Shown: positions 1-32,000 of the stretch, piece after piece
How positions within the stretch are numbered: the first letter of the stretch is position 1
Layout: every line of letters starts with the position of its first letter
Origin: Desulfotalea psychrophila LSv54
GTDB taxonomy: Bacteria > Desulfobacterota > Desulfobulbia > Desulfobulbales > Desulfocapsaceae
Assembly: GCF_000025945.1 (NCBI RefSeq)
Contig: NC_006138.1
Span: 1,560,001 to 1,592,000 of the forward strand
Length of the DNA stretch: 32,000 nt
Direction of reading: 5' to 3'
The notes under the pieces: generated by a model
The model's database searches: none
The model's input: the letters and a program-made list of their open reading frames with translations, nothing else
What the model was told of the DNA's origin: nothing
Made by a program: the position numbers and the translations under genes

Positions 1-1566
1 ACTTGGCAGGGCAGCTCGTTCCCACTCTCCTTCACTGGTGAGTTCATATATTTTTACAGCCAGGGTATCCCAGCCAAAGGGTCTGGTCATAAGGGTGATG
101 GGCATCTCCTTAACAACATCCACCATCACCAGAATAAGTGCCGTTAGCAGCCCCTTTTTCAGGAGTGGAAGGTGGATGAGGCGAATCAGCCGCCGTCCCT
201 TCACACCGGTGAGCGATGCCGCCTCATCAAGACTTGGACTTATGCCCAGCATGTTGCTGTCAATTGCGCTGAAACCGGCAGCAAGAAAACGGACAACATA
301 GGCCATGAACATGACAAAGAGTGTGCCCTGAAAAACTGTGCCTATATTTACCTGAAATAAATACTGAGCGATGATCTGGAGTTGGTTATCAAGCCAAACG
401 ATGGGAATAAAAATACCGATCGCCAGCACTGTGCCTGGCAGGGCATATCCTATGGTAGAGACCTTTGCGCATAGGAGGTTGAGTCTGTGCGGTGAACGTC
501 TCTTTACATAGCTAAGCAGCAGGGCGCAGAGACAGGTCAACACTGCCGCTCCGCCGCCTAGAAAAAGTGTCTGTCCCGCCTGGCTGGCATAGTTGGGTAG
601 ATCTTTTCCTGCCAGACCGATGGCCCAGTATACGAGTTGGATAACAGGCAGGACAAAGGCGAAAATGACCATCAGGGAGCAGGCTAGGGTCGCCCCCCGG
701 GCCTGCCAGCCTTTGAGCTGGATTCTGCTATATGCATTTCTGCCCTTGCCATTTGAGTAAAAGCGCATTTTGGCTTTATATGATGCCTCGACCAATACCA
801 GGACCAAGGCAAACAGCACTAAAATTGATGATAACTGGGCAGCCGCCTGCAGAGAAAAAAAGCCAAACCAGGCCTTATAGATGGCCGTGGTAAAGGTATC
901 GTAATTAAAAACAGAGACTGTACCAAAATCTGCCAGTGTTTCCATTAAGACCAGGACCAGACCGCTGACAATCCACGGTCTTGCCATTGGCAGAGACACC
1001 TTCCAGAAGGCAATCCAGGGGCTCACCCCCAGGGTTTGGGCTGCCTCTATCAAAACTCGTCCCTGGCTTAAAAATGCTGCCCGGCTTAAGAGATATACAT
1101 AGGGATAGAGGGTGGCGCTTATGACAATCACCACGAATGGCCTTGAGCGCACCTCGAAGATGAGGTCTGAGCAGCCGGGGATCATCCTTATTACCGACTG
1201 AACCGGGCCCGCAAAGTCCATCACGCCTATAAAGATAAAGGCCATCACGTAGGCAGGGATCGCCATGGGCAGGGTTAAGGCCCAGGAAAAAAAGGATTTC
1301 CCGGGAAATGAGCAGGCACCTGTCAACCAGCCAAATCCAACCCCGAGAATGGTGGTGCAGACCAGAACTCCGGCACCGAGCCAGAATGTATTGAGCAGGA
1401 GAGAAGTCAGCACCGTTTCAGAGAGGTGTCGCCAAATTTCCTGCTCAGCCTGAAAGACCGAGCAGAAAATTACTCCTATGGGGATAACGACCAGCCCTGC
1501 CAAGGTAATTGCAGATATCTGCCAGCTATCCAGCCCGGCCAGTCGTAGTTTGAGGAAGGTTCGCAT
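1..1566 (-). CDS. Iron(III) ABC transporter permease, duplicated-domain FbpB/AfuB-like; the C-terminal end runs off the window
   Basis: This ORF is absent from the supplied track because it is open at the window edge. My translation of the minus strand from the ATG at 1566 reads MRTFLKLRLAGLDSWQISAITLAGLVVIPIG... with no stop through base 1 (522 codons). Two EAA-type permease loops are visible: IEAAQTLGVSPWIAFWKVSLPMARPW and SLDEAASLTGVKGRRLIRLIHLPLL. The gene starts 8 nt after the stop of the binding-protein gene. Confidence 0.8.
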   Translation of the reverse strand, partial: MRTFLKLRLAGLDSWQISAITLAGLVVIPIGVIFCSVFQAEQEIWRHLSETVLTSLLLNTFWLGAGVLVCTTILGVGFGWLTGACSFPGKSFFSWALTLPMAIPAYVMAFIFIGVMDFAGPVQSVIRMIPGCSDLIFEVRSRPFVVIVISATLYPYVYLLSRAAFLSQGRVLIEAAQTLGVSPWIAFWKVSLPMARPWIVSGLVLVLMETLADFGTVSVFNYDTFTTAIYKAWFGFFSLQAAAQLSSILVLFALVLVLVEASYKAKMRFYSNGKGRNAYSRIQLKGWQARGATLACSLMVIFAFVLPVIQLVYWAIGLAGKDLPNYASQAGQTLFLGGGAAVLTCLCALLLSYVKRRSPHRLNLLCAKVSTIGYALPGTVLAIGIFIPIVWLDNQLQIIAQYLFQVNIGTVFQGTLFVMFMAYVVRFLAAGFSAIDSNMLGISPSLDEAASLTGVKGRRLIRLIHLPLLKKGLLTALILVMVDVVKEMPITLMTRPFGWDTLAVKIYELTSEGEWERAALPS

Positions 1567-1573
1567 GTCAGTC

Positions 1574-2590
1574 TTATTTGTACTCGGCGCGATCCATAAG
1601 TTTTATAGCCTCTGCCTGAAGCTCACCGTACTGAGCGACATTTAGTGGATTTCCCTTAAAATCACCCCATGTGGCCACAATCGGGTTGGCGGCAATACTC
1701 GGGTTAGCGGGATACTCCATATTCAAAGCGGCAAATTGCCCCTGGGCCTCCTCGCTGGATAACCACTCCACAAGTTTTACGGCCGCATCTTTATGTTTGG
1801 CGTGGGCGGTGATGCCTGCCCCGGAAACATTCATATGTACACCGCTGATCTCCTGGTTCGGCCAGAAGATGGCAAGAGGTAGCTCAGGGTTCTCCTTCAT
1901 AAGACGACCGAAGTAGTATGTGTTAACAATGGTCATATCTCCCAGGCCTGCAGCTACTGCTTTCATTGCCTTGGTGTCGTTGCTAAAAGGATCTGTAGCA
2001 AGGTTTGCCACCCAGCCCTTAACAATTTCCTCTGCTTTTTCAACGCCATAATCAGCTATGAGGGAGGCAACAAGAGACTGGTTGTAGACCTTCTTTGATG
2101 TACGCAGCACCAATTTCCCCTGCCACTTCTTGTCGGCGAGGTCCTCATAGGTGGAGAGTTTATCGGCGATGCCGGTCTCGGTATTGTAGACAATTGTCCG
2201 TGCCCGTACGGAGAGACCAAACCAGTTATTCTCAGGATCCCTGAGGTTTTCTGGAATATTTGTTGCTAAAATGGTTGAATTTACGGGTTGCAATACGCCG
2301 GCCTCTTTTGCCTGCCAGAGGTTACCTGCATCCACGGTGATATAAATGTCTGCCGGGCTGTTTTCCCCTTCTGCCTTCAGGCGTTCCAAGAGTACCCCAG
2401 CCTTTCCCGTAAGAAATTTAACCTTAACACCAGTTTTCTGGGTATAGAGATCGAAAAGAGGCTTTATTAGATGTTCTTTACGTGCTGAATATACAACAAC
2501 TTCTTCGCCTGCTGCCGATACAAAAATCGGTAGGCTGATTGTCATCGCCAGGGTTAATGCTAATAATCGGGGGAACATATTTTTCTCCAT
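1574..2590 (-). CDS. Iron(III) ABC transporter periplasmic substrate-binding protein (FbpA/AfuA-like)
   Basis: 338-aa ORF with a signal peptide (MFPRLLALTLAMTISLPIFVSAAG). The segment VVVYSARKEHLIKPLFDLYTQKTGVKVKF...SPADIYITVDAGNLWQ resembles Fe3+-binding proteins. It lies directly upstream of the permease in the same operon. Confidence 0.85.
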   Translation of the reverse strand: MEKNMFPRLLALTLAMTISLPIFVSAAGEEVVVYSARKEHLIKPLFDLYTQKTGVKVKFLTGKAGVLLERLKAEGENSPADIYITVDAGNLWQAKEAGVLQPVNSTILATNIPENLRDPENNWFGLSVRARTIVYNTETGIADKLSTYEDLADKKWQGKLVLRTSKKVYNQSLVASLIADYGVEKAEEIVKGWVANLATDPFSNDTKAMKAVAAGLGDMTIVNTYYFGRLMKENPELPLAIFWPNQEISGVHMNVSGAGITAHAKHKDAAVKLVEWLSSEEAQGQFAALNMEYPANPSIAANPIVATWGDFKGNPLNVAQYGELQAEAIKLMDRAEYK

Positions 2591-2999
2591 CTGTATAGAA
2601 ATAAATAATAGCTGACTTATTTAGTCGTAGCTGTAAATGTTTGACAACCCTAAACTGGTAAGGGGGCGTGGTCAAGCAAAAAGATACCACAGTGTGGTGT
2701 CTTTCTCTGCTTTGTCTCGATTTCATCTTGTTAAATGGTTGAGATTAAATAGCTTATTCAGGCAGTGGAAATCTGATAAATGTAAGGGCTGCAAAATCTC
2801 ATTTTAACGTCAAGGCTTATGGCAGGCAGTAATTTTCCACCCTTTTTTCGGCCGCAGCCACCCTGGGATTAAATGTTTTCAGTCTGGTCTTAGCCCTGTA
2901 TTTTTTGTCATAAAAATGCTACAGATCCTCTGCCGGTGTTGGCTAGCTATGCACCGTCTTTAATCATTATCAGTGAGTTAAATTTATGGAGGAGGAGTA

Positions 3000-4316
3000 G
3001 TGAAGAAAGAATTGAGGGATGTGGTTGTTGTTGGAGCTGCGCTGTTTGCGATGTTTTTTGGGGCTGGGAATCTGATCTTTCCACCTGCACTGGGATTTCT
3101 TGCCGGAGACAACTGGTTTCTCTGTATGCTTGGCTTTCTCCTCACTGGTGTTGGTCTGCCTATTTTGGGTGTTGTGGCCATTGCCAGAAGTAAGGGCTCA
3201 TTTGATCTCTTTGCCGGCAGGGTTCATCCGGCCTTTGCCAAGATTTTGGGTACGGGCATTGTCCTTTCCATTGGTCCCTTTCTGGCCATTCCCAGAACCG
3301 CTGCCACCGTCTATGAGATTGGCATTCAGCCCATGTTCAGTGATGTAAGCCCGGTATTGGTATCGGCTCTCTACTTTTCCATCACCCTGCTCTTTGTTCT
3401 TAAGCCGTCGAGTATTATTGATAAAATAGGCAAGTTTCTTACCCCTGCCCTTCTGCTTATCATTACTATTATTATCTTTATTGGGGTAAGCCAGCCCATG
3501 GGGGTACCTTTGGATACCGCCTTTGCCCACCCCTTTTCCAATGGTTTTTCCGAAGGTTATCAGACCATGGATGCCATGGCCTCTATTCTCTTTGCCGGTC
3601 TTATTCTCACGGCCCTAAAGGCCAAGGGTTATACGGAGCCAAAACAGCAGATGAAACTGGCCTGTCAGTCAGGTCTCATTGCCGGGGCCGGCCTGATGTT
3701 TGTCTATGGCGGTCTCCTCTATCTGGGCGCAACTGGTAATAATGTCTTTCCTGCAGGTATTTCCCGGGCGGATCTGATTGTCTCTATGACCAATACCATC
3801 CTGGGGAGAACGGGCCAGATTGCCATGTGCCTTGTGGTCTCCGTTGCCTGTCTGACCACGGCTGTTGGCCTCACCGCCGTTGTCGGAGACTACTTTTCAG
3901 AACTTAGTGGCGGCAAACTGGCCTATAAGCCGGTTGTTCTGGCTACCACCATCTTCAGTGCCTGTATTTCGGTTTCGGGTATTGAAAATATTGTTAAACT
4001 GTCGGTACCGCTTCTGATCATCGCCTACCCGGTTATTATTGTTCTGATCCTCCTCACCCTTATCGGCAAAAACCTTAATGCCGGTGTCTTCCGGGGTGCG
4101 GTGGCTGGTGCTGTCTTTGTCAGCCTCTTTGACGTTCTCTCCTATCTCAAGATTGAAACGGGCACCGCCGGGAGCTTTATTGCCAAACTTCCCTTTGCCT
4201 CCTCGGGATTTGGCTGGATACTGCCCGCTACCCTTGGCGCTGTGCTCTTTGGCACCCTGATGCAGAAGATGGCCAAGCCGGTTAATACCCTCAGCAATCA
4301 TCATCACGGTGCTTAG
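3000..4316 (+). CDS. brnQ: Branched-chain amino acid:cation symporter (LIVCS family)
   Basis: 438-aa polytopic membrane ORF. The N-terminus VVVGAALFAMFFGAGNLIFPPALG is the characteristic BrnQ signature. GTG start at 3000, preceded by GGAGGAGG. Confidence 0.85.
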   Translation: MKKELRDVVVVGAALFAMFFGAGNLIFPPALGFLAGDNWFLCMLGFLLTGVGLPILGVVAIARSKGSFDLFAGRVHPAFAKILGTGIVLSIGPFLAIPRTAATVYEIGIQPMFSDVSPVLVSALYFSITLLFVLKPSSIIDKIGKFLTPALLLIITIIIFIGVSQPMGVPLDTAFAHPFSNGFSEGYQTMDAMASILFAGLILTALKAKGYTEPKQQMKLACQSGLIAGAGLMFVYGGLLYLGATGNNVFPAGISRADLIVSMTNTILGRTGQIAMCLVVSVACLTTAVGLTAVVGDYFSELSGGKLAYKPVVLATTIFSACISVSGIENIVKLSVPLLIIAYPVIIVLILLTLIGKNLNAGVFRGAVAGAVFVSLFDVLSYLKIETGTAGSFIAKLPFASSGFGWILPATLGAVLFGTLMQKMAKPVNTLSNHHHGA

Positions 4317-4360
4317 TCAGGCCCCTGCAGAATTGTTTAGGATCGACTAGCTCTCCCTTA

Positions 4361-4390
4361 ATCCCCGCCCTTTGGTGGGGATTTTTTTTT
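4361..4390 (+). terminator. Rho-independent terminator downstream of brnQ
   Basis: ATCCCCGCC-cttt-GGTGGGGAT stem (9 bp with one G-U pair), followed by a run of 9 T. Confidence 0.65.
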
Positions 4391-4560
4391 GCCCACCTGT
4401 ACTATACAAAACCCTTATCTACAAAGCGTCTCTGGCAATACCCTCTCCAGATGGTTTTACTTTTGTTTTGGGTATATGACCAAAATACCCTTGACAGCAA
4501 TCTCCGTCGGATCTACAGTTATAGTCAAATGACCAAAACAACTTATCCAGAGGAGGATTG

Positions 4561-5334
4561 ATGCCAAGGCCCAAGCTACCAAGATTTATTGAAATGCATC
4601 CCGAGGTGGAGGGATTTAGCCCGGATGGTATTAGCCATACTGGGGATACCACCCTCTCCATGGAGGAGTTTGAGGCCATAAGGCTCAGTGACTATCTCGG
4701 GCTTGATCAGTCTCAGGCAGCTGAGCAGATGAACATATCAAGACAGACATTTGGCCGAGTATTAAGGCAGGCACGTTTTATTCTCTCTCAGGCCCTGGTC
4801 ACGGGCAAACGCCTCAAGGTTGGGGGTGGTTGCTATAAGATGCAGGGTAGGGGGGGGCGGAGAAGACGTGGCAGAACAACCATAGATCTCAAGGAGGATC
4901 TCATGACTCAGGCAGAACAGGAAAATAGTCAGCTTAATCAGGCGGGCAGTGGCGAGAATGAGCAAAGCCCAGTTCAGGGACCAGGTCAGGGCAGGGGCCA
5001 GGGACAGGCCTTAGGCCAGGGCCAGAGACAGGGCCAGGAACCAGGTCAGGGTCGGGGCTTAGGTCGAGGACCGGGTCAGGGCTTAGGGCAAGGACCAGGA
5101 CAGGGCTTAGGTCAGAGAAGACCGGGCCAAGGTCAGGGCGGTCAGGGATTAGGTCAGGGCTCGGGTCAAGGTCAGGGCTTAGGTCAGAAACCGGGACAAG
5201 GTCAGGGCTTAGGGCAAGGTCAGGGCTTAGGCCAGGGTAGAGGTCAGGGCCAGGGTGGTGGACGCGGCGTGGGAGGAGGACGAGGCCTCGGTTGTGGCAA
5301 GAGAGACGGCAGCTGCAGACAGAACAATAAATAG
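4561..5334 (+). CDS. DUF134/UPF0251-type HTH protein fused to a Gly/Gln-rich hexapeptide-repeat tail
   Basis: ATG at 4561 follows AGGAGG; the track start at 4558 is a TTG one codon upstream. The N-terminal ~100 aa (MPRPKLPRF...EEFEAIRLSDYLGLDQSQAAEQMNISRQTFGRVLRQARFILSQALVTGKRLKVGGG) resemble the DUF134 predicted DNA-binding family. The remainder is an RGGRRRRGR linker plus GQGLGQ/GQGRGQ repeats. Confidence 0.7.
   Translation: MPRPKLPRFIEMHPEVEGFSPDGISHTGDTTLSMEEFEAIRLSDYLGLDQSQAAEQMNISRQTFGRVLRQARFILSQALVTGKRLKVGGGCYKMQGRGGRRRRGRTTIDLKEDLMTQAEQENSQLNQAGSGENEQSPVQGPGQGRGQGQALGQGQRQGQEPGQGRGLGRGPGQGLGQGPGQGLGQRRPGQGQGGQGLGQGSGQGQGLGQKPGQGQGLGQGQGLGQGRGQGQGGGRGVGGGRGLGCGKRDGSCRQNNK
4975..5292 (+). 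repeat. Tandem coding repeat with 18-nt periodicity (ggtcagggcttaggtcag variants) encoding GQG(L/R)GQ units
   Basis: Read directly: repeated ggtcagggc / ttaggtcag / ccaggacag blocks across about 320 nt. The opposite strand gives a mirror SPDL-repeat ORF. Confidence 0.85.
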
Positions 5335-5355
5335 TAAAGTCAGAATTAATAGAAG

Positions 5356-5391
5356 AGCCAATCGCCCTATGAGGTGGTTGGCTTTTTTTTT
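5356..5391 (+). terminator. Rho-independent terminator after the DUF134-repeat gene
   Basis: AGCCAATCGCC...GGTGGTTGGCT hairpin (outer 6 bp perfect, inner pairs include G-U), followed by T9. Confidence 0.6.
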
Positions 5392-5394
5392 GCC

Positions 5395-5417
5395 TGGTCG
5401 GAGTGAGAGGCGATGGC
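5395..5417 (-). repeat. tRNA-Pro 3'-end-like relic (copy 1)
   Basis: tggtcggagtgagaggcgatgg on the plus strand. The first 15 nt are identical to the copy at 6226 and one mismatch from the genuine tRNA-Pro 3' end at 26564 (tggtcggaatgagagg). Confidence 0.45.
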
Positions 5418-5446
5418 CTTTCTCCCAAGGGGAGTCTTTACTAGCT

Positions 5447-5923
5447 CTACATCCAGACGATATACTTATTTTCAAAGTCTATTTTGAAGGGATGTTTCTT
5501 GAGGAAATCCACTCCCAGCAGGCCCCTGTTTTGGGACCCAGATTGCGGGTATGTCGAGACGGTGAAATTGTACTCATGCTCCGTGCTAACCCTTAGCATA
5601 TCCAGCTCCACAGAGCGGCCATAGCATTTTGAACCATTGGCGACCGTTGCCACCACCTTTGGTCCATAGTTAGCTCTCATCCCCTTTAGATATCTATAGG
5701 GGATGGTTGTATGGCTGGAGCCCGTGTCGAGCACCATATAAACCCTTTTGCTTCTGCCTCTATGTCGCAGGGTGACCGGAATAAGTATTTGATTGTTAAT
5801 GATAGTTATTTTGGTGATATTTTTTTTCGCCCTATTGACACTGCTGCCGATATTTTTGCCATTTGCTCCAGGCACAGCTAAAAAGAATAACAGCACAAAC
5901 AGGGATAAAAAACGCATTTTCAA
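5447..5923 (-). CDS. Secreted retropepsin-like (clan AA) aspartic protease
   Basis: 158-aa ORF with a signal peptide (MKMRFLSLFVLLFFLAVPGANG). It has the catalytic-type motif MVLDTGSSHTTIP and a distal GLLGVDFL motif, both typical of bacterial retropepsin-like proteases. Confidence 0.75.
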   Translation of the reverse strand: MKMRFLSLFVLLFFLAVPGANGKNIGSSVNRAKKNITKITIINNQILIPVTLRHRGRSKRVYMVLDTGSSHTTIPYRYLKGMRANYGPKVVATVANGSKCYGRSVELDMLRVSTEHEYNFTVSTYPQSGSQNRGLLGVDFLKKHPFKIDFENKYIVWM

Positions 5924-6174
5924 ACTTTCTCCTCAGGCTATTTTCTCTCCTTAAATATTAAAACGTGCCACCTTTTTTGCCTGTTCTCCTCTGCTGGACA
6001 AAAACAGGTATCGTCCATTTACCAAATTTTGCTGTGAAATACCACGCATTTTCAAGCAGGTTCAAGAGCTGTGGAAAATGGCTGGAAATTAATTTTTGTA
6101 CGCCTGCTGAGGAGCTTGCGAAGAACAGTCAGTTAATTCGTGGCAAGGTGGGGGGGGCTATAAAAAAAAGCTAA

Positions 6175-6250
6175 CAAAAAAGGGCCTTAAAAGCTCTGCC
6201 AGCTCTTAAGGCCCTTTCTGTTTTATGGTCGGAGTGAGAGACGAATCACT
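6175..6250 (-). repeat. Duplicated tRNA-Pro terminator hairpin plus 3'-end relic (copy 2)
   Basis: aaaaaagggccttaaaagctctgccagctcttaaggccc...tggtcggagtgagagacgaatcac parallels 26513-26590 (aaaaaagggccttaaaagctttatcagctcttaaggccc...tggtcggaatgagaggattcgaacc). Confidence 0.65.
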
Positions 6251-6305
6251 GTCCTGGGTTTACTAAGACCATTCTCATACTTTTTTTTCTGCTAAAATAA
6301 AGCGC

Positions 6306-6626
6306 CTATTGATAGCTCAGGTCAATATCAAGGCTGTCAAGCATCTGCTCCAGGGTCGCAAGAGAACTGTGGCACTGGCTAATATGTTGTTCAAAGGGGT
6401 GAATGGAATCTACCAGGGCACAGGCCTGGGCGGCATGGAGACGTAAAGAGGAGATTTTTTCGCTGGCGCTATTAAGGTTCACCTCTCGATCCTTTAAGAT
6501 TTTCTCGATCTCATCGCAGATGTGGCTGATGGTCGCATGGCCTGTGTAGCGTTCGATTTCGCTCTGGTCGGCCAGATTGTCGAGTAGCTTTTTGATTGCC
6601 TTTACAGCTAGGTAGTAGTCGAGCAT
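6306..6626 (-). CDS. Hypothetical 106-aa helical protein
   Basis: ORF only, with no recognisable motif. It is divergent from the HD-GYP gene. Confidence 0.45.
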   Translation of the reverse strand: MLDYYLAVKAIKKLLDNLADQSEIERYTGHATISHICDEIEKILKDREVNLNSASEKISSLRLHAAQACALVDSIHPFEQHISQCHSSLATLEQMLDSLDIDLSYQ

Positions 6627-6960
6627 GGCTGTCTCTCCTTATATTTTTTGAGTAAGTCGGGAGTAGAAGGAAGAGACTCTCTTATTGGCTCCTCTCCGAG
6701 TCTCTTGCTTATTTTAAGCCTAGCAGGGAAGAGATCCTCTTTCAAATGAGAACTCAACTTATTGTCGGAGTGGCGATAGGAGGGGGGCTGCTGCCTGCAA
6801 AGAGGTCAAAGATTATCATGCTTGGCAAAAAATATTAGGTACGCCTTATAATACTCTTGACTAAATAGAATAATATTGGCTATATACCTCTCATAAATAG
6901 ATATTATCTGTAATTTATGGTGAGTCATCCTTGCCAATTGGCCGGACAGCACGGGGGTAA

Positions 6961-7716
6961 GTGCCGCTGGGCTTTATTCAGACATTTTGGGGAGAATTAG
7001 TTTTGTCATCTTTTAGCGCCAAGCCTGTATCCTTATTGCCCAGTGTTTTGGGTCTTCATTCCGTGGTTGATATGGTGGTCGCGACACTTGATATTCGTGA
7101 TCCTTATACCTCTGAACACTCCCATCGTGTCGCCGGTCTAGCTGAACTTTTGGCTGAGGCGATGGCACTTTCTCCTGAACAGTGCCGTCTTGTCCATTAC
7201 GCGGCCCATCTTCATGATATAGGTAAGATAGGGGTGTCTGATAGTACCTTAAATAAAATTGGAAAATTGACAGCTGAAGAGATGGCGGAGATGCAGGCTC
7301 ATTCGGAAATCGGGGCAATGATCCTCAGTAAAAATCCGGAATTTACCCTCTTGGCAGAGATTGTTCGGCATCACCACGAACGTTGGGATGGTAAGGGTTA
7401 TCCTGATGGCATAAGTGGTGATGCCATTCCACTTGAATCTCGGATCATCGGTCTGGCAGATGCCTTTGATGCGATGACATCAGATCGTCCATATAGAGCT
7501 CATAAAACACATGAATGGGCCCTTGAGGAGATTAAGAAGCACGCAGGTAGTCAATTTTGCCCTGAATGTGTCAGCATTTTCCTCACCCTTCGCGCAAAAT
7601 TAAAACTTAATCAGTATCAAAGTAGTAAGAGAGCCTTCTCTCACCATCAGGCCAATGTCAGACATCATACTCTTATGCACTCTCAGCGGATCAGATCAAT
7701 GCCAACAAGACATTGA
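6961..7716 (+). CDS. HD-GYP domain protein (putative c-di-GMP phosphodiesterase)
   Basis: Motifs HSHRVAGLAELLA, HLHDIGKIGV, HHHERWDGKGYPDG and GLADAFDAMTSDRPYR. The start is uncertain: GTG at 6961 in the track, with ATG at 7072 as an alternative. Confidence 0.8.
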   Translation: MPLGFIQTFWGELVLSSFSAKPVSLLPSVLGLHSVVDMVVATLDIRDPYTSEHSHRVAGLAELLAEAMALSPEQCRLVHYAAHLHDIGKIGVSDSTLNKIGKLTAEEMAEMQAHSEIGAMILSKNPEFTLLAEIVRHHHERWDGKGYPDGISGDAIPLESRIIGLADAFDAMTSDRPYRAHKTHEWALEEIKKHAGSQFCPECVSIFLTLRAKLKLNQYQSSKRAFSHHQANVRHHTLMHSQRIRSMPTRH

Positions 7717-7760
7717 GAAGTCTGTAAAGAACGGATGTTGATTTTCTGGCCTCTGTTGCT

Positions 7761-8042
7761 CTACTCTGGAGCAGGGCATGTAAAGAGCACGAAGAGTGTC
7801 AGAAAAAAATGTATCGAGGCTAGGGGGTAACTGCCTGGACAGGGCATGATCTTCGACGCAGCAGGAGAATCCTGCCTGCCGAGAGGGTGTACCGCCTGAC
7901 ACAGGCGAATCTTGTGTTGCCTTTTACTGCCATCGAGAACGGTAATGGTATCACCATCAGCAATGCTGATAACCTTGTCAGAAAGTGTCTGTGTCTGGGT
8001 AGTTGTACTTGCAAATAATAGGCAGATAAAAAAATTGCTCAC
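7761..8042 (-). pseudogene. Thermonuclease (SNase)-like N-terminal remnant
   Basis: A signal-like N-terminus followed by KVISIADGDTITVLDGSKRQHKIRL resembles the start of SNase-family nucleases. The expected DTPE catalytic segment and the C-terminal half are missing or out of frame. The 93 aa compares with a typical length of about 150 aa. Confidence 0.35.
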
Positions 8043-8152
8043 TCATGTAATTCATCAAGTGTGATAAGTTCAAAGCTTACATCATCCCACCAAATACTTA
8101 AAATAATGTAATTTGTCTTTTCCCGCCCCGTTCTCTGTGTACCTGTGACAAT

Positions 8153-8302
8153 ATAAGAAGTTGGCCGATAGTTCTTGGTGGACTTTTGGCTGCCCGCAGG
8201 TCTCTGTTTACAGAAGCCAAATCTCTTTTGAGTTGATGTTGTTTTTTTGATATCATCCGTAGTGGATGCAGGTCTGCGTTTGTCGGCCTTTGAGTCAGGC
8301 AA
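8153..8302 (-). repeat. ~150-nt noncoding-looking repeat, copy A (inverted relative to copy B at 24287-24427)
   Basis: The reverse complement shares long identical runs with copy B: gccgacaaa, cagacctgcatccacta, ggatgatatcaaaaaa, caacatcaactcaaa, tggcttctg, ctatcggccaac. The two copies differ by a 13-nt indel. Confidence 0.7.
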
Positions 8303-8416
8303 GGTTGGCAGGCACCTGGAAAAGGAGGTGAGCCATCCCCGTATAAGTGGCTTTAGTTACATCTTTATCTGATTGATTAAGCAAGGAATTTTTTGAATTT
8401 AAAAGGAGAAAAAATT

Positions 8417-8635
8417 ATGAGTACAGCCGGAAATGATATCGCTCAAATGAACGATCAGATAGCAAAGTATGGTTCCGTTACTCAGTTTGGTATTCGCATC
8501 TCAAGCATTACGGGTACAGCCGACGATCCGAATCAGAGTTCCGGCATCGCTTCCAAGACGGACAAAGGTCTTGGTGGCTATAATGGTAGTTGGGAGGTGG
8601 GCAACTGGGGGGATACCCTGAGATTTACTGTTTAG
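8417..8635 (+). CDS. Small hypothetical protein (72 aa)
   Basis: ATG at 8417 follows AAAGGAGAAAAAATT. Sequence: MSTAGNDIAQMNDQIAKYGSVTQFGIRISSITGTADDPNQSSGIASKTDKGLGGYNGSWEVGNWGDTLRFTV. No family recognised. Confidence 0.45.
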   Translation: MSTAGNDIAQMNDQIAKYGSVTQFGIRISSITGTADDPNQSSGIASKTDKGLGGYNGSWEVGNWGDTLRFTV

Positions 8636-8823
8636 GAGCAGTGACTCCAGAACGTTGGTTCGTTCAGGTCTCGGGTATCCGGCCCGAGGTCTGAATCGGA
8701 CTTAAAGGTAAAGGTGTCTGTCTATGATTTTTGTAATTCGGCCCAACCTCTCATTGGAGCCATTACTGTGAATTCTGTGGACACTTTACTTAATTATTTG
8801 TGGAATTCATCATGAAGAACATA

Positions 8824-8883
8824 ATCCAACATTGAACGCGGACGGGCGAAAAAGCCCGACATCCGGTTAATTCAGCGTTAATA
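8824..8883. other. attC-like imperfect palindrome (candidate recombination site)
   Basis: ATCCAAC-ATTGAACGC-GGACGGGC-gaaaaa-GCCCGAC..-GCGTTAAT-A. ATTGAACGC pairs with GCGTTAAT leaving one extra-helical G. The reverse strand ends in GTTGGAT, which fits GTTRRRY. Confidence 0.3.
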
Positions 8884-9157
8884 TTGTCAAATCGAAAGGC
8901 TTTGCTCAATGCTTCAAGTTGAAATTTATATTGTAGGTTACGGATCTCGAATCTAGTCTCTTGTAGGCTGTTTGTCGACGTTTTCAAGGCCTGCCTGGCA
9001 TTTATTTGAGCTGTTCAAAGGGGAGGATTAGTGATCGTCCGAGATCTGGGACAAATTTAACGATTTAGAGGTGAAGAACAACTGCATTATGGCTTATGGT
9101 GCAGGCCTGTATTGCTGGGCCTGTTAGGTGGAAAAGACCCAAAAGGGCGGAAGAGCA

Positions 9158-9601
9158 ATGAAAAAACAAATTATAGTTGTTCTGGTAAACTTATTATTAT
9201 TAACGGGGTGTGCGGGAACTATGTCTGAGCTGGGGATAAAAAATGGTGAGCTGACGCCGTGCCCGAAAACACCAAACTGTGTGAATAGTCAGGCGGTTGG
9301 AGAAAAACATTATATTCAACCTATCCGTTACGCAGGAACACGGCAGGAGATGCGAGTCCGTCTCTTGCAGATACTTGAGGCCGAAAAGCGAACAAATATT
9401 CTGACGGTTCAGGAGGATTATGTTCGAGTAGAATTTACGTCAGCATTGTTTCGATTTGTTGATGACGTGGAGTTTTATTTTCCGGAGGAGCAAAGCGGCG
9501 AGACGGTTATTTATGTTCGATCCGCTTCCCGGCTCGGATATTCTGATCTTGGTGCCAACCGGAAACGAATTGAGTGGATTCGAGGTGAATTTAATAAATA
9601 G
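9158..9601 (+). CDS. DUF1499 family lipoprotein
   Basis: Lipobox LLLLTGC and the hallmark PCPKTPNCVNSQ segment. ATG at 9158 follows GGAAGAG. Confidence 0.75.
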   Translation: MKKQIIVVLVNLLLLTGCAGTMSELGIKNGELTPCPKTPNCVNSQAVGEKHYIQPIRYAGTRQEMRVRLLQILEAEKRTNILTVQEDYVRVEFTSALFRFVDDVEFYFPEEQSGETVIYVRSASRLGYSDLGANRKRIEWIRGEFNK

Positions 9602-9741
9602 GTTTTAGACCTCTAGCGGCGTCGCTGAATAACGCTTGCCCAAGTTAGGTGCTTTCTTGCCGGTAACCCGGCAGCTCTTCACTGGTAGAGATGTTGCACT
9701 TATTATTTGAACTCAGCTTAGGGATTTTTAAAAGATATATC

Positions 9742-10284
9742 ATGAATAATTGGGATCAAGATAAATATCTAGAAGCGTGGAATTTTGCCTCTGCCATTCA
9801 TAATGGGCAAAAGATACCTGGAAGCGATATACCTTATATTAATCACCTTGGGCTCGTTGCAATGGAGGCGGTAGCAACTGTAGCCAATAAAAACATCCAA
9901 AATTCTAATATTCTTGTTTTGTGTGCGTTATTGCATGATTCTATTGAGGATACGGCAACGACCCATGAAGATATTAAAAAAATATTTGGCTCTGATATTG
10001 CTGATGGCGTTTTATCGCTCACTAAAAATAAAAAATTGCCTTCCAAGGTTGAACAAATGCTGGACAGTATTGCTAGAATAAAAACTCAACCTAAAGAGGT
10101 GTGGATGGTTAAGTTATGTGATCGAATCACGAATTTACAACCACCGCCAAGGCACTGGAACAAAGAAAAAATTGGCAAATATCAAAATGAAGCTCGCCTT
10201 ATATTAGAGAAATTAGGAGAGGCAAGCCAGTTTCTTGCAGAAAGATTAAAAATGAAAATTGATGCATATGACCAATATTTATAA
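9742..10284 (+). CDS. Stand-alone HD-domain protein of the RelA/SpoT hydrolase type (small alarmone hydrolase-like)
   Basis: PYINHLGLVAMEA...LLHDSIEDTATTHEDIKKIFGSDIADGVLSLT matches the (p)ppGpp hydrolase HD motif layout. About 180 aa, with no synthetase domain. Confidence 0.7.
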   Translation: MNNWDQDKYLEAWNFASAIHNGQKIPGSDIPYINHLGLVAMEAVATVANKNIQNSNILVLCALLHDSIEDTATTHEDIKKIFGSDIADGVLSLTKNKKLPSKVEQMLDSIARIKTQPKEVWMVKLCDRITNLQPPPRHWNKEKIGKYQNEARLILEKLGEASQFLAERLKMKIDAYDQYL

Positions 10285-10292
10285 AAATCATA

Positions 10293-10360
10293 GGCCCTGT
10301 TGCATAAATTATGAGGGAAAAAAATCAGCTCTTCTCTACTCCATCTCATCTGCTTATAGC
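10293..10360 (+). mobile_element. Partial MITE copy (one terminal repeat plus ~50 nt)
   Basis: ggccctgttgcataaattatgagggaaaaaaatcagctcttctctactccatc aligns with the left end of the full copy at 20623. I found no matching right end. Confidence 0.5.
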
Positions 10361-10807
10361 ACTCTTTGCTGTCCGCGGCACCATCGCCTGATATCTGTTT
10401 AATGCGACGACGAAGAGGGTTCAATAAGGGTCTCAAGGCCTTGGCATCACGAACTGACTTTATTGGAATTTCACTTAGGCGATTAGTTTCTGTATCAATA
10501 GCAAGGTGAAATTTGTGTCAAATTCTATGCCTTGCAGCTCCCTCTTCTTCATCTATCTTGCCCGTGCTTTCCGTCCTGCCCTATGATTATTAACTTCCCT
10601 TGGCCAGGCTGGTGAGACTTGAACTTGACTGCTTGAGCTCGATTGCATTGTCATGCTTCGTCCTCTCAATCCAGGTTGTTCAGTGTTGGACCAATTTTTG
10701 CTAACTATTCCAGTGAAATGTGGAGGGTGAGTCTGAATGATAGTTTCTGCAGAGAAAAGTATTGATTCTTTGTGTTTTTAAAATAATTTACATATAATTT
10801 TTTTATG

Positions 10808-10822
10808 AGTACTTAAAGTACT
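10808..10822. promoter_or_regulatory. Perfect 15-bp palindrome AGTACTT-A-AAGTACT upstream of the binding-protein/sensor operon
   Basis: Read directly, in an AT-rich region about 220 nt upstream of the ATG at 11045. A further AAGTAC half-site lies about 20 nt downstream. Confidence 0.25.
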
Positions 10823-11044
10823 ATAGCAAAAAGCCTAAAAGTACAGGGGATTTTTATGATTTCTTCAGGCGATTTTCAAACCAAAACAATTCGCTTATCC
10901 TTCCCTTTTGCTACCATGTCTCATCTACCCCTTCGCGCATCTTCATACCGTAGAGGCTTGTTGTGGGTATACAAATTATAAAATAATATGAGCTTTTAAA
11001 ATCATTGTCTATCCTTTTGCCTACGTTTTTAAGGAGAGCCCTTA

Positions 11045-12046
11045 ATGGAGCAGAACCGTAATCCTCTTGTCCATATCTACAGAGTAGCAACAGAGATATT
11101 TTTTATTGCCCTGCTCATCTGCTTCTCAGCAGCCCTATCCCTTGCTGCTAAACATGTCCGACTCGCATTGCAATGGTACCCGCAGGCACAATTTGCCGGC
11201 TATTACATGGCGCACGAAAAAGGAATATATGCCTCTCATGGTCTTGAGGTGGAAATACTTCCTGGCAGTGCAAATATGAATGGTTGTGAAAAAGTTCGCC
11301 TGGGAAAAGCAGAATTTGCTACAGCATTTTTATCTGATGCTTTGCAACTGCGCTCTCAAGGTGTACCTCTTGTTAATGTTGGTCAGTTTGTGCAGCGATC
11401 TGCGCTTATGCTGGTGGCCCGTAAGGATTCGGGGATAAAGACTATTCATGACCTTGATGGAGCCAGGATTGGCACCTGGGGTGAGGACTTTTGTCTGCAG
11501 CCTAAAGCCCTGTTCAAGCGTGAGGGGTTGAATGTGACACTTGTCAGGCAATCTCAGTCGTTTGAGCTGTTCATGCGCGGCGGCATCGATGTGGGTTTGG
11601 CTATGTGGTACAACGAGTATCATCGCTTGCTCTCCTATGGCTTGAATGAGGATGAGATGACCATCTTCTTTTTTAGCGATTTGGAGATGAATCTGCCAGA
11701 AGACGGAATTTACAGTCTGGAGTCTACCTTTAACGAATCTCCAGAGACTGCCCAAACGCTGGTGGAGGCGACTGCCGAAGGTTGGTTGTACGCCTTTGCT
11801 CACCCTGAAGAGACTGTCGACACCATGCTTCGCATCATGAAAGAGAGCAAGGTCAAGGCCAATAGAGCCCATCAAACATGGATGCTGGACCGCATGAAAG
11901 ATCTTCTCTTAGTCAAAGGGCAAAAGCAATTAAAGACGATACTGAAAGAGAGCGATTTCATTCGGACCCAAGAGGTGCTGCGCTTTCCAGGAGGCAAGCA
12001 GTCAGAGTTGATATACCAGGATTTCTACAAAGGAGACCTGCAATGA
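11045..12046 (+). CDS. NMT1/THI5-like (SsuA/TauA-type) substrate-binding protein, membrane-anchored
   Basis: N-terminal TM helix, then LQWYPQAQFAGYYMAHEKGIYASHGLEVEILPG, typical of this binding-protein fold. Its stop overlaps the next gene's start (ATGA). Confidence 0.75.
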   Translation: MEQNRNPLVHIYRVATEIFFIALLICFSAALSLAAKHVRLALQWYPQAQFAGYYMAHEKGIYASHGLEVEILPGSANMNGCEKVRLGKAEFATAFLSDALQLRSQGVPLVNVGQFVQRSALMLVARKDSGIKTIHDLDGARIGTWGEDFCLQPKALFKREGLNVTLVRQSQSFELFMRGGIDVGLAMWYNEYHRLLSYGLNEDEMTIFFFSDLEMNLPEDGIYSLESTFNESPETAQTLVEATAEGWLYAFAHPEETVDTMLRIMKESKVKANRAHQTWMLDRMKDLLLVKGQKQLKTILKESDFIRTQEVLRFPGGKQSELIYQDFYKGDLQ

Positions 12047-13977
12047 GAATAAACGGAATCGCCTTTCGGCTGGCGTCACTCACCCTGGCCTTTTCCACCC
12101 TGATTTTTGCCGTTATTATTGGCTATAATTATACAGTTTCACGTGGAATTATTGAAGATCTTGCTGAAGATCGGGGCACCCTTTTAGCCGCATCAACAGG
12201 TCAGCGAATAGCTGCAGTGCTGAACTCTATGGAAAAGGTTGCCGACTCTATTGCCTTTTCCCTTGAGGATGGCAACCTCAATGAAAAACGGCTCCAGGAA
12301 CTGGGGACGCAGGTCCTCATGAATAATCAGGAAATTTTTGGGACTGCCATAGCATTTGAACCCTACGGATTTGATCCGGAAAAGCTGTATTACGCCCCCT
12401 ACTCTTTTCGCTCACAGAACAAAATATCGTCCACCAACCTTGGCAGGCCGGGTTATCAGTATTTTTATATGGACTGGTATCAGTTGGCAAAAGAGTTGGA
12501 AAAATCGATTTGGACTGAACCCTACTTCGATACCGGAGGGGGGCATCAGCTTATGTCCACCTATTCCGTTCCCTTTTACCGTAAGGATGGAAAAGAAGAG
12601 GTGCTGGCGGGAGTGGTTACGGCTGATATCTCTCTTGACTGGATGCAGAAGCTGATAGCTGAGATCAATACAAATGAAACCGGCTATGTTTTTTTGCTTT
12701 CGCGCTACGGTACATACATTGCCCATCCCAATGCAAAGGTGGTGATGAACGAGACGATCTTCACCTCCGCTGAAAACCAGGGACAACCTCTTCTTCGTGA
12801 CATAGGGAGACGGATGGTTGCGGGCGAGTCTGGAGTTGAAGAACTGGCAGATTTACCTTTAACCGGGGACAGCTTTCTCTACTTTACCTCTTTACCTGAG
12901 CAAGAGTGGTCCATTGGGGTTGTTTTTCCAAAACAGGAGATGTTTGCCGGGGTAGCACGTTTGACCAAAGAGGTCGTCACCTTGGCTGTTCTTGGCTTTG
13001 TAGCTCTAGCCCTGCTCCTGATCTATCTTTCCTGTAAAATCACCCGTCCTCTTCGAAGTCTTACCGGCTCGGTAAATGACATTGCCTCTGGTAATTTGGA
13101 TGTAGATCTGCCTGCTGTTGTCGCCCAGGATGAGGTTGGCGAACTGACAGGATCAATTATAACCATGCGTGATTCCCTGAAACAATATATCGCTAACCTG
13201 ACGGAAACTACCGCGGTTAAAGAGCGCATCGAGTCTGAGCTTCGTATTGCCCATGATATTCAGATGTCTATTCTGCCTAAGCTCTTCCCGGCATTTCCCA
13301 ATAGATCTGAATTTGATATTTACGCAAGCATTGAGCCAGCAAGGGAGGTCGGTGGCGATCTCTATGATTTTTTCTTCATTGATGAGAATCGGTTCTGCTT
13401 TCTGGTGGGTGACGTCTCTGGTAAGGGCGTACCGGCTGCGTTCTACATGGCTGTCACCAAAACTCTGCTTAAGGTGGTCGCTGAAAGGGGGCTTAATCCG
13501 GGTGAAATACTGGCGAAGGTTAATAATGATCTGGCCGAAGATAACGATGCCTGTATGTTTGTCACCCTGTTTTTGGCGGTGATTGATATTGGTACTGGAG
13601 AGGTGCTTTATGCCAATGCAGGTCATAACCCGCCCCTCTTTATACCTAAGGGTGGAAAAGCAGAATGGATACCTCCATTAAACGAGCTGGTGGCAGGTGC
13701 AATGGAGGATTCTGTTTATACAACTAAATCTATGACCATGCAGCCCGGGGATACCCTCTTTATCTATACCGACGGGGTCACTGAAGCCATGGACAGTAAA
13801 CAGAGCCTCTATTCAGATGATCGTTTACTTACAGAAGTAGACCGCTGTAGCGGCCTTGCTGCGAAGCCGTTCATCCATGCCATCGATGACTCCATAAAAG
13901 CATTTACCGGTGGGGCCGAGCAATCGGACGATATAACCATGCTTGCCATGCAGTTTCTTGGCAAAAAGAATATTTAA
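12043..13977 (+). CDS. Sensor protein: Cache-HAMP-PP2C (SpoIIE/RsbU-type) serine phosphatase
   Basis: ATG at 12043 (MRINGIAFRLASLTLAF...). A periplasmic Cache-like segment (YYAPYSF...TEPYFDTGGGHQLMSTYSVPFY...GYVFLLSRYGTYIAHPN) is followed by a second TM helix, a HAMP region (RPLRSLTGSVNDIASGNLD), then AHDIQMSILP...GGDLYDFF...VGDVSGKGVPAAFYMA...GHNPP...TDGVTEA...DDITMLA. Confidence 0.85.
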   Translation: MRINGIAFRLASLTLAFSTLIFAVIIGYNYTVSRGIIEDLAEDRGTLLAASTGQRIAAVLNSMEKVADSIAFSLEDGNLNEKRLQELGTQVLMNNQEIFGTAIAFEPYGFDPEKLYYAPYSFRSQNKISSTNLGRPGYQYFYMDWYQLAKELEKSIWTEPYFDTGGGHQLMSTYSVPFYRKDGKEEVLAGVVTADISLDWMQKLIAEINTNETGYVFLLSRYGTYIAHPNAKVVMNETIFTSAENQGQPLLRDIGRRMVAGESGVEELADLPLTGDSFLYFTSLPEQEWSIGVVFPKQEMFAGVARLTKEVVTLAVLGFVALALLLIYLSCKITRPLRSLTGSVNDIASGNLDVDLPAVVAQDEVGELTGSIITMRDSLKQYIANLTETTAVKERIESELRIAHDIQMSILPKLFPAFPNRSEFDIYASIEPAREVGGDLYDFFFIDENRFCFLVGDVSGKGVPAAFYMAVTKTLLKVVAERGLNPGEILAKVNNDLAEDNDACMFVTLFLAVIDIGTGEVLYANAGHNPPLFIPKGGKAEWIPPLNELVAGAMEDSVYTTKSMTMQPGDTLFIYTDGVTEAMDSKQSLYSDDRLLTEVDRCSGLAAKPFIHAIDDSIKAFTGGAEQSDDITMLAMQFLGKKNI

Positions 13978-14001
13978 TAGAAGGATAACTGTTGGGCTCC
14001 C

Positions 14002-14160
14002 GATTGGTTGGCAAGCTTATGTAGTATGGGGAAGGGGAGAAGCATAGCCTCTCCCTGCGGGTGGTCTGCTCTGCTCATCAGGCAGTCGCGGCAGAAGCAG
14101 ATTACTCTGGAGGGGACGGGTATCGCGTCACAGGCGCGGCTTAGCGCGTCCTGCCCATGC
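14002..14160 (+). repeat. Dispersed repeat family R2, copy 1
   Basis: gattggttggcaagcttatgtag...ggcagaagcagattac is colinear with 23128-23292 (gattggttggcgaagattatgcag...ggcagaagaaacagattgttac). The spacing between the two anchors is 88 versus 90 nt. Confidence 0.4.
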
Positions 14161-15214
14161 CGCTGTTCGACAGGCTTTCCACTTCTTTAAAGAAAATCCG
14201 TTGCCGTTCGAGGAGTTCCAATGGTCTGTCCACAGGGGTCATGTGGGCGCTTCCCTCTATGATGTAATACTGAGGATTATTGGCAAATCCAGACTGCCAT
14301 TTTGTATAGGCTGGCGTACACAGATCGTCGCTTCCGCAAGTCATAAGAATAGGAACATTCAATTTGGACAGTTGCAAGGTTACGTCGATCGTTTTTAGCG
14401 TTCCCAGCACATTCAATTCCGAGCCGCTGGCAACCATAGTGTCGTGGATTGCGGCACTTCGTGCGGCAATCAATTTCTGCATTGCCTTAGGTAATGGCCA
14501 GGTGTGGGTAACATGCTTCTTACTGAACTCCAGGCAAGCTGCGTCGTAGTCGTTCTTTGTTCCTAAGCCCCTCAACTCATAATCATCTATCACCTGTCCG
14601 CCTTTTCCATTGAGGCAGCTCAAGCCCTGCTTAAGTGCCGGGGCAACATGAGTGCTGTAATAGGGAAAACTCAGTATTGGGCTATGGAGAGAAATGGACA
14701 ATATGCCGGTGGGGTGTTTGGCAGCAAATCCGACAGCCAGAGTGGTTCCCCATGAATGACCAATTAAATGGTACTTCTTCAAGCTCAGACCATCCCGAAT
14801 CGCTTTCACCTCAGCAAAATATCGTTCTGCAGTCCACAGGGACGGATTCTCCGGCCGCTCTGATTTTCCGCAGCCCAGTTGATCGTAGAAGATTACAGGG
14901 CGTTCATCACTCAATGCCTGAAACGCTACCAGATTATGATGATTTCCTCCGGGACCGCCGTGCAGAACCAAGGCTGGAGGGGCACTGCCGGAGCCAATTC
15001 TGCCGTACCATAATTTGTAGGTATGATCATTATAGGTGTAATCGATAAAACCTTCGCTATCATAAGCTGGTTCAGTTAAGATTTTGTCTATGAATGATTG
15101 CTCTTTATTCATGGTCTTTTCGTCTCGCGACATACAGCCGGTCATCATTACTATAATTAAGGTACAGAATACGCTCCAACATAACAAACATCTATGACTG
15201 ATTATGTATTTCAT
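14141..15214 (-). CDS. Prolyl aminopeptidase-type alpha/beta hydrolase (peptidase S33), probable lipoprotein
   Basis: LVLHGGPGGNHH, FYDQLGCGKSERP and the nucleophile elbow GHSWGTTLA. Lipobox-like IIVMMTGC. ATG at 15214 follows AGAGGG; the track start at 15232 is a TTG. Confidence 0.8.
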   Translation of the reverse strand: MKYIISHRCLLCWSVFCTLIIVMMTGCMSRDEKTMNKEQSFIDKILTEPAYDSEGFIDYTYNDHTYKLWYGRIGSGSAPPALVLHGGPGGNHHNLVAFQALSDERPVIFYDQLGCGKSERPENPSLWTAERYFAEVKAIRDGLSLKKYHLIGHSWGTTLAVGFAAKHPTGILSISLHSPILSFPYYSTHVAPALKQGLSCLNGKGGQVIDDYELRGLGTKNDYDAACLEFSKKHVTHTWPLPKAMQKLIAARSAAIHDTMVASGSELNVLGTLKTIDVTLQLSKLNVPILMTCGSDDLCTPAYTKWQSGFANNPQYYIIEGSAHMTPVDRPLELLERQRIFFKEVESLSNSGMGRTR

Positions 15215-15640
15215 AAGCCCTCTGTCAAACAAATTGTTATCCGGTTTTCTGATATCATCTCAAAACACAATTTGCCAAGGCAGCCATGATACCGGTTTTT
15301 TAACCGGATATCGCGACAGAACCTCTTGCTCTGGATGTGTCTTTCGCTGCCAGAAATTTCTCACTTCCCTCTTGTCGAATTCGCTCAAGATCCACTGATG
15401 AGGTCGTTAATATATAGTGCTTGTGAAACTTCACCTCAAAGTATTTGCTTATGTCATTATCACCATTTTATGGGCTTGGCTTTTTTCACTGTTTGCGAGA
15501 CAATTCTATAAAACAGTCACTCCTAGATTTTAGCGAAACAATAGACCTAAGGCAAGGATCAGTCATGAAAACCAGCACAGCCCATTACAGGCCAGCAAGA
15601 CTTTCTCGGCAAGCCATCAGTCACATTATAGATAGTGGCA

Positions 15641-15807
15641 GGCCTTGTTGCTTAAATAGAAGTTGTCAGCATTGCTCGATGATGTTTTCTTATAACATAG
15701 AGCATTGGAGGATGCAGGGGAGACAGCAGGAGAAAGATCGAAAACTGGCCGGAGTGGGGCAGAGAGAGGAGCTAGTTTTTTTCCCTCATGCTTTATGCAA
15801 TAAGGCC
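15641..15807 (-). mobile_element. MITE, short variant (167 bp), inverted relative to the copy at 20623
   Basis: Ends are ggccttgttgcttaaat (left) and, reverse-complemented, ggccttattgcataaag (right). An internal 36-nt run gatgatgttttcttataacatagagcattggaggat is identical to the reverse complement of the 20623 copy. Confidence 0.7.
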
Positions 15808-15950
15808 ACAAGGCCATCCAACCGACTCCGCAACCTTGCCCATTTTTTGCAAAAGAGATAGCAATAAATAGGGCCACCTTGCCCCTTCATCGCTAATTTT
15901 AGCCAACTTTGCCTCTTAATGAGGCCTTATTTTTCGGAGATCATCAATAA

Positions 15951-16515
15951 ATGGATATATCAGCAATAGCAAAATTTATAAAATCACCTACCTTGTATAT
16001 TTTTCTTACCTGTATCATTAGTGGCATGTTCTTGTTTTTAACTGAATCTTTTTTAACTGATTTAGAGCTTATTTCGTTTGAGAAGGATTATAAAAAATGG
16101 GTTACTGTTGTCTTTCTTTTCTCGTTAGGTTTTTTTGTTTTGAACCTACTGAATATGGCATATAAAAACTATCAAAAGAACTACCAGGAAAAAATTGTTG
16201 AAGCTGAAATTAATGAACATAAAAAAGATTCTCTAAAAAAATAGTCGTGATGCCAAAGCCTTAACGTCAACTTGGGATGATCGCGAAAAATCGATATTAA
16301 GAGAGTTTTTTGTTCAAGAAAAAAAGATGATTGAAATGTCAAATGACGACCCTGTAGCTCTTGGTCTTATAGATAAGCACATTATAAGCCAAGTTGGCAA
16401 AAACGATACTGATAATAATATAATTGGTTTGACCTGCTACTTTGAAATTACTGAAGAGGCGAAAGAACTTATTGAACAGTTTGGGCTTGATAAAACCAAT
16501 CAGGTAAACAACTAA
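15951..16515 (+). pseudogene. Superinfection-exclusion protein B (SieB)-like gene split by a frameshift in an A7 tract
   Basis: ORF1 (15951-16244) is a two-TM N-terminus followed by a Lys-rich helix. The +1 frame is open from 16237 and reads KNSRDAKALTSTWDDREKSILREFFVQEKKMIEMSNDDPVALGLIDKHIISQVG, as in SieB-like proteins. The junction is the A-run at 16235-16241, and removing one A joins the two frames. Confidence 0.55.
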
Positions 16516-16723
16516 ATTCAGGCTTCGCAAGATTTTGAGCAGCGGATCATGGCTAAGATGCTATAAAATTTTTGAAATAAATATAACAAGGCAAATTAAT
16601 TCGGATTGGTAAAAGGCGCGGTGTTTTTAAGCCCTCCATGGGCATTTGTCTTGGGGTGGCACGGGGATAGTGCTGCTTCACGGGCAAGCAGCACCAAGCA
16701 TCTCTCGCCACTCTATAACAAAG

Positions 16724-18040
16724 TTACCCCAACTCTTCTGGCAGAATCATATTGAGAATAATGGCAATAAGAGCCGCCGGAAGAATTCCCGAAGTAAGGA
16801 GGATTTTGGTGGTTCCAGGAAGATGTTGTAGCGCTTCCGGAACTGCCTGAAAACCAAGTCCTATGGAGAGAGCCAGGGCGAGGATAAGCATATTACGCTT
16901 ATTCCATACCACATCACTGAGCATATTAATGCCAGCGGAGATCACCATACCAAACATCACAATCACACTTCCGCCTAAAACAGCAATGGGCATCGCCGAA
17001 ATAACTGCTCCCACCTTTGGTACAAGTCCCGCCATAATCAGAAAAAGAGCGCCAATAGTTACAACGTGACGACTCATCACCCCGGTCATGGAGACAAGGC
17101 CAACATTTTGTGAAAAAGAGGTATTGGGAAGGGCGCCAAAAAAAGCACCTAAGGTTGTGCCAAGCCCATCGGCCATGGTTGCCCCGGCAATCTCTTTTTC
17201 GGTTGCTTCACGGCCAGCGCCACCCTGGGTTATCCCCGAGACATCGCCCACGGTTTCAATGGCGGAAACAAAAGCCATCAGTGACATGGCAAAGACACTG
17301 CTTAGGCTCAGTTCAAAACCAAAGTGCAGTGGAGTAGGCATTGCAAACCAGGCTGCGTTTTCGATATGGGAAAAGTTGACCATTCCCATGGATATTGCGA
17401 CAAGATAGCCTACGATAAGACCAATAAGAACCGAGGCGGTGGAGAGCATGCCCCGTCCAAAAAATTTTAGGATCAGGGTAACAAAAAGAACGGTAAGCGA
17501 GAGTCCCCAATGTTGCATGGAGCCAAACTCCTCGGTTCCCATAAGCGGTACGCCACCTGCTGCATACTGAATACCGATAGGAATTAATGAAAGACCAATG
17601 GTAAGCACCACAATTCCTGTTACCAGGGGCGGCAAAAAATTACGGATTCGGCCAATAACTGTGCCAAGGAAAAAGTGAAAAATGCCACTGAGCATAATGC
17701 TTCCGTAAAGAGCCGAAATTCCAGCAATTTTAACCAAAGGGATCATGATTGGCAGGAAGGCAAATGAAGTACCTTGGACAATGGGTAGGCGGGCGCCAAC
17801 AGGACCAAGTCCCACGGTTTGCAAGAGGGTGGCGATACCAGCAAAGGTCATAACCATCTGAATCATATAGACCATCTCAGGAGAACCAAAGGTGAATCCT
17901 GCGGCCAGGGAGATGATAATTGCCGGGGTGATATTTGAGATAAACATCGCCAGTACATGCTGGATGCCAAGGGGGATAGCCAGGTGAAGAGGTGGAAGAT
18001 AATTGGGATCTTTCAACTGCTCTTTCTTTGTAAAGCTCAT
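16724..18040 (-). CDS. Nucleobase:cation symporter-2 (NCS2) family permease (xanthine/uracil-type)
   Basis: Polytopic ORF with NCS2-like segments (LGIQHVLAMF, FGALPNTSFSQNVGLVSMTGV). I place the start at ATG 18040 (MSFTKKEQ...). The track's upstream extension looks non-coding. Confidence 0.85.
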   Translation of the reverse strand: MSFTKKEQLKDPNYLPPLHLAIPLGIQHVLAMFISNITPAIIISLAAGFTFGSPEMVYMIQMVMTFAGIATLLQTVGLGPVGARLPIVQGTSFAFLPIMIPLVKIAGISALYGSIMLSGIFHFFLGTVIGRIRNFLPPLVTGIVVLTIGLSLIPIGIQYAAGGVPLMGTEEFGSMQHWGLSLTVLFVTLILKFFGRGMLSTASVLIGLIVGYLVAISMGMVNFSHIENAAWFAMPTPLHFGFELSLSSVFAMSLMAFVSAIETVGDVSGITQGGAGREATEKEIAGATMADGLGTTLGAFFGALPNTSFSQNVGLVSMTGVMSRHVVTIGALFLIMAGLVPKVGAVISAMPIAVLGGSVIVMFGMVISAGINMLSDVVWNKRNMLILALALSIGLGFQAVPEALQHLPGTTKILLTSGILPAALIAIILNMILPEELG

Positions 18041-18298
18041 AGTGTCAACCTTAAAAAAGCGGGAACATATTCGAAAGCTGACAAAATAGCGACACAAATT
18101 ACAATAAAACCCCTTTTTAACGAACAAAGTGAGCTTTCTGGGGAGGAACAGCTTTTAGCAACTGCGGAAAAACGGTCGACGACTTATTTTTCAGCCAGCG
18201 TCTTTTGGCGAATTCATGACGGGGAAGGAAAATAGGCGAGGAGTGTTATCCATTAAGATGATTCCGTATTCCTATGCTCCCGGGCGGAAGTATTAGCT

Positions 18299-18330
18299 CA
18301 TAATAATTTCTGACGGACAAAATTATTATG
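18299..18330. promoter_or_regulatory. Perfect 11-bp inverted repeat CATAATAATTT-N10-AAATTATTATG upstream of the NCS2 permease
   Basis: Read directly, about 260 nt upstream of the permease start. It could be an operator or an RNA hairpin. Confidence 0.3.
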
Positions 18331-18420
18331 TATTGGAGGTGTTAGGTACTTGTAGGGATATTGAGTAAAATGTCTTCTTGTGTTGTTTTGCTGCTGCTCC
18401 GTAAAAGGAACCCTGGAGTG

Positions 18421-18469
18421 AAATAAGGGCTTAACAGTTGGGTAAAACTGTTAAGCCCTTATTTGTTTT
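18421..18469 (-). terminator. Strong hairpin terminator downstream of rhlE (potentially bidirectional)
   Basis: AAATAAGGGCTTAACAG-ttgggtaaa-CTGTTAAGCCCTTATTT, a 17-bp perfect stem with T-rich flanks. Confidence 0.65.
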
Positions 18470-18577
18470 GCAGAGTACTCACGTGATTGGACCTACCCCA
18501 AAGAAGGGGAGACACTCTCTTTCTGATAAATCCCCACCTGATAACTATTAAACGCCGTTAAAGCAGTGGTCTCTGGC

Positions 18578-19852
18578 TTAAAGATATTCTTTCCAGTGCT
18601 TGCGTTTTGTTTTTGCGGGTTTTCCTGCCTGCCCCTTAGATTTACCTTTACGCCGAGGTGGATCAGGTTCAAAATTACCATACTCCTCATCTTCATCTGA
18701 TAACACTACTGCTGGCTTCTTGCTCGGCGCAAAACCTTGGACGATATCACGTTCAAATTTACGGCCAATCAGCTTCTCAATAGAGGCGAGTTGCTGAGCT
18801 TCATCTTCACTGAAAAATGAAACCGCTAAGCCAGAGGTACCAGCACGGCCGGTACGACCAATGCGATGCACATAGTCTTCTGCTACATAGGGGAGATCAA
18901 AGTTAATCACGCACGGTAGTTGATGAACATCAATGCCCCGAGAGGCAATATCTGTTGCGACCAATACCACAACACTCCCGTTTTTAAAACCATCTAAGGC
19001 ACGTGTCCGTGCATATTGGGTTCTGTTGGCATGAATTGATTCGGCATTAATGCCAGCTTCTTTGAGCTGAGTAACTAAGGTGTCGGCTCCACGCTTGGTA
19101 CGACTAAAGACCAAAAGTTGCTGCCAATTGTACTTTTTAATTAGGTGAATCAATAATGCACTCTTTCGTTCCTGATCTACAGGATGCATTTTCTGCTTAA
19201 TGGAATCGACAATATTTTTATCGGTATCCACTTCAATCAAAACAGGATCATGTAGCATGCCCCCTGCAAGTGACTTGATCTCTTCTGAAAATGTAGCTGA
19301 GAACATCAAAGTTTGACGCTTGGCTGGAAGTAATGTTTGGATGTGACGGATATCGTCGATAAAGCCTAAATCCAACATACGATCTGCTTCATCGAGTACC
19401 AATATTTTAAGTGCGTCAAAGCTCACTGCCTGTTGATTATAAAGATCAAGCAAACGGCCAGGTGTTGCAACAAGCACATCTAGACCAGCCTGTAGTTTGG
19501 CTATCTGTGGCTCAATTCTTACTCCACCAAATGCTGCGCCAGTGCGAATATTCATCATGCTGCCATAGGTTTGAACACTTTCGGCAACTTGAGCTGCAAG
19601 CTCACGGGTTGGTGTAATAACAAGCGCACGTACTGTGCATGGCTGTGGACTATCGCCACCAGACAATAACTGTACCATAGGTAAGGTAAAGCCAGCCGTT
19701 TTTCCCGTGCCAGTGTGTGCCACCGCCATAACATCACGCTGATTCAGCACCACTGGAATAGCTTCCGTTTGTATCTGTGATGGAGTGGTGTATCCTTGCT
19801 CTGCGACGGTTTGCAAAAGTTCATCACACAAGCCTAAAATGGCAAATGACAT
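18578..19852 (-). CDS. rhlE: DEAD-box ATP-dependent RNA helicase
   Basis: Q-motif GYTTPSQIQ, AHTGTGKT, PTRELA, VLDEADRMLDLGF, SAT, HRIGRTGRAG, and a basic C-terminal tail. Confidence 0.9.
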   Translation of the reverse strand: MSFAILGLCDELLQTVAEQGYTTPSQIQTEAIPVVLNQRDVMAVAHTGTGKTAGFTLPMVQLLSGGDSPQPCTVRALVITPTRELAAQVAESVQTYGSMMNIRTGAAFGGVRIEPQIAKLQAGLDVLVATPGRLLDLYNQQAVSFDALKILVLDEADRMLDLGFIDDIRHIQTLLPAKRQTLMFSATFSEEIKSLAGGMLHDPVLIEVDTDKNIVDSIKQKMHPVDQERKSALLIHLIKKYNWQQLLVFSRTKRGADTLVTQLKEAGINAESIHANRTQYARTRALDGFKNGSVVVLVATDIASRGIDVHQLPCVINFDLPYVAEDYVHRIGRTGRAGTSGLAVSFFSEDEAQQLASIEKLIGRKFERDIVQGFAPSKKPAVVLSDEDEEYGNFEPDPPRRKGKSKGQAGKPAKTKRKHWKEYL

Positions 19853-19971
19853 GGGTATTCCTTGGATTGATTACTGTTTTCAGAGAGTACCATCCCACCC
19901 GGGAGCATGGGAATGAGTTGGGCATTAGGGGCGGGTGATACTCTGCATAGGTTCATGTTAGCACAAATCTC

Positions 19972-20052
19972 TTGGCAACCAGCGAAGCGCATCCCAAACA
20001 GCGCCTTGGTATGTGCGCTAATATTTATTATGAGTATCTGCTTGGTTGGCAA
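19972..20052. other. Weak attC-like element bounded by TTGGCAAC / GTTGGCAA
   Basis: cTTGGCAACCagcgaag...ctgcttgGTTGGCAACC. The flanks are partly self-complementary, and the element lies directly after the stop of the 140-aa ORF. Orientation is ambiguous because the core is near-palindromic. Confidence 0.25.
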
Positions 20053-20064
20053 CCTAAGGCTGGC

Positions 20065-20487
20065 CTATTCTGCTAAGAGCTTTTTAAGCAGCTCATCTAT
20101 TTCCCTTTGAAGTTCTTTATCTACAATTTTATTCGCACTAATTTTGGCTTCTTGGAGATTCTTGAGAGCTTCGTCAGTTCGACCTAATTCTACCTGTAAT
20201 GTAGCCATAGAGTATGCAATTGAAGACATATGGTCTTTTGAATTTATAGCGATTGCCTTCTCCAGGGCCTTTTCGTAGCCAGTTACGGCAACTTCCAAAT
20301 TTTCTGTAAAATCCGCAAGTGTTTCCCACTGTTCAGGGTGATCTTTGGCGGTATTTTCGTTATCGATGCAAATAGCCTTGAGTTCTGCATAGAGCCTATC
20401 AAATTCCTTTTCACTCTTTTGCTTAGACGCATGCATGAGCTTTTCAGACAGGGTATAGACGGCCTTATATATCTTGCTATTAATCAT
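20065..20487 (-). CDS. Hypothetical 140-aa all-helical (TPR-like) protein
   Basis: ORF only, in an AT-rich segment. The helical-repeat flavour (…AYSMATLQVELGRTDEALKNLQEAK…) is suggestive, with no firm family. Confidence 0.5.
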   Translation of the reverse strand: MINSKIYKAVYTLSEKLMHASKQKSEKEFDRLYAELKAICIDNENTAKDHPEQWETLADFTENLEVAVTGYEKALEKAIAINSKDHMSSIAYSMATLQVELGRTDEALKNLQEAKISANKIVDKELQREIDELLKKLLAE

Positions 20488-20622
20488 TACTCATTACCTT
20501 TTCTCTACAAAATGATTTTTTAGTGAGATGAAACAAAGTACATTATGCTGGAGGTGGACAGCAAGCGCAAGATATTAAAATTTGAAAAGTGGGTGAGCGG
20601 GAGCCGGTTTTCGATCCTACAC

Positions 20623-20905
20623 GGCCTTGTTGCATAAATCATGAGGGCAGAAAATCATCTTCCCTCCACTCCATTACATCTTAGCAAACAGTCTCTCGAA
20701 CAGGCATTCCAAAAGCGGTAATCTTGTTTAAAGCTTCAATCGCTTTTTTGTCCACCCAAAACGTTAACATCATTACTTCAGTGCCCTTATACTCCGACCA
20801 ATTTTTGATCTTTCCCCTGCTCTCTCCCCTGTATCCTCCAATGCTCTATGTTATAAGAAAACATCATCGAACAATGCTCGCAACTTCTATTTGTGCAACA
20901 AGGCC
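20623..20905 (+). mobile_element. MITE, long variant (283 bp) with 17-nt terminal inverted repeats
   Basis: The left end is ggccttgttgcataaat. The right end reverse-complemented is ggccttgttgcacaaat (16 of 17). It has no ORF of its own, and its right part overlaps the 3' end of ORF 20864-21322. Confidence 0.75.
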
Positions 20906-21322
20906 CCATGGGGTTAATAATTTTATTGTATTTATTGTGTATTTAGCACTTTTATTAAGTGCATTTATATCTCGTGTAACACAATTAATTAAACCCCACC
21001 CATCTTGGTGTTTCCAATAATTTGCTCCCGCATTTATTACTTTAATATACGAAAGCTCATCTGTTATTTTTTTGCCTAGCTTTAAAGCATCATCTTTTCT
21101 AACATCTAATTGAGGGTATGTGCTTGAAATATATCGTTGAATTAGTGAAAACCCTACACCGATAAAATATTCACCTTTGTCGCATAATCTATCTGAATCA
21201 GGATCAGCAGAAAGGCTTATTTCATTGTTAATAGCTTTAACTTTAAAATCAAGGTGTTCTAGCATTTCTGTAAGAAAATAGAAATCACTGTCAGCAAACT
21301 CTTTTCCAATTTTGAGATACAT
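20864..21322 (-). CDS. Hypothetical 152-aa protein; the last ~13 codons are supplied by the inserted MITE
   Basis: ATG at 21322 lies 31 nt after the attC-like core and is preceded by ACGGAG. The reading frame crosses into the MITE after ...LLTPWG. Contains ...INAGANYWKHQDGW... Confidence 0.55.
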   Translation of the reverse strand: MYLKIGKEFADSDFYFLTEMLEHLDFKVKAINNEISLSADPDSDRLCDKGEYFIGVGFSLIQRYISSTYPQLDVRKDDALKLGKKITDELSYIKVINAGANYWKHQDGWGLINCVTRDINALNKSAKYTINTIKLLTPWGLVAQIEVASIVR

Positions 21323-21353
21323 ATAACAGCTCCGTACACTGAACTATAGATAA

Positions 21354-21461
21354 GCCTAACGCTTCGTTAACTGGCGCATAGGTTGCTATTGTTTTTACTC
21401 TTTTTCTTTTGCAAAAACGATGACAGCCGTTTACGTGTCCGCGTTTAACGACTTGTTGTAT
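21354..21461 (-). other. attC-like site (minus-strand top strand)
   Basis: The minus strand reads (tg)ATACAAC-AAGTC-GTTAAAC...GTTAAC-GAAGC-GTTAGGC. That is an inverse core (6 of 7 to RYYYAAC) overlapping the stop codon, 5-nt spacers, L boxes pairing with one extra A, and a perfect GTTRRRY core. Confidence 0.55.
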
Positions 21462-22099
21462 CAATGGCTAATGATTTCAATTAGTATTTCTCCGTACTTA
21501 TTTTTTGTGTATATAACCCCACCTGAATCTTCTTCTCCAGCTACCCCACCATCAATGCCGCCGAAGCTTAAAAAACCTACTTTATAAAGCTCTCCAGCAG
21601 TAAGTTGGTCATTTGGACAACCATTTGAAAAATCAACGATGTACTTTAAATCACCATAAAATGAGCGCTCAATCATCAGGCATATACGAATAGTTTCATC
21701 ATAATTACATTGATTCATGAAAAGACGTTCAAATACTTTTGCGTACAATTCGAATTTCCTTGAATCATCAGCTTTTTCAATAAGAGATAATACAGTTTCT
21801 CCAAATCTTTCTCGTTGTTCAGCCTCAAGCATTTCCTCAGCAATAAACCGAAGCCGCGCCTCCTCATTAGTTTTATTTAGCTCAGATAGGAAACGGATAA
21901 GTTTTTTTACATACTGCCTTTCTTTTACCGCAATACCAGTCTTGAAAATAGCTATGGCAGAACCTACTATTGGAATGTCCTTTAAAAAACCATTTTCCAA
22001 TACGGAATCTACCGCTATCTCAGCTAGGTTAGTTCCAGTACCTTCAAGCTTTTGTCCCATAGTTTGGACTATCGATTCTTCTAATTTCAATTCACTCAT
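21461..22099 (-). CDS. Hypothetical 212-aa protein
   Basis: ATG at 22099 lies 32 nt after the preceding attC-like core. No family recognised (…FLKDIPIVGSAIAIFKTGIAVKERQYVKKLIRFLSEL…). Confidence 0.6.
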   Translation of the reverse strand: MSELKLEESIVQTMGQKLEGTGTNLAEIAVDSVLENGFLKDIPIVGSAIAIFKTGIAVKERQYVKKLIRFLSELNKTNEEARLRFIAEEMLEAEQRERFGETVLSLIEKADDSRKFELYAKVFERLFMNQCNYDETIRICLMIERSFYGDLKYIVDFSNGCPNDQLTAGELYKVGFLSFGGIDGGVAGEEDSGGVIYTKNKYGEILIEIISH

Positions 22100-22131
22100 A
22101 GTAACTCTAGATTTAAGTTATTCACTTATGG

Positions 22132-22198
22132 ATATAACGCTAAGTTGAGCGGCGCCGATTACGGCGTTCGAGTGCAGGGCGCGAACGCACTGTTAGCC
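22132..22198 (-). other. attC-like site (best example)
   Basis: The minus strand reads GGCTAAC-AGTGC-GTTCGCGCC...GGCGCCGCTCAAC-TTAGC-GTTATAT. From memory, this is the same box and spacer architecture as classical attC sites such as attC-aadA7 (GTCTAAC-AATTC-GTTCAAGC...GCTTAAC-TCAAGC-GTTAGAT). Confidence 0.6.
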
Positions 22199-22375
22199 TG
22201 CACTTAAAACTGGGCTTATTTCGCTCTCCCTAGTGGTTATTGACAGGCCAGCATCATCTTTCAGTTTGATAGGTTTAGTCGAATAGCACATTTACCATAT
22301 GCCTAACATTGATTGATATCGAAAAAAGACTTTTTATAACATATTGTTGGCCTAAAGATGCTGTTTTTTAGTTGA

Positions 22376-22445
22376 CCCAAACAGTAGGTTCGCGCCCTGG
22401 TTCGAGTGCTGCTTTCAGTCGAGCAGCTCGAACGACTGGTTAGAT
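22376..22445 (-). other. attC-like site with a degenerate 3' core
   Basis: The minus strand reads ATCTAAC-CAGTC-GTTCGAGCTGCT...AGCAGCACTCGAAC-CAGGGC..., then GTTTGGG. The inverse core is perfect and starts 4 nt after the stop at 22450. The R-prime side is irregular. Confidence 0.4.
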
Positions 22446-22449
22446 GTTT

Positions 22450-22958
22450 TTATAATTTATCTGGTTTTTTAATCATTTCTTTTTCATACTGTTGAATTAG
22501 ATTTTTATTTATACATTCTTGTACATTACGAGTAAGAGAATATAAGTTTTTTTCTGATCTAATAGGCAAATCTAAAGCAAATTTAGTTAAATGTACTGAC
22601 AGCGTTTTGTGATTTTTAGATTTTAATTGTAACGTTAGGTTAGATTTTTTTTTTCTAAATGACAAATTATTTCATACTGATGTTGTCTTTTTTGAAACTC
22701 TGGCTCTTCATTGGAGGAATTTTGCAAAACACTGTTAGATGCATGATAGTTTAATAAGACTTGATTGATTTGTATGAGCAATGCTTCATCTTGCTTTTTT
22801 TTATTAATTGACTCTTGATTTCTTTGGGCAAAAAACTTTCTCCCACAGCCAATAATGCACCCAGAATTATATATAGTAGTTCCATTTTTTACACCTAACA
22901 AGTTATTCTTCACTTTCCTGATATCATCCCAAATCACAATTTGATAATGCTTTTTCAT
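22450..22958 (-). pseudogene. Hypothetical gene split into 115-aa and 71-aa ORFs at an A10 tract
   Basis: The A-run (plus-strand T-run 22645-22654) sits exactly at the junction: ...ICHLEKKNLT-stop versus (TTG)SFRKKKSNLTLQLK... One extra A would give a single product of about 175-180 aa. I place the start at ATG 22958 (MKKHYQIV...). Confidence 0.45.
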
Positions 22959-23034
22959 CCATGATCCTGCCAGCCTTACCAATCAACTTACAGCACTCCA
23001 ACCTAAGCGCCCACGGCTACCCTCCTTACAAAGG

Positions 23035-23100
23035 GGTGTGCTAACAGTCTCCAACCACTGTCCTACACTATTACTTTTTTATGAGCAATAGTTAAGCACC
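23035..23100 (-). other. Weak attC-like element upstream of the first cassette-like ORF
   Basis: On the minus strand, GGTGCTTAAC...GTTAGCACACC are complementary ends, and GCTTAAC fits RYYYAAC. The inner arms are asymmetric. Confidence 0.25.
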
Positions 23101-23127
23101 TTTAGGTGTACGTGCGGGGTCCGCTAC

Positions 23128-23292
23128 GATTGGTTGGCGAAGATTATGCAGCAACATCGGGATAAAAATGAAAAAGAGAGGCACGGGTGTGGAATGGATG
23201 GGGCCATTGCCTATGCTGGCAGAAGAAACAGATTGTTACAAGGGTTGGGCTGCGATAAGGCCCGCAGCACCGGGCAATTGGGGCGCAGCGGA
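23128..23292 (+). repeat. Dispersed repeat family R2, copy 2
   Basis: See 14002-14160. Both copies have the same orientation and begin with gattggttggc. Confidence 0.4.
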
Positions 23293-23382
23293 AAGCTATC
23301 CACCCACTATATGCCATAAATCGGTTTTCTTCTTCAGCTTGAGTGCTGTTGTTATGCGCTTTTTAGAAGTCCAGTAAGGTTG

Positions 23383-24111
23383 TCATAGTTTCCACGGCCT
23401 AAACTTTTGATCAGCCCCAAATAGGAGTAAGCCGGACGTAAGATCATTACCAGACGGGATTTGGAGTCGTTTACTCAACGACCGAAGAACCTTATCGACA
23501 CGTTTAGGTGGTTCCAAAAGGAATGTTTTACCTTCTGGTGTGGTACATAAAGATGGACTCGTAAGACTATGGTACGCCCTGCATAAGACAGGTCGTTGCT
23601 CATATATCCTGCAGGTTCGATTGAAAAGTAGCGGACATGGCTTACCTTCTTGCGATAGCTTATAGTGAGCTTCATATATCACTGGATGGTCGCTTGGAAT
23701 AGTAGTTATTCCAGGTTCTAGAAGAGCCTGAACTGCTTTCTGAAATTCGGAAGCATACTCAACAAGAAGTTTGTGGATATCTTTGTAGTCCTCAAATTGT
23801 CGTATCCTACGATAGAGAGATATGATCTCAAATGAGTAAAGCCCTCGGACTGGCTGTTTACAGCATCGATCACAAGTTAAATGGCAGGCGATTTCAAGGT
23901 TTGCTTCGACGGTATTGTGGTAAATATAATTATCATAAATACTGTAAAACTCTTGAAGCAATTCGAAGAACTCGTCAGGCAACCAACCAGTTACTGCAAA
24001 ATTATCGATCTCATGAACAGTATTAAGTTTGTTTGCCGCGACCACCATGCAATCAGTAAGCTGACGAGATTCATCATCATTAAGGGTTGGTAATTTTATT
24101 GGTTCATGCAT
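23383..24111 (-). CDS. YkgJ-family Cys-cluster (CxxCxxCC-type) zinc/iron-chelating domain protein
   Basis: CHLTCDRCCKQPV, and a distal CPLLFNRTCRIYEQRPVLCRAY. ATG at 24111; the track start at 24123 is a TTG. Confidence 0.7.
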   Translation of the reverse strand: MHEPIKLPTLNDDESRQLTDCMVVAANKLNTVHEIDNFAVTGWLPDEFFELLQEFYSIYDNYIYHNTVEANLEIACHLTCDRCCKQPVRGLYSFEIISLYRRIRQFEDYKDIHKLLVEYASEFQKAVQALLEPGITTIPSDHPVIYEAHYKLSQEGKPCPLLFNRTCRIYEQRPVLCRAYHSLTSPSLCTTPEGKTFLLEPPKRVDKVLRSLSKRLQIPSGNDLTSGLLLFGADQKFRPWKL

Positions 24112-24286
24112 GTGTACCCCCAAAACTCCATTCGCATAAAAAAATATCGTCCAGAAACGGGATATCTTTCAGCCGAAGTCAACCTGACAAGGCGATTTCT
24201 ATCCTGATAATATGCTGTTAACCTGACGCCATTCAATAAAGAGCAATAACCGGACAATCTCCCGCATGAGCCAGATTTTTTTCTGG

Positions 24287-24427
24287 CCTTGCCTGACCCA
24301 ACCGCCGACAAATACAGACCTGCATCCACTATGGATGATATCAAAAAAGCAACATCAACTCAAAGAGGTCTGGCTTCTGCAAGCATACAGCCACACCCGC
24401 AGACAGGGCTATCGGCCAACATCTTAT
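24287..24427 (+). repeat. ~150-nt repeat, copy B (inverted partner of 8153-8302)
   Basis: See copy A. Weaker similarity continues about 100 nt further on the outer side of both copies. Confidence 0.7.
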
Positions 24428-24740
24428 CCTCTCATAGGGAATATTCAGAAGCGCACCTCTAATCAGGTAACAGGAAGACGATGCAGGTTGTCTTATACGG
24501 CAGGGATAGGGAGAAGGCGGCCAGCATGCTGATTAAAATAGTATCAGGGGCAAGCAGGGGACTGTGCTACAGGTAGGTATGTTCATATAGCACAGAATTC
24601 TACATATGGAGGGCACAGGGTGCCAAAAGAAAGTAGGGCGCTCACAGGACCTCTTAGCGGGTATTACGAGGCAAAAGGATGCCCCAACCATGAACATTCT
24701 GTTGAGGTGTTGCTGGTCGGAGTGCCACCAAGGGAAAGTA

Positions 24741-24762
24741 TTTGTACCCCATTTTGTACCCC
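24741..24762 (+). repeat. Direct repeat TTTGTACCCC x2 (possible recombinase arm-type site)
   Basis: tttgtaccccattttgtacccc read directly. It lies between two tRNA-Pro 3'-end relics (24714 and 24947). Confidence 0.4.
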
Positions 24763-24847
24763 GTCGATATTAGCTCTTATTCCGTCTTATAATAATCCAA
24801 AACCTATATTGATACGCAAGAGGGATAAAAGATTTTTCAAGGGAGGA

Positions 24848-24984
24848 ATGGGGTGGGAGTGGGCTGTTTTTTGTGCATTTCCTGCACCCTCTGCACTTAA
24901 AACAAAAAAGGACCTACAGCAAAAACTGTAAGTGCTTGAAATCGTTTGTCGGAATGAGAGGATTTGAACTTTCGATCTGTTGTC
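24848..24984 (-). repeat. Diverged duplicate of the tRNA-Pro 3' half plus ~100 nt of its downstream flank
   Basis: atggggtgggagtgggctgttttttgtgca...ctctgcacttaaaacaaaaaagg...tgtcggaatgagaggatttgaactttcgatctgttgtc parallels 26448-26600 (gggtggggaggtgagaacgagtgttttttgtgcg...tggtcggaatgagaggattcgaacctccggccccttgtc). Confidence 0.6.
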
Positions 24985-25046
24985 TAGATCCCTGATAAGG
25001 GTGTGGCTTTTTGGGGGAATGGAAAAAATCCGTGAAGCAGATCTTT

Positions 25047-26168
25047 TTATTTGATGCTGATGAGTTGTAAAAAATCATTTTTGTAAGTGACTGGGTATCC
25101 TTTTGCTATTATCGTCTTTCCGCTTTGATCCCGCCATGTGTATTCCTTATTGTTACTGAGATAGAGATATACAAGTTTTGTGTATCCTTTAGCAGGTATT
25201 TGATATCTGTTGTAGGCACAGTAGGTATTGCCTTTGGCAGTTGTCCATGCACAGATTTCAGTGGTTTCTGCTAATGTTTTTATTTCCGGTTCCCTTTCTG
25301 CTTGGTGAAAAGCAGTTTTTTGAGATTTTTCTGTTATGTTTGGCTGTGGCGTGACATTTTGCACAGATGGTGCTACTTGAATTGAATGCTTAGTGGGTGG
25401 CTGTAGCTGTGAAAATCTTGGTAAAAAAAGGGGAATTGCTAAAAATATGACCAAGCAACATGTTGCAATTATAGTCTTTTGTTGCCATGTGAAGCTCTGC
25501 TTTTTAGGTTGATTCTGGTCATATTGTAATGTTGTCCCATCAATCAAAACTACCCCAGATAAGCGAGCAAACTCTATTGCTTCATGAGTAAATGTTCCTG
25601 ACGTGACTACAAATGCACCATCTAAATGGTGAGCCTGCATAACACCGTATATTTCACGGATAACAGTAACTCCTACTCGATAGACCTTCCAGTGTTTGCA
25701 CTGAACAATATATTTTTTCTCGTCTCTTTTTAGCCAAACATCAACCCCACCATCAGAACTTTGCTTGATGTTGTTTTTTACCCTGTAGCCTTGATTTTTA
25801 AAATATTCTCCTGTGAAATATTCGAAATCTTGCCATGTTAATTCGGTCACAGATTCTTTTTCAAAAGCAGTTTTAGTTGCTCTTTTGTAGAGAAATTTTT
25901 TGAACAATGACTGGATAGCTCCAATAACAAGAGAAAAAGGCACGACAACTTGTCCAAATATAGCAATTGTTTGTAGAACACGAGGCAGGATAGAGGCAAA
26001 GAGCCCCTCTATTCCCATTTGAGGCGGGGGAAGTGGTTTTATTGCAAAGTAATGCAGCAAGGTAAAAGAAAGAAGTGCACAAACAAGGTAAAGCCACCAA
26101 GGAAGGTCTGAGAAACAAAGGTCTATAAAATTTTCTAGTGTACTTTTTCTTTTATTTGACATAAGCAA
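25047..26168 (-). CDS. Membrane-anchored Mrr-like (Mrr_cat type) restriction endonuclease-fold protein with an extra TM helix and an unknown C-terminal domain
   Basis: N-terminal TM helices are followed by WQDFEYFTGEYFKNQGYRV...DGGVDVWLKRDEKKYIVQCKHW (a D...QxK nuclease core), GAFVVTSGTFT, a further TM helix (IIATCCLVIFLAIPLFL), and about 120 aa of unknown fold. Confidence 0.75.
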   Translation of the reverse strand: MLMSNKRKSTLENFIDLCFSDLPWWLYLVCALLSFTLLHYFAIKPLPPPQMGIEGLFASILPRVLQTIAIFGQVVVPFSLVIGAIQSLFKKFLYKRATKTAFEKESVTELTWQDFEYFTGEYFKNQGYRVKNNIKQSSDGGVDVWLKRDEKKYIVQCKHWKVYRVGVTVIREIYGVMQAHHLDGAFVVTSGTFTHEAIEFARLSGVVLIDGTTLQYDQNQPKKQSFTWQQKTIIATCCLVIFLAIPLFLPRFSQLQPPTKHSIQVAPSVQNVTPQPNITEKSQKTAFHQAEREPEIKTLAETTEICAWTTAKGNTYCAYNRYQIPAKGYTKLVYLYLSNNKEYTWRDQSGKTIIAKGYPVTYKNDFLQLISIK

Positions 26169-26341
26169 TCAAACGATTCATCCAGGTCGTGGCTGACCTC
26201 TAGCCAAGACTTTTCGATAGAAACTTTTCGCATTGTTAACTTGATTTCGTAGAGATCTTCCTCTGCAATGTTAGAAGAAAGTATGTCGGCAATACTCCCT
26301 ATCCCTTCAAGTAAACTTCTATTTATGGTTGAGAATTTCAT
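26135..26341 (-). CDS. Small acidic hypothetical protein (68 aa) overlapping the start of the nuclease gene
   Basis: ORF only, with an ATG start. Its 3' end overlaps the nuclease ORF by about 30 nt. Confidence 0.35.
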   Translation of the reverse strand: MKFSTINRSLLEGIGSIADILSSNIAEEDLYEIKLTMRKVSIEKSWLEVSHDLDESFDCLCQIKEKVH

Positions 26342-26512
26342 AGCCTAATAATATACATGTTGGAGCTATCCTGTCAATATATGGAGGAACGTTAAGTGTG
26401 GATGAATATTTTCTATAGGGTGGTTAATACGGGTATTTTGAAGAAACAATGGGTGGGGAGGTGAGAACGAGTGTTTTTTGTGCGTCCTCTGCACTTATCT
26501 TGCACGTAAAAC

Positions 26513-26552
26513 AAAAAAAGGGCCTTAAAAGCTTTATCAGCTCTTAAGGCCC
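26513..26552 (-). terminator. Rho-independent terminator of tRNA-Pro
   Basis: The minus strand reads GGGCCTTAAGAGCT-gataa-AGCTTTTAAGGCCC followed by TTTTTTTGTTTT. Confidence 0.8.
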
Positions 26553-26563
26553 TATGCAAATAA

Positions 26564-26641
26564 TGGTCGGAATGAGAGGATTCGAACCTCCGGCCCCTTG
26601 TCCCCCAGACAAGTGCGCTAACCAGGCTGCGCTACATTCCG
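26564..26641 (-). tRNA. tRNA-Pro (anticodon GGG)
   Basis: The minus strand reads CGGAATG-TA-GCGC-AGCCTGGTTA-GCGC-A-CTTGT-CTGGGGG-ACAAG-GGGCC-GGAGG-TTCGAAT-CCTCT-CATTCCG-A-CCA. This is a full cloverleaf with a 7-nt anticodon loop (GGG at positions 34-36, G37) and an encoded CCA. Confidence 0.92.
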
Positions 26642-26651
26642 ACACAGGAGT

Positions 26652-26680
26652 TTTTTACCATTTGTGGTCCTGTAAGTCAA
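26652..26680 (-). promoter_or_regulatory. Candidate sigma70-type promoter of tRNA-Pro
   Basis: The minus strand reads TTGACT-N17-TAAAAA, ending about 10 nt before the tRNA 5' end. Confidence 0.45.
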
Positions 26681-26687
26681 TAGAATA

Positions 26688-27059
26688 TTAGTCCTTATCG
26701 AGGAGTTTTTTCAGGTCGTGCATCTCCCTTTGCAAATCCTGTAAATTTTCTGAATATTTGGCAAATGGCTTTGGCCTTTGGTGGGCGATGAGAGGGGCGG
26801 TGATGGCCAGCTGGGAAGGTGTTGCAAAGAACCTGCTGTGTGCCTTGGTAATGGTGAAAGCACGGTGATGAAGGAGATCCTGGGGATGGAGAATGAGATT
26901 TATCTTTTCATGGGGTTAGAGGCCTTGACCTGAGCGGTTAGGTCTGGAGTGAGAGCAGGAAATTGAGACTTCCAGTAAGGCAGGACATGGGTGGAAGCCA
27001 GCAATTTTAGCTACCTCACCAATCTTAAAATATGGCTTAGTGGGGATTTTTATTGCCAA
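26688..27059 (-). pseudogene. MerR-family regulator (the type found downstream of ihfA), disrupted
   Basis: KPYFKIGEVAKIAGFHP matches a MerR HTH start. The expected next segment, HVLPYWKSQFPALTP, is readable only in the +1 frame. The original frame resumes at RPNRSGQGL, then hits TAA (26916-26918), then stays open for 75 more codons (PHEKINLILHPQDLLHHRAFTI...LKKLLDKD). Confidence 0.5.
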
Positions 27060-27157
27060 GGTCCATAAAAATCTGAAAAAAGGGATAATGAGCTTATTCG
27101 TTATCGGCAAAATAATTATACAGAAAAAAGAAGAGGTGGAGCAAGAGGGGGGAAACC

Positions 27158-27191
27158 GTGTATGGAGCTTTCAGTTGAAAGCTCCATACAC
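27158..27191 (-). terminator. Hairpin terminator after ihfA
   Basis: GTGTATGGAGCTTTCA / TGAAAGCTCCATACAC form a 16-nt perfect inverted repeat. A pyrimidine and T-rich tract follows downstream on the minus strand. Confidence 0.7.
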
Positions 27192-27216
27192 AGGGATGGT
27201 GCAGTAAGAAAGAGAT

Positions 27217-27510
27217 CTACTCGTTAACTTGCTCTCTGAGCTTCTTACTTGGACGGAAACTAACCGCCTGGCGCTTGGTGATGGTGATGGGCTCACCGGT
27301 ACGTGGGTTACGACCGGTACGTGGTGCTTTATCACGAACGGTGAAGGTACCAAAATGTACCAACTTGATGGACTCACCTTCAATTAAAGCATCTTTCATT
27401 TTTCCCAAAAAGCTATCAACGATCTCGGAACAGATGTTCTGAGAATAGCCAAGTTGTCCTGTGAGTTCTTCGGCTATTTCTTTACGGGTTAAATTTGTTT
27501 GGTCATGCAT
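27217..27510 (-). CDS. ihfA: Integration host factor subunit alpha (IHF/HU fold)
   Basis: LTRKEIAEEL...VHFGTFTVRDKAPRTGRNPRTGEPITITKRQAVSFRPSKKLRE. It sits in the conserved position after pheT. ATG at 27510 overlaps the pheT stop. Confidence 0.85.
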   Translation of the reverse strand: MHDQTNLTRKEIAEELTGQLGYSQNICSEIVDSFLGKMKDALIEGESIKLVHFGTFTVRDKAPRTGRNPRTGEPITITKRQAVSFRPSKKLREQVNE

Positions 27511-29953
27511 CTCGGAAACTCCCTCCAAATCGATCTGTCAGTAAACTTACTATTTTTGAATGGGATTTTTCCACATTTTTTTCAGTAAGTGTCTTTGTTT
27601 GAGAGCGGTAGGTAATAGATACCGCAACGCTCTTATATCCTTTCTGGATCTTGCCGCCCTCGAATACGTCAAAAATCTCTGCGTATTCCATGAGCTTGTC
27701 TCGGCTTGACCGCACTGTAGCAAGTAATTCACCTGCGGATATGCTTGCTGGCACAACCAGAGCAATATCACGCTTTACTGCAGGGTACACAGGTAGTGAA
27801 CTAAAGGCTTTGGTTTGTGGGCTAAGCGCGCAGAGCGCATCAAAGTTGAGGTCGAAATAGTAAACCTCGTGTTTGATACCGAAGCTTTTCAACACCTCTT
27901 CTTCGACCTTTCCGATGGTACCAAGTACATTGGGGCCAAGGTGAATGGTAAGGGCATAGTCTTGTGTTGAAAAAGGCTCACGCGCACCTTCAGGCGGTAC
28001 TGTAAACTCGATTTTCTCATTATTTGCAAGGTCTGTGAGTCCCATTTCTGATAAAATAAACTCAACAGTGCCTTTTGCATCGAAAATATCGACATTTGCG
28101 CTCTTAAAATAAAGCGAAGAGCTCTCTCCAAATTTGTTGCCGGAGAGGACACCTGTGATGCACTGACGCTCAATTGGCTGAACATCCTCACCCTGGGCGA
28201 GGAATATCTTACCGATCTCAAAAAGTTTTACTGCAGTCTTTTGGAAGCTGATGTTACGTTTTACATTCTCAAGCAGACTCGGTAGGAGGCAGGCCCGCAT
28301 AACGGCCTGTTCTTCGCTGAGAGGGTTGAGAAGGGTGACTACCTTGCGACGGTAGTCCTGCTCGCTGAGTTGAAGCATGTCAGCATGTTGAGCAGTGACA
28401 AAACTATAGTTAATGGCCTCGTTGAAGCCTATTCTGGTAAGTTTTAGGGCAAGAGGATAACGCTTGAGGCGGTCGTCGTCCTGCTCCGGGTAACTTAGAG
28501 CTACCAGTGGGGTTGCGGTGGGCACATTGTCATAACCATAGATTCTGGCAATTTCCTCCACCAAATCTGCCTCGCGCTCGATATCGATACGAAAGGTTGG
28601 AGCGGTGACCAGCAGGATATCCTCATTCTCAGGATCCTTCTCCACCACCATTTCAATGGAGGTGAGCATTGCCGTCAGTTCTTCTCCGCTAAACTCAACG
28701 CCAATAAGGGAAGAGGTTCTGGATATAGAAAATCTTTGCACTTCAACGGCTTTCTTGCCATCGTAGTTGTCGATGCCTTCAGAACAGAGGGCTCCGCCCG
28801 CAATCTCGGCGATGAGCTCTGCGGCCCGATCAAGGGCATTAACAACCCCACCCGGATCAACACCACGCTCGAAGCGATATGATGCCTCGGAGGGGAGTTT
28901 GAGGTTTCTGGCAGTCTTACGTACAGAGACGGGGTTGAAACAGGCACTCTCTAAGAGGATATCGGTACTTTCAGCATCGATCTCGGAGTTTGCCCCACCC
29001 ATAACGCCGGCTACGGCAATGGGTTTATCGGCATCACAGATGAGAAGCATCTCGGCGCTGATTTCTCGCTTTGTGCCATCAAGGGTAGTGATTTCTGTCT
29101 CATTTTCTCTTGGCAGACGGACAACAATCTTGTTACCAGCGACCTTCTTAAAGTCAAAGGCATGCAGGGGTTGACCGTATTCGAGCATAACAAAGTTTGT
29201 GATATCAACGATGTTATTAATCGGACGCATGCCCACAGAAACAAGAAGTTTACGCAACCACCAGGGTGATTTGCCAACCGTTACGTTTTTGATGAGCTTG
29301 GCCGTATAACGTGGACAGAGTTCAGATGACTCCACCTCTACGCTAAAATCACGAGACTCTGCCTCTATCTGTCGATCCTTTACCGGGATCTGCAGAGGGC
29401 GACCGATCTTACCGGCAATTTCCCGGGCAGTACCAATAACAGAGGCACAGTCAGGACGATTGGGGGTGAGATCTACTTCGATAAAGGTATCGCTGAGTTC
29501 CATGGCGTCGATGAATCGCTGACCATGGGCCATGCCCTCGGGAAGCTCCATGATACCATCGTGGTCTTCACCGATACCCAGCTCACGCTCAGAACAGAGC
29601 ATGCCTGCTGAGGCAATACCACGTACCTTGGATTTTTTGATTTTAAAGTTACCGGGGAGTACAGCACCTGGTAGGGCTACGGTAACGGCAAGTCCCTCGC
29701 GAACATTCGGGGCACCACAGACAATTTGGTGAGTATCGTCACCAACCTGTACCTGACACAGACTTAACTTGTCTGCATCGGGGTGTTTTTCGCAGGAAAT
29801 TACAAGACCTGTCTTTAGTGCTGCCAGCTCTTCAAAGATTGGCGCAACACTATCAACCTCAAGACCGAGCATGGTCAGCTTGTCAGCTATCTCGGTTGGA
29901 GTGAGTCCCGTTGTATCTACATATTTTTGTAACCAGTTAAGCGTAAACTTCAT
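27503..29953 (-). CDS. pheT: Phenylalanine--tRNA ligase beta subunit
   Basis: 816-aa ORF starting MKFTLNWLQKYVD, with tRNA-binding, B3/4, B5 and FDX-ACB style segments. It directly follows pheS. Confidence 0.95.
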   Translation of the reverse strand: MKFTLNWLQKYVDTTGLTPTEIADKLTMLGLEVDSVAPIFEELAALKTGLVISCEKHPDADKLSLCQVQVGDDTHQIVCGAPNVREGLAVTVALPGAVLPGNFKIKKSKVRGIASAGMLCSERELGIGEDHDGIMELPEGMAHGQRFIDAMELSDTFIEVDLTPNRPDCASVIGTAREIAGKIGRPLQIPVKDRQIEAESRDFSVEVESSELCPRYTAKLIKNVTVGKSPWWLRKLLVSVGMRPINNIVDITNFVMLEYGQPLHAFDFKKVAGNKIVVRLPRENETEITTLDGTKREISAEMLLICDADKPIAVAGVMGGANSEIDAESTDILLESACFNPVSVRKTARNLKLPSEASYRFERGVDPGGVVNALDRAAELIAEIAGGALCSEGIDNYDGKKAVEVQRFSISRTSSLIGVEFSGEELTAMLTSIEMVVEKDPENEDILLVTAPTFRIDIEREADLVEEIARIYGYDNVPTATPLVALSYPEQDDDRLKRYPLALKLTRIGFNEAINYSFVTAQHADMLQLSEQDYRRKVVTLLNPLSEEQAVMRACLLPSLLENVKRNISFQKTAVKLFEIGKIFLAQGEDVQPIERQCITGVLSGNKFGESSSLYFKSANVDIFDAKGTVEFILSEMGLTDLANNEKIEFTVPPEGAREPFSTQDYALTIHLGPNVLGTIGKVEEEVLKSFGIKHEVYYFDLNFDALCALSPQTKAFSSLPVYPAVKRDIALVVPASISAGELLATVRSSRDKLMEYAEIFDVFEGGKIQKGYKSVAVSITYRSQTKTLTEKNVEKSHSKIVSLLTDRFGGSFRDA

Positions 29954-29977
29954 GGCATGTGTATTTTGGGGAAGGTG

Positions 29978-30994
29978 TTAAAACTGTGAGAGAAAACGTT
30001 GGTCGTTTTCGTAAAATAGTCGTATGTCATCGATTCGGTACTTGAGCATGGCAATACGCTCGATACCGAGTCCAAAGGCAAAACCACTGTACACTTCTGG
30101 ATCATAACCAACCATTTTAAATACTTCTGGGTCAACCATGCCAGCGCCGAGAATTTCCAACCAGCCAGTCTTTTTACAAACGCGACATCCTTTTCCGCCA
30201 CACATAACACAGGCAATATCAACCTCTGCACTTGGTTCGGTGAATGGGAAGAAACTTGGACGGAATCTTACAGGAAGGTCTTGTTTAAATATTTTTTGCA
30301 AAAAGAGGGTGAGGACACCCTTGAGATCGGCAAAGGATATGTTCTTGTCAACCAAGAGACCCTCTACCTGATGAAACATCGGGGTATGGGTGATATCGGA
30401 GTCGCAACGATATACCTTACCGGGGGCGATCATGCGCAGTGGTGGATCTTGCTTTTCCATAACCCGAGCCTGCATAGGCGAAGTATGGGTACGAAGCAGG
30501 GTGGAGCCACTTACATAGAAGGTGTCATGCATATCTCTGGCCGGGTGGTGAGCCGGGATATTAAGTGCCTCAAAATTATAGTAATCTTGCTCAACATCTG
30601 GCCCTTCTGCCACAGAAAAACCCATGGCCTCGAAGATGGCACAAACTTCCTGCATAACCTGAGTTACAGGGTGAAGATTTCCCGCTGCAGGTTGACGACC
30701 AGGAAGAGTTAAGTCTGGAAGAGATTGATAGGTATCGGAAGACGAGGTTTGCTGGGAAAGAGAGGATCTCTTCTCTTCAAACTGCTCTTCTAACTGGGCT
30801 TTAATTGTATTGGCGAGTTGGCCAAGGCGGGGGCGATCTTCTGCAGGAGCAGATCCAAGCTGACGCATAACCGTAGTAAATAGTCCCTTACGACCAAGAT
30901 ATTTAATACGGAATTCTTCGAGTGATTCACTCGCGCAGATGGCGGTCAGGCTTGCCTTGGCTTCGTTCTCAAGGTTCTGTAGCTCTTGTTCCAT
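29978..30994 (-). CDS. pheS: Phenylalanine--tRNA ligase alpha subunit
   Basis: 338-aa ORF with class II motifs ([43 protein letters not shown]). Confidence 0.95.
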
Positions 30995-31076
30995 AATTCC
31001 AGAAAGGTAGTGGGGGAATGTTGAAAATAAATTTTCAAGTAATCCCTTTTTGTTCGATGAATGTCAATGAAACAGC

Positions 31077-31110
31077 ATGCCGGTTCACGGAAAAAACCAT
31101 GAACCGGCAT
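31077..31110 (-). terminator. Hairpin between rplT and pheS (terminator or attenuator)
   Basis: ATGCCGGTTCA-N12-TGAACCGGCAT, an 11-bp perfect stem, followed on the minus strand by gctgtttcattg. Confidence 0.5.
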
Positions 31111-31209
31111 ACACAAAACACACACTATTTGTTGTTTTCAGACAGGAAGCAACAAACTGTAGAGAGGCAAACGTTGAGTTTAAAACCCTACATAAAAGCC
31201 AAAAAGCTC

Positions 31210-31566
31210 TTAAGCGTTTGCTTCCTTAGCGATAACACTCAGCTTGGTGAAAGCTGGAGCATCGAGTACTGCCAAGTTGGCAAGTACTTTTCTGTCAAGC
31301 TCAATACCAGCTTTAGCGAGACCACCGATAAATCTGCTGTAGTTGATGTCGTTCATCTTGGCACCAGCATTGATGCGGGTAATCCAAAGACGACGAAAAT
31401 CTCTCTTACGTTGCTTACGATCACGGTATGCGTAGCAAAGGGCGCGATCAACGGCCTCGGTAGCTGTCTTAAATAGACGCGAACGGGCGCCTCTGTAACC
31501 TTTAGCGAGTTTGAGAACCCGATTTCTTCGTCTGCGAGCTTTAAATCCTCGTGTAACGCGTGGCAT
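31210..31566 (-). CDS. rplT: 50S ribosomal protein L20
   Basis: [33 protein letters not shown]..., the canonical L20 sequence. Confidence 0.95.
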
Positions 31567-31667
31567 GAATAAACTCCTTATTCTTCATCCTACAGATAGT
31601 TTGTGTAGGAATTATAAACTAAAATCTAATTGTCTCTTTCAGGTACTGCTCAATATTGCTATTGAGA

Positions 31668-31865
31668 TTACATGTAAGGGAGAATTTTCTTAATATTTTT
31701 AACATCAGCTGAGGAAACAAGATCAGCCTGACGTAAAGAACGCTTACGCTTGGTAGATTTCTTGGTCAAAATATGGCTGGTAAACGCTTTACCACGCTTA
31801 ATTCTTCCTGAACCAGTTTTCTTGAAACGCTTAGCTGCGCCTCTATTAGTTTTCATCTTTGGCAT
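31668..31865 (-). CDS. rpmI: 50S ribosomal protein L35
   Basis: [42 protein letters not shown], with ATG at 31865 following AAGGAG. The track's upstream extension is not needed. Confidence 0.9.
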
Positions 31866-32000
31866 GATAAATACTCCTTTGTGCTTCAATAAGCAGTACT
31901 GTTGAGAGCGTATTCAAGCAAATGCTGAAGACGGATGAAACATACAACAGCGCTAGTATTATGTGACAATGAGCTTAACGGGGCTCAAACTTATATTCCA

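Follow-up and report, generated by a model that had tools for sequence, protein, structure and literature searches.

A DUF134 gene with a glycine-rich tail and an embedded ribosome-binding site in Desulfotalea psychrophila: a probable fusion of two cassette genes

The window, i.e. the whole stretch of 32,000 nucleotides of Desulfotalea psychrophila DNA that was analysed, contains on its plus strand a 257-aa ORF (4561-5334; ATG 4561, stop 5332-5334) which terminates in GCGKRDGSCRQNNK. Judged by comparison with related loci, this ORF belongs to a Desulfobacterales subfamily in which genes 1 and 2 of a three-gene cassette have merged into one reading frame. The Shine-Dalgarno sequence (SD) and the ATG of the second gene are retained, and the tail changes as repeats are inserted or deleted in frame. 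Addition of charge-neutral units has doubled it in this genome, and DUF5320 is missing from its usual position. To the explanation as a whole, a fused-cassette gene that keeps a used internal start and encodes an autoregulatory helix-turn-helix (HTH) protein with a modulating tail, we assign a probability of about 0.6. Coordinates of all features are collected in Table 1.

Table 1. Features of the fused gene and its immediate surroundings, in window coordinates
Feature	Position	Strand	Basis
Upstream operator-like palindrome copy GGGTATATGACC; degenerate, 2 mismatches to GGTCAWWTGACC; directly 5′ of the -35	4470..4481	+	family comparison
Sigma-70-like promoter TTGACA, 17 nt, TACAGT; 10/12 matches	4491..4519	+	position kept in 14 related upstream regions
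Downstream operator-like palindrome copy AGTCAAATGACC, 1 mismatch; right after the -10, over the likely transcription start	4523..4534	+	family comparison
SD GAGGAGGA (4550-4557) and start codon ATG 4561 of the full-length product	4550..4563	+	sequence
DUF134/UPF0251 HTH domain, residues 3-94; core fold sigma-70 region 4-like	4567..4842	+	PF02001, pLDDT, superposition
Arg-rich segment RGGRRRRGR, residues 97-105	4849..4875	+	short relatives
Linker TTIDLKEDL, residues 106-114, includes SD AAGGAGG (4891-4897)	4876..4902	+	separate-gene loci L009, L018, L047, L025, L030
In-frame internal ATG, Met115; ancestral middle-gene start, candidate start of tail-only product	4903..4905	+	conservation
Polar Q/E/N-rich stretch, residues 115-139, A-rich codons	4903..4977	+	sequence, alignment
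Degenerate Gly-X dipeptide array, residues 140-231 (~92); GQ, GLGQ, GRGQ, GPGQ units; base period 6 nt	4978..5253	+	repeat analysis
C-terminal motif GGGRGVGGGRGLGCGKRDGSCRQNNK, residues 232-257, and stop	5254..5334	+	alignment with relatives
Intrinsic terminator, 16-bp hairpin then U-run; -22.8 kcal/mol, z = -4.6	5351..5392	+	folding

The DUF134 domain, the cassette and the embedded start

The initial annotation assigned the first ~100 residues to DUF134/UPF0251, a family said to end normally about there, and both statements hold. The Pfam model PF02001 matches with E = 1e-22 and 80.9 bits (cut-off 27 bits) over model positions 6-97 of 98, and short, unfused family members of 107-119 aa terminate in RGxGRRRRRRGGR-type tails, the counterpart of RGGRRRRGR. 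Residues 1-90 are modelled by AF2 with pLDDT 85-98, and the HTH core superposes on ECF sigma region 4 and on DeoR HTH with an rmsd of 0.6-0.8 Å over 39-49 residues. Foldseek E-values are weak (0.05 or higher) because of 150 disordered residues in the query, and the local HTH superpositions alone are informative. Sigma70_r4_2 matches the 257-aa protein below threshold (22-24 bits). The NCBIfam equivalog PRK04217 (NF003257) scores 48 bits vs a cut-off of 115, indicating a related protein and not a member. A sequence search of the PDB found no solved DUF134 structure, its matches being RG-rich tails and weak DeoR HTH.

A conserved cassette was observed in Desulfobacterota, comprised of a short DUF134 gene, a gene for a Gly/Gln/Arg-rich protein of 65-87 aa, and a DUF5320 gene. 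Among 78 genome loci, 36 hold three separate genes, 19 DUF134 plus DUF5320, and 14 fused forms. The three-gene relatives include Desulfosarcina variabilis (L034). Databases hold about 50 fused relatives (165-267 aa) with the layout HTH, R-rich stretch, xEDxM, GQGRGQ array, GKGDGSCRRGNR, including proteins from the isolate genomes of Desulfobacula phenolica and Desulfocicer vacuolatum DSM 3385. The entries are named merely "DUF134 domain-containing protein". The fusion occurs in several lineages, and relatives commonly carry GQG(R)GQ tails on a DUF134 HTH, which makes the architecture less unusual than first thought.

Separate-gene loci indicate how the junction probably arose. In these, DUF134 stops after its Arg-rich end and the Gly/Gln/Arg-rich gene starts behind an identical AAGGAGG. 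In L009, L018 and L047, the DUF134 frame continues through the SD as IKEDxNE*, with an 8-nt overlap onto the following ATG, and the SD-bearing intergenic region of L025 would translate as KEDNLM, close to KEDLM of the protein studied. The SD-containing spacer is in frame in the 4561-5334 gene, whereas in separate-gene relatives it is out of frame or stop-interrupted, and a spacer length altered by one nucleotide is what separates the two states. The TTIDLKEDL linker is accordingly a former intergenic spacer that is now translated, and a fusion of formerly adjacent genes, one of the two options raised in the initial annotation, is borne out by these loci. As in the cassette, the Gly/Gln/Arg-rich module with GGAGG and ATG ahead lies directly after DUF134.

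In a neighbour-joining tree, fused forms fall into several separate clades with two different tail types, although the tree is built on 96 residues and the count of independent fusions is uncertain. Sister loci of the fused L023, L044 and L111 have separate genes, so that these fusions look recent. In P0008, the DUF5320 coiled coil is fused as well.

The initial annotation had also pointed to a perfect AAGGAGG located 5 nt 5′ of the in-frame ATG 4903, from which a product of 143 aa could be translated, and this is confirmed in the sequence. Met is aligned in the Met115 column in 23 of 28 fused relatives; three PRGD-type fused sequences have it two columns downstream, and it is absent at this position in P0017 and P0021. 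Of 21 distinct fused genes, 19 have GGAGG 4-9 nt 5′ of this conserved start codon, and the remaining two have AGGAG or GGGAG. None of the other in-frame ATGs of fused genes (~24) has GGAGG at that distance. Furthermore, the internal GGAGG occurs in two codon registers, xxG-GAG-Gxx (preceded by K, G, R or S) or GGA-GGT, and the residues it encodes vary accordingly (KED, KEE, GEE, REE, SEE, KEA, SGG, TGG, KEV). An SD kept in two registers with different residues indicates selection on nucleotides and argues for a second, tail-only product. Conservation of SD and ATG leads us to propose, with moderate confidence, that the internal start at 4903 is still in use, although this conservation could in part reflect shared ancestry within clades.

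The competing reading is that the 257-aa protein is the single product, and that the embedded SD/ATG is a leftover, or that Met115 and the preceding acidic residues are kept for protein reasons. We consider this rather unlikely. An AF2 helix over residues 109-124 does span the SD/ATG site, but its confidence is low (pLDDT just 52-56). Retention of SD and ATG in the recent fusions L023, L044 and L111 may be inertia. Predicted mRNA accessibility at the internal start exceeds the ORF median in 20 of 21 fused genes and is similar to that at the true start; in the 4561-5334 gene it is unremarkable, slightly over the median (0.49 vs 0.45). Against a single product, the GGAGG nucleotides and a spacing of 5-8 nt stay constant while encoded residues change, and adjacent linker codons vary freely. 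In addition, synonymous recoding would give the internal SD at an expected frequency of 0.04-0.49 per gene; multiplied across 10 lineages, taken as independent, this comes to 4e-8.

Organization and variability of the glycine-rich tail

The Arg-rich linker, acidic/Gln stretch, Gly-rich array and C-terminal end proposed for the tail are all confirmed in the sequence. The 18-nt periodicity ascribed to the repeat DNA is not: self-identity reaches 0.43-0.54 whenever the offset is a multiple of 6 nt, but 0.14-0.22 when it is an odd multiple of 3 (3, 9, 15, ...), and TRF together with a repeat search gave a mixture of 12-, 18-, 24- and 30-nt periods, the copies being 60-80% identical. The array is therefore described as made of degenerate Gly-X dipeptides whose higher-order units are irregular. 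Repeat enrichment is far above chance (CAGGGCTTAGG observed five times vs 0.01 expected), and GC skew is +0.26 to +0.41 across 4900-5300. A minus-strand ORF of 164 aa (4934-5428) was dismissed as a PDL-rich mirror artefact of the repeat. Disorder, suggested as a check in the initial annotation, is indeed predicted for the array (AF2 pLDDT mostly < 50).

With 143 aa, the tail is about twice as long as any in fused relatives (42-77 aa), and its net charge of +8 lies inside their range of +4 to +12 despite the doubled length. GQGLGQ units bring ten Leu where relatives have Arg or Lys, and the extra length is built of neutral GQGLGQ/GPGQ units. At the C-terminus, the counterpart of GGGRGVGGGRGLGCGKRDGSCRQNNK is GKGDGSC(R/K)RGNR in fused relatives and ...RRRDGSCRKN in the L030 middle protein, which is encoded separately.

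A search with the 143-aa tail alone against 5.8 billion proteins gave one irrelevant EF-hand match (E = 8e-4) and no significant homologue, and Pfam yielded no match to the tail either. Low complexity defeats such searches, and tail identity was therefore taken from synteny; the probable equivalence of tail and middle gene rests on synteny, composition and terminal motifs.

The tail could also represent neutral low-complexity growth, a slippage-prone and functionless appendage tolerated on the C-terminus of a regulator. Consistent with this are the lack of positional conservation in the array interior among aligned fused relatives, the tail-alone search, and indels among close relatives: in those 91-99% identical over the first 110 residues, tails differ by 1-16 gapped alignment columns. 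These indels also support the copy-number instability that had been anticipated. However, 40 of 78 loci still carry the module as a stand-alone gene behind an SD of its own, it has been fused repeatedly, and the reading frame is unbroken in 21 of 21 fused genes. Moreover, net charge stays within narrow limits over a two-fold change in length, and a terminal motif of the [DG]GSC[RK]xxN[RK] type is kept, all of which makes neutral growth improbable.

Still less probable, and already largely refuted for the 4561-5334 protein, is that the tail is a bona fide DUF5320 domain and the protein a DUF134-DUF5320 fusion. The DUF5320 HMM does match, over its first ~58 positions, some of the fused tails and of the separate middle proteins, with 20.6, 28.4 and 31.1 bits, two of the three above the 27-bit cut-off; the two higher scores belong to middle-gene proteins starting MPRGDGTGP, which match the N-terminal half of the model. 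Precomputed PF17253 matches exist on P0008 and P0047. In the 4561-5334 protein, however, a PF17253 search with residues 115-257 and with the whole protein gave no match at E ≤ 1, and an NCBIfam search of middle proteins and DUF5320 gave nothing. The motif MP(G/R)x(D/N)xxGPxxxGPxTGRGxGxC, which most separate middle proteins share with the L023, L044 and L111 fused tails, is absent from this tail, which begins MTQAEQENSQ and so lacks the MPxxDGTGPxGxGPxTGRGxGxC start. The C-terminal coiled-coil helix is missing as well, with no helix predicted beyond residue 124 and the tail ending in GKRDGSCRQNNK. Absorption of DUF5320 into the tail, as in P0008, was ruled out on the normal end motif of the middle module and the lack of a coiled coil. 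Finally, a complete DUF5320 gene still follows on the same strand in 20 of 20 other fused loci and is absent at 4561-5334, which places the tail in the middle-gene slot and not in the DUF5320 slot. Of the HMM checks on the two parts suggested in the initial annotation, the N-terminal one gave a DUF134 match and the tail gave no DUF5320 match. DUF5320-like genes are indeed frequent neighbours (downstream of DUF134 in 69 of 78 genome loci), while the tail itself corresponds to the middle gene.

A sequencing or assembly artefact (separate genes joined by a 1-nt error, or a mis-assembled long array) might be invoked because a single-nucleotide spacer change separates the two states, the 257-aa length comes from one assembly, the tail is exceptionally long, an exact look-up of the protein in a public collection gave no match, no relative above 80% identity was found for comparison, and a metagenome scan for a same-species copy with a different repeat number found nothing closer than 67%; but this is very improbable, as the same in-frame junction recurs in 20 other independent assemblies, two of them isolate genomes, the longest exact internal repeat is 20 nt, well under read length, so that collapse or expansion by a short-read assembler is unlikely with such diverged copies, and 118 repeat-region codons stay open and end in the usual C-terminal motif of the family.

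Promoter palindromes and surroundings

The two palindrome copies at the 4561-5334 gene are 53 nt apart, as is typical for the family, where GGTCAWWTGACC pairs are spaced by 53-54 nt in 36 of 42 cases. Across 106 loci, 66 of 72 palindrome matches (≤ 1 mismatch) fall within 200 nt 5′ of a DUF134 start, a region that makes up 2.6% of the sequence searched. The pairing of palindromes flanking the promoter across the family suggests autoregulation.

On the 3′ side, the terminator occupies the slot where all 20 other fused loci have a DUF5320 gene, and tblastn found no DUF5320-like gene anywhere in the window. The next gene is on the minus strand. Flanking genes in the window code for a BrnQ-type transporter, a solute-binding protein, a retropepsin-like protease and HD-domain proteins, and flanks of relatives' loci are unlike these. 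The neighbourhood is conserved for the cassette alone, and context therefore gives no functional clue. A metal-related theme (Fe3+-type binding protein, CbiK, Zip and ferritin near some loci, His-rich linkers in some relatives) was rejected as too inconsistent.

Proposed mechanism and comparison with known systems

We infer the biochemical function of the 4561-5334 protein from sequence. With moderate confidence, one mRNA would give two products, the full-length regulator with a tethered tail and a free tail protein of 143 aa. That fusion has recurred implies a physical partnership between the HTH protein and the tail protein. With lower confidence, the HTH domain may repress its own promoter through the two palindromes that bracket the -35 and -10; as binder of the palindrome, the DUF134 protein is a candidate at this same lower confidence, another factor being conceivable. 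Also with lower confidence, the cationic disordered tail, tethered or free, could modulate HTH binding or link two bound dimers.

An extended form of this proposal, which we regard as speculative and improbable, would make the cassette a self-contained autoregulatory switch of an undescribed kind. An HTH repressor would occupy two palindromes, separated by five helical turns, around its own promoter, and a disordered Gly/Gln/Arg protein would control it; in fused genes, one ORF would supply this protein tethered and, by way of the retained internal start, free. Array length and charge, changing quickly by in-frame slippage, would set the strength, and in this genome the doubled neutral array would compensate for the loss of DUF5320.

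Both DUF134 and DUF5320 occur widely among anaerobic bacteria and archaea, and literature searches found no published function for either, nor, together with PDB searches, a structure for DUF134. Orthologues with a fused tail of described function had been considered in the initial annotation; fused tails proved common, but a published DUF134 function was not found. The embedded SD in two codon registers represents a clean natural fusion that apparently keeps the translation start of the second gene, and the palindrome pair offers a concrete DNA target for binding assays. As a natural variant in which the array is doubled, net charge is unchanged and DUF5320 is absent, the 4561-5334 gene could reveal contributions of the tail and of the third partner. 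Practical stakes are modest, being an annotation and mechanism lead rather than a new class of system.

Compared with typical DUF134/UPF0251 proteins (PF02001, COG1342; predicted DNA-binding), the 4561-5334 protein shares the MPRPK start, the SRQTFGR recognition-helix region and the Arg-rich end, after which typical members stop, whereas it continues for about 150 residues. With DUF5320 (PF17253) it has in common a small Gly/Arg-rich protein encoded beside DUF134, and related middle proteins match the N-terminal half of that family; however, its tail lacks the HMM match, the MPGF(N/D)xxGP start and the coiled coil, and DUF5320 proper is the third gene of the cassette.

In composition, the tail resembles RG/RGG-rich disordered nucleic-acid-binding tails. 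It is Gly-rich, cationic and predicted to be disordered, and its PDB sequence matches are restricted to RG-rich tails of ribosomal protein S10 and GR dipeptide repeats, but Gln is its second commonest residue and Arg density is low (11/143). An archaeal G-quadruplex survey flagged RG-type motifs in one DUF134 and one DUF5320 protein of Methanosarcina mazei (PMC7565180).

The closest counterparts are fused DUF134 proteins with GQGRGQ tails from Desulfobacula, Desulfobacterium and Desulfocicer. The order of parts, the internal SD and Met, the C-terminal GSC(R/K) motif and a promoter with palindromes are shared, while the 4561-5334 gene differs in its longer, Leu-bearing tail, the absence of a downstream DUF5320 gene and a degenerate upstream operator.

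In E. coli, clpB, infB and cheA have in-frame internal starts and give a full-length and a shorter C-terminal product. The 4561-5334 gene resembles them in a strong SD and ATG within an open frame, which could give two nested proteins per mRNA. It differs in that its internal start demonstrably derives from a once-separate gene, and conservation is what points to its use.

Layout and predicted structure of the fused gene

The coordinates and descriptions of the fused ORF in the initial annotation all proved correct when checked against the sequence, and its N-terminal part is, as had been proposed, a clear member of the DUF134 family. Matches to sigma-70 region 4 in the fused protein remained below threshold in the Pfam search. 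The gene looks monocistronic, with a terminator upstream, a sigma-70-like promoter, and a strong hairpin with a U-run after the stop. A BrnQ-type transporter gene is located upstream on the same strand; in the Desulfobacula-type fused loci L081 and L109, a divergently oriented ARMT1-like/DUF89 gene (PF01937) is found upstream instead, directly adjoining the DUF134 promoter.

Features of the fused gene and its surroundings (nucleotide positions in the window, or residues of the fused protein)
Feature	Position	Strand	Details
Terminator upstream of fused gene	4360-4383		
Upstream palindrome copy, degenerate	4470-4481		GGGTATATGACC; 53 nt from downstream copy
Sigma-70-like promoter	4491-4519		
Downstream palindrome copy	4523-4534		AGTCAAATGACC
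Fused ORF, 257 aa	ATG 4561, stop 5332-5334	+	GAGGAGGA precedes start
DUF134 domain	residues 3-94		PF02001, E=1e-22, 80.9 bits (cut-off 27)
Arg-rich RGGRRRRGR	residues 97-105		after DUF134 domain
Linker TTIDLKEDL	after RGGRRRRGR		contains codons AAG GAG GAT
Perfect AAGGAGG	4891-4897	+	spelled by linker codons AAG GAG GAT; 5 nt to in-frame ATG 4903
Polar Q/E/N stretch	residues 115-139		
Gly-X array	residues 140-231		
C-terminal end	after Gly-X array		GGGRGVGGGRGLGCGKRDGSCRQNNK
Hairpin and U-run (intrinsic terminator)	5351-5392		3' of stop; -22.8 kcal/mol, z = -4.6
Retropepsin-like aspartyl protease gene	5447-5923	-	next gene; converges on fused gene

The AF2 model, built with a 76-sequence alignment, reaches pLDDT of 85-98 over residues 1-90; the helix that it places at 109-124 is weak (52-56), and beyond about residue 147 most values lie under 50 (block means 45-50). 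Structural superposition of the confidently modelled core with ECF sigma region 4 domains and with the DeoR HTH gives 0.6-0.8 A over 39-49 residues, and a sequence search of the PDB found no DUF134 structure. The model predicts a disordered tail, and comparison of relatives shows that the tail expands and contracts in frame.

Three-gene cassette and origin of the fusion

A search over 5.8 billion proteins yielded 178 DUF134 relatives. The ~50 closest (165-267 aa), from Desulfobacula, Desulfobacterium and Desulfocicer, share the layout of the window protein: HTH, R-rich stretch, xE(D/E)xM, polar stretch, GQGRGQ-type array and GKGDGSC(R/K)RGNR. Among the genomes with this fused layout are two from isolates, D. 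phenolica and D. vacuolatum DSM 3385. The array on DUF134 had been considered unfamiliar; the fused architecture is in fact already present in databases, although no description of the fusion was found.

Comparing the DNA of 80 loci of DUF134 relatives revealed that DUF134 genes are mostly short (107-119 aa), ending with the Arg-rich segment. At 36 loci, a separate Gly/Gln/Arg-rich gene of 65-87 aa comes after the short gene, with a DUF5320 gene third in the row, whose product has the form MPGF(N/D)xxGP...coiled coil. DUF5320 directly follows DUF134 in 19 further loci, and 14 carry the window-like fusion. Middle-gene proteins are of two types: the DUF5320 HMM matches those starting with MPRGDGTGP over its N-terminal half (31.1 and 28.4 bits), but it does not match the GQG type. 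The GQG-type middle protein of the separate-gene locus L030 ends with ...RRRDGSCRKN, resembling GKRDGSCRQNNK in the window. The window tail lacks an HMM match, the N-terminal motif and a coiled coil, which were all the DUF5320 criteria tested. The description that fits it best is the middle module of the cassette; in other lineages this module is like the N-terminal half of DUF5320. A DUF5320-like gene is located 29-237 nt downstream in 20/20 other fused loci; the window, with no DUF5320-like sequence anywhere in its 32 kb, is the sole one of 21 without this gene and has the terminator in its place.

Other C-terminal decorations were also observed. Several relatives (loci L032, L015, L033, L026, L007 and others) carry His/Gly-rich linkers or tails in the C-terminal part of the DUF134 gene, such as HGHHHGHHHGHHHGRGHG in L032 and GHGRGRHGRGHGHG in L015; the window protein has no His-rich stretch. 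In the upper clade, proteins with a conserved Cys in their GGCY motif also have Cys at the end of the tail. Together, these features hint at metal binding in those relatives. In more distant DUF134 proteins (L085, L088-L095, P0060-P0120, P0082), the HTH is followed by a CxxC...CxxC zinc ribbon (Zn_ribbon_8-like) and then a short RG-rich end, another C-terminal decoration within the family. In the relatives P0049 and P0053, a GQG array occurs together with a Cys pair motif at the C-terminus.

In the separate-gene loci L009, L018 and L047, the DUF134 frame continues over AAGGAGGA as ...I-K-E-D-x-N-E-stop, and the middle-gene ATG overlaps it by 8 nt in a different frame. The intergenic region of L025, also a separate-gene locus, would translate as F-K-E-D-N-L-M. 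The window spacer is 1 nt shorter than that of L009, and the frame therefore reads through as L-K-E-D-L-M. This comparison of junctions shows that the window linker is translated intergenic spacer and that Met115 is the former start of gene 2. The suggested fusion of two formerly adjacent genes is thus supported, with a stop between the parts in separate-gene relatives and the spacer in frame in the window.

In a NJ tree of the HTH domain, fused forms fall into several separate clades and have two tail types; fusion therefore took place on two or more occasions, with four or more being probable. The 213 aa relative P0008 is an apparent triple fusion in which DUF134 and a GQG array are joined to the C-terminal coiled coil of DUF5320 (PF17253, 42.8 bits, model positions 13-99), linking all three cassette proteins in one chain. 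By the usual logic of gene fusions, their repeated occurrence argues that the DUF134, middle and DUF5320-type proteins may act together.

Putative internal start at Met115

The conserved ATG served as the anchor point for comparing 21 distinct fused genes. GGAGG ends 4-9 nt before it in 19 of them, the remaining two having AGGAG (L109) and GGGAG (L037). Two codon registers encode the motif: the register in the window's clade is xxG-GAG-Gxx, preceded by K, G, R or S and followed by D, E or A, and in other clades GGA-GGT (Gly-Gly) or AAG-GAG-GTG; outside the motif, the linker is freely variable. Beyond residue 98, such a motif precedes none (0 of about 24) of the other in-frame ATGs. If codons are recoded synonymously according to each gene's codon usage, the motif is expected in 4-49% of cases per gene; the product over ten lineages is 4e-8, for which treating the lineages as fully independent is over-optimistic. 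Predicted mRNA accessibility around this ATG exceeds the ORF median in 20/21 genes, at a level like that of the true start, the predicted excess in the window itself being small. We infer with moderate confidence that selection acts on the nucleotides of the internal SD and ATG; if so, the locus would, with the same moderate confidence, yield two proteins, one of 257 aa and a tail protein of 143 aa.

Candidate operator, repeat array and comparison with known systems

Upstream regions in the window's clade align nearly base for base around the promoter and have the palindrome GGTCAWWTGACC in common. With ≤1 mismatch, 66/72 matches are within 200 nt upstream of the DUF134 start (106 loci, 823 kb). 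Allowing ≤2 mismatches, at least two copies are present in 41/101 loci, spaced 53 or 54 nt in 36/42 cases; one copy abuts the -35 and the other follows the -10. The simplest reading would be autorepression by a DUF134 dimer at this candidate operator. No published description of the palindrome pair was found in the literature searched.

The array DNA, initially described as 18-nt periodic, has a base period of 6 nt (self-identity 0.43-0.54 at multiples of 6, 0.14-0.22 at odd multiples of 3) and irregular higher-order units of 12, 18, 24 and 30 nt, with copies 60-80% identical; the longest exact repeat inside the fused gene is 20 nt. Counted from Met115, the tail is 143 aa long in the window compared to 42-77 aa in fused relatives, the ~80 additional residues being neutral units GQGLGQ, GPGQ and GSGQ. 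Its net charge is +8 (relatives, +4 to +12). Between relatives that share 91-99% identity in their first 110 residues, the tail alignments contain 1-16 gapped columns, so the array is an indel hotspot, consistent with the copy-number variation anticipated for it. The collections searched contain no relative closer than 80% identity to the window protein, and thus no independent copy against which to check array expansion.

The coding strand at 4960-5300 has 26 runs of at least three G in 340 nt and GC skew up to +0.41; G-quadruplexes could therefore arise in the non-template DNA strand and in the mRNA, which may matter for transcription or array instability. A P-D-L-rich 164-aa ORF on the minus strand (4934-5428) is a reverse-complement shadow of the Gly-Gln array and very unlikely to be a gene.

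In literature searches, neither DUF134 nor DUF5320 turned out to have a functional study. The sole relevant mention is of two Methanosarcina mazei proteins, one DUF134 and one DUF5320, with an RG-type motif resembling quadruplex-binding motifs (PMC7565180).

Comparison of loci shows the fused gene to be a DUF134 regulator joined to the second gene of the cassette, whose SD and start are kept. The locus would make two nested products and would regulate itself through the palindrome pair; the cationic Gly/Gln/Arg module, in its tethered or free form, would modulate DNA binding or link two operator-bound dimers. The variant in the window has an array that is doubled and charge-neutral, and it is without the DUF5320 partner. 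Nested starts are also present in clpB, infB and cheA; the fused gene resembles these in arrangement and differs in that the origin of its internal start can be traced to gene fusion.

Follow-up and report, generated by a model that had tools for sequence, protein, structure and literature searches.

The region from 5395 to 26563 of a 32,000-nt stretch of the Desulfotalea psychrophila chromosome (hereinafter, the window) is probably a decayed tandem array of tRNA-targeted integrative elements, comparable to a CIME. It abuts the tRNA-Pro(GGG) gene that comes after rplT-pheS-pheT-ihfA in the gene order of the window (Table 1). Elements of this kind bear a copy of the 3' part of the tRNA in their attP; through recombination, DNA of the element restores the tRNA, and the distal end of the element is left with a second core copy. 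We propose that entry would have been by site-specific recombination of the tyrosine integrase type at the 3' end of tRNA-Pro(GGG), that later elements may alternatively have used att copies that earlier ones left behind, and that the integrases have presumably since been deleted. The suggestion of the initial annotation that a tRNA 3'-end integration site was used more than once is supported, in the form of integrase-less remnants lying between att-like direct repeats.

Table 1. Features of the tRNA-Pro(GGG) locus, in window coordinates
Feature	Positions	Strand	Content or basis
Functional tRNA-Pro(GGG)	26564-26641	-	ARAGORN; Rfam RF00005, 62.8 bits; comparison with relatives
Module downstream of tRNA	26452-26563	-	Terminator hairpin 26519-26553, T-run, TGCAC repeats, C-rich stretch; terminator scan
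Islet A	24985-26451	-	orf68 (26135-26341) and membrane-anchored Mrr-type restriction endonuclease (25047-26168, DP1421)
Relic 1	24947-24984	-	3' 37 nt of a tRNA-Pro; self-BLAST, comparison with relatives
Module behind relic 1	24847-24946	-	Terminator-like hairpin 24912-24933, T-run, TGCAC repeats
Relic 2 (marginal)	24714-24724	-	11-nt exact match TGGTCGGAGTG, C68 type
Mosaic block	6241-24713		Pfam, GC3, codon use, composition
MITE-like IS5-family derivative, 283 nt	20623-20905		Both terminal inverted repeats
MITE-like IS5-family derivative, 167 nt	15641-15807		Both terminal inverted repeats
IS5-family IS remnant	10293-10700	-	Terminal repeat GGCCCTGTTGCATAAAT and degraded DDE transposase fragment
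Relic 3 (marginal)	6763-6772	-	TGTCGGAGTG, C68 type
Relic 4	6226-6254	-	15 nt exact, ~27 nt with 3-nt T-loop deletion; C68-type tRNA-Pro-like core
Module behind relic 4	6150-6225	-	Terminator hairpin 6177-6219, T-run, C-rich stretch
Islet C	5411-6149	-	Secreted retropepsin-like aspartyl protease gene (5447-5923)
Relic 5 (outermost)	5395-5410	-	CCTCTCACTCCGACCA on tRNA strand

The integration target, which marks the attL side, is the only tRNA that ARAGORN and Rfam detect in the window, and both programs and a direct reading of its 3' end (TGGTCGGAATGAGAGGATTCGAACC on the plus strand) agree with the initial annotation. Its T loop is TTCGAAT (G57), in contrast to the TTCAAAT (A57) of eight of nine relatives; one relative (L085) likewise has G57, which weakens position 57 as a marker of origin. 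Self-BLAST with the tRNA and its flank returned matches at 6176-6240, 24948-24969, 24865-24909, and 5395-5410. The match at 24948-24969 (to 26566-26587; 22 nt, 95% identity, E of ~1e-4) is collinear with that at 24865-24909 (to 26472-26518; 47 nt, 81%, E of ~1e-4), so that ~140 nt are duplicated here, in line with the ~100 nt of duplicated downstream flank noted earlier. The terminal 22 nt of relic 1 are of the host type (A57, T68) and match the tRNA end of one relative (L001) at 100% identity. This identity and the A57 of eight of nine relatives argue for the array, and by its sequence relic 1 reads as the displaced original 3' end of the host tRNA, the predicted attR of islet A. The strongest match, 6176-6240 (to 26514-26578; 65 nt, 83%, E of 4e-14), combines the terminator hairpin with 15 nt of the tRNA end, confirming the hairpin copy reported at relic 4. 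Relic 5 matches the tRNA over 16 nt with one mismatch (E of 0.4 taken alone) and has an exact 15-mer in common with relic 4 (18 of 19 nt overall). Only 3 nt separate it from the bidirectional terminator (5357-5391) of a convergent DUF134 gene, which probably represents the original chromosomal flank.

The same-orientation copies at 24947-24984, 6226-6240, and 5395-5410 are statistically solid. In the window, the 16-mer TGGTCGGARTGAGAGG with up to three mismatches has six matches against 0.29 expected, four of which are the tRNA and these three relics. The 9-mer GTCGGARTG has six plus-strand matches (5397, 6228, 6764, 24716, 24948, and 26566) against 0.23 expected, its sole minus-strand match being the tRNA's own 5' stem. 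As a background, the pheT-region loci of 86 genomes (1.64 Mb) have the 9-mer outside tRNA genes at 0.19 per 21 kb and lack the 11-mer TGGTCGGAGTG there. The 22-kb loci of three close relatives contain no extra core copies. This enrichment in a single orientation, over a low background and with no copies in the loci of relatives, supports the array. That all the short matches arose by coincidence within 32 kb is scarcely credible: the six same-strand 9-mers, the E value at 6176-6240, the 15-mer common to relics 4 and 5, and the low background speak against it, even though the match at 6763 covers merely 9-10 nt and relic 5 has an unimpressive E value by itself. Chance is refuted for the copies at 24947, 6226, and 5395; it is possible for relic 3 (~0.2) and less so for relic 2 (~0.015 per window for its 11-nt match). 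The five same-orientation relics of the initial annotation thus comprise three that stand and two that are individually marginal, neither compelling alone; that these two are short enough for chance counts against the array. A possible T-arm-like stretch is seen 10 nt further in from relic 2, and relics 3 and 5 have an ATCGCC motif in common if a 4-nt gap is allowed.

The homology extends past the core. A module of ~110 nt, consisting of a terminator hairpin and repeats, is common to three junctions, namely, those at the tRNA, 24947, and 6226: the module behind relic 1 is ~80% identical to that behind the tRNA, and the hairpin behind relic 4 shares 92% identity with the tRNA-Pro(GGG) hairpin. 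In our interpretation, the newest element supplied the module next to the tRNA as its P' arm, and a P' arm origin in related elements may also explain the shared module, in which case one element family would have visited repeatedly ("accretion"). The hairpins at the three junctions and the flank homology favor the array, but homology reaching ~110 nt past the tRNA end is not predicted by a minimal att model and calls for the extra assumption that the elements were related. A repeat unit of ~140-150 nt (at 24847-24984 and 6150-6240), extending well past the tRNA end and exceeding the typical length of an att core, could also be a scar of integrase-independent duplication of a segment running from the tRNA 3' end through the terminator and ~110 nt of flank, copied either by Campbell-type homologous insertion of circular DNA that contains this segment or by segmental duplication followed by insertions. 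We consider such an origin decidedly unlikely: the copies always start within the 3' part of the tRNA and never include 5' parts, fragments of which self-BLAST did not find in the window; the outermost copy is a 16-nt core with no flank module; the distal cores equal a widespread phage att core and differ from the resident tRNA; and a relative has an integrase at the exact site.

Relics 2 to 5 carry C68 (CACTCCG), whereas T68 is present in the tRNA-Pro(GGG) of the window and in all nine relatives in which this position is readable. Relics 3, 4, and 5 additionally have a 3-nt T-loop deletion in common. These two features indicate that relics 3 to 5 are element-derived cores and not successively displaced host ends. 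The graded divergence from the resident tRNA described earlier therefore gives way to one host-type relic and four with a C68 core; the latter cannot be former ends of tRNA-Pro(GGG), and the order and number of events are thus not reconstructable. The sequence of relic 5, which gives the core of the distal relics, is identical to a generic att core of tRNA-Pro(CGG/TGG) that is common in viral contigs. As a nongene fragment, it occurs ~80 times in IMG/VR contigs, with a tyrosine integrase 70-750 nt from it in at least 22 loci, a likeness to temperate phages and prophages residing in tRNA-Pro that supports the array. The same cores fit a history in which the distal relics and the intervening DNA arrived in one step, either as a composite island that accretion had preassembled in another host, at its tRNA-Pro(CGG/TGG) gene, or by rearrangement, with the Mrr islet as the sole separate local event; the site would then be no serial hotspot of this lineage. 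Composites are documented to be transferred whole (PMC5704250), and rearrangements could have been mediated by the IS5-family remnants and by a 163-nt pair of inverted repeats in the window. We nevertheless regard a one-step acquisition as unlikely, since the hairpin at 6226 points to a local or same-family origin and the native-like composition misfits a recent import of the entire 18 kb. It is very improbable that the relics at 5395-6763 are unrelated to tRNA-Pro(GGG) and represent a lost tRNA-Pro(CGG or TGG) gene with att scars of its own. A C68 acceptor stem is typical of such genes, but an isoacceptor gene is unlikely to be lost, the same T-loop deletion in three copies shows that they copy a nonfunctional core, and the terminator at 6177-6219 closely matches that of tRNA-Pro(GGG).

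Pfam searches of ~35 open reading frames and tblastn searches with the integrases of two relatives revealed no recombinase or integrase in the window, as the initial annotation had stated for intact tyrosine and serine recombinases; the lack of even an integrase fragment counts against the array. In its favor, in one relative (L083), a tyrosine integrase is encoded 176 nt downstream from the equivalent tRNA-Pro; synteny always ends at tRNA-Pro(GGG), with a different downstream neighbor in every relative (the nearest having 78% PheT identity); and several metagenome contigs break off within the tRNA (nt 51-58) or 24-29 nt past it.

The small islets adjoining the relics carry foreign-looking cargo. 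Islet A, with its P' arm-like module (24985-26563), is the clean case, and the 1.6-kb nuclease islet recognized earlier is upheld: it has a GC3 of 0.31, a promoter-like site of its own (26377-26350), and the host-type relic beyond it. Its nuclease (Mrr_cat, E of 6e-30; PADLOC and PHROG matches) has patchy, mostly gammaproteobacterial homologues of at most 41% identity. The low GC3 and distant homologues of this cargo favor the array. The protease of islet C (gag-asp_proteas/Asp_protease_2, E of 9e-10) lies in the segment whose codon use is the most atypical of the window (score of -0.19). GC and GC3/codon-use profiles bear out the AT richness previously remarked upon, with a GC content of 0.35-0.40 at 15-16.5, 20-23, and 25-26.4 kb versus 0.46-0.50 in pheST and a GC3 of 0.14-0.31 versus 0.44-0.48.

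The 18-kb mosaic block is different, and the earlier view that everything between the relics would be islands is not supported for it. Its native-like genes code for HD-GYP and DUF1499 proteins, an NMT1-SpoIIE sensor phosphatase, a prolyl aminopeptidase-like hydrolase (Pip), a xanthine/uracil permease, and a DEAD helicase, the last four being native-like in both GC3 and codon use. AT-rich islets within it comprise an HD_4 gene (9691-10284), a SieB-like gene (15951-16244), and hypothetical genes (20065-24123). The native composition of much of the block counts against the array; a foreign origin of all 18 kb does not appear to be required. A proposed cassette-like array was rejected, as its repeats are IS5-family terminal repeats in both orientations, that is, insertion sequence debris and MITE-like derivatives. 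The transposase fragment in this debris (DDE_Tnp_1, E of 1.5e-4) scores 22 bits, below the cutoff of 23. The remnant and both derivatives stem from the same IS, and 115 nt of the 283-nt derivative are 90% identical, in inverted orientation, to 15641-15755. IS5-family insertion sequences, and possibly other rearrangements, may have reshaped the block. Hints of phage ancestry are limited to the SieB-like open reading frame and the Mrr nuclease with its PHROG match.

One of the closest precedents, which also supports the array, is the ssrA (tmRNA) locus of Dehalococcoides, with tandem genomic islands, many direct repeats, a fixed mismatch between ssrA and its repeats, and islands without integration modules, 16 islands keeping a serine recombinase module (McMurdie et al. 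2011, PMC3146451). Common to both loci are multiple same-orientation repeats of a small-RNA 3' end within tens of kilobases downstream, tandem islands of which many lack an integration module, a fixed gene-repeat mismatch, an insertion point in or near the T loop, and conservation reaching past the repeat. In contrast, the D. psychrophila locus has tRNA-Pro(GGG) as its target and retains no integrase of any type, the array is known from one genome, and the islets span 0.2-1.6 kb, with a large block that is partly native-like. CIMEs and site-specific accretion, e.g., ICESt1/ICESt3-CIME of Streptococcus thermophilus (reviewed in PMC5704250), are a second supporting precedent: attL- and attR-like repeats flank elements lacking integration and transfer genes, arrays grow when a new element integrates into an att site of a remnant already resident, and the arms of neighboring elements are related. 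Unlike in CIMEs, the att copies here are putative, the distal cores with their deletion and mismatches may be dead, and a helper ICE or IME is not known for the D. psychrophila genome. Unlike the tRNA-Pro phages, the window encodes no integrase and no phage structural or replication proteins. Integron cassette arrays are similar at first glance in their small, co-oriented, mostly single-gene units between short repeats, but the window lacks IntI, attI, and attC-type sites.

Each relic is flanked on one side by the stop of a gene that runs in the direction of the tRNA and on the other by a former tRNA terminator, and the remnants now serve mainly as gene-plus-terminator units. The locus is a real but ordinary, integrase-less case of the well-known kind of genomic-island hotspot.

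Copies of the 3' end of tRNA-Pro(GGG) recur in the window in the orientation of the gene itself, as the initial annotation had claimed; the repeats at 24947-24984, 6226-6240, and 5395-5410 are significant, and those at 24714 (11 nt) and 6763 (9 to 10 nt) are marginal. A self-BLAST search with the tRNA and its flank recovered 6176-6240 (65 nt, 83% identity, E value of 4e-14), the collinear pair 24865-24909 and 24948-24969, and 5395-5410 (16 nt with one mismatch), and it retrieved no 5' fragment of tRNA-Pro anywhere in the window. The relics at 5395 and 6226 have an exact 15-mer in common and agree at 18 of 19 nt overall. The 9-mer GTCGGARTG is present in six copies on the plus strand of the window against 0.23 expected, and its only copy on the minus strand is the 5' stem of tRNA-Pro itself. 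When up to three mismatches are allowed, a 16-mer search finds the tRNA and the three strong relics, with 0.29 matches expected. Loci of the pheT region from 86 genomes, 1.64 Mb in total, served as an external control; outside tRNA genes, GTCGGARTG occurs there at 0.19 per 21 kb and the 11-mer TGGTCGGAGTG has zero copies, and three close relatives have no extra copies of the tRNA 3' end. The relics at 24714 and 6763, each weak on its own, gain some credit from their strand, their position, and the small motifs that they have in common.

Features of the tRNA-Pro(GGG) locus (window coordinates)
Feature	Coordinates	Strand	Remarks
Islet C	5411-6149		Secreted retropepsin-like protease
Islet A	24985-26451		Small ORF and membrane-anchored Mrr-type nuclease (DP1421)
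Probable IS remnant	10293-10700		With degraded DDE transposase fragment
Putative MITE-like derivative, 167 nt	15641-15807		GGCCTTGTTGCATAAAT inverted at both ends
Putative MITE-like derivative, 283 nt	20623-20905		GGCCTTGTTGCATAAAT inverted at both ends
tRNA-Pro(GGG)	26564-26641	-	Intact
Degenerate MerR-family gene	26718-27119	-	Between ihfA and tRNA-Pro
ihfA	27217-27528	-
rplT	31210-31566	-	Followed by pheS and pheT on the minus strand
Hairpin of tRNA core	26553-26519
Hairpin of relic 24947	24933-24912
Hairpin of relic 6226	6219-6177
Hairpin of relic 5395	5357-5382		T-run at 5383-5391; bidirectional terminator of the convergent DUF134 gene

The gene order rplT-pheS-pheT-ihfA-MerR, ending in tRNA-Pro(GGG), is the same in every relative recovered, the nearest PheT being 78% identical in a comparison that includes no conspecific genome. 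Wherever the downstream sequence of a relative can be read, its similarity to the window ends at the 3' end of the tRNA, and the downstream neighbors all differ, being core genes in locus L082, IS-like debris in L001, a sugar dehydrogenase in L193, a PAS sensor in L196, and an oxidoreductase in L197. In L083, a Phage_integrase gene lies 176 nt after the tRNA and is followed by orphan genes. Two metagenome contigs end inside tRNA-Pro(GGG) at the T-arm, one at nt 51 of the tRNA (L081, 13318-13368) and the other at nt 58 (L086, 11057-11114), and two further contigs end 24 to 29 nt past it. Assemblers break contigs where a repeat or strain variation begins, and the ends at the T-arm are consistent with a 3' part of the tRNA that may be repeated or variable in the L081 and L086 populations. 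The comparison supports a hotspot at the level of the family and does not define which blocks of the window vary. In the window itself, Rfam scans match the tRNA alone, and composition and GC3 place the beginning of foreign-looking DNA past the terminator of tRNA-Pro(GGG).

Several other features of the conserved cluster and of the left flank deserve mention. The MerR-family gene occupies the position between ihfA and tRNA-Pro in all relatives; the window copy, as seen by tblastn, is interrupted by an in-frame stop and scrambled in its helix-turn-helix region and is either a pseudogene or the result of a sequencing frameshift. In L085, whose PheT is 71% identical, a Phage_integrase gene and a Peptidase_S24 repressor-like gene (3859-5043) lie directly upstream of thrS, a position occupied by tRNA-Val(GAC) in other relatives; this gives the conserved cluster a second integration site linked to a tRNA. 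At the other side of the locus, BrnQ (3000-4316, plus strand) was considered as a left-hand synteny anchor and rejected, since its best homologs come from Desulfobacteraceae and Desulfoluna (64 to 67%) and not from the Desulfotalea relatives, and no ancestral junction was obtained. Beyond the outermost relic, the DNA on the left side may for this reason also fall outside the conserved core. The DUF134 DNA-binding protein (4558-5334, plus strand) possesses an unusual tail of about 150 aa with GQG/GLG-type repeats, the DNA of which consists of degenerate tandem repeats (4974-5298).

The relics had initially been read as a graded series of displaced tRNA ends, but two positions, one in the T-loop (57) and one in the acceptor stem (68), separate them into a host type and an element type. 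The relic at 24947 has A57 and T68 (TTCAAAT...CATTCCG), the state seen in eight of nine relatives, and over its terminal 22 nt it matches the L001 tRNA with 100% identity. The functional tRNA of the window has G57 (TTCGAAT). This A57/G57 difference agrees with what integration classically produces when the crossover, here presumptive, falls at the T-loop: the original 3' end of the host gene would have been moved to the distal end of the element, and element DNA would have completed the functional gene, although G57 is an imperfect marker of origin because L085 also has it. The relics at 5395, 6226, 6763, and 24714 instead have C68 (CACTCCG), which is found in none of the relatives and would mispair with A5 of the window tRNA. 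A 3-nt deletion in the T-loop is common to relics 5395 and 6226 and apparently also to 6763. In view of C68 and the common deletion, we conclude that these relics represent copies of a single degenerate core borne by an element rather than former ends of the window tRNA. The 16-mer of relic 5395, CCTCTCACTCCGACCA, corresponds to the generic tRNA-Pro(CGG/TGG) 3' end; IMG/VR contains 80 fragments with this sequence that lie outside tRNA genes and a single such fragment of the T68 type. A tyrosine integrase lies 70 to 750 nt from the att fragment in at least 22 of 115 viral loci.

On one side of each strong relic is the stop codon of a minus-strand gene, and on the other is a terminator-like hairpin with a T-run after it, which is how the tRNA and its terminator are also arranged. 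A module of about 110 nt that follows the core, comprising the hairpin, the T-run, TGCAC repeats, and a C-rich stretch, is common to the tRNA flank (26452-26563) and to 24847-24946. The flank at 6150-6225 shares this module in part, with a hairpin 92% identical to that of the tRNA, and relic 5395 consists of the core without the module. A search of viral contigs with the hairpin module retrieved no match. We propose that the module might have served as the P' arm in a group of related elements, which would have entered the tRNA or an att copy already resident there more than once, by accretion. Crossovers of the C68 elements would have fallen within the last ~8 to 11 nt, and the DUF134 terminator would represent the original flank.

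The segments set off by these relics differ in character. Islet A, which carries the Mrr nuclease, is flanked by a 22-nt repeat with one mismatch and has a strong promoter-like site and a GC3 of 0.31. Its nuclease (DP1421 of strain LSv54), like PheT and BrnQ of the window, is 100% identical to a D. psychrophila protein. It matches ZorD-type and PHROG profiles; its homologs are mostly gammaproteobacterial and at most 41% identical, a distance at which the parent element could not be identified. Islet C is flanked by a 19-nt repeat with one mismatch, and of all the genes in the window its protease gene deviates most in codon use. In the middle block of about 18 kb (6241-24713), the HD-GYP, DUF1499, NMT1, Cache-HAMP-SpoIIE phosphatase, alpha/beta hydrolase (Pip), xanthine/uracil permease, and DEAD-box helicase genes look native by GC3 and codon use. 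The HD_4 gene, the SieB-like ORF, and the orphans at 20.0-24.1 kb are strongly AT-rich, and the AT-rich orphan ORFs have no match in PADLOC or PHROGs. The AT-rich segments noted initially are borne out by composition and GC3, but the proposal that everything between the relics consists of islands lacks support for the 18-kb block as a whole: atypical composition and patchily distributed cargo are seen for the Mrr islet and the AT-rich islets and not for NMT1/SpoIIE, Pip, the permease, and the DEAD-box helicase, and much of the 18-kb block is native-looking. DP1421 and the neighboring orphan genes are marked as horizontally acquired.

The middle block contains further sequences of interest. The SieB-like ORF (15951-16244, plus strand, 97 aa, GC content of 0.27) matches the N-terminal half of the Pfam family SieB (superinfection exclusion protein B; E value of 6e-12) and is a phage-type gene stranded beside an IS remnant. 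An inverted repeat pair of 163 nt (8142-8304 and 24287-24438) flanks a 16-kb segment; its copies are 77% identical overall and 91% identical in their inner 78 nt, and its inner boundaries are sharp. It has no internal terminal repeats, no Rfam match, and no Pfam match for overlapping ORFs, and it could mark an invertible or transposed segment. A 93-aa ORF (7761-8042, minus strand) has an N-terminal part (...ISIADGDTITVLDGSKRQHKIRL...) that might be a thermonuclease (SNase)-type start, after which the frame would be lost; Pfam searches with this ORF retrieved no match.

What had been described as a cassette-like array appears instead to be made up of IS5-family ends, one of them beside a degraded DDE fragment. 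The repeats bounded by GGCCTTGTTGCATAAAT, an end that presumably resembles the terminal repeat of IS903 (IS5 family), occur in both orientations. A 75-aa fragment beside the 10293 end matches PF01609 (DDE_Tnp_1) with an E value of 1.5e-4 and 22 bits, below the cutoff of 23, and the repeat family includes no intact transposase gene in the window. A search of plasmids with the IS-like repeat retrieved no match. Judging from their sequence, the three repeats listed in the table are in all probability remnants or MITE-like derivatives of an IS5-family insertion sequence. An integron reading was rejected, as no IntI integrase was found and the repeats in both orientations are IS ends. Each member of the GGCCTTGTTGCATAAAT family is situated at the edge of an AT-rich islet.

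Pfam searches of about 35 window ORFs detected no Phage_integrase or resolvase domain, and tblastn searches with the integrases of two relatives retrieved no match in the window, in agreement with the earlier statement that it contains no intact tyrosine or serine recombinase. The repeats, the two relic types, the common arm, the foreign cargo of the islets, and the integrase-bearing element at the site in a relative support the core idea that a tRNA integration site was used repeatedly and retains no integrase. We consider it reasonably likely that the locus consists of integrative elements that targeted tRNA-Pro, forming a tandem array that has since decayed. Their integrases would have been lost by deletion, and the middle block would have been remodeled by IS activity and possibly by other rearrangements; the order and number of the integration events cannot be reconstructed.

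An active tRNA-targeted island of the tyrosine-recombinase type would encode an integrase of its own, and none is found here. Islets A and C, with att-like flanks and without genes for integration or transfer, are, at the level of sequence, better described as candidate CIME-type remnants, the recombination of their att sites by a helper being putative. The integrase-less units of the window match the definition of CIMEs, and their buildup agrees with accretion as modeled for such elements (PMC5704250). Among described systems, the nearest parallel is the array of islands at ssrA in Dehalococcoides, where the 3' end of the gene is repeated more than a dozen times, as 20-bp copies, within 100 kb and the islands stand in tandem; 15 islands are without an integration module, insertion is in the T-loop, and a conserved mismatch distinguishes ssrA from its repeats (PMC3146451).

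The small units of 0.2 to 1.6 kb contain one or two genes co-oriented with the tRNA, and a conserved arm with a terminator hairpin lies behind three junctions. One could conceive on this basis that they are integrase-less "att cassettes" rather than random deletion remnants and that their capture and shuffling at tRNA-Pro is the work of an integrase whose gene lies elsewhere, a reading that we regard as very improbable. Were it true, it would amount to integron-like gene capture on a tRNA att site, here carrying a defense nuclease. As a decayed array of integrative elements, the reading that we favor, the locus is a further instance of a well-known phenomenon and calls for no new mechanism.

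The two relic types indicate that att relics can have two origins, as displaced host ends and as element-borne cores, a distinction that matters wherever relics serve to date or order integration events. More broadly, tRNA-Pro(GGG), following the conserved thrS-infC-rplT-pheST-ihfA cluster, emerges as a landing site for mobile elements in Desulfotalea and its relatives, and such an integration site would account for about 21 kb of mosaic, partly AT-rich chromosome in D. psychrophila.

Follow-up and report, generated by a model that had tools for sequence, protein, structure and literature searches.

Two similar sequences lie 16 kb apart and in inverted orientation in the chromosome of Desulfotalea psychrophila LSv54, and this locus raises the question of what such a pair represents. 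The window in which they were analyzed is a stretch of 32,000 nucleotides (contig NC_006138.1, positions 1,560,001 to 1,592,000). A sequence-only reading had regarded the pair as apparently noncoding, and had offered a family of small structured RNAs, the ends of a mobile element and substrates for inversion of the intervening DNA as explanations. The current work suggests a different answer. The pair is a real but ordinary two-copy noncoding sequence, each copy of which most likely acts as promoter and leader for the adjacent gene.

A noncoding inverted repeat pair in a mosaic region

The two copies, and the block that is conserved near their upstream end, are located as follows.

8142-8304, plus strand: repeat unit copy A; the sense orientation is the one reading toward the gene at 8417.
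24287-24438, minus strand: repeat unit copy B, the reverse complement of copy A and 11 nt shorter.
8153-8171, plus strand: upstream conserved block ATAAGAAGTTGGCCGATAG, identical at 18 of 19 positions to copy B 24427-24409.

In the local alignment of 8142-8304 with 24438-24287, 127 of the 149 ungapped columns are identical (85%), and the blastn match between the copies inside the window covers 163 aligned columns with E = 5e-31. The inverted repeat pair is thus real and goes beyond short chance matches. Repeat finding divided it into inner arms (8227-8304 / 24287-24364), a core of 78 nt with ~90-91% identity, and outer arms (8142-8192 / 24388-24438) of 51 nt, which are 71% complementary. Between the upstream block and the core, a middle stretch (8172-8208) is rich in indels and poorly alignable, with an identity of ~45%. 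The long identical runs quoted in the sequence-only reading are present in both copies, the longest being 17, 16, 15 and 12 nt, and so is the hairpin CATCC-N5-GGATG with its one changed loop base (G in A, A in B). The single 13-nt indel described there, however, should be corrected to a net length difference of 11 nt split over several gaps: the best alignments contain a 10-nt gap, a 1-nt gap in the core (CTCTTTTGAG vs CTCTTTGAG) and, within 8172-8208, a pair of 3-nt gaps that offset each other. Weaker similarity had also been noted on the outer side of each copy; it amounts to about 11 extra bases (8142-8152 / 24428-24438), beyond which neither blastn nor tblastx found any further extension.

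The noncoding nature of the pair, already suspected, can now be stated on firmer ground. Coding is excluded because the core contains a 1-nt indel, because its 10 substitutions are spread 4/3/3 across the three codon positions and show no codon periodicity, and because six-frame translations of both copies matched no protein at E <= 10 among 5.8 billion proteins. Short ORFs do run across both copies in matching frames, such as MPDSKADKRRPASTTDDIKK... and MPDPTADKYRPASTMDDIKK..., but it is highly improbable that the copies are decayed remnants of a protein-coding gene, since the 1-nt indel breaks every frame, Pfam gave no matches, and nearly all substitutions in the three candidate ORF frames checked alter the amino acid, with one synonymous change; in the frame of the ORFs just named, all of them do.

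The host region is a variable stretch adjoining tRNA-Pro. Synteny with six relatives stops at tRNA-Pro, and the ancestral state therefore cannot be rebuilt. The surroundings are a mosaic, as seen from this stop in synteny, the partial tRNA 3' ends at 5395, 6226, 24714 and 24946, and the lack of any homologue above 47% identity for DP1418, the gene beside copy B. At least one true MITE is present: the element at 22175-22399 is bounded by perfect terminal inverted repeats of 12 bp and has duplicated a 9-bp target (GTTCGAGTG). A further small repeat family of the region consists of 167-nt sequences whose terminal inverted repeats are 11 bp long.

When searched with an nhmmer profile of A and B, neither the window nor any of the 84 loci yielded a third copy. 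Exact core patterns of 25-26 nt were also scanned. The pattern ACCTGCATCCACTANGGATGATATC had no match in genome and metagenome contigs, a set that possibly leaves the rest of this chromosome outside, and GATGATATCAAAAAANCAACATCAAC had none in metagenome contigs. Plasmids, among which those of this species should be represented, and phages gave no blastn match. A 17-mer match in one viral contig extended to 19 nt only and was rejected as chance. Literature searches turned up nothing on this D. psychrophila locus.

Promoter-like core and the adjacent genes

The features on which the promoter reading depends are listed below.

8228-8256, plus strand: sigma-70-like promoter of copy A from the promoter scan; -35 TTGAGT, 17-nt spacer and TG-extended -10 TATCAT.
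24335-24363, minus strand: sigma-70-like promoter of copy B, TTGAGT-17-TATCAT with TG; one spacer base differs from A.
8248-8255 in copy A and 24336-24343 in copy B: 8-bp palindrome TGATATCA, just upstream of CATCC-N5-GGATG.
8254-8268, unstranded: palindrome CATCC-GTAGT-GGATG of copy A; it overlaps the point where the -10 hexamer ends and transcription is predicted to start.
24323-24337, unstranded: palindrome CATCC-N5-GGATG of copy B; one loop base differs from A.
8417-8635, plus strand: 72-aa gene, 113 nt downstream of copy A; good ribosome-binding site, GGAG.
23383-24123, minus strand: DP1418, gene of a CxxCxxCC (PF03692) protein, ~165-175 nt downstream of copy B.

Both copies contain a site of the extended -10 sigma-70 type, a class defined by hexamers 16-18 nt apart and TG one base 5' of the -10; the match to consensus is 9 of 12 positions. 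The predicted promoter faces the adjacent gene at the homologous position in both copies, no terminator-like site occurs from the predicted start to the gene in either of them, and the other strand of the unit gave no promoter-like site in the promoter scan. In shuffled sequence, such sites appear about once per kb with both strands combined. Conservation within the unit is also highest in the promoter-like stretch, with 95% identity over 8229-8268. This conservation is partly due to the ~90% identity of the core in general; hence, no significance attaches to the fact that the seven core differences miss the 14 key positions. Copy A is located in a divergent intergenic region, and its orientation thus carries little information, while the orientation of copy B toward a same-strand gene is an event with a 50% chance.

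The sequence-only reading had missed the promoter-like core and the same-strand gene downstream of each copy. The nuclease remnant which it placed next to copy A, the minus-strand ORF 8042-7761, drew no support from Pfam, NCBIfam or PDB sequences.

A D. psychrophila hypothetical protein matches the product of the 72-aa gene at 100% identity, and metagenomes contain homologues with 66-81% identity. The unit is missing upstream of the homologues in the relatives' loci L082-L084, which indicates that it is not the ancestral regulatory region of this gene family. DP1418 starts at an ATG at 24111 or a TTG at 24123, and a second promoter-like site, 24236-24207, lies nearer to it. Its homologues, none of them above 47% identity, are too distant to be informative in an upstream comparison. 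No functional link between the 72-aa gene and DP1418 is evident.

The 11 nt TGATATCATCC occur both in the unit and in the pair D4 (15228-15281 / 22897-22950), and were considered as a shared regulatory site. This was rejected: D4 is a minus-strand similarity at the protein level (QIV.WDDIRK..NNL), so that the shared 11 nt are coincidental.

The reading preferred here, with a probability of about 0.4, is that the pair is a duplicated promoter/operator/leader module. A noncoding module of ~160 bp would have been duplicated a single time, with the copies inverted relative to each other, in the variable, horizontally assembled region that adjoins tRNA-Pro; ectopic recombination or the acquisition of related DNA, and not transposition, is the probable route. 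Each copy would give the adjacent gene an inward-facing extended -10 sigma-70 promoter (TTGAGT-17-TGnTATCAT), with copy A serving the 72-aa gene at 8417 and copy B serving DP1418 at 24111. The sequence CATCC-N5-GGATG, beside TGATATCA, would form an operator-like palindrome over the -10 hexamer and the transcription start, and each copy would contribute the first ~40 nt of a long 5' leader. The promoter would be common to both genes, and they would probably share repressor-type control as well. Judged from the motifs, the promoter may fire and the palindrome may bind a regulator.

The chance is slim that more is present than such a module. In that case, the pair would be a species-specific cassette of promoter, operator and a short structured leader or small RNA, by which two unrelated genes of horizontal origin are co-controlled, or the leader would be a new structured RNA with two paralogues.

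Mobile element, structured RNA or inversion substrate

The alternative that survives best, though unlikely, is a non-autonomous mobile element, or what remains of one, that now has no function. Both homology boundaries are the same in A and B; copying as a unit would explain such sharp, shared ends, and coinciding boundaries are hard to obtain if larger elements decay independently of each other. The region is moreover mosaic and tRNA-linked, and has other small repeats, namely the MITE and the 167-nt family. Against this, A and B have no terminal inverted repeats in common, and the sole inverted repeat near the unit ends is 6 bp long (GGCCGA/TCGGCC) and lies inside the unit. The flanks of A and B contain no direct repeat of at least 4 bp, and thus nothing that could be called a target-site duplication. 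Only two copies occur in 32 kb, the exact core patterns are unmatched in the genome and metagenome collections, and the window is without a transposase gene. Pfam searches of the main ORFs at 8.4-24.1 kb, all 97 aa or longer, identified proteins of metabolism and signalling as well as unknown ones, and did not detect a transposase. The proposal of mobile-element ends gained no positive support, as terminal inverted repeats, target duplications and a transposase between the copies are all absent.

That the copies are paralogous small structured RNA genes, or a structured cis-acting leader RNA, in either case species-specific, is quite unlikely. In the sense orientation, RNAalifold predicted 44 pairs, none of them broken, 11 with a pairing-preserving change (two compensatory). 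Substitutions in the 3' part fall in loops or preserve pairs (helices 8266-8279 and 8280-8302), the column-shuffle z in the sense orientation is -2.3 for the two sequences, and the unit has a promoter-like site of its own. The antisense strand, however, has the same z of -2.3, and the pairing and covariation observed in the two-sequence RNAalifold consensus were equalled by 131 of 500 shuffles. Both compensatory pairs are located in a 2-bp helix of the unalignable stretch, and single-sequence folding reached a z of only -0.7 to -1.9. A comparison of just two sequences has no statistical power in either direction. A weak structure signal that is equal on both strands fits DNA palindromes rather than a strand-specific RNA. 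In addition, no terminator follows either copy, the downstream sequences are unrelated, and the CATCC/GGATG hairpin would be halved by the predicted start.

Comparison with known RNAs leads in the same direction. No Rfam family was found for the units even at E <= 10, where the matches of both were limited to chance-level eukaryotic snoRNAs and lncRNAs; at the gathering threshold, tRNA-Pro alone passes in the whole window. With Rfam empty and a weak fold signal that is the same on both strands of n=2 sequences, a structured RNA family gained no positive support. A noncoding repeated element of the same species, the Desulfotalea-1 RNA motif, has been described (Weinberg et al. 2010, PMC2864571), and the members examined are short hairpins, with many instances near rRNA operons (PMC2864571). 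Identity of the unit with this motif was rejected on two published members, which had no blastn match in either unit, and no relation between them is apparent on that comparison.

It is very improbable that the copies are crossover sites at which the 16-kb segment is inverted, whether programmed or by homologous recombination. The geometry is suitable, as inverted repeats flank a segment with genes pointing inward from both ends, but no invertase or tyrosine recombinase gene was found in the window by Pfam on the main ORFs, nor in PADLOC and NCBIfam searches of the ORFs whose annotation was not clear. A segment of 16 kb far exceeds known programmed invertible segments, and the GC skew tracks the coding strand with no inversion signature. 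RecA-dependent exchange in E. coli needs roughly 23-27 bp, and the longest perfect identity between A and B is 17 bp. With no recombinase and perfect identity of at most 17 bp, the idea of an inversion substrate was left without positive support.

Known elements and the meaning of the pair

Correia elements of Neisseria have terminal inverted repeats, a TA target duplication and hundreds of copies. They are like the unit in being noncoding sequences of ~100-170 bp, located upstream of genes, with promoter-like hexamers able to drive a neighbour; unlike them, the unit has no terminal inverted repeats, no TA duplication and two known copies. MITEs, of which the one at 22175-22399 is the example in the window, are likewise short, noncoding and repeated in a variable tRNA-linked region, but the unit differs from that MITE in having neither terminal inverted repeats nor a target duplication. 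Switches of the Hin/Gin/fimS type span 0.3-5 kb, cross over at sites that are short and precise, and have a recombinase gene next to them. They share with the pair the inverted repeats flanking a segment and a promoter near the repeat, whereas the pair examined here is 85% identical, encloses 16 kb and has no recombinase.

Nothing shows that the unit is a gene for an RNA, the end of a transposon or a switch for inversion, and the pair has little significance beyond this genome. The main value of the analysis is negative, in that it speaks against a relic of coding sequence, membership in a recognised RNA family, the end of a transposon and a credible inversion switch. If the promoter reading is true, the duplicated module would provide a small example of a regulatory module copied inside horizontally assembled DNA, with two acquired genes sharing one promoter.

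Extent and coding status of the inverted repeat

Two copies of a repeat unit of about 160 bp face each other in the window. The sequence at 24287-24438 matches the reverse complement of 8142-8304 (blastn within the window, E = 5e-31), which confirms the inverted pair noticed in the sequence-only reading, and 127 of the 149 ungapped columns of the local alignment are identical. The features of the pair and its neighbours are as follows.

8142-8304 (+): copy A
24287-24438 (-): copy B
8227-8304 / 24287-24364: core arm, 78 nt, inverted, 91% identity (repeat search of the window)
Outer arm of the repeat: 51 nt, 71% identity (repeat search of the window)
8254-8268 (A), 24323-24337 (B): palindrome CATCC-N5-GGATG
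8417-8635 (+): 72-aa gene beside copy A
23383-24123 (-): DP1418, CxxCxxCC (PF03692), beside copy B

Identity is uneven along the alignment, with 90% at 8152-8171, about 45% at 8172-8208 and 80-95% at 8209-8304, and the indels of the alignment fall in the low-identity stretch. The copies differ by a net 11 nt in length, and the core holds a 1-nt indel. The CATCC-N5-GGATG hairpin is kept in both, with a single loop change. No similarity extends past these limits at the DNA or protein level, and no third copy was found in the window by blastn or profile search.

The unit had been described as apparently noncoding, and four lines of evidence bear this out. Short ORFs in matching frames span both copies; coding is excluded because nearly all substitutions checked in three frames alter the amino acid (one is synonymous), the 10 core substitutions are spread 4/3/3 over codon positions, the 1-nt core indel interrupts all reading frames, and protein searches were negative. 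When the concatenated six-frame translation of both copies was compared with 5.8 billion proteins, nothing matched at E <= 10, and ORFs across the copies had no Pfam match. Exact core patterns gave zero matches in genome and metagenome collections, and the unit was found neither in plasmids or phages nor, by profile search, among 84 fetched loci. The pair is a real, noncoding, lineage-restricted inverted repeat with two copies within the window.

A candidate promoter and leader module

In the A(+)/B(-) orientation, each copy is followed by a gene on the same strand, at 113 nt for the 72-aa gene and at about 165-175 nt for DP1418. A hypothetical protein of Desulfotalea psychrophila matches the product of the former at 100% identity. 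A promoter scan placed a site within the best-conserved stretch of the unit and found no promoter-like site on the opposite strand.

8228-8256 (A), 24363-24335 (B), sense strand: predicted promoter, TTGAGT, 17-nt spacer, TG-extended TATCAT

In neither copy is the predicted start separated from the gene by a terminator-like site. Two palindromes coincide with parts of the promoter-like site. CATCC-N5-GGATG takes in the predicted start and the final three bases of the -10 hexamer, and TGATATCA, which is 8 bp long, overlaps both that hexamer and the TG; a repressor operator would typically occupy such positions. The promoter-like site, the orientation, the lack of terminators and the palindromes make a duplicated promoter/operator/leader module the best reading, in which each copy would serve its adjoining gene. 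The case is modest, because the predicted promoter matches consensus at 9 of 12 positions, copy A lies between divergent genes, an alternative promoter-like site is closer to DP1418 than that of copy B, and the unit is absent upstream of homologues of the 72-aa gene in relatives.

Micro-ORFs begin at the predicted transcription start, at 8266-8331 (+) (MQVCVCRPLSQAR..., 21 codons) and 24325-24233 (-) (MQVCICRRLGQAR..., 30 codons). They have no ribosome-binding site and show mixed substitutions; they are probably meaningless, though each could be a leaderless micro-ORF.

Rival readings: mobile relic, structured RNA or inversion substrate

The main rival to the promoter/leader reading is that the unit is a non-functional or mobile relic. 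The homology stops at identical points in both copies, favouring copying as a unit; however, terminal inverted repeats common to the two are lacking, no direct repeats flank either of them, and no transposase or recombinase was found among the intervening main ORFs, whose products are metabolic, signalling or unknown. The window also holds other noncoding repeats.

22175-22399: textbook MITE, 225 bp (region 22166-22408), perfect 12-bp terminal inverted repeats CAGGGCGCGAAC / GTTCGCGCCCTG
15641-15807 (-), 20623-20905 (+), 10293-10351 (+): second noncoding repeat family, unit of 167 nt

Unlike the A/B unit, the MITE has both terminal inverted repeats, continuing imperfectly to 35 nt, and a flanking 9-bp target duplication, the direct repeat GTTCGAGTG. 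A hairpin in a low-GC intergenic region seems to have been its insertion site. The 167-nt family is bounded by 11-bp inverted repeats (GGCCTTRTTGC ... GCAACAAGGCC), and no target duplication was seen; its 20.6-kb copy is interrupted by an insert of about 110 nt and its 10.3-kb copy is partial.

A structured RNA family seems a less likely reading. Rfam searches of the unit, at gathering thresholds and with the cutoff relaxed to E <= 10, matched no family, and in single-sequence folding neither strand of either copy outdoes its dinucleotide shuffles by a clear margin (z = -0.7 to -1.9). For the sense strand, RNAalifold gave 44 pairs, none broken, with two compensatory changes, a result matched by 131 of 500 shuffles; both compensatory pairs belong to a 2-bp helix within the unalignable stretch. 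Column shuffling gave z = -2.3 equally on sense and antisense strands, a pattern that fits DNA palindromes better than a strand-specific RNA. With two sequences such tests have no power to decide for or against structure. The published Desulfotalea-1 motif was rejected as unrelated to the unit.

As for inversion of the intervening 16 kb, the copies share no perfectly identical run beyond 17 bp, RecA-dependent exchange in E. coli needs more than this, no recombinase gene was found near the copies, and the GC skew of the window tracks the coding strand.

The mosaic segment beside tRNA-Pro

PheS/PheT and tRNA-Pro(GGG) are syntenic with relatives, and synteny ends at the tRNA.

26564-26641 (-): tRNA-Pro(GGG)
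5395-5409, 6176-6244 (6226), 24714-24728, 24873-24984 (24946): four partial tRNA-Pro(GGG) 3' ends, direct orientation
25047-26168 (-): Mrr-type endonuclease, gene adjoining the tRNA
5447-5923 (-): aspartyl protease, matching PADLOC candidate PDC-M08B
15951-16244 (+): SieB-like small membrane protein

Two of the four partial ends bring downstream sequence along, including the terminator hairpin, which the copy at 6226 has. The partial ends suggest serial insertions at the tRNA; because of them and of the stop in synteny, the 5.4-26.5 kb stretch, which contains both copies A and B, has the look of foreign DNA put together in successive steps. Its genes do not include an integrase.

The three defence-flavoured genes listed are dispersed in this region. 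At 20000-23000, GC falls to 35-37% against 45% overall, and three ORFs there (152, 212 and 115 aa) have no Pfam, NCBIfam or PADLOC match; this is probably recently acquired DNA. An ORF at 7761-8042 (-), earlier called a nuclease remnant, gained no support as such from searches of Pfam, NCBIfam and PDB sequences, which gave no match up to E <= 10; by eye, its DGDTITV...KIRL stretch resembles the start of staphylococcal-type nucleases. A 54-nt direct repeat (15228-15281 / 22897-22950) comes from similarity between minus-strand protein sequences (QIV.WDDIRK..NNL). Its 15.2-kb copy lies immediately upstream of an alpha/beta hydrolase start and has an in-frame TGA where the other has TGG. This could mean that the hydrolase once had an N-terminal extension, since lost, or that the 115-aa ORF is a fragment of a paralogue. 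The DUF134 DNA-binding protein (4558-5334) ends in a long tail of degenerate GQG/GLGQG repeats, and the DNA that encodes this C-terminal tail has a 6/18-nt periodicity (repeats at 4977-5252).

The A/B pair shows no sign of being a system of a new type. Most likely, a region with promoter and leader was copied, and both copies lie within a mosaic segment linked to the tRNA.

What the first reader, a model, noticed from the sequence alone, without database searches (positions are those of the whole stretch)
10293..20905. Apparently new MITE family with GGCCTTGTTGCAYAAAT terminal inverted repeats; one copy rewrites the 3' end of a cassette ORF
There are three copies: a 283-bp copy (20623-20905), a 167-bp copy in the opposite orientation (15641-15807), and a one-ended fragment (10293-10360). 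The two complete copies share about 115 nt at one end, including an identical 36-mer, and about 45 nt at the other. The long copy has an extra internal block of about 115 nt bounded by a short ggagt repeat. None encodes a transposase. The 20623 copy is inserted so that ORF 20864-21322 reads through the element end and acquires a new C-terminus (...TPWG|LVAQIEVASIVR). Short peptide matches between spurious ORFs (REEL(I/V)FFPH.LCN in 10182-10436 and 15445-15861) are explained by the element. I could not identify a clear target-site duplication or the parent IS.
Basis: seen in the sequence. Interest (0 to 1): 0.5.

Follow-up and report, generated by a model that had tools for sequence, protein, structure and literature searches.

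The report
Decayed IS903-type insertion sequence relics
The three repeats are worn-down, gene-less leftovers of an ordinary IS5-family (IS903/ISAba12-type) jumping gene in the Desulfotalea psychrophila chromosome. One of them sits at a rearrangement junction that cut off the end of a neighbouring gene, which is a routine kind of genome scar.

Summary
The window is Desulfotalea psychrophila LSv54, genes DP1404-DP1414.

The family can be named. The terminal repeats GGCCTTGTTGCA(Y)AAAT match IS903 at 16 of 18 positions and ISAba12/MITEAba12 at 15 of 16. That places them in the IS5 family, IS903 group, not IS6/IS26.

- **Copy A** is the right end of a decayed insertion sequence. A transposase pseudogene lies beside it (NCBIfam transpos_IS5_2, E 8e-10).
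- **Copy C** still carries transposase N- and C-terminal codons at the same offsets as in IS903, so it is an internal-deletion derivative.
- **Copy B** is a larger deletion with its junction at a GGAGT microhomology.

In other genomes the same repeat bounds 1.04-1.13 kb elements and 74-343 bp MITEs. Most of the MITE-sized elements and five of the full-length ones have 9-bp target duplications. The window copies have none, and each has a different structure, so movement as MITEs is not shown.

Copy C lies exactly at a synteny breakpoint with a related Desulfotalea genome. It truncates a ~187-aa ORF after codon 139, and the missing 3' end is absent from the window. The ORF shows no integron features in what was examined; it lies in a low-GC stretch beside tRNA-Pro.

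Verdict: a new member of a known kind, of low interest. The host genome was not searchable, so copy number and an intact parent element remain unknown.

The parts
10293..10351 (-). Copy A: right-end (IRR) terminal ~59 nt of a decayed IS903-group insertion sequence. The terminal repeat is GGCCCTGTTGCATAAAT.
   Evidence: 81% identical to 20623-20681 and 84% to 15763-15807. Similarity to C does not extend further inward.
10344..10575 (-). Transposase pseudogene with one in-frame stop, covering roughly residues 118-205 of an IS903-type DDE transposase. It includes ESTGK (corresponding to IS903 DSTGLK) and SGDGAAD (corresponding to IS903 SADGAYD). It reads towards the terminal repeat at 10293. The C-terminal third is deleted and the N-terminal part is undetectable.
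   Evidence: tblastn with the IS903 transposase, residues 151-221, E 4.6e-9. Custom HMM of nine IS903-group transposases, i-E 7e-12. NCBIfam NF033579 transpos_IS5_2 E 8.4e-10 and Pfam DDE_Tnp_1 E 7.8e-5.
15641..15807 (+). Copy B: 167-bp MITE-sized deletion derivative. The left end (IRL) is at 15641 (GGCCTTGTTGCTTAAAT) and the right end (IRR) at 15807 (GGCCTTATTGCATAAAG on the minus strand). It consists of a 115-nt IRL arm joined to a ~52-nt IRR arm at GGAGT.
   Evidence: The two repeats match at 14/17 positions. The residual KIENW codons correspond to the transposase N-terminus.
15808..15815 (+). The 8 nt ACAAGGCC directly after copy B's right end, which repeat the tip of the terminal repeat. 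This is either a tandem 8-nt duplication (TAAGGCCA / CAAGGCCA) or a remnant of a second element end.
   Evidence: Read. Not analysed further.
20623..20905 (-). Copy C: 283-bp internal-deletion derivative. The left end (IRL) is at 20905 (GGCCTTGTTGCACAAAT) and the right end (IRR) at 20623 (GGCCTTGTTGCATAAAT). The two repeats match at 16/17 positions.
20681..20845 (-). Residual transposase reading frame inside C. N-terminal codons (…KIKNWSEY…LTFWVDKKAIEA) are fused to C-terminal codons (LNKITAFGMPVRETVC) followed by a stop. There are stop codons upstream, so it is not a functional gene.
   Evidence: The KIKNW motif starts 94 nt from the IRL, against 96 nt in IS903. The distance from the stop codon to the element end is 58 nt, against 56 nt in IS903. 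Alignment to IS903 residues 22-50 and 306-320; HMM positions 14-50, i-E 6e-4 on the region.
20864..21322 (-). Truncated ORF, annotated as a 152-aa hypothetical protein of D. psychrophila. Codons 1-139 are native. Codons 140-152 and the stop codon (20864-20905) are element sequence.
   Evidence: 100% identical to P0001. The relatives listed are mostly 175-205 aa and align only to residues 1-140.
20537..20622 (.). Core-genome flank on the IRR side of C, upstream of the TPR gene 20065-20487. It is homologous to a related Desulfotalea genome right up to the element boundary.
   Evidence: Alignment to L014 7666-7718 scores 51.75, against 17.0 ± 3.2 for shuffles, with 0 of 1000 shuffles reaching it.

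Best explanation
The three repeats are non-autonomous, mutated relics of an IS5-family insertion sequence of the IS903 group (ISAba12-like) in the Desulfotalea psychrophila LSv54 chromosome.

The parent would be an element of about 1.05 kb. It would carry 17-18 bp terminal repeats beginning GGC, encode one DDE transposase and make 9-bp target duplications.

- Copy A is a partly deleted full element: its right end plus a transposase pseudogene.
- Copy C lost about 770 bp internally and keeps the first ~50 and last ~17 transposase codons.
- Copy B keeps only 115 nt of the left end and ~52 nt of the right end, joined at a GGAGT microhomology.

What is shown: the family assignment, the internal-deletion origin, the absence of target duplications, and the position of C at a junction between core genome and a low-GC stretch beside tRNA-Pro, where an ORF loses its 3' end.

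What is inferred: the junction at C was produced by an element-mediated event. This would be either an adjacent deletion by intramolecular transposition or recombination between two copies. The truncated ORF's 13-residue element-encoded tail would then be a by-product with no selected function. Given the 10-20% divergence between copies and the mutated terminal repeats, the copies are probably no longer mobile.
For: Identity of the host:
- The window's ORFs are identical to D. psychrophila LSv54 proteins DP1405, DP1407, DP1410 and others.

Terminal repeats:
- GGCCTTGTTGCATAAATC matches the IS903 repeat GGCTTTGTTGAATAAATC at 16/18 positions. The IS903 sequence was read from an annotated IS903 copy, L016.
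- The match to MITEAba12/ISAba12 (GGCTTTGTTGCACAAA / GGCTTTGTTGCATAAA, 9-bp duplication) is 15/16, and the C/T difference between the two ends is the same (PMC6382973).

The same 17-mer in other genomes (scan stopped at its 120-locus limit, so more exist):
- It bounds 1041-1133 bp elements, five of them with perfect 9-bp duplications. One encodes a 311-aa transposase that hits NF033579 transpos_IS5_2 at 267 bits, the model that IS903 transposase hits at 353 bits.
- It also bounds 74-343 bp elements; six of the nine have 7-9 of 9 duplication matches.

Transposase remnants in the window:
- Beside A: NF033579 E 8.4e-10, DDE_Tnp_1 E 7.8e-5, tblastn E 4.6e-9, custom HMM i-E 7e-12.
- Inside C: residual codons collinear with IS903, with the motif at nt 94 against 96 and the stop-to-end distance 58 against 56 nt.

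The junction at C:
- Relatives of the ORF are mostly 175-205 aa and share a conserved C-terminus (YTCSNLLA…LSSLLP…WR..LD) that the window lacks on the other side of C and everywhere else.
- Homology to the Desulfotalea sp. genome GCA_047518385.1 (L014) runs exactly up to C's right-end boundary and then stops.
Against: - No 9-bp target duplication flanks B or C, so insertion by transposition is inferred from structure and is not seen directly.
- No intact parent element is in the window. The host chromosome and plasmids could not be searched in any collection.
- No element elsewhere shares more than about 27 nt with these copies beyond the terminal repeat.
- The C-terminal codons in C could alternatively be read as a more N-terminal transposase segment: FGMPVR resembles FGMPLR near residue 70 of the TM6 element's transposase. 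C would still be a deletion derivative, but the exact junction is uncertain.
- The upstream two-fifths of the transposase next to A is undetectable.
Confidence: 0.85

Rival explanations
1. A genuine, amplifying MITE family. A short non-autonomous element was mobilised in trans by a co-resident IS903-group transposase and spread to many sites in the genome. B and C would be two of its members.
For: - B and C are MITE-sized, lack a transposase gene and share a 115-nt arm at 90% identity.
- Elements of 74-343 bp with the same terminal repeat exist in other phyla; six of the nine found have near-perfect 9-bp duplications.
- MITEAba12 is an experimentally mobile precedent, and only 40% of its copies keep their duplications.
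Against: - The three window copies have three different internal structures.
- None has a target duplication.
- The copies differ by 10-20%, and B's right-end repeat is mutated at position 7.
- The left-end pattern found nothing in the genome or metagenome collections. Element-frame peptides found nothing among 5.8 billion proteins.
- The decisive host genome was not searchable.
Confidence: 0.3
2. The elements derive from an IS6/IS26-family insertion sequence, whose terminal repeat consensus is GGTTCTGTTGCAAA. The lack of duplications and the adjacent deletion would then be typical IS26-style replicative events.
For: G1, G2, G7 and G10 of the IS6/IS26 consensus are present, and 10 of 14 positions match (PMC6807381). 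There are no duplications, and there is an adjacent loss of DNA at C.
Against: - The match to IS903 (16/18) and to ISAba12 (15/16) is much better.
- The adjacent transposase remnant hits the IS5 model NF033579, not an IS6 model.
- Complete elements with this exact repeat are about 1.05-1.13 kb and have 9-bp, not 8-bp, duplications.
Confidence: 0.02
3. The repeats are not mobile-element relics at all. They would be chance repeats, a segmental duplication, or a structured RNA or regulatory repeat.
For: Folding z-scores are mildly negative, -1.8 and -2.5, mostly because the terminal repeats pair with each other.
Against: - There are five repeat matches against 0.22 expected.
- Similarity ends exactly at the repeats and the flanks are unrelated.
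- There are no Rfam hits other than one tRNA.
- Transposase homology is found inside and beside the copies.
Confidence: 0.01

Closest known systems
MITEAba12 and its parent ISAba12 (also IS17, ISAba5/7/10/13/40) of Acinetobacter: IS5 family, 9-bp target duplications (PMC6382973)
   Same: - The terminal repeats differ at one position only (GGCTTTGTTGCACAAA / …GCATAAA against GGCCTTGTTGCACAAAT / …GCATAAAT), and the C/T difference between the two ends is the same.
- Both are short elements without a transposase gene.
- A MITEAba12 copy also fuses its end to the 3' end of a host ORF and supplies a premature stop.
- Many MITEAba12 copies lack duplications.
   Different: - MITEAba12 is a homogeneous 113-bp family (90 copies, 90% of them the same length). 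It has demonstrated transposition and an internal sequence unrelated to its parent.
- The Desulfotalea copies are 167 and 283 bp, differ from one another in structure, retain recognisable transposase codons, have no duplications and show no evidence of mobility.
- The host is a different phylum (Desulfobacterota).
- Similarity is confined to the terminal repeats.
IS903 (IS5 family, IS903 group; 1057 bp, 18-bp terminal repeats, 9-bp duplication)
   Same: - 16/18 terminal repeat positions match.
- Both have a DDE transposase of the same NCBIfam model (NF033579).
- The transposase N-terminal motif and the stop codon lie at the same offsets from the element ends (94 against 96 nt, 58 against 56 nt).
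   Different: - There is no intact transposase gene here.
- Protein identity of the remnant to IS903 is only about 32%.
- There are no target duplications.
- All copies carry internal deletions.
IS903-group elements and short derivatives with the identical 17-mer repeat in other genomes. Examples are the TM6 bacterium element L061 5870-6914, the Bacteriovoracaceae elements L030/L031/L051, and the MITE-sized elements L034, L092 and L134.
   Same: The terminal 17 nt are identical. The full elements are 1.04-1.13 kb and the derivatives 74-343 bp, which matches the size range of copies B and C.
   Different: Many of those elements keep 9-bp duplications. None shares subterminal sequence with the Desulfotalea copies beyond about 27 nt, so none is the direct parent.

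Membership tests
IS5 family, IS903 group (as relics of a member) | Terminal inverted repeats of about 16-18 bp beginning GGC and resembling GGCTTTGTTG(A/C)A(T/C)AAAT | tested here: met
   16/18 to IS903 (L016). 15/16 to ISAba12/MITEAba12. The two repeats match at 16/17 positions in C and 14/17 in B.
IS5 family, IS903 group (as relics of a member) | Encodes an IS903-type DDE transposase | tested here: met
   Met only as a pseudogene. The translation of 10344-10575 hits NF033579 at E 8.4e-10 and DDE_Tnp_1 at E 7.8e-5. N- and C-terminal codons survive in C. There is no intact gene in the window.
IS5 family, IS903 group (as relics of a member) | 9-bp target site duplication | tested here: not met
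   Copy C has ATCCTACAC on one side and CCATGGGGT on the other. Copy B has ATAGTGGCA and ACAAGGCCA, which match at 5/9. Elements with the same repeat in other genomes do have 9-bp duplications.
IS5 family, IS903 group (as relics of a member) | Element length of about 1.0-1.1 kb | tested here: not met
   B and C are 167 and 283 bp. A is a one-ended remnant of at least 283 bp (10293-10575). All are deletion derivatives.
Prokaryotic MITE | Short (under about 500 bp), with terminal inverted repeats and no transposase gene | tested here: met
   Met for B (167 bp) and C (283 bp). Not met for A, which abuts a transposase pseudogene.
Prokaryotic MITE | Flanking target site duplications | tested here: not met
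   None at B or C.
Prokaryotic MITE | Several copies of the same structure at different sites, as evidence of mobilisation as a MITE | tested here: inconclusive
   The three window copies have three different deletion junctions. A genome-wide count was impossible because the LSv54 genome is absent from every searchable collection.
Prokaryotic MITE | A co-resident autonomous element with matching terminal repeats | not testable with these tools
   The host genome is not searchable. Only a dead remnant (copy A) lies in the window.
IS6/IS26 family | Terminal repeat consensus GGTTCTGTTGCAAA, an IS6-type transposase and an 8-bp duplication | tested here: not met
   10/14 match to the consensus. The transposase remnant hits the IS5 model, not an IS6 model. 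There is no 8-bp duplication.
   No attC search was run. Pfam scans of 20 of the larger ORFs showed no integrase. The ORF lies in a low-GC stretch (35-45%) next to tRNA-Pro.

The most novel reading that the evidence does not exclude
The copies belong to a still-active, so far unregistered MITE family of Desulfotalea. An intact IS903-group element elsewhere in the LSv54 genome would mobilise it, and its insertions and adjacent deletions would repeatedly remodel the borders between the core genome and genomic islands. The break between the tRNA-Pro-adjacent island and the core genome at 20623-20905 would be one example.
Probability: 0.12. Interest if true: 0.3.

Novelty: new member of a known kind. 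Interest (0 to 1): 0.15.

Why it matters
The practical value is mainly in annotation.

- The annotated 152-aa 'hypothetical protein' at 20864-21322 is a chimeric, truncated ORF and should be flagged as a pseudogene.
- The stretch at 10293-10575 is an unannotated insertion-sequence remnant.
- One boundary of the low-GC, tRNA-Pro-adjacent stretch is an element-associated rearrangement junction. This helps explain the poor gene-order conservation between Desulfotalea genomes here.

The finding adds one more lineage (Desulfobacterota) to the wide distribution of ISAba12/IS903-like terminal repeats and their short derivatives. It does not reveal a new mechanism.

Tried and rejected
**Searches that found nothing useful**
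- The 25-nt left-end pattern (GGCCNTNTTGCATAAANNATGAGGG) gave 0 hits in both genome contigs and metagenome contigs.
- blastn of the 283-bp copy against plasmids gave no match.
- A concatenated six-frame translation of the elements against 5.8 billion proteins gave no hit at E ≤ 10.
- Exact-protein look-ups of window genes, and accessions of the LSv54 plasmids, were not on record, so the host genome is unavailable.
- The six viral-contig hits to the 17-mer were single matches showing no further similarity to the elements; I took most for chance matches.
- No paper mentioning ISDps, or MITEs in Desulfotalea, turned up.

**Empty-site comparisons**
- Relatives of the SpoIIE-type gene (L137, L138; 72-75% aa) share only the NMT1-SpoIIE gene pair, so they give no empty sites for A or B.
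- The 90%-identity protein clusters of neighbouring genes hold only LSv54 sequences.
- Only L014 was informative, and only for one side of C.

**Hypotheses tested and dropped**
- IS6/IS26 parentage was my first idea from the GG…TGTTGCA motif. It was rejected.
- Inversion between B and C was tested by comparing reverse-complemented flanks. They match at only 3/9 and 2/9, so it was rejected.
- Extended homology between A and C beyond 59 nt was not significant: score 19 against 20.5 ± 3.6 for shuffles.
- The missing ORF C-terminus was searched for across the whole window and not found.
- RNA-gene readings were rejected: no Rfam match and only weak folding z-scores.
Full report
**1. The observation**

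The repeats are real. A repeat scan of the whole window finds three relationships:
- an inverted 115-nt pair, 15641-15755 and 20791-20905, 90% complementary;
- a 45-nt inverted pair, 10293-10337 and 15763-15807, 84%;
- a 59-nt direct pair, 10293-10351 and 20623-20681, 81%.

A three-way alignment and a sensitive self-BLAST confirm that there are only these three copies. They also show that similarity stops at the GGCC tips and that the flanks are unrelated.

The 17-nt terminal repeat GGCCTTGTTGCAYAAAT occurs five times with at most 2 mismatches. Shuffled sequence gives 0.22 expected, and 0 of 100 shuffles reached five.

**2. Source and context**

The window is Desulfotalea psychrophila LSv54, genes DP1404 to DP1414. 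Several ORFs are identical to deposited proteins from a 3,523,383-bp contig.

The gene order in the window is as follows:
- pheS-pheT at 27503-30994;
- tRNA-Pro at 26564-26641;
- a low-GC stretch (35-45% G+C) at about 20906-26560, holding an Mrr-type nuclease gene and unknown ORFs;
- copy C;
- core genes: a TPR protein, a DEAD-box helicase, a permease and a SieB-like ORF;
- copy B;
- a hydrolase gene, a SpoIIE-type phosphatase gene and an NMT1-type gene;
- the copy A region;
- an HD-domain gene and a DUF1499 gene.

Nothing examined points to an integron. Pfam scans of 20 of the larger ORFs returned no integrase, but attC sites were not searched for.

**3. Which element family**

My first lead was IS6/IS26, but its published consensus GGTTCTGTTGCAAA matches at only 10 of 14 positions (PMC6807381).

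The IS903 end matches much better. I read it from an annotated Klebsiella plasmid copy (L016): GGCTTTGTTGAATAAATC, element length 1057 bp. The window repeat matches it at 16 of 18 positions.

The published repeats of MITEAba12 and ISAba12 are GGCTTTGTTGCACAAA and GGCTTTGTTGCATAAA, with 9-bp duplications. They differ from the window repeats at a single position and show the same C/T difference between the two ends (PMC6382973).

**4. Independent test in other genomes**

Scanning one genome per species for the exact 17-mer hit its 120-locus limit, so more matches exist. I then paired repeats in inverted orientation.
- There are full elements of 1041-1133 bp. Five of them have perfect 9-bp duplications (L061, L030, L051, L031, L102).
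- There are short elements of 74-343 bp. Six of these nine have 7-9 of 9 duplication matches (L034, L134, L092, L078, L069, L074).

The 311-aa transposase of L061 hits NCBIfam NF033579 (transpos_IS5_2) at 267 bits. The IS903 transposase hits the same model at 353 bits. ORFs resembling the IS903 transposase were found in about 22 of the 120 loci.

So this terminal repeat marks IS903-group elements and their MITEs across several phyla. None shares more than about 27 nt with the Desulfotalea copies, so none is the direct parent.

**5. Transposase remnants inside the window**

- **Next to copy A.** tblastn with IS903-group transposases hits 10550→10344 on the minus strand, directly beside copy A (E 4.6e-9). 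An HMM built from nine such transposases gives i-E 7e-12. The translation of this stretch has one internal stop. It hits NF033579 at E 8.4e-10 (model positions 130-201 of 289) and Pfam DDE_Tnp_1 at E 7.8e-5. Copy A is therefore the right end of a decayed insertion sequence, not an isolated fragment. Its C-terminal third is deleted: the reading frame meets the terminal ~59 nt at about 10344-10351. Its N-terminal part is no longer detectable.
- **Copy C.** Read from 20905 towards 20623, copy C carries …KIKNWSEY…LTFWVDKKAIEA fused to LNKITAFGMPVRETVC and a stop codon. These align to IS903 transposase residues 22-50 and 306-320. The KI(K/T)NW motif starts 94 nt from the end, against 96 nt in IS903. 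The stop codon lies 58 nt from the other end, against 56 nt. Copy C is an internal-deletion derivative lacking about 770 bp. An alternative reading places FGMPVR near residue 70 of the transposase. That would change the exact junction but not the conclusion.
- **Copy B.** It keeps the same 115-nt left arm as far as KIENW and joins it to the right end at GGAGT.

**6. Are they MITEs that moved as MITEs?**

B and C meet the structural definition. However, the three copies have three different deletion structures and none has a target duplication. They differ from one another by 10-20%, and B's right repeat is mutated at position 7. Independent decay of three full-length insertions fits these facts at least as well as amplification of one short element.

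The decisive genome-wide search could not be run. The host genome is absent from every collection available here.

**7. The ORF at 20864-21322**

Its relatives are mostly 175-205 aa. They align only to residues 1-140 of the window ORF and then continue with a conserved tail, YTCSNLLA…LSSLLP…WR..LD. In the window the native sequence ends at …TPW. The next codon, GGC, is the tip of the terminal repeat. Twelve more element codons and an element stop codon follow.

The missing tail is not on the far side of C in any frame. It is not anywhere else in the window either.

On that far side, the sequence upstream of the TPR gene is homologous to a 97%-related Desulfotalea genome (L014) right up to the element boundary at 20622/20623. 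The alignment scores 51.75 against 17 ± 3.2 for shuffles, with 0 of 1000 shuffles reaching it. Beyond the boundary the relative carries a DUF445 gene instead.

Copy C therefore sits exactly on a synteny breakpoint between core genome and the low-GC stretch. The most economical reading is an element-mediated adjacent deletion or a recombination between two copies. Either would also explain the missing duplications. This step is inference. A test for inversion between B and C was negative (flank matches of 3/9 and 2/9).

**8. Verdict**

The elements are relics of a well-known kind, IS5 family, IS903/ISAba12-like. This specific sequence appears undescribed in the material I could search. The effect on the ORF is truncation at a rearrangement junction, not a meaningful new C-terminus. 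This is a new member of a known kind and of low interest.

Noticed in passing
L007 6390-10564; also L008-L011: Intact relatives (83% aa) of the truncated ORF are the last gene of a conserved cassette: a 300-aa protein, a 563-aa reverse transcriptase (RVT_1), a 329-aa protein and the 187-aa protein. A Trypsin_2 protease gene often follows. In L007 the cassette lies inside a P4-like island with an integrase and a Phage_GPA gene. It looks like a reverse-transcriptase-associated defence-type module. The window has only the 187-aa family member, with none of the partner genes.
   Followed up: partly
window 24948-24984 vs 26566-26602: A 37-nt direct repeat (81%) of the 3' half of tRNA-Pro lies 1.6 kb from the tRNA gene and brackets the Mrr-type nuclease gene 25047-26168. 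This looks like att-site duplication from integration of an island at tRNA-Pro. No integrase turned up in the Pfam scans of the larger ORFs of the low-GC stretch 20906-26560.
   Followed up: no
window 5384-5413, 6176-6244 vs 26514-26578: There are further copies of a tRNA-3'-end-like motif (GGTCGGAGTGAGAG). There is also a 65-nt hairpin-plus-tRNA-end repeat (83%) far from any detected tRNA gene. These may be relics of other tRNA-targeted integrations.
   Followed up: no
window 8142-8304 vs 24287-24438 (inverted): A second, unrelated repeat of about 170-180 nt; its core is 78 nt at 91% identity. One copy is near a thermonuclease-like pseudogene (7761-8042) and the other is inside the low-GC stretch. 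Pfam finds nothing in the overlapping small ORFs.
   Followed up: partly
window 15800-15815: Copy B's right end is followed by an 8-nt repeat of the tip of the terminal repeat (TAAGGCCA CAAGGCCA). It may be a slippage duplication or the stump of another element end.
   Followed up: no
window 18313-20622 vs L014 7666-9897: Only the TPR-helicase block (94.7% nt identity over the 2.2-kb blastn match, window 18313-20536) is shared with the closely related Desulfotalea sp. genome, and both flanks differ. The second breakpoint, at about 18313, has no element copy in the window. The window also carries a 34-nt insertion relative to L014 in the region upstream of the TPR gene.
   Followed up: partly
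window 18578-19852: Apart from the Desulfotalea genome, the best matches to the DEAD-box helicase are at 74-80% identity. Those that carry an organism name are mostly from Gammaproteobacteria (Paraglaciecola, Piscirickettsiaceae, Cocleimonas), with one labelled Alphaproteobacteria. This hints at horizontal acquisition of this cold-associated RhlE-type gene.
   Followed up: no
window 4974-5298: A run of degenerate short repeats (GTCAGGGCTTAGGTCAGGG-like units, spaced in multiples of 6) inside ORF 4558-5334. It probably encodes a low-complexity Gly/Gln/Leu-rich segment.
   Followed up: no
L034 2369-2488, L092 1419-1543, L134 5272-5385, L069 3104-3281, L074 5766-6000, L078 286-432: MITE-sized elements (114-235 bp) with the same terminal repeat and 7-9 of 9 matches in a 9-bp duplication occur in Gammaproteobacteria, Chlamydiae, Bdellovibrionales, Armatimonadetes and other genomes. 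Short derivatives of this IS903-like group appear widespread and seem largely uncatalogued.
   Followed up: partly

What the first reader, a model, noticed from the sequence alone, without database searches (positions are those of the whole stretch)
19972..23100. Integron-like gene cassette array without an integrase: unknown ORFs separated by attC-like sites
Reading the minus strand between 23.1 and 20 kb, short promoterless-looking ORFs are separated by imperfect palindromes with the attC architecture (inverse core RYYYAAC, 5-nt spacer, L boxes, spacer, core GTTRRRY).
- 22132-22198: GGCTAAC-AGTGC-GTTCGCGCC...GGCGCCGCTCAAC-TTAGC-GTTATAT.
- 21354-21461: ATACAAC-AAGTC-GTTAAAC...GTTAAC-GAAGC-GTTAGGC.
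- 22376-22445: ATCTAAC-CAGTC-GTTCGAG...CTCGAAC, with an irregular 3' side.
- Weaker candidates lie at 23035-23100 and 19972-20052.
The geometry is cassette-like. The inverse core starts 0-4 nt after the upstream stop codon, and the next ATG lies 31-32 nt after the core in two cases. The L-box pairing leaves unpaired bases, as in functional attC sites. One interval (22199-22375) is an ORF-less cassette-sized spacer that contains additional GTTAGGC and GTTATAA cores. All sites share one orientation, and the region is AT-rich relative to the flanks. No intI gene or recognisable attI is present in the window. This would therefore be a CALIN-type cluster (attC sites lacking an integrase), or the distal part of a larger chromosomal integron. 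All cassette ORFs are of unknown function.
Basis: partly seen in the sequence, partly recalled or inferred. Interest (0 to 1): 0.7.

Follow-up and report, generated by a model that had tools for sequence, protein, structure and literature searches.

The report
Decayed integron cassette array (CALIN)
This stretch of the Desulfotalea psychrophila chromosome is a small, decaying array of integron gene cassettes with no integrase beside it, a kind of element already catalogued in this genome, and two small transposon-like insertions have damaged it.

Summary
The cassette reading is essentially right; the site list is not. The window is Desulfotalea psychrophila LSv54.

- **Real cassette.** The 212-aa ORF has 71-75% identical homologues in Vibrio cassette arrays and one in Celerinatantimonas. 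Homology starts exactly at G|TTATAT. Its 108-nt attC (21354-21461) is shared with Celerinatantimonas and homology ends at GTTAG|G.
- **Sites 22132-22198 and 22376-22445.** These are the 3' and 5' halves of one 80-nt attC. A 225-bp element splits it, with perfect 12-bp terminal inverted repeats and a 9-bp flanking direct repeat. The "ORF-less cassette" is that insertion.
- **Weak sites.** 23035-23100 and 19972-20052 are not supported.
- **Decay.** The first ORF is frameshifted. The 152-aa ORF is cut at 20905 by a 283-bp element with relatives at 15641-15807 and 10293-10351.
- **Integrase.** None lies in the window. IntegronFinder 2.0 Table S3 lists three chromosomal CALINs and one In0 for this genome.

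Verdict: a genuine CALIN of a known kind, probably already catalogued. Interest is low to moderate.

The parts
23383..24123 (-). 246-aa CxxCxxCC (YkgJ-type) gene. It is either the upstream neighbour of the array or a further cassette; this is tentative.
   Evidence: Pfam PF03692 at E = 8.5e-7. GC is 41.7%. An attC-like 5' half starts about 20 nt after its stop codon. No close relative was found in metagenome contigs.
22981..23357 (-). Tentative over-long attC-like site 'W' (377 nt): GCATAAC-AACAG-CACTCAAGCTGAAG ... CTTAGGTTGGAGTG-CTGTAA-GTTGATT.
   Evidence: The extended scan (up to 450 nt) finds it; the rate in control DNA is 0.62 per 32 kb. The inverted repeat is listed. The terminal stem is kept in both the MFE and the centroid structure, but the whole-region z-score is only -0.9. 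The interior is 50.5% GC.
22450..22958 (-). Cassette-1 ORF (locus tag DP1417 plus the downstream frame). An A10 run at 22645-22654 splits it by a frameshift. It is an orphan.
   Evidence: Overlapping ORFs 22635-22982 and 22450-22665. A10 run. The fused 169-aa query finds only DP1417 itself among 5.8 billion proteins.
22400..22445 (-). 5' half of attC 'X': R'' ATCTAAC, spacer CAGTC, L'' GTT[C]GAGC, and part of the variable region ending in CACTCGAAC.
   Evidence: Sequence. It starts 4 nt after the stop codon. It is half of the only extra strict attC hit, which appears once 22166-22399 is removed.
22175..22399 (.). The CAGGGCGCGAAC repeats lie at 22175-22186 and 22388-22399. The 9-bp direct repeats CACTCGAAC lie at 22166-22174 and 22400-22408.
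   Evidence: The arms extend to 35 nt at 77% complementarity. The fold z-score is -3.75. No other copy was found by the 18-base terminal pattern in genome or metagenome collections.
22132..22165 (-). 3' half of attC 'X': ...GCTCAAC (L'), spacer TTAGC, R' GTTATAT. G|TTATAT is the left boundary of the 212-aa cassette.
   Evidence: Homology to the Vibrio and Celerinatantimonas cassettes begins at CGTTATATC. The reconstructed 80-nt site passes the strict scan with a 7-bp L stem and one bulged base. Its fold probability is 1.3e-3.
21461..22099 (-). 212-aa cassette ORF of unknown function (mostly helical).
   Evidence: 71-75% identical homologues lie in Vibrio arrays and a 62% identical one in Celerinatantimonas, each with different neighbours. 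There are no Pfam, NCBIfam or PADLOC hits. The AlphaFold2 model has pLDDT 75.7 and no PDB fold match.
21354..21461 (-). Intact canonical attC 'B' (108 nt): ATACAAC-AAG-TCGTT[A]AAC ... GTTAACGA-AGC-GTTAGGC.
   Evidence: It is the only strict scan hit in the native window. It is orthologous to the attC at L006 2704-2810, and homology ends at GTTAG|G. Its fold probability is 3.3e-4.
20906..21322 (-). Truncated cassette ORF: 139 of about 185 codons are homologous. The annotated ORF is 20864-21322, 152 aa.
   Evidence: Homologues are 175-200 aa long. Homology stops at 20905/6 in every relative. With L011 and L012 it extends upstream through the GTTAGGC core to 21361.
20623..20905 (.). 283-bp miniature inverted-repeat element (MITE). 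Its 17-nt terminal inverted repeats are GGCCTTGTTGCAYAAAT. It sits exactly at the truncation point of the 152-aa ORF.
   Evidence: Inverted repeat matching at 16 of 17 positions. The motif occurs 5 times in the window against 0.22 expected. It is 90% identical over 115 bp to 15641-15755, within the shorter copy at 15641-15807. It is 81% identical over 59 bp to 10293-10351, which overlaps an ORF (10185-10517) with a weak DDE-transposase match.
20065..20487 (-). 140-aa TPR-like gene in the AT-rich tract. It is not shown to be a cassette.
   Evidence: TPR_12 at E = 5.6e-6. It is 70% nucleotide-identical to a gene in an ordinary context on a Pseudoalteromonas chromid. Homology covers the gene only and no attC is shared.
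19972..20052 (-). Hairpin after the TPR-like gene. It is not an attC.
   Evidence: Fold z-score is -2.3. It has no R/L box architecture and is absent from both the strict and the relaxed scans.

Best explanation
The segment from about 20.6 to 23.0 kb, and possibly to 24.1 kb, is a CALIN. That is a short array of integron gene cassettes on the D. psychrophila LSv54 chromosome with no adjacent integrase.

**How it arose (inferred).** Each unit was once a promoterless circular cassette. An integron integrase inserted it by single-strand recombination at the G|TT of a folded attC hairpin.

**What remains**
1. An orphan ORF, now frameshifted at an A10 run. Its 80-nt attC 'X' has been split by a 225-bp insert with terminal inverted repeats and a 9-bp flanking duplication.
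2. An intact 212-aa cassette with an intact 108-nt attC 'B'.
3. A third cassette whose 3' end and attC were lost at the edge of a 283-bp MITE belonging to a family with other copies in this genome.

**Consequence (inferred).** Excising the 212-aa cassette needs X and B together. Only B is intact, so the array is best seen as a largely immobilised, decaying fossil. An integrase supplied in trans could at most act on it weakly; IntegronFinder lists an In0 on the same chromosome.

**What is shown.** The cassette boundaries, the attC architecture, the insertions, the ORF damage, and the absence of a local integrase.

**What is inferred.** The past integrase-mediated insertion, the present loss of mobility, and expression only by read-through.
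For: - **Source.** The 212-aa and 152-aa proteins are 100% identical to D. psychrophila proteins on a 3.52-Mb contig, and the first ORF carries the tag DP1417.
- **Cassette mobility.** Homologues of the 212-aa ORF sit in co-oriented arrays of small genes in Vibrio and Celerinatantimonas. The neighbours differ each time.
- **Boundaries.** The DNA alignment is unrelated upstream of CGTTATATC in all six sequences. Downstream, the window and L006 share the whole attC up to GTTAG|G.
- **attC scan.** The strict scan gives 12, 3, 7, 4, 3 and 7 sites in the control arrays and 1 in the window. Removing 22166-22399 adds a second site. The false-positive rate is 0.37-0.38 per 32 kb.
- **Insert in X.** It has perfect 12-bp terminal inverted repeats and abutting 9-bp direct repeats. 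The arms extend to 35 nt.
- **Fold probabilities.** X is 1.3e-3, B is 3.3e-4 and the Vibrio control is 3.6e-3.
- **Truncation.** The 152-aa gene's homology ends at 20905/6, exactly at a MITE terminus. Other family copies lie in the window.
- **No local integrase**.
- **No terminator or promoter signal.** The palindromes do not match the terminator pattern, and promoter-like sites are below chance.
- **Published catalogue.** IntegronFinder 2.0 Table S3 lists 3 CALINs and an In0 on this chromosome.
Against: - IntegronFinder's attC covariance model could not be run. My surrogate model missed most of its own full-length training sites, so it says nothing.
- The published table gives no coordinates. 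That this array is one of the listed CALINs is likely but unproven.
- No second copy of the 225-bp insert and no uninterrupted copy of attC X was found. The 'single split attC' reading therefore rests on the inverted-repeat and direct-repeat signature and on pairing logic alone.
It could act as a hybrid site.
- The left end of cassette 1 is not defined by homology, because that ORF is an orphan.
- No related Desulfotalea genome could be examined for an empty site.
Confidence: 0.8

Rival explanations
1. There are three independent attC sites (22376-22445, 22132-22198, 21354-21461), and 22199-22375 is a genuine ORF-less cassette.
For: - Both disputed sites carry AAC-5 nt-GTT modules.
- 22376-22445 read as ATCTAAC-5-GTTCG...CGAAC-5-GTTTGGG appears in the relaxed scan and folds with probability 6.9e-3.
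- ORF-less cassettes exist in integrons (general knowledge).
- IntegronFinder lists one CALIN with 3 attC sites and 5 proteins in this genome. That could be this array.
Against: - Neither site passes the strict scan. The relaxed level at which 22376-22445 appears is pure chance (53 hits against 55.8 expected).
- The 22132-22198 fold probability is 2.5e-8.
- L''/L' complementarity crosses the interval. GTTCGCGCCCTG at 22175-22186 pairs perfectly over 12 bp with 22388-22399, not with its supposed partner. GTT[C]GAGC at the 5' end pairs canonically with GCTCAAC at the 3' end.
- Identical 9-bp repeats abut the 12-bp inverted repeats. This parse does not explain that pattern.
Confidence: 0.15
2. 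The palindromes are ordinary transcription terminators or regulatory hairpins between vertically inherited genes, and the region is not integron-related.
For: Intergenic hairpins directly after stop codons are common.
Against: - No T-tract terminator pattern lies at any of the sites.
- The ORF plus its flanks recurs in Vibrio and Celerinatantimonas arrays, with boundaries at G|TT and with varying neighbours.
- The array is about 9 GC points below its flanks.
Confidence: 0.03
3. The array is the distal end of a complete sedentary chromosomal integron whose intI and attI lie just outside the window.
For: - The genome has an integron integrase somewhere on the chromosome (In0).
- The cassettes share one orientation.
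Against: - About 9 kb upstream and 20 kb downstream of the array were examined. They hold housekeeping genes and a tRNA-Pro islet, with no integrase and no further strict attC hits.
- IntegronFinder classed the integrase as In0, meaning it has no attC nearby.
Confidence: 0.02

Closest known systems
CALIN (cluster of attC sites lacking an integron integrase; Cury et al. 2016, IntegronFinder, PMC4889954 and PMC9024848)
   Same: - Two or more co-oriented attC sites lie within 4 kb.
- The cassettes are promoterless.
- No intI lies nearby.
- The ORFs are of unknown function.
- There are signs of pseudogenisation.
- The same genome is listed with CALINs in IntegronFinder 2.0 Table S3.
   Different: One of the two solid attC sites is interrupted by a 225-bp inverted-repeat element, so in its present state only one site is intact. 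A MITE truncates the last cassette.
Sedentary chromosomal integrons (superintegrons) of Vibrio and relatives
   Same: They share an actual cassette, the 212-aa ORF at 71-75% amino-acid identity, with the same G|TTATAT start. The attC architecture is also shared: AAC-AAG...AGC-GTT, with a bulged base after GTT.
   Different: - There is no intI, attI or Pc, and only 3-4 units instead of tens to hundreds.
- The attC sites here are heterogeneous (80, 108 and possibly 377 nt). Vibrio arrays carry a homogeneous 126-nt repeat family.
- The window's attC B matches the atypical site in Celerinatantimonas, not the Vibrio-type repeats.
Mobile elements that insert into attC sites (the IS1111-attC group and group IIC-attC introns; from general knowledge, not tested here)
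   Same: A foreign element sits inside an attC and separates its two halves.
   Different: Those elements are over 1 kb, encode a transposase or a reverse transcriptase, and make no target duplication. This insert is 225 bp, non-coding, has 12-bp perfect terminal inverted repeats and a 9-bp duplication. It has no known relative.
Isolated cassettes inserted at genomic attG sites (SALIN; Loot et al., bioRxiv 10.1101/2022.09.11.507474)
   Same: Cassettes lie outside an integron platform, in ordinary chromosomal DNA, possibly placed there by an integrase acting in trans.
   Different: Here several cassettes are contiguous. The insertion junction with host DNA could not be identified.

Membership tests
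CALIN / integron cassette array | At least two attC sites, co-oriented, less than 4 kb apart | tested here: met
   attC B (21354-21461) is intact. attC X (22132-22165 plus 22400-22445) is 670 bp away on the same strand, but a 225-bp insert splits it.
CALIN / integron cassette array | attC architecture: R''(..AAC), spacer, L'' ... L', spacer, R'(GTT..), with an imperfect stem and an extrahelical base | tested here: met
   My own strict scan was validated on six control arrays, on shuffles and on 250 kb of unrelated DNA. B passes, and X passes once the insert is removed. Both have a bulged base directly after GTT. Their fold probabilities are in the range of a Vibrio attC.
CALIN / integron cassette array | Hit to the IntegronFinder attC covariance model | not testable with these tools
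   The model is not available here and Rfam has no attC family (one search returned only a tRNA). My surrogate model R1 missed most of its own 126-nt training sites, so it is uninformative. Published IntegronFinder 2.0 output lists CALINs in this genome, but without coordinates.
CALIN / integron cassette array | No integron integrase within about 4 kb | tested here: met
   No Phage_integrase or other recombinase domain appears in any ORF of 100 aa or more, in the ten largest frames of unassigned regions, or in the six frames of 24100-25060.
CALIN / integron cassette array | Cassettes are discrete mobile units: the same ORF and boundaries occur in other arrays with different neighbours | tested here: met
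   Met for the 212-aa cassette. Partly met for the 152-aa cassette, where the 5' boundary GTTAGGC is shared with L011 and L012. Not met for the orphan ORF or the TPR-like gene.
CALIN / integron cassette array | attC sites recombine with an integron integrase | not testable with these tools
   This needs a suicide-conjugation or excision assay.
Complete integron | intI gene with adjacent attI and Pc promoter | tested here: not met
   No integrase was found. Promoter-like sites are below chance.
MITE / non-autonomous transposable element (225-bp insert, 22175-22399) | Terminal inverted repeats | tested here: met
   12 of 12 bases are perfect, extending to 35 nt at 77%.
MITE / non-autonomous transposable element (225-bp insert, 22175-22399) | Target-site duplication abutting both ends | tested here: met
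   CACTCGAAC lies at 22166-22174 and 22400-22408.
MITE / non-autonomous transposable element (225-bp insert, 22175-22399) | Multiple copies, or a related autonomous element | tested here: not met
   The 18-base terminal pattern gives only single chance matches in 185,579 species genomes and in JGI metagenomes. There is no further copy in the window. The rest of the D. psychrophila genome was not retrievable with the look-ups tried.
MITE family GGCCTTGTTGCAYAAAT (283-bp element, 20623-20905) | Terminal inverted repeats, several copies, and a link to a transposase-bearing parent | tested here: met
   The motif occurs 5 times in the window against 0.22 expected. The element matches 15641-15755 at 90% over 115 bp, within the shorter copy at 15641-15807. 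The end at 10293-10351 overlaps an ORF (10185-10517) with a weak DDE_Tnp_1 match, E = 4e-4 and below Pfam's cut-off. No target duplication is visible.

The most novel reading that the evidence does not exclude
The 225-bp insert may not be an ordinary MITE. It could be a circularly permuted ORF-less cassette, or an attC-mimicking element.

- **What the ends look like.** One end carries L'(GGCGCGAAC)-CTACT-R'(GTTTGGG). The other carries R''(GGCTAAC)-AGTGC-L''(GTTCGCGCC).
- **What joining them gives.** Joined across one copy of the 9-bp repeat, they form a 57-nt hairpin with canonical attC spacing. It folds with probability 0.85.
- **What the arrangement resembles.** The order 5'X-repeat-3'Y ... 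5'Y-repeat-3'X is what integration of a small circle would give, if the circle recombined through a sequence shared by the loops of two attC hairpins.
- **What it would imply.** A route of insertion into attC sites other than the R-box crossover, or small elements that use attC-like ends.
Probability: 0.08. Interest if true: 0.55.

Novelty: already known. Interest (0 to 1): 0.22.

Why it matters
CALINs are thought to be graveyards, or reservoirs usable in trans, of integron cassettes. This one adds little in principle.

It does give a clean example of a cassette shared between a psychrophilic sulfate reducer (Desulfobulbales) and marine Gammaproteobacteria (Vibrio, Celerinatantimonas). The boundaries are conserved to the base, and in one case the same attC is shared.

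It also shows how such arrays decay. One attC is split by a small inverted-repeat element. One cassette is truncated by a MITE. One ORF has a homopolymer frameshift.

For annotation, the practical lesson is that attC half-sites flanking an insertion can be misread as two sites plus an 'ORF-less cassette'.

Tried and rejected
- **Surrogate attC covariance model.** R1 was built from 31 trimmed attC sites of the control arrays. It gave no significant hit in the window. It also missed most of its own 126-nt training sites, because it cannot absorb a long variable region. I discarded it as uninformative.
The MFE structures do not show the attC fold, even for the genuine site. This was not decisive, so I replaced it with constrained fold probabilities.
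- **Relaxed architecture scan.** It gave 53 hits against 55.8 expected, so it carries no information. The weak sites cannot be rescued this way.
- **Search for other copies of the 225-bp element.** The terminal pattern gave 24 single hits in species genomes and 23 in metagenomes. None extends beyond about 22 nt, so all are chance. The window's own locus was not returned either, so that stretch or genome is apparently masked or absent in that collection.
- **Synteny and empty-site search.** Exact look-ups of D. psychrophila proteins found nothing or only contigs under 1 kb. The CxxCxxCC protein has no close relative in metagenome contigs. The D. psychrophila plasmid is not in PLSDB.
- **Function of the cassette proteins.** Pfam, NCBIfam, PADLOC, PDB sequence search, AlphaFold2 models (pLDDT 75.7 and 92.8) and Foldseek against the PDB gave no significant match.
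- **Frameshift reading of the 152-aa ORF's 3' end.** I rejected it. The short NIEHWR and ERAGERSK matches are not significant. DNA homology ends cleanly at the MITE terminus.
- **TPR-like gene as a cassette.** Not supported.
- **Degraded intI in 24.1-25.05 kb.** No domain hit in any of the six frames.

Full report
**Source and setting.** The 212-aa and 152-aa ORFs are 100% identical to Desulfotalea psychrophila proteins on a 3,523,383-bp contig. The first ORF carries the tag 177439.DP1417. The window is therefore the LSv54 chromosome.

The candidate array lies on the minus strand. On one side are a DEAD-box helicase gene (18578-19852) and a permease gene. On the other are a CxxCxxCC-domain gene (23383-24123), a tRNA-Pro, ihfA and pheST. 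The segment 20053-22987 has 36.5% GC, against 45.7% for the rest of the window.

**Is any of it a real cassette?** Yes.
- The 212-aa ORF has 71-75% identical homologues in V. alginolyticus, V. natriegens, V. vulnificus and V. parahaemolyticus. A 62% identical homologue occurs in Celerinatantimonas yamalensis.
- In five Vibrio contigs and the Celerinatantimonas contig it sits in runs of small co-oriented genes: acetyltransferases, toxin-antitoxin genes and unknowns. The neighbours differ each time.
- Repeats with the classic attC pattern of Vibrio cassette arrays separate those genes.
- In a six-way DNA alignment, everything upstream of CGTTATATC is unrelated. From that core onward all six sequences align.
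- Downstream of the stop codon, the window and Celerinatantimonas share the whole 108-nt palindrome up to GCGTTAG|G and then diverge. The Vibrio copies carry their own Vibrio-type attC (BLAST limits).

These are exactly the G|TT crossover points of integron cassettes.

**A mechanical attC test.** IntegronFinder is not available, so I wrote a strict architecture scan. It requires:
- xxxxAAC, then a 5-nt spacer;
- an L''/L' stem of at least 6 bp with at most one bulged base;
- a 5-6 nt spacer, then GTTxxxx;
- at least 6 of 8 matches to RYYY and RRRY, and a total length of 45-150 nt.

The scan finds 12, 3, 7, 4, 3 and 7 sites in the six control arrays, all on the cassette strand. It finds 0.37 per 32 kb in shuffles and 3 in 250 kb of unrelated DNA. 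In the native window it finds exactly one site, 21354-21461. A relaxed version runs at chance level (53 hits against 55.8 expected), and even it does not find 23035-23100 or 19972-20052.

**The 'ORF-less cassette' is an insertion.**
- The interval 22175-22399 begins and ends with a perfect 12-bp inverted repeat, CAGGGCGCGAAC. It is seen nowhere else in the window at zero mismatches. The arms extend to 35 nt at 77%.
- Identical 9-bp direct repeats, CACTCGAAC, abut it at 22166-22174 and 22400-22408.
- Deleting the element and one repeat copy joins the two halves into an 80-nt site: ATCTAAC-CAGTC-GTT[C]GAGC...GCTCAAC-TTAGC-GTTATAT.
- That site passes the strict scan. Its L stem is 7 bp with the bulged base in the canonical position, and 6 of 7 R''/R' positions pair.
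- Constrained folding of the bottom strands gives these probabilities of the recombinogenic fold: 1.3e-3 for the reconstructed site, 3.3e-4 for site B and 3.6e-3 for a Vibrio attC. The 22376-22445 parse, with R' GTTTGGG, reaches 6.9e-3 with fewer constrained pairs, so a weak hybrid site cannot be excluded.

The L-box complementarity also 'crosses' the interval, as an insertion predicts.

No other copy of the element turned up. Its 18-base terminal pattern gave only single chance matches in 185,579 species genomes and in JGI metagenomes. I therefore call it MITE-like, not a member of a MITE family. Joined across the repeat, its ends would form a 57-nt hairpin with attC-like spacing. I record this as the low-probability novel reading.

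**Decay of the other units.**
- *Cassette 1.* It comprises two overlapping frames that an A10 run separates (22645-22654). One extra A fuses them. The fused protein has no homologue other than DP1417 itself.
- *The 152-aa ORF.* It belongs to a family of 175-200-aa proteins.
  - Protein and DNA homology stop at 20905/6 in all relatives.
  - With two marine contigs, homology runs upstream through the GTTAGGC core. The 5' cassette boundary is therefore conserved, but the 3' end and its attC are gone.
  - The break coincides to the base with the terminus of a 283-bp element bounded by GGCCTTGTTGCAYAAAT.
- *The 283-bp element's family.*
  - The terminal motif occurs five times in the window, against 0.22 expected.
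  - The element is 90% identical over 115 bp to 15641-15755, within a shorter copy at 15641-15807.
  - It is 81% identical over 59 bp to 10293-10351. That end overlaps an ORF with a weak DDE-transposase match.
- *The TPR-like gene (20065-20487).* It is 70% nucleotide-identical to a gene in an ordinary context on a Pseudoalteromonas chromid. No attC is shared. It is not shown to be a cassette.

**A possible further unit.**
- An extended scan (up to 450 nt) recovers the split site X and also a 377-nt site at 22981-23357.
- The 5' half of this site, GCATAAC-AACAG-CACTCAAG..., starts about 20 nt after the CxxCxxCC stop codon.
- Its 3' half, ...GGAGTG-CTGTAA-GTTGATT, ends 22 nt before the cassette-1 ATG.
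- The rate of such hits in control DNA is 0.62 per 32 kb.
- The terminal stem survives in both the MFE and the centroid structure, but the overall z-score is -0.9.

I treat this as tentative.

**Integrase and prior knowledge.** No recombinase domain occurs anywhere in the window. The literature search found nothing in main texts. Table S3 of the IntegronFinder 2.0 paper (PMC9024848) lists the following for GCF_000025945.1:
- on the chromosome, a CALIN with 2 attC sites and 2 proteins;
- a CALIN with 2 attC sites;
- an In0, which is an integrase with no attC sites nearby;
- a CALIN with 3 attC sites and 5 proteins;
- on a plasmid, a further CALIN.

The table gives no coordinates, so the match to this array is probable but unproven. 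The genome does encode an integron integrase elsewhere.

**Mechanism.**
- *Shown:* the cassette boundaries, the attC architecture, the two insertions, the ORF damage, and the absence of a local integrase, promoter signal or terminator signal.
- *Inferred:* an integron integrase once inserted the cassettes at G|TT. Excising the 212-aa cassette today would need X and B together. With the halves of X now 225 bp further apart, the fold should form rarely. The array is therefore a largely frozen remnant, transcribed if at all by read-through.

**Function.** The function of the cassette proteins remains unknown after the family, structure and fold searches.

**Verdict.** This is a genuine CALIN of a known kind, very likely already catalogued. 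The site map needs correcting as above. Interest is low to moderate.

Noticed in passing
window 24873-26641: tRNA-Pro (GGG) lies at 26564-26641 on the minus strand. A degenerate copy (about 80%) of its 3' part and downstream sequence lies at 24873-24984. Together they bracket a 373-aa Mrr-type restriction endonuclease gene (25047-26168). This looks like a small islet inserted at the tRNA 3' end, with no integrase left.
   Followed up: partly
window 10293-10351, 15641-15807, 20623-20905: A MITE/IS family has terminal inverted repeats GGCCTTGTTGCAYAAAT. The motif occurs 5 times in the window against 0.22 expected. The copy at 10293-10351 overlaps an ORF (10185-10517, minus strand) with a weak DDE_Tnp_1 match. 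No target duplication is visible at the two complete copies.
   Followed up: partly
window 15951-16512: Two consecutive plus-strand frames both match the superinfection-exclusion protein SieB (profile positions 4-72 and 79-120). This is probably a frameshifted gene. It lies in an AT-rich islet (15-16.7 kb, 37-40% GC) that also holds a MITE copy.
   Followed up: no
window 24287-24438 and 8142-8304: A non-coding inverted repeat of about 160 nt (77% identity) links the ORF-free 24.1-24.9 kb region and the 8.1-8.3 kb region. Its nature is unknown and there is no Rfam hit.
   Followed up: no
window 22645-22654: An A10 homopolymer separates the two frames of the first cassette ORF (DP1417). One extra A would restore a protein of about 169 aa. 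This could be a sequencing error, slippage or a real pseudogene.
   Followed up: partly
L007-L010 (for example L007 2390-6564); window 20864-21322: The closest full-length homologues of the truncated 152-aa ORF (83% identity, 187 aa) are the last gene of a four-gene block. Its 563-aa reverse transcriptase matches the PADLOC model RT_UG36 (defence-associated RT) at E = 2e-116. A paralogue (P0081) lies on a 121,587-bp D. psychrophila contig, probably the large plasmid.
   Followed up: partly
window 22981-23357: A long-range attC-like pairing bridges the whole gap between the CxxCxxCC gene and the first cassette ORF.
   Followed up: partly
window 22175-22399 (ends): Both termini of the 225-bp insert carry an AAC-5 nt-GTT module (GCGAAC-CTACT-GTTTGGG and GGCTAAC-AGTGC-GTTCGC), which is attC half-site spacing. 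Joined across the 9-bp repeat, they give a 57-nt near-perfect hairpin.
   Followed up: partly
Genome-contig collection: The exact 18-base pattern taken from the window did not retrieve the window's own locus. This stretch, or the whole D. psychrophila genome, seems to be masked or absent in that collection. Exact-protein look-ups for this genome also failed.
   Followed up: no

Follow-up and report, generated by a model that had tools for sequence, protein, structure and literature searches.

The DP1421 protein of Desulfotalea psychrophila LSv54 combines an intact Mrr-type nuclease domain with membrane helices on both of its sides and a rare C-terminal domain that is predicted to lie outside the cytoplasm. 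We tentatively propose, by analogy, that DP1421 could be a single-gene, envelope-located nuclease directed against entering DNA, resembling the SNIPE and Mpr proteins in its logic and not in its ancestry. By sequence comparison, residues 1-213 belong to an uncharacterized family of membrane nucleases, here called 2TM-Mrr_cat-ZnR. The gene is located in a small islet next to a tRNA-Pro gene, within the 32,000-nucleotide stretch of DNA analysed here (the window).

A membrane-embedded nuclease with an Mrr-type core

The open reading frame at 25047-26168 on the minus strand encodes 373 aa when read from a TTG codon. RefSeq instead uses an ATG six nucleotides further in, and the N-termini of homologues agree with the RefSeq start in an alignment. 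The protein is 100% identical to CAG36150.1 and WP_049785029.1. Its parts are as follows.

25047..26162, minus strand: DP1421 coding sequence, 371 aa from the ATG at 26162 (373 aa from the TTG at 26168)
25905..26099, minus strand: N-terminal membrane hairpin, in which TM1 (about aa 22-41) and TM2 (about aa 62-86) are separated by a short outside loop rich in Pro
25524..25844, minus strand: Mrr_cat PD-(D/E)xK nuclease domain of the D-QxK variant, predicted to be cytoplasmic
25413..25475, minus strand: TM3, about aa 230-250, which returns the chain across the membrane
25266..25412, minus strand: linker, about aa 251-299, predicted to be extracytoplasmic, rich in Pro, Gln and Thr, and not conserved
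25050..25265, minus strand: C-terminal domain of about 70 aa with two conserved cysteines, predicted to be all-beta and extracytoplasmic, from a very rare family

The initial annotation had described N-terminal TM helices, an Mrr-type nuclease, a further TM helix and an extracytoplasmic domain of no recognized kind, and both the sequence and an AF2 model agree with this architecture. AF2 places helices at residues 22-41 and 55-101 of the N-terminus, and the LPWW and GQY.VP motifs of this hairpin are conserved family-wide in an alignment. TM3 is the strongest hydropathy peak of the protein (2.47), is modelled by AF2 as a helix at 226-242, and is preceded by K/R residues. Hydropathy, a positive-inside distribution of K/R residues and the conserved cysteines suggest that the nuclease is inside and the tail outside. 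The tail, which had been taken for a single domain of 120 aa, is real, but it consists of a low-complexity linker of about 50 aa and a conserved domain of about 70 aa. AF2 confidence is low over the linker, and the two relatives of the tail, P0011 and P0012, align with the C-terminal domain only.

The Pfam model Mrr_cat (PF04471) matches aa 109-215 with an E value of 5.7e-30 and 104.2 bits (cut-off 21), and the only other Pfam match to the protein is NA-iREase1. The catalytic residues on which the nuclease assignment depends are present on alignment: E114, D137, D141 and Q154-C-K156 are invariant among 17 sequences, and likewise in an alignment of nine. We take these residues to be catalytic from the published D-QxK variant of Mrr, and, judged by them, the nuclease core is intact. 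The AF2 pLDDT over the domain is mostly 82-95, with a drop to about 53 at residues 131-140. Foldseek searches with the nuclease model retrieve MspJI (3.5e-6) and also AF1548 and AspBHI; the predicted fold matches the catalytic domains of modification-dependent REases. The full-length protein has no sequence match in the PDB and no NCBIfam match, and the literature yielded no paper about DP1421 or about proteins that combine TM helices with Mrr_cat and a zinc ribbon.

The 2TM-Mrr_cat-ZnR family

Members of the 2TM-Mrr_cat-ZnR family consist of two TM helices, Mrr_cat and a Topo-type zinc ribbon, and their annotation says only "restriction endonuclease". The family model phrog_33422 matches DP1421 with an E value of 2.9e-36, covering 5-213 of 220. 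Ten relatives found on viral contigs are 31-43% identical to DP1421 over aa 1-213 (or 5-225), and each of them carries the zinc ribbon; the closest relative compared reaches 46% identity inside the nuclease domain. DP1421 and the family have in common a cytoplasmic N-terminal M-x-R/K-R/K motif, LPWW in TM1, GQY.VP in TM2, the Mrr_cat core, the E/D/D/QxK invariants and a stand-alone gene organization. Whereas the family continues into a zinc ribbon (CPxCG...FWGC..FPxC), DP1421 has TM3, the linker and the extracytoplasmic domain in its place, with no Pfam match to the C4 zinc ribbon PF01396 and no CxxC...C..C motif. The lost zinc ribbon may be needed for DNA binding. No study of the phrog_33422 family was found in the literature.

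Plasmids and prophages commonly carry the family, which travels as mobile-element cargo. Its members are found in prophages, islands and conjugative plasmids, beside integrases, restriction-modification (RM) and toxin-antitoxin (TA) genes and other accessory genes, including those for a P4-type integrase, a serine recombinase, HsdM/S, AAA_15/21, RelA_SpoT, MazEF and YhaV-PrlF. The module is also plasmid-borne, for example on a conjugative Simplicispira plasmid that was examined in detail. Some relatives stand among ordinary-looking genes.

A rare C-terminal domain with two cysteines

An exhaustive search of 1.84e9 representative proteins found only two relatives of the C-terminal domain, P0011 (E 2.8e-9) and P0012 (E 1e-4). 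In all three proteins, a TM helix is followed by a linker and a motif of about 70 aa, C-W-x6-8-T-[FY]-C ... G-[YF]-x-K-[LI]-V-x-L ... K-x-Y-x-W ... G ... G-x-P, and the alignment with P0011 and P0012 shows that DP1421 retains both cysteines and the conserved core. A profile of the domain has no match in a 5.8e9 collection, and scans of viral and metagenome contigs revealed no further members. Searches with Pfam at E<=10, a PDB sequence profile and PHROG likewise gave no match, nor is there similarity to the pIII-like and other proteins of the inovirus-like locus of P0012. The AF2 model of the domain has a pLDDT of 54 (only three sequences in the alignment), and Foldseek found nothing below E 0.1 in the PDB or BFVD. 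A 2508-aa match, P0010 (E 1.7e-15), was rejected as a homologue: its score accumulates over 15 copies of a 23-aa motif, and single copies reach only about E 7e-4 each in pairwise comparison.

P0011 is the only other nuclease found to have this domain, which is fused there to a different Mrr_cat nuclease. Its gene lies 11 nt downstream of a DUF4297-HerA defence pair (DUF4297, 1e-33; HerA, 2.5e-171), and an integrase fragment is close by. Between DP1421 and P0011, identity is only 28% in the nuclease domain, compared with 46% between the nuclease domains of DP1421 and the 2TM family, whereas it is 36% in the C-terminal domain. This pattern points to two independent fusions of the C-terminal domain to Mrr_cat nucleases. 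In P0012, the domain occurs without a nuclease, and the gene adjoins that of a CI-like repressor in an inovirus-like element that carries Zot/pI. Because P0011 has a single TM helix after its cytoplasmic Mrr and zinc-ribbon domains, P0012 has a K/R-rich N-terminal tail, and the cysteine pair is conserved, we infer that the domain is extracytoplasmic and has a disulfide bond. That it might be a sensor or adaptor is purely inferential, and the family comprises three members.

The surroundings of these relatives raise the question of whose interests the gene serves. Perhaps it benefits a mobile element or has a role outside defence, as in entry or superinfection exclusion directed at competing elements, competition between plasmids or phages, or the uptake or turnover of DNA. 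This explanation, to which we give a rather low probability, would account for the conjugative plasmids and prophages that bear the family and for P0012, which stands beside the repressor of its element, the classic position of exclusion genes. Moreover, Topo-type zinc ribbons bind single-stranded DNA, the form that enters during conjugation or infection by filamentous phages. However, DP1421 itself has no zinc ribbon, and its neighbours in the window include no genes for competence or conjugation. The mechanism also overlaps that of an envelope-located defence nuclease, and the present evidence fits both alike.

The islet at tRNA-Pro

DP1421 is found in a 1.4-kb integrase-less remnant at a tRNA-Pro(GGG) hotspot, which is delimited by the following features.

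26564..26641, minus strand: tRNA-Pro(GGG), predicted by ARAGORN (Rfam tRNA, 62.8 bits); the islet begins at its 3' end
26448..26616, minus strand: proximal copy of a diverged direct repeat, comprising the tRNA 3' half from the anticodon stem, a terminator and about 70 nt beyond
26519-26553: terminator in the proximal copy, a terminator-like hairpin of 15 pairs
24847..25003, minus strand: distal, decayed copy of the repeat, comprising a tRNA 3' fragment (24948-25003), a hairpin and about 65 nt beyond
24912-24933: terminator-like hairpin in the distal copy

The 3' part of tRNA-Pro recurs at 24948-24984, at a distance of 1618 nt (37 nt, 81% identical), and an exact 17-mer core of this repeat occurs twice, compared with 0.07 occurrences expected. 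The duplicated tRNA end had already been noticed, but the repeat is longer than was claimed: about 50 nt of the tRNA 3' half are followed by the terminator and a further 80 nt or so, and the two copies have about 73-81% identity over 26448-26616 and 24847-25003. The distal copy bounds the islet on its far side, and the transcript is likely to end there. As first described, the DNA in between is AT-rich, although modestly so, with a GC content of 0.38 compared with 0.45 for the window.

The islet resembles a tRNA-integrated island, in that a repeat of the tRNA 3' end bounds DNA of foreign composition and synteny breaks at the tRNA. The empty-site comparison used one related genome, Desulfotalea sp. 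MAG L038, in which synteny breaks off exactly at tRNA-Pro and the accessory content at that position differs. The islet itself comprises only two ORFs, and no recombinase is encoded among the ORFs of the window scanned from 11 to 27.5 kb. Rfam and Pfam are both silent in the 800-nt ORF-free stretch at 24130-24846, and the suggestion that this stretch holds an integrase remnant is therefore unsupported. No other recognizable defence genes were found in the window. The MerR gene neighbouring the islet is a pseudogene.

Such surroundings might also mean that DP1421 is a stranded and possibly non-functional gene fusion, kept by chance in a decayed islet. The missing integrase, the flanking repeats decayed to about 75-81% identity, the degenerate distal tRNA fragment and the pseudogene next door are all in keeping with this improbable explanation, as are the atypical codon usage of DP1421 and the fact that it is the sole protein found with its exact architecture. 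On the other hand, its frame of 371 codons is unbroken in AT-rich DNA, all catalytic and family-invariant residues are retained, as are the cysteines and core of the C-terminal domain, and the unit has a near-consensus promoter in front of it and a terminator-like hairpin behind.

The small upstream ORF

Two further features precede the nuclease gene.

26135..26341, minus strand: acidic ORF of 68 aa, pI 4.8, an orphan
26348..26377, minus strand: sigma-70-like promoter, TTGACA-16-TATATT, 11/12, a consensus match only

The initial annotation reported this ORF and its overlap of about 30 nt with the nuclease start, and both are confirmed: the overlap is 28 nt if the nuclease starts at ATG or 34 nt if it starts at TTG. 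It also suggested that the two genes form a toxin/antitoxin or regulator/effector pair. In such a pair, the acidic protein would neutralize or control the nuclease by translational coupling, and envelope stress would free the nuclease and kill the cell. The overlapping frames are suggestive of coupling, no Shine-Dalgarno sequence is obvious before the nuclease ATG, and the near-consensus promoter directly precedes the small ORF. If the spacing is about 7 nt, as is usual, transcription is predicted to start at about 26341-26343, which coincides with the ATG of the small ORF; the ORF, if translated, would thus be read from a leaderless mRNA. Its leader RNA shows no unusual degree of structure (z 0.47). 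The codon log-odds of the ORF, 0.072, is intermediate, in that it exceeds the scores of the two other frames, yet lies within the range of spurious ORFs. In simulations of 429-nt regions, an ORF of this length arises by chance on that strand in only about 5% of cases, which favours a real gene; because it does arise at that rate, the ORF is no more than a putative gene.

Comparisons with other proteins speak against a partner. Among 5.8e9 clusters there is no homologue of the small ORF, and no protein-family model matches it; it is called by neither annotation and is absent as a called protein from a 15-billion-protein collection. A survey of homologues for co-occurrence with the small ORF, as the initial annotation had advised, found an upstream overlapping ORF in none of the relatives examined, and the family therefore appears to work without a partner. 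This also sets DP1421 apart from type II toxin-antitoxin systems, in which a small partner co-occurs across homologues. The small ORF is probably not a functional partner, and we consider a two-gene system the most improbable of the explanations discussed here.

Comparison with known systems and proposed function

DP1421 does not correspond to any named defence system, as was first supposed: its matches in defence databases are limited to the nuclease domain, and no model spans the whole protein. Similarity among Mrr-like nucleases relates it to ZorD of Zorya and to the PADLOC candidates PDC-S02 and mREase_IV (E 6e-14 to 1e-6), and typical relatives likewise lack a full-length match. In Zorya, one operon holds the motor genes ZorA and ZorB together with ZorD, a helicase-nuclease. 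In DP1421, only the final 120 or so positions of the ZorD model match, and its neighbours have no match to Zor models, with no ZorABC genes nearby, which places the locus outside Zorya. With Mrr and MspJI-type (Type IV) enzymes, DP1421 shares the family of the catalytic domain and the D-QxK variant. Unlike these enzymes, it is membrane-embedded, has neither Mrr_N nor an SRA-like recognition domain, and gives no sign of modification dependence. Enzymes of the E. coli Mrr type are soluble and begin with the winged helix of Mrr_N, whereas DP1421 begins with a TM hairpin.

Closer parallels in organization are provided by two recently described systems. SNIPE (TM + DUF4041 + GIY-YIG, with the membrane anchor at the N-terminus) is one protein, in which a cytoplasm-facing nuclease is tethered to the inner membrane and a membrane or periplasmic adaptor region is variable; its proposed logic is to cut DNA on entry, with sequestration at the membrane averting self-damage (Saxton et al. 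2025, 10.1101/2025.11.03.685801). DP1421 is similarly a single membrane-tethered nuclease, predicted to be cytoplasmic, for which the same logic may hold. However, GIY-YIG and PD-(D/E)xK are unrelated folds, no sequence similarity was detected, and DP1421 has no Pfam match to DUF4041 or GIY-YIG, which places it outside SNIPE. Also unlike SNIPE, its nuclease is pinned at both ends. In mycobacterial Mpr, a membrane nuclease is combined with a phage-derived DUF4352, a C-terminal domain of which phage proteins have stand-alone versions; oligomerization at the membrane is required, and the defence is non-abortive (PMC12596739). DP1421 likewise has a membrane-located nuclease and a C-terminal domain that is also found stand-alone. 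In contrast, Mpr is a 3'-5' exonuclease with a different accessory domain, and it has no sequence relationship to DP1421.

These parallels suggest how DP1421 could act as an envelope-located nuclease against entering DNA. The nuclease would face the cytoplasm and, pinned to the membrane at both ends, would be kept off the nucleoid. The outward domain would bind a component of the envelope or of a phage, and binding would either bring the protein to the entry site of foreign DNA or drive its oligomerization. Mrr/MspJI-type nucleases need to oligomerize in order to cut. Entering phage or plasmid DNA would then be cleaved at the membrane, as in SNIPE and Mpr. Such a direct action at the entry site is at least as likely as the envelope-triggered abortive infection proposed initially. 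The mobile-element contexts of the relatives and the position of P0011 beside DUF4297-HerA provide indirect support for a defence role. Points against the proposal are the relatives that stand among ordinary-looking genes, the window's lack of an integrase and of other recognizable defence genes, the want of a defence model spanning the protein, and the lost zinc ribbon.

A bolder extension of this proposal, and an unlikely one in our estimate, is that the two-cysteine domain is periplasmic and recognizes a component of a phage or pilus, or an envelope component exploited for DNA entry. The fusions would then be transmembrane "receptor nucleases" made of one polypeptide, in which ligand binding on the outside positions or dimerizes the nuclease on the inside, and a filamentous phage would use the same domain alone. 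The 2TM-Mrr-ZnR family would represent a widespread and uncatalogued entry-site defence.

Significance

The use of membrane localization to tell incoming DNA from self DNA was demonstrated only recently, with SNIPE and Mpr. An Mrr_cat domain in the membrane is a second, unrelated nuclease fold in this setting, and suggests that the same principle has been adopted convergently. The 2TM-Mrr-ZnR family is frequent on plasmids and prophages, yet has no full-length PADLOC model. DP1421 and P0011, through their rare outward domain, could help to find what such enzymes sense. More than DP1421 alone, the main value of the finding is that it flags the 2TM-Mrr-ZnR family as a testable candidate for single-gene defence.

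Architecture of DP1421

Within a widespread but uncharacterised family of Mrr nucleases anchored in the membrane, DP1421 represents a new architecture. It lies between tRNA-Pro(GGG) and a diverged distal copy of the tRNA 3' end, in an islet with the following features (window positions).

26564-26641, minus strand: tRNA-Pro(GGG)
about 26377-26350, minus strand: near-consensus sigma-70-like promoter (TTGACA-16-TATATT), from consensus match
26341-26135, minus strand: 68-aa small ORF
26162-25047, minus strand: DP1421
24933-24912, minus strand: terminator-like hairpin inside the distal repeat, 3' of DP1421

The large ORF encodes DP1421 of Desulfotalea psychrophila LSv54 (CAG36150.1, 373 aa) with 100% identity; RefSeq starts the protein two codons later, at an ATG (WP_049785029.1, 371 aa). 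Hydropathy places hydrophobic segments at about residues 22-41, 62-86 and 230-250 (ATG numbering), with which the AlphaFold helices coincide, and K/R clusters occur at the N-terminus, after TM2 and before TM3. As the initial annotation had proposed, the core is of Mrr type: Pfam Mrr_cat matches residues 109-215 (TTG numbering) with an E value of 5.7e-30. The AlphaFold pLDDT of this core is 82-95 over most of its length and about 53 at residues 131-140. The best structural matches of the model are the catalytic domain of MspJI (E 3.5e-6) and then those of AF1548, AspBHI and EndoMS.

Residues E114, D137, D141, Q154 and K156 do not vary in alignments of 9 and 17 relatives, and neither do several structural positions, so the objection foreseen in the initial annotation, that the catalytic residues might be absent, fails. 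We take this site to be the D-QxK variant of PD-(D/E)xK described for Mrr. DP1421 contains an intact Mrr-type nuclease within a three-TM protein, and the nuclease looks active. It has no zinc ribbon: past the nuclease, the chain runs through TM3 and a linker (about 50 aa, rich in Pro, Gln and Thr) into a segment of about 70 aa.

The 2TM-Mrr_cat-zinc-ribbon family

A word-indexed search with DP1421 returned eight relatives, none of which covers its C-terminus. Ten closer relatives of 270-330 aa, found by scanning viral contigs, are 31-43% identical over residues 1-213 (or 5-225). All ten share one layout: M-A-R-R-R-K..EDL, an LPWW TM1, a GQY.VP TM2, Mrr_cat and, at the C-terminus, a Topo-type zinc ribbon (CPxCG...FWGC..FPxC). 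DP1421 belongs to this family, matching phrog_33422 over its full extent (5-213/220) with an E value of 2.9e-36.

The module also occurs on plasmids of Simplicispira, Alicycliphilus, Pseudomonas, Variovorax, Vibrio, Aeromonas, Nitrosococcus and others, always annotated "restriction endonuclease"; the Simplicispira plasmid, which was examined in detail, is conjugative. The family genes stand alone, and their neighbours vary, many being typical accessory, mobile or defence genes. One relative (contig L011) has a P4-type integrase immediately upstream. Elsewhere the neighbours include a large serine recombinase, type I HsdM/HsdS, an AAA_15/AAA_21 ATPase, MazG_C, NA37 with RelA_SpoT, and Y-family polymerases, and on the Simplicispira plasmid MazEF, a methyltransferase with a helicase, and YhaV-PrlF. 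Two metagenomic relatives have ordinary-looking gene surroundings.

The PADLOC models ZorD, PDC-S02 and mREase_IV match only the nuclease domain, in DP1421 and typical family members alike, and NCBIfam gave no match for DP1421. The initial annotation had recognised no named system here, and DP1421 indeed belongs to none of the named defence systems. Our literature search found no paper on the TM, Mrr_cat and zinc-ribbon architecture.

The C-terminal domain

An exhaustive HMMER pass with residues 256-373 against 1.84 billion representative proteins matched only three other proteins, P0010, P0011 and P0012. P0010 (2508 aa) was rejected as a homologue, because its score sums 15 copies of a 23-aa motif. 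As judged by sequence similarity, the domain is known from only three proteins: DP1421, P0011 and P0012.

P0010 consists of 127-aa tandem repeats from about residue 640, with weak similarity to fibre heads and CBM_5_12. The motif that it shares with the DP1421 domain, SxxKxYT[WF]xDxxGxxI[IV]AxGxP, may be a case of convergence at the level of the motif, or may point to a very distant relationship with fibre-like beta structures.

In P0011 (371 aa, E 2.8e-9), which lacks N-terminal TM helices, Mrr_cat and a zinc ribbon precede a single TM helix, and a linker joins this helix to the DP1421-type domain. In P0012 (182 aa, E 1e-4), a short tail rich in K/R leads into a single TM helix, which a linker connects to the domain. 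The three domains share two conserved Cys residues and the core C-W..T-[FY]-C...G-[YF]-x-K-[LI]-V-x-L...K-x-Y-x-W...G...G-x-P. Because the single TM of P0011 follows cytoplasmic DNA-binding domains, its C-terminal domain should lie outside the cell, which agrees with the topology deduced for DP1421; the Cys pair would fit a periplasmic disulfide. The AF2 model of the domain is all-beta (pLDDT 54), and structure and profile searches gave no meaningful match.

P0011 lies 11 nt downstream of a DUF4297 (PADLOC 1e-33) and HerA (2.5e-171) pair, in the same direction; DUF4297-HerA is a known defence pair. Given this spacing, P0011 may form the third gene of a DUF4297-HerA variant. Next comes a radical-SAM gene, with an integrase fragment close by. 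On contigs L005 (4983-11099, PPCM01000209.1) and L006, one direction is shared by DUF4297, HerA, P0011, the radical-SAM gene (weak similarity to pVip) and a 106-aa ORF.

P0012 lies directly 3' of a CI-like repressor (contig L007, 4115-5119), a slot typical of superinfection-exclusion genes. Its element is inovirus-like, with a Zot/pI morphogenesis gene, a pVI-like gene and a gene for a 456-aa signal-peptide protein that may be an adsorption protein. A role for DP1421 in serving a mobile element, by exclusion or competition, or in DNA uptake, is unlikely in our estimation.

In the nuclease domain, DP1421 is only 28% identical to P0011 but 46% identical to the closest 2TM-family member compared; in the C-terminal domain, DP1421 and P0011 share 36% identity. 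Fusion of a P0012-like module to Mrr_cat nucleases thus seems to have occurred on two occasions, which argues for a functional link between nuclease and module. We consider it quite improbable that DP1421 is a stranded, non-functional fusion.

The tRNA-Pro islet

The 3' part of tRNA-Pro has a diverged copy 1618 nt away (37 nt, 81% identity), with an exact 17-mer core observed twice against 0.07 expected. The duplication had been recognised in the initial annotation and stands, but its extent was underestimated: alignment extends it to 26448-26616 versus 24847-25003 at about 73-81% identity, from the anticodon stem through the terminator to about 80 nt beyond. The distal copy has T-arm substitutions and lacks the tRNA 5' half. 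The DNA between the repeats is modestly AT-rich, in keeping with the first description (GC 0.38 versus 0.45 for the window).

Synteny was compared with one close genome, L038, a MAG of Desulfotalea sp. whose PheT is 76% identical. The two are collinear across pheS, pheT and ihfA, beginning near 31.9 kb of the window. DNA-level similarity is interrupted at a MerR gene, resumes at tRNA-Pro and ends at the tRNA 3' end. D. psychrophila has none of the features that lie beyond it (L038 11500-18442): IS3-type transposase fragments, genes for a Lipoprotein_16 protein and a zinc phospholipase C-like protein, and a weak HEPN-like ORF. Because collinearity ends at the tRNA and different genes follow, the region flanking tRNA-Pro on its 3' side is a hotspot of variation within the genus. 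About 110 nt common to both repeat copies are absent from L038, and no integrase was found in the islet or among the scanned window ORFs. The islet is best described as an old integration remnant whose integrase has been lost.

The MerR-family gene between ihfA and tRNA-Pro (26721-27068, minus strand) is split over two frames with an in-frame stop and is probably a pseudogene; its L038 counterpart is intact (10943-11359, 138 aa, MerR_1 E 1.4e-21).

Between the distal tRNA fragment and a CxxCxxCC (PF03692) gene, a stretch of about 700-800 nt (24130-24846, GC 0.47) has no ORF longer than 103 aa and no Rfam or Pfam signal; it carries a tandem GGGGTACAAA pair near 24745-24770 (minus strand). A very AT-rich block at 20800-23000 (GC down to 0.29) contains three ORFs (152, 212 and 115 aa) for which Pfam, NCBIfam and PADLOC gave no match; the foreign DNA may be considerably longer than the 1.6-kb islet. 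A 54-nt direct repeat (15228-15281 and 22897-22950, 78% identical, 7.7 kb apart) overlaps at each copy the start of a minus-strand ORF, namely an alpha/beta hydrolase gene (14141-15232) and an ORF with no assigned function (22635-22982).

The small ORF

The acidic 68-aa ORF (pI 4.8) is present and overlaps the DP1421 start by 28 nt. Four observations count for it as a gene. An ORF this long arises on that strand in about 5% of simulated regions, and the DP1421 ATG has no clear Shine-Dalgarno sequence. With the matched promoter, transcription would begin at the ATG of the small ORF, implying leaderless translation. Its in-frame codon score, 0.072, exceeds that of the other frames and is near that of DP1421 (0.038), but lies within the range of spurious ORFs (95th percentile 0.136). 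The leader RNA showed no unusual structure.

No homologue was found in 5.8 billion clusters, family-model searches gave no match, and the examined relatives of either domain have no equivalent upstream ORF. The exact sequence is absent from a 15-billion-protein collection, so neither annotation called that start. The observation initially made at this locus was confirmed as a whole, and the nuclease architecture read from it holds; the two-gene proposal finds no support. We think a toxin-antitoxin or abortive-infection pair of DP1421 and the small ORF very unlikely. In any case, the small ORF is not a defining part of the system.

Possible mechanism

The nuclease would lie on the cytoplasmic side, pinned by TM2 and TM3, and so would reach only DNA located at the membrane. 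The outward domain might bind an envelope component or something on an invading particle. MspJI-type enzymes require oligomerisation for cutting; if DP1421 does too, ligand binding or clustering could promote it.

This mechanism mirrors that demonstrated experimentally for SNIPE, and also Mpr, by analogy, not homology. SNIPE is a TM-anchored GIY-YIG nuclease that cuts lambda DNA during injection and is toxic once freed from the membrane; its adaptor regions vary and at times mimic phage proteins (10.1101/2025.11.03.685801). Mpr, a nuclease located in the membrane, carries a C-terminal domain of phage origin (PMC12596739). As an experimental target, the broader 2TM family is of more interest than DP1421 alone.
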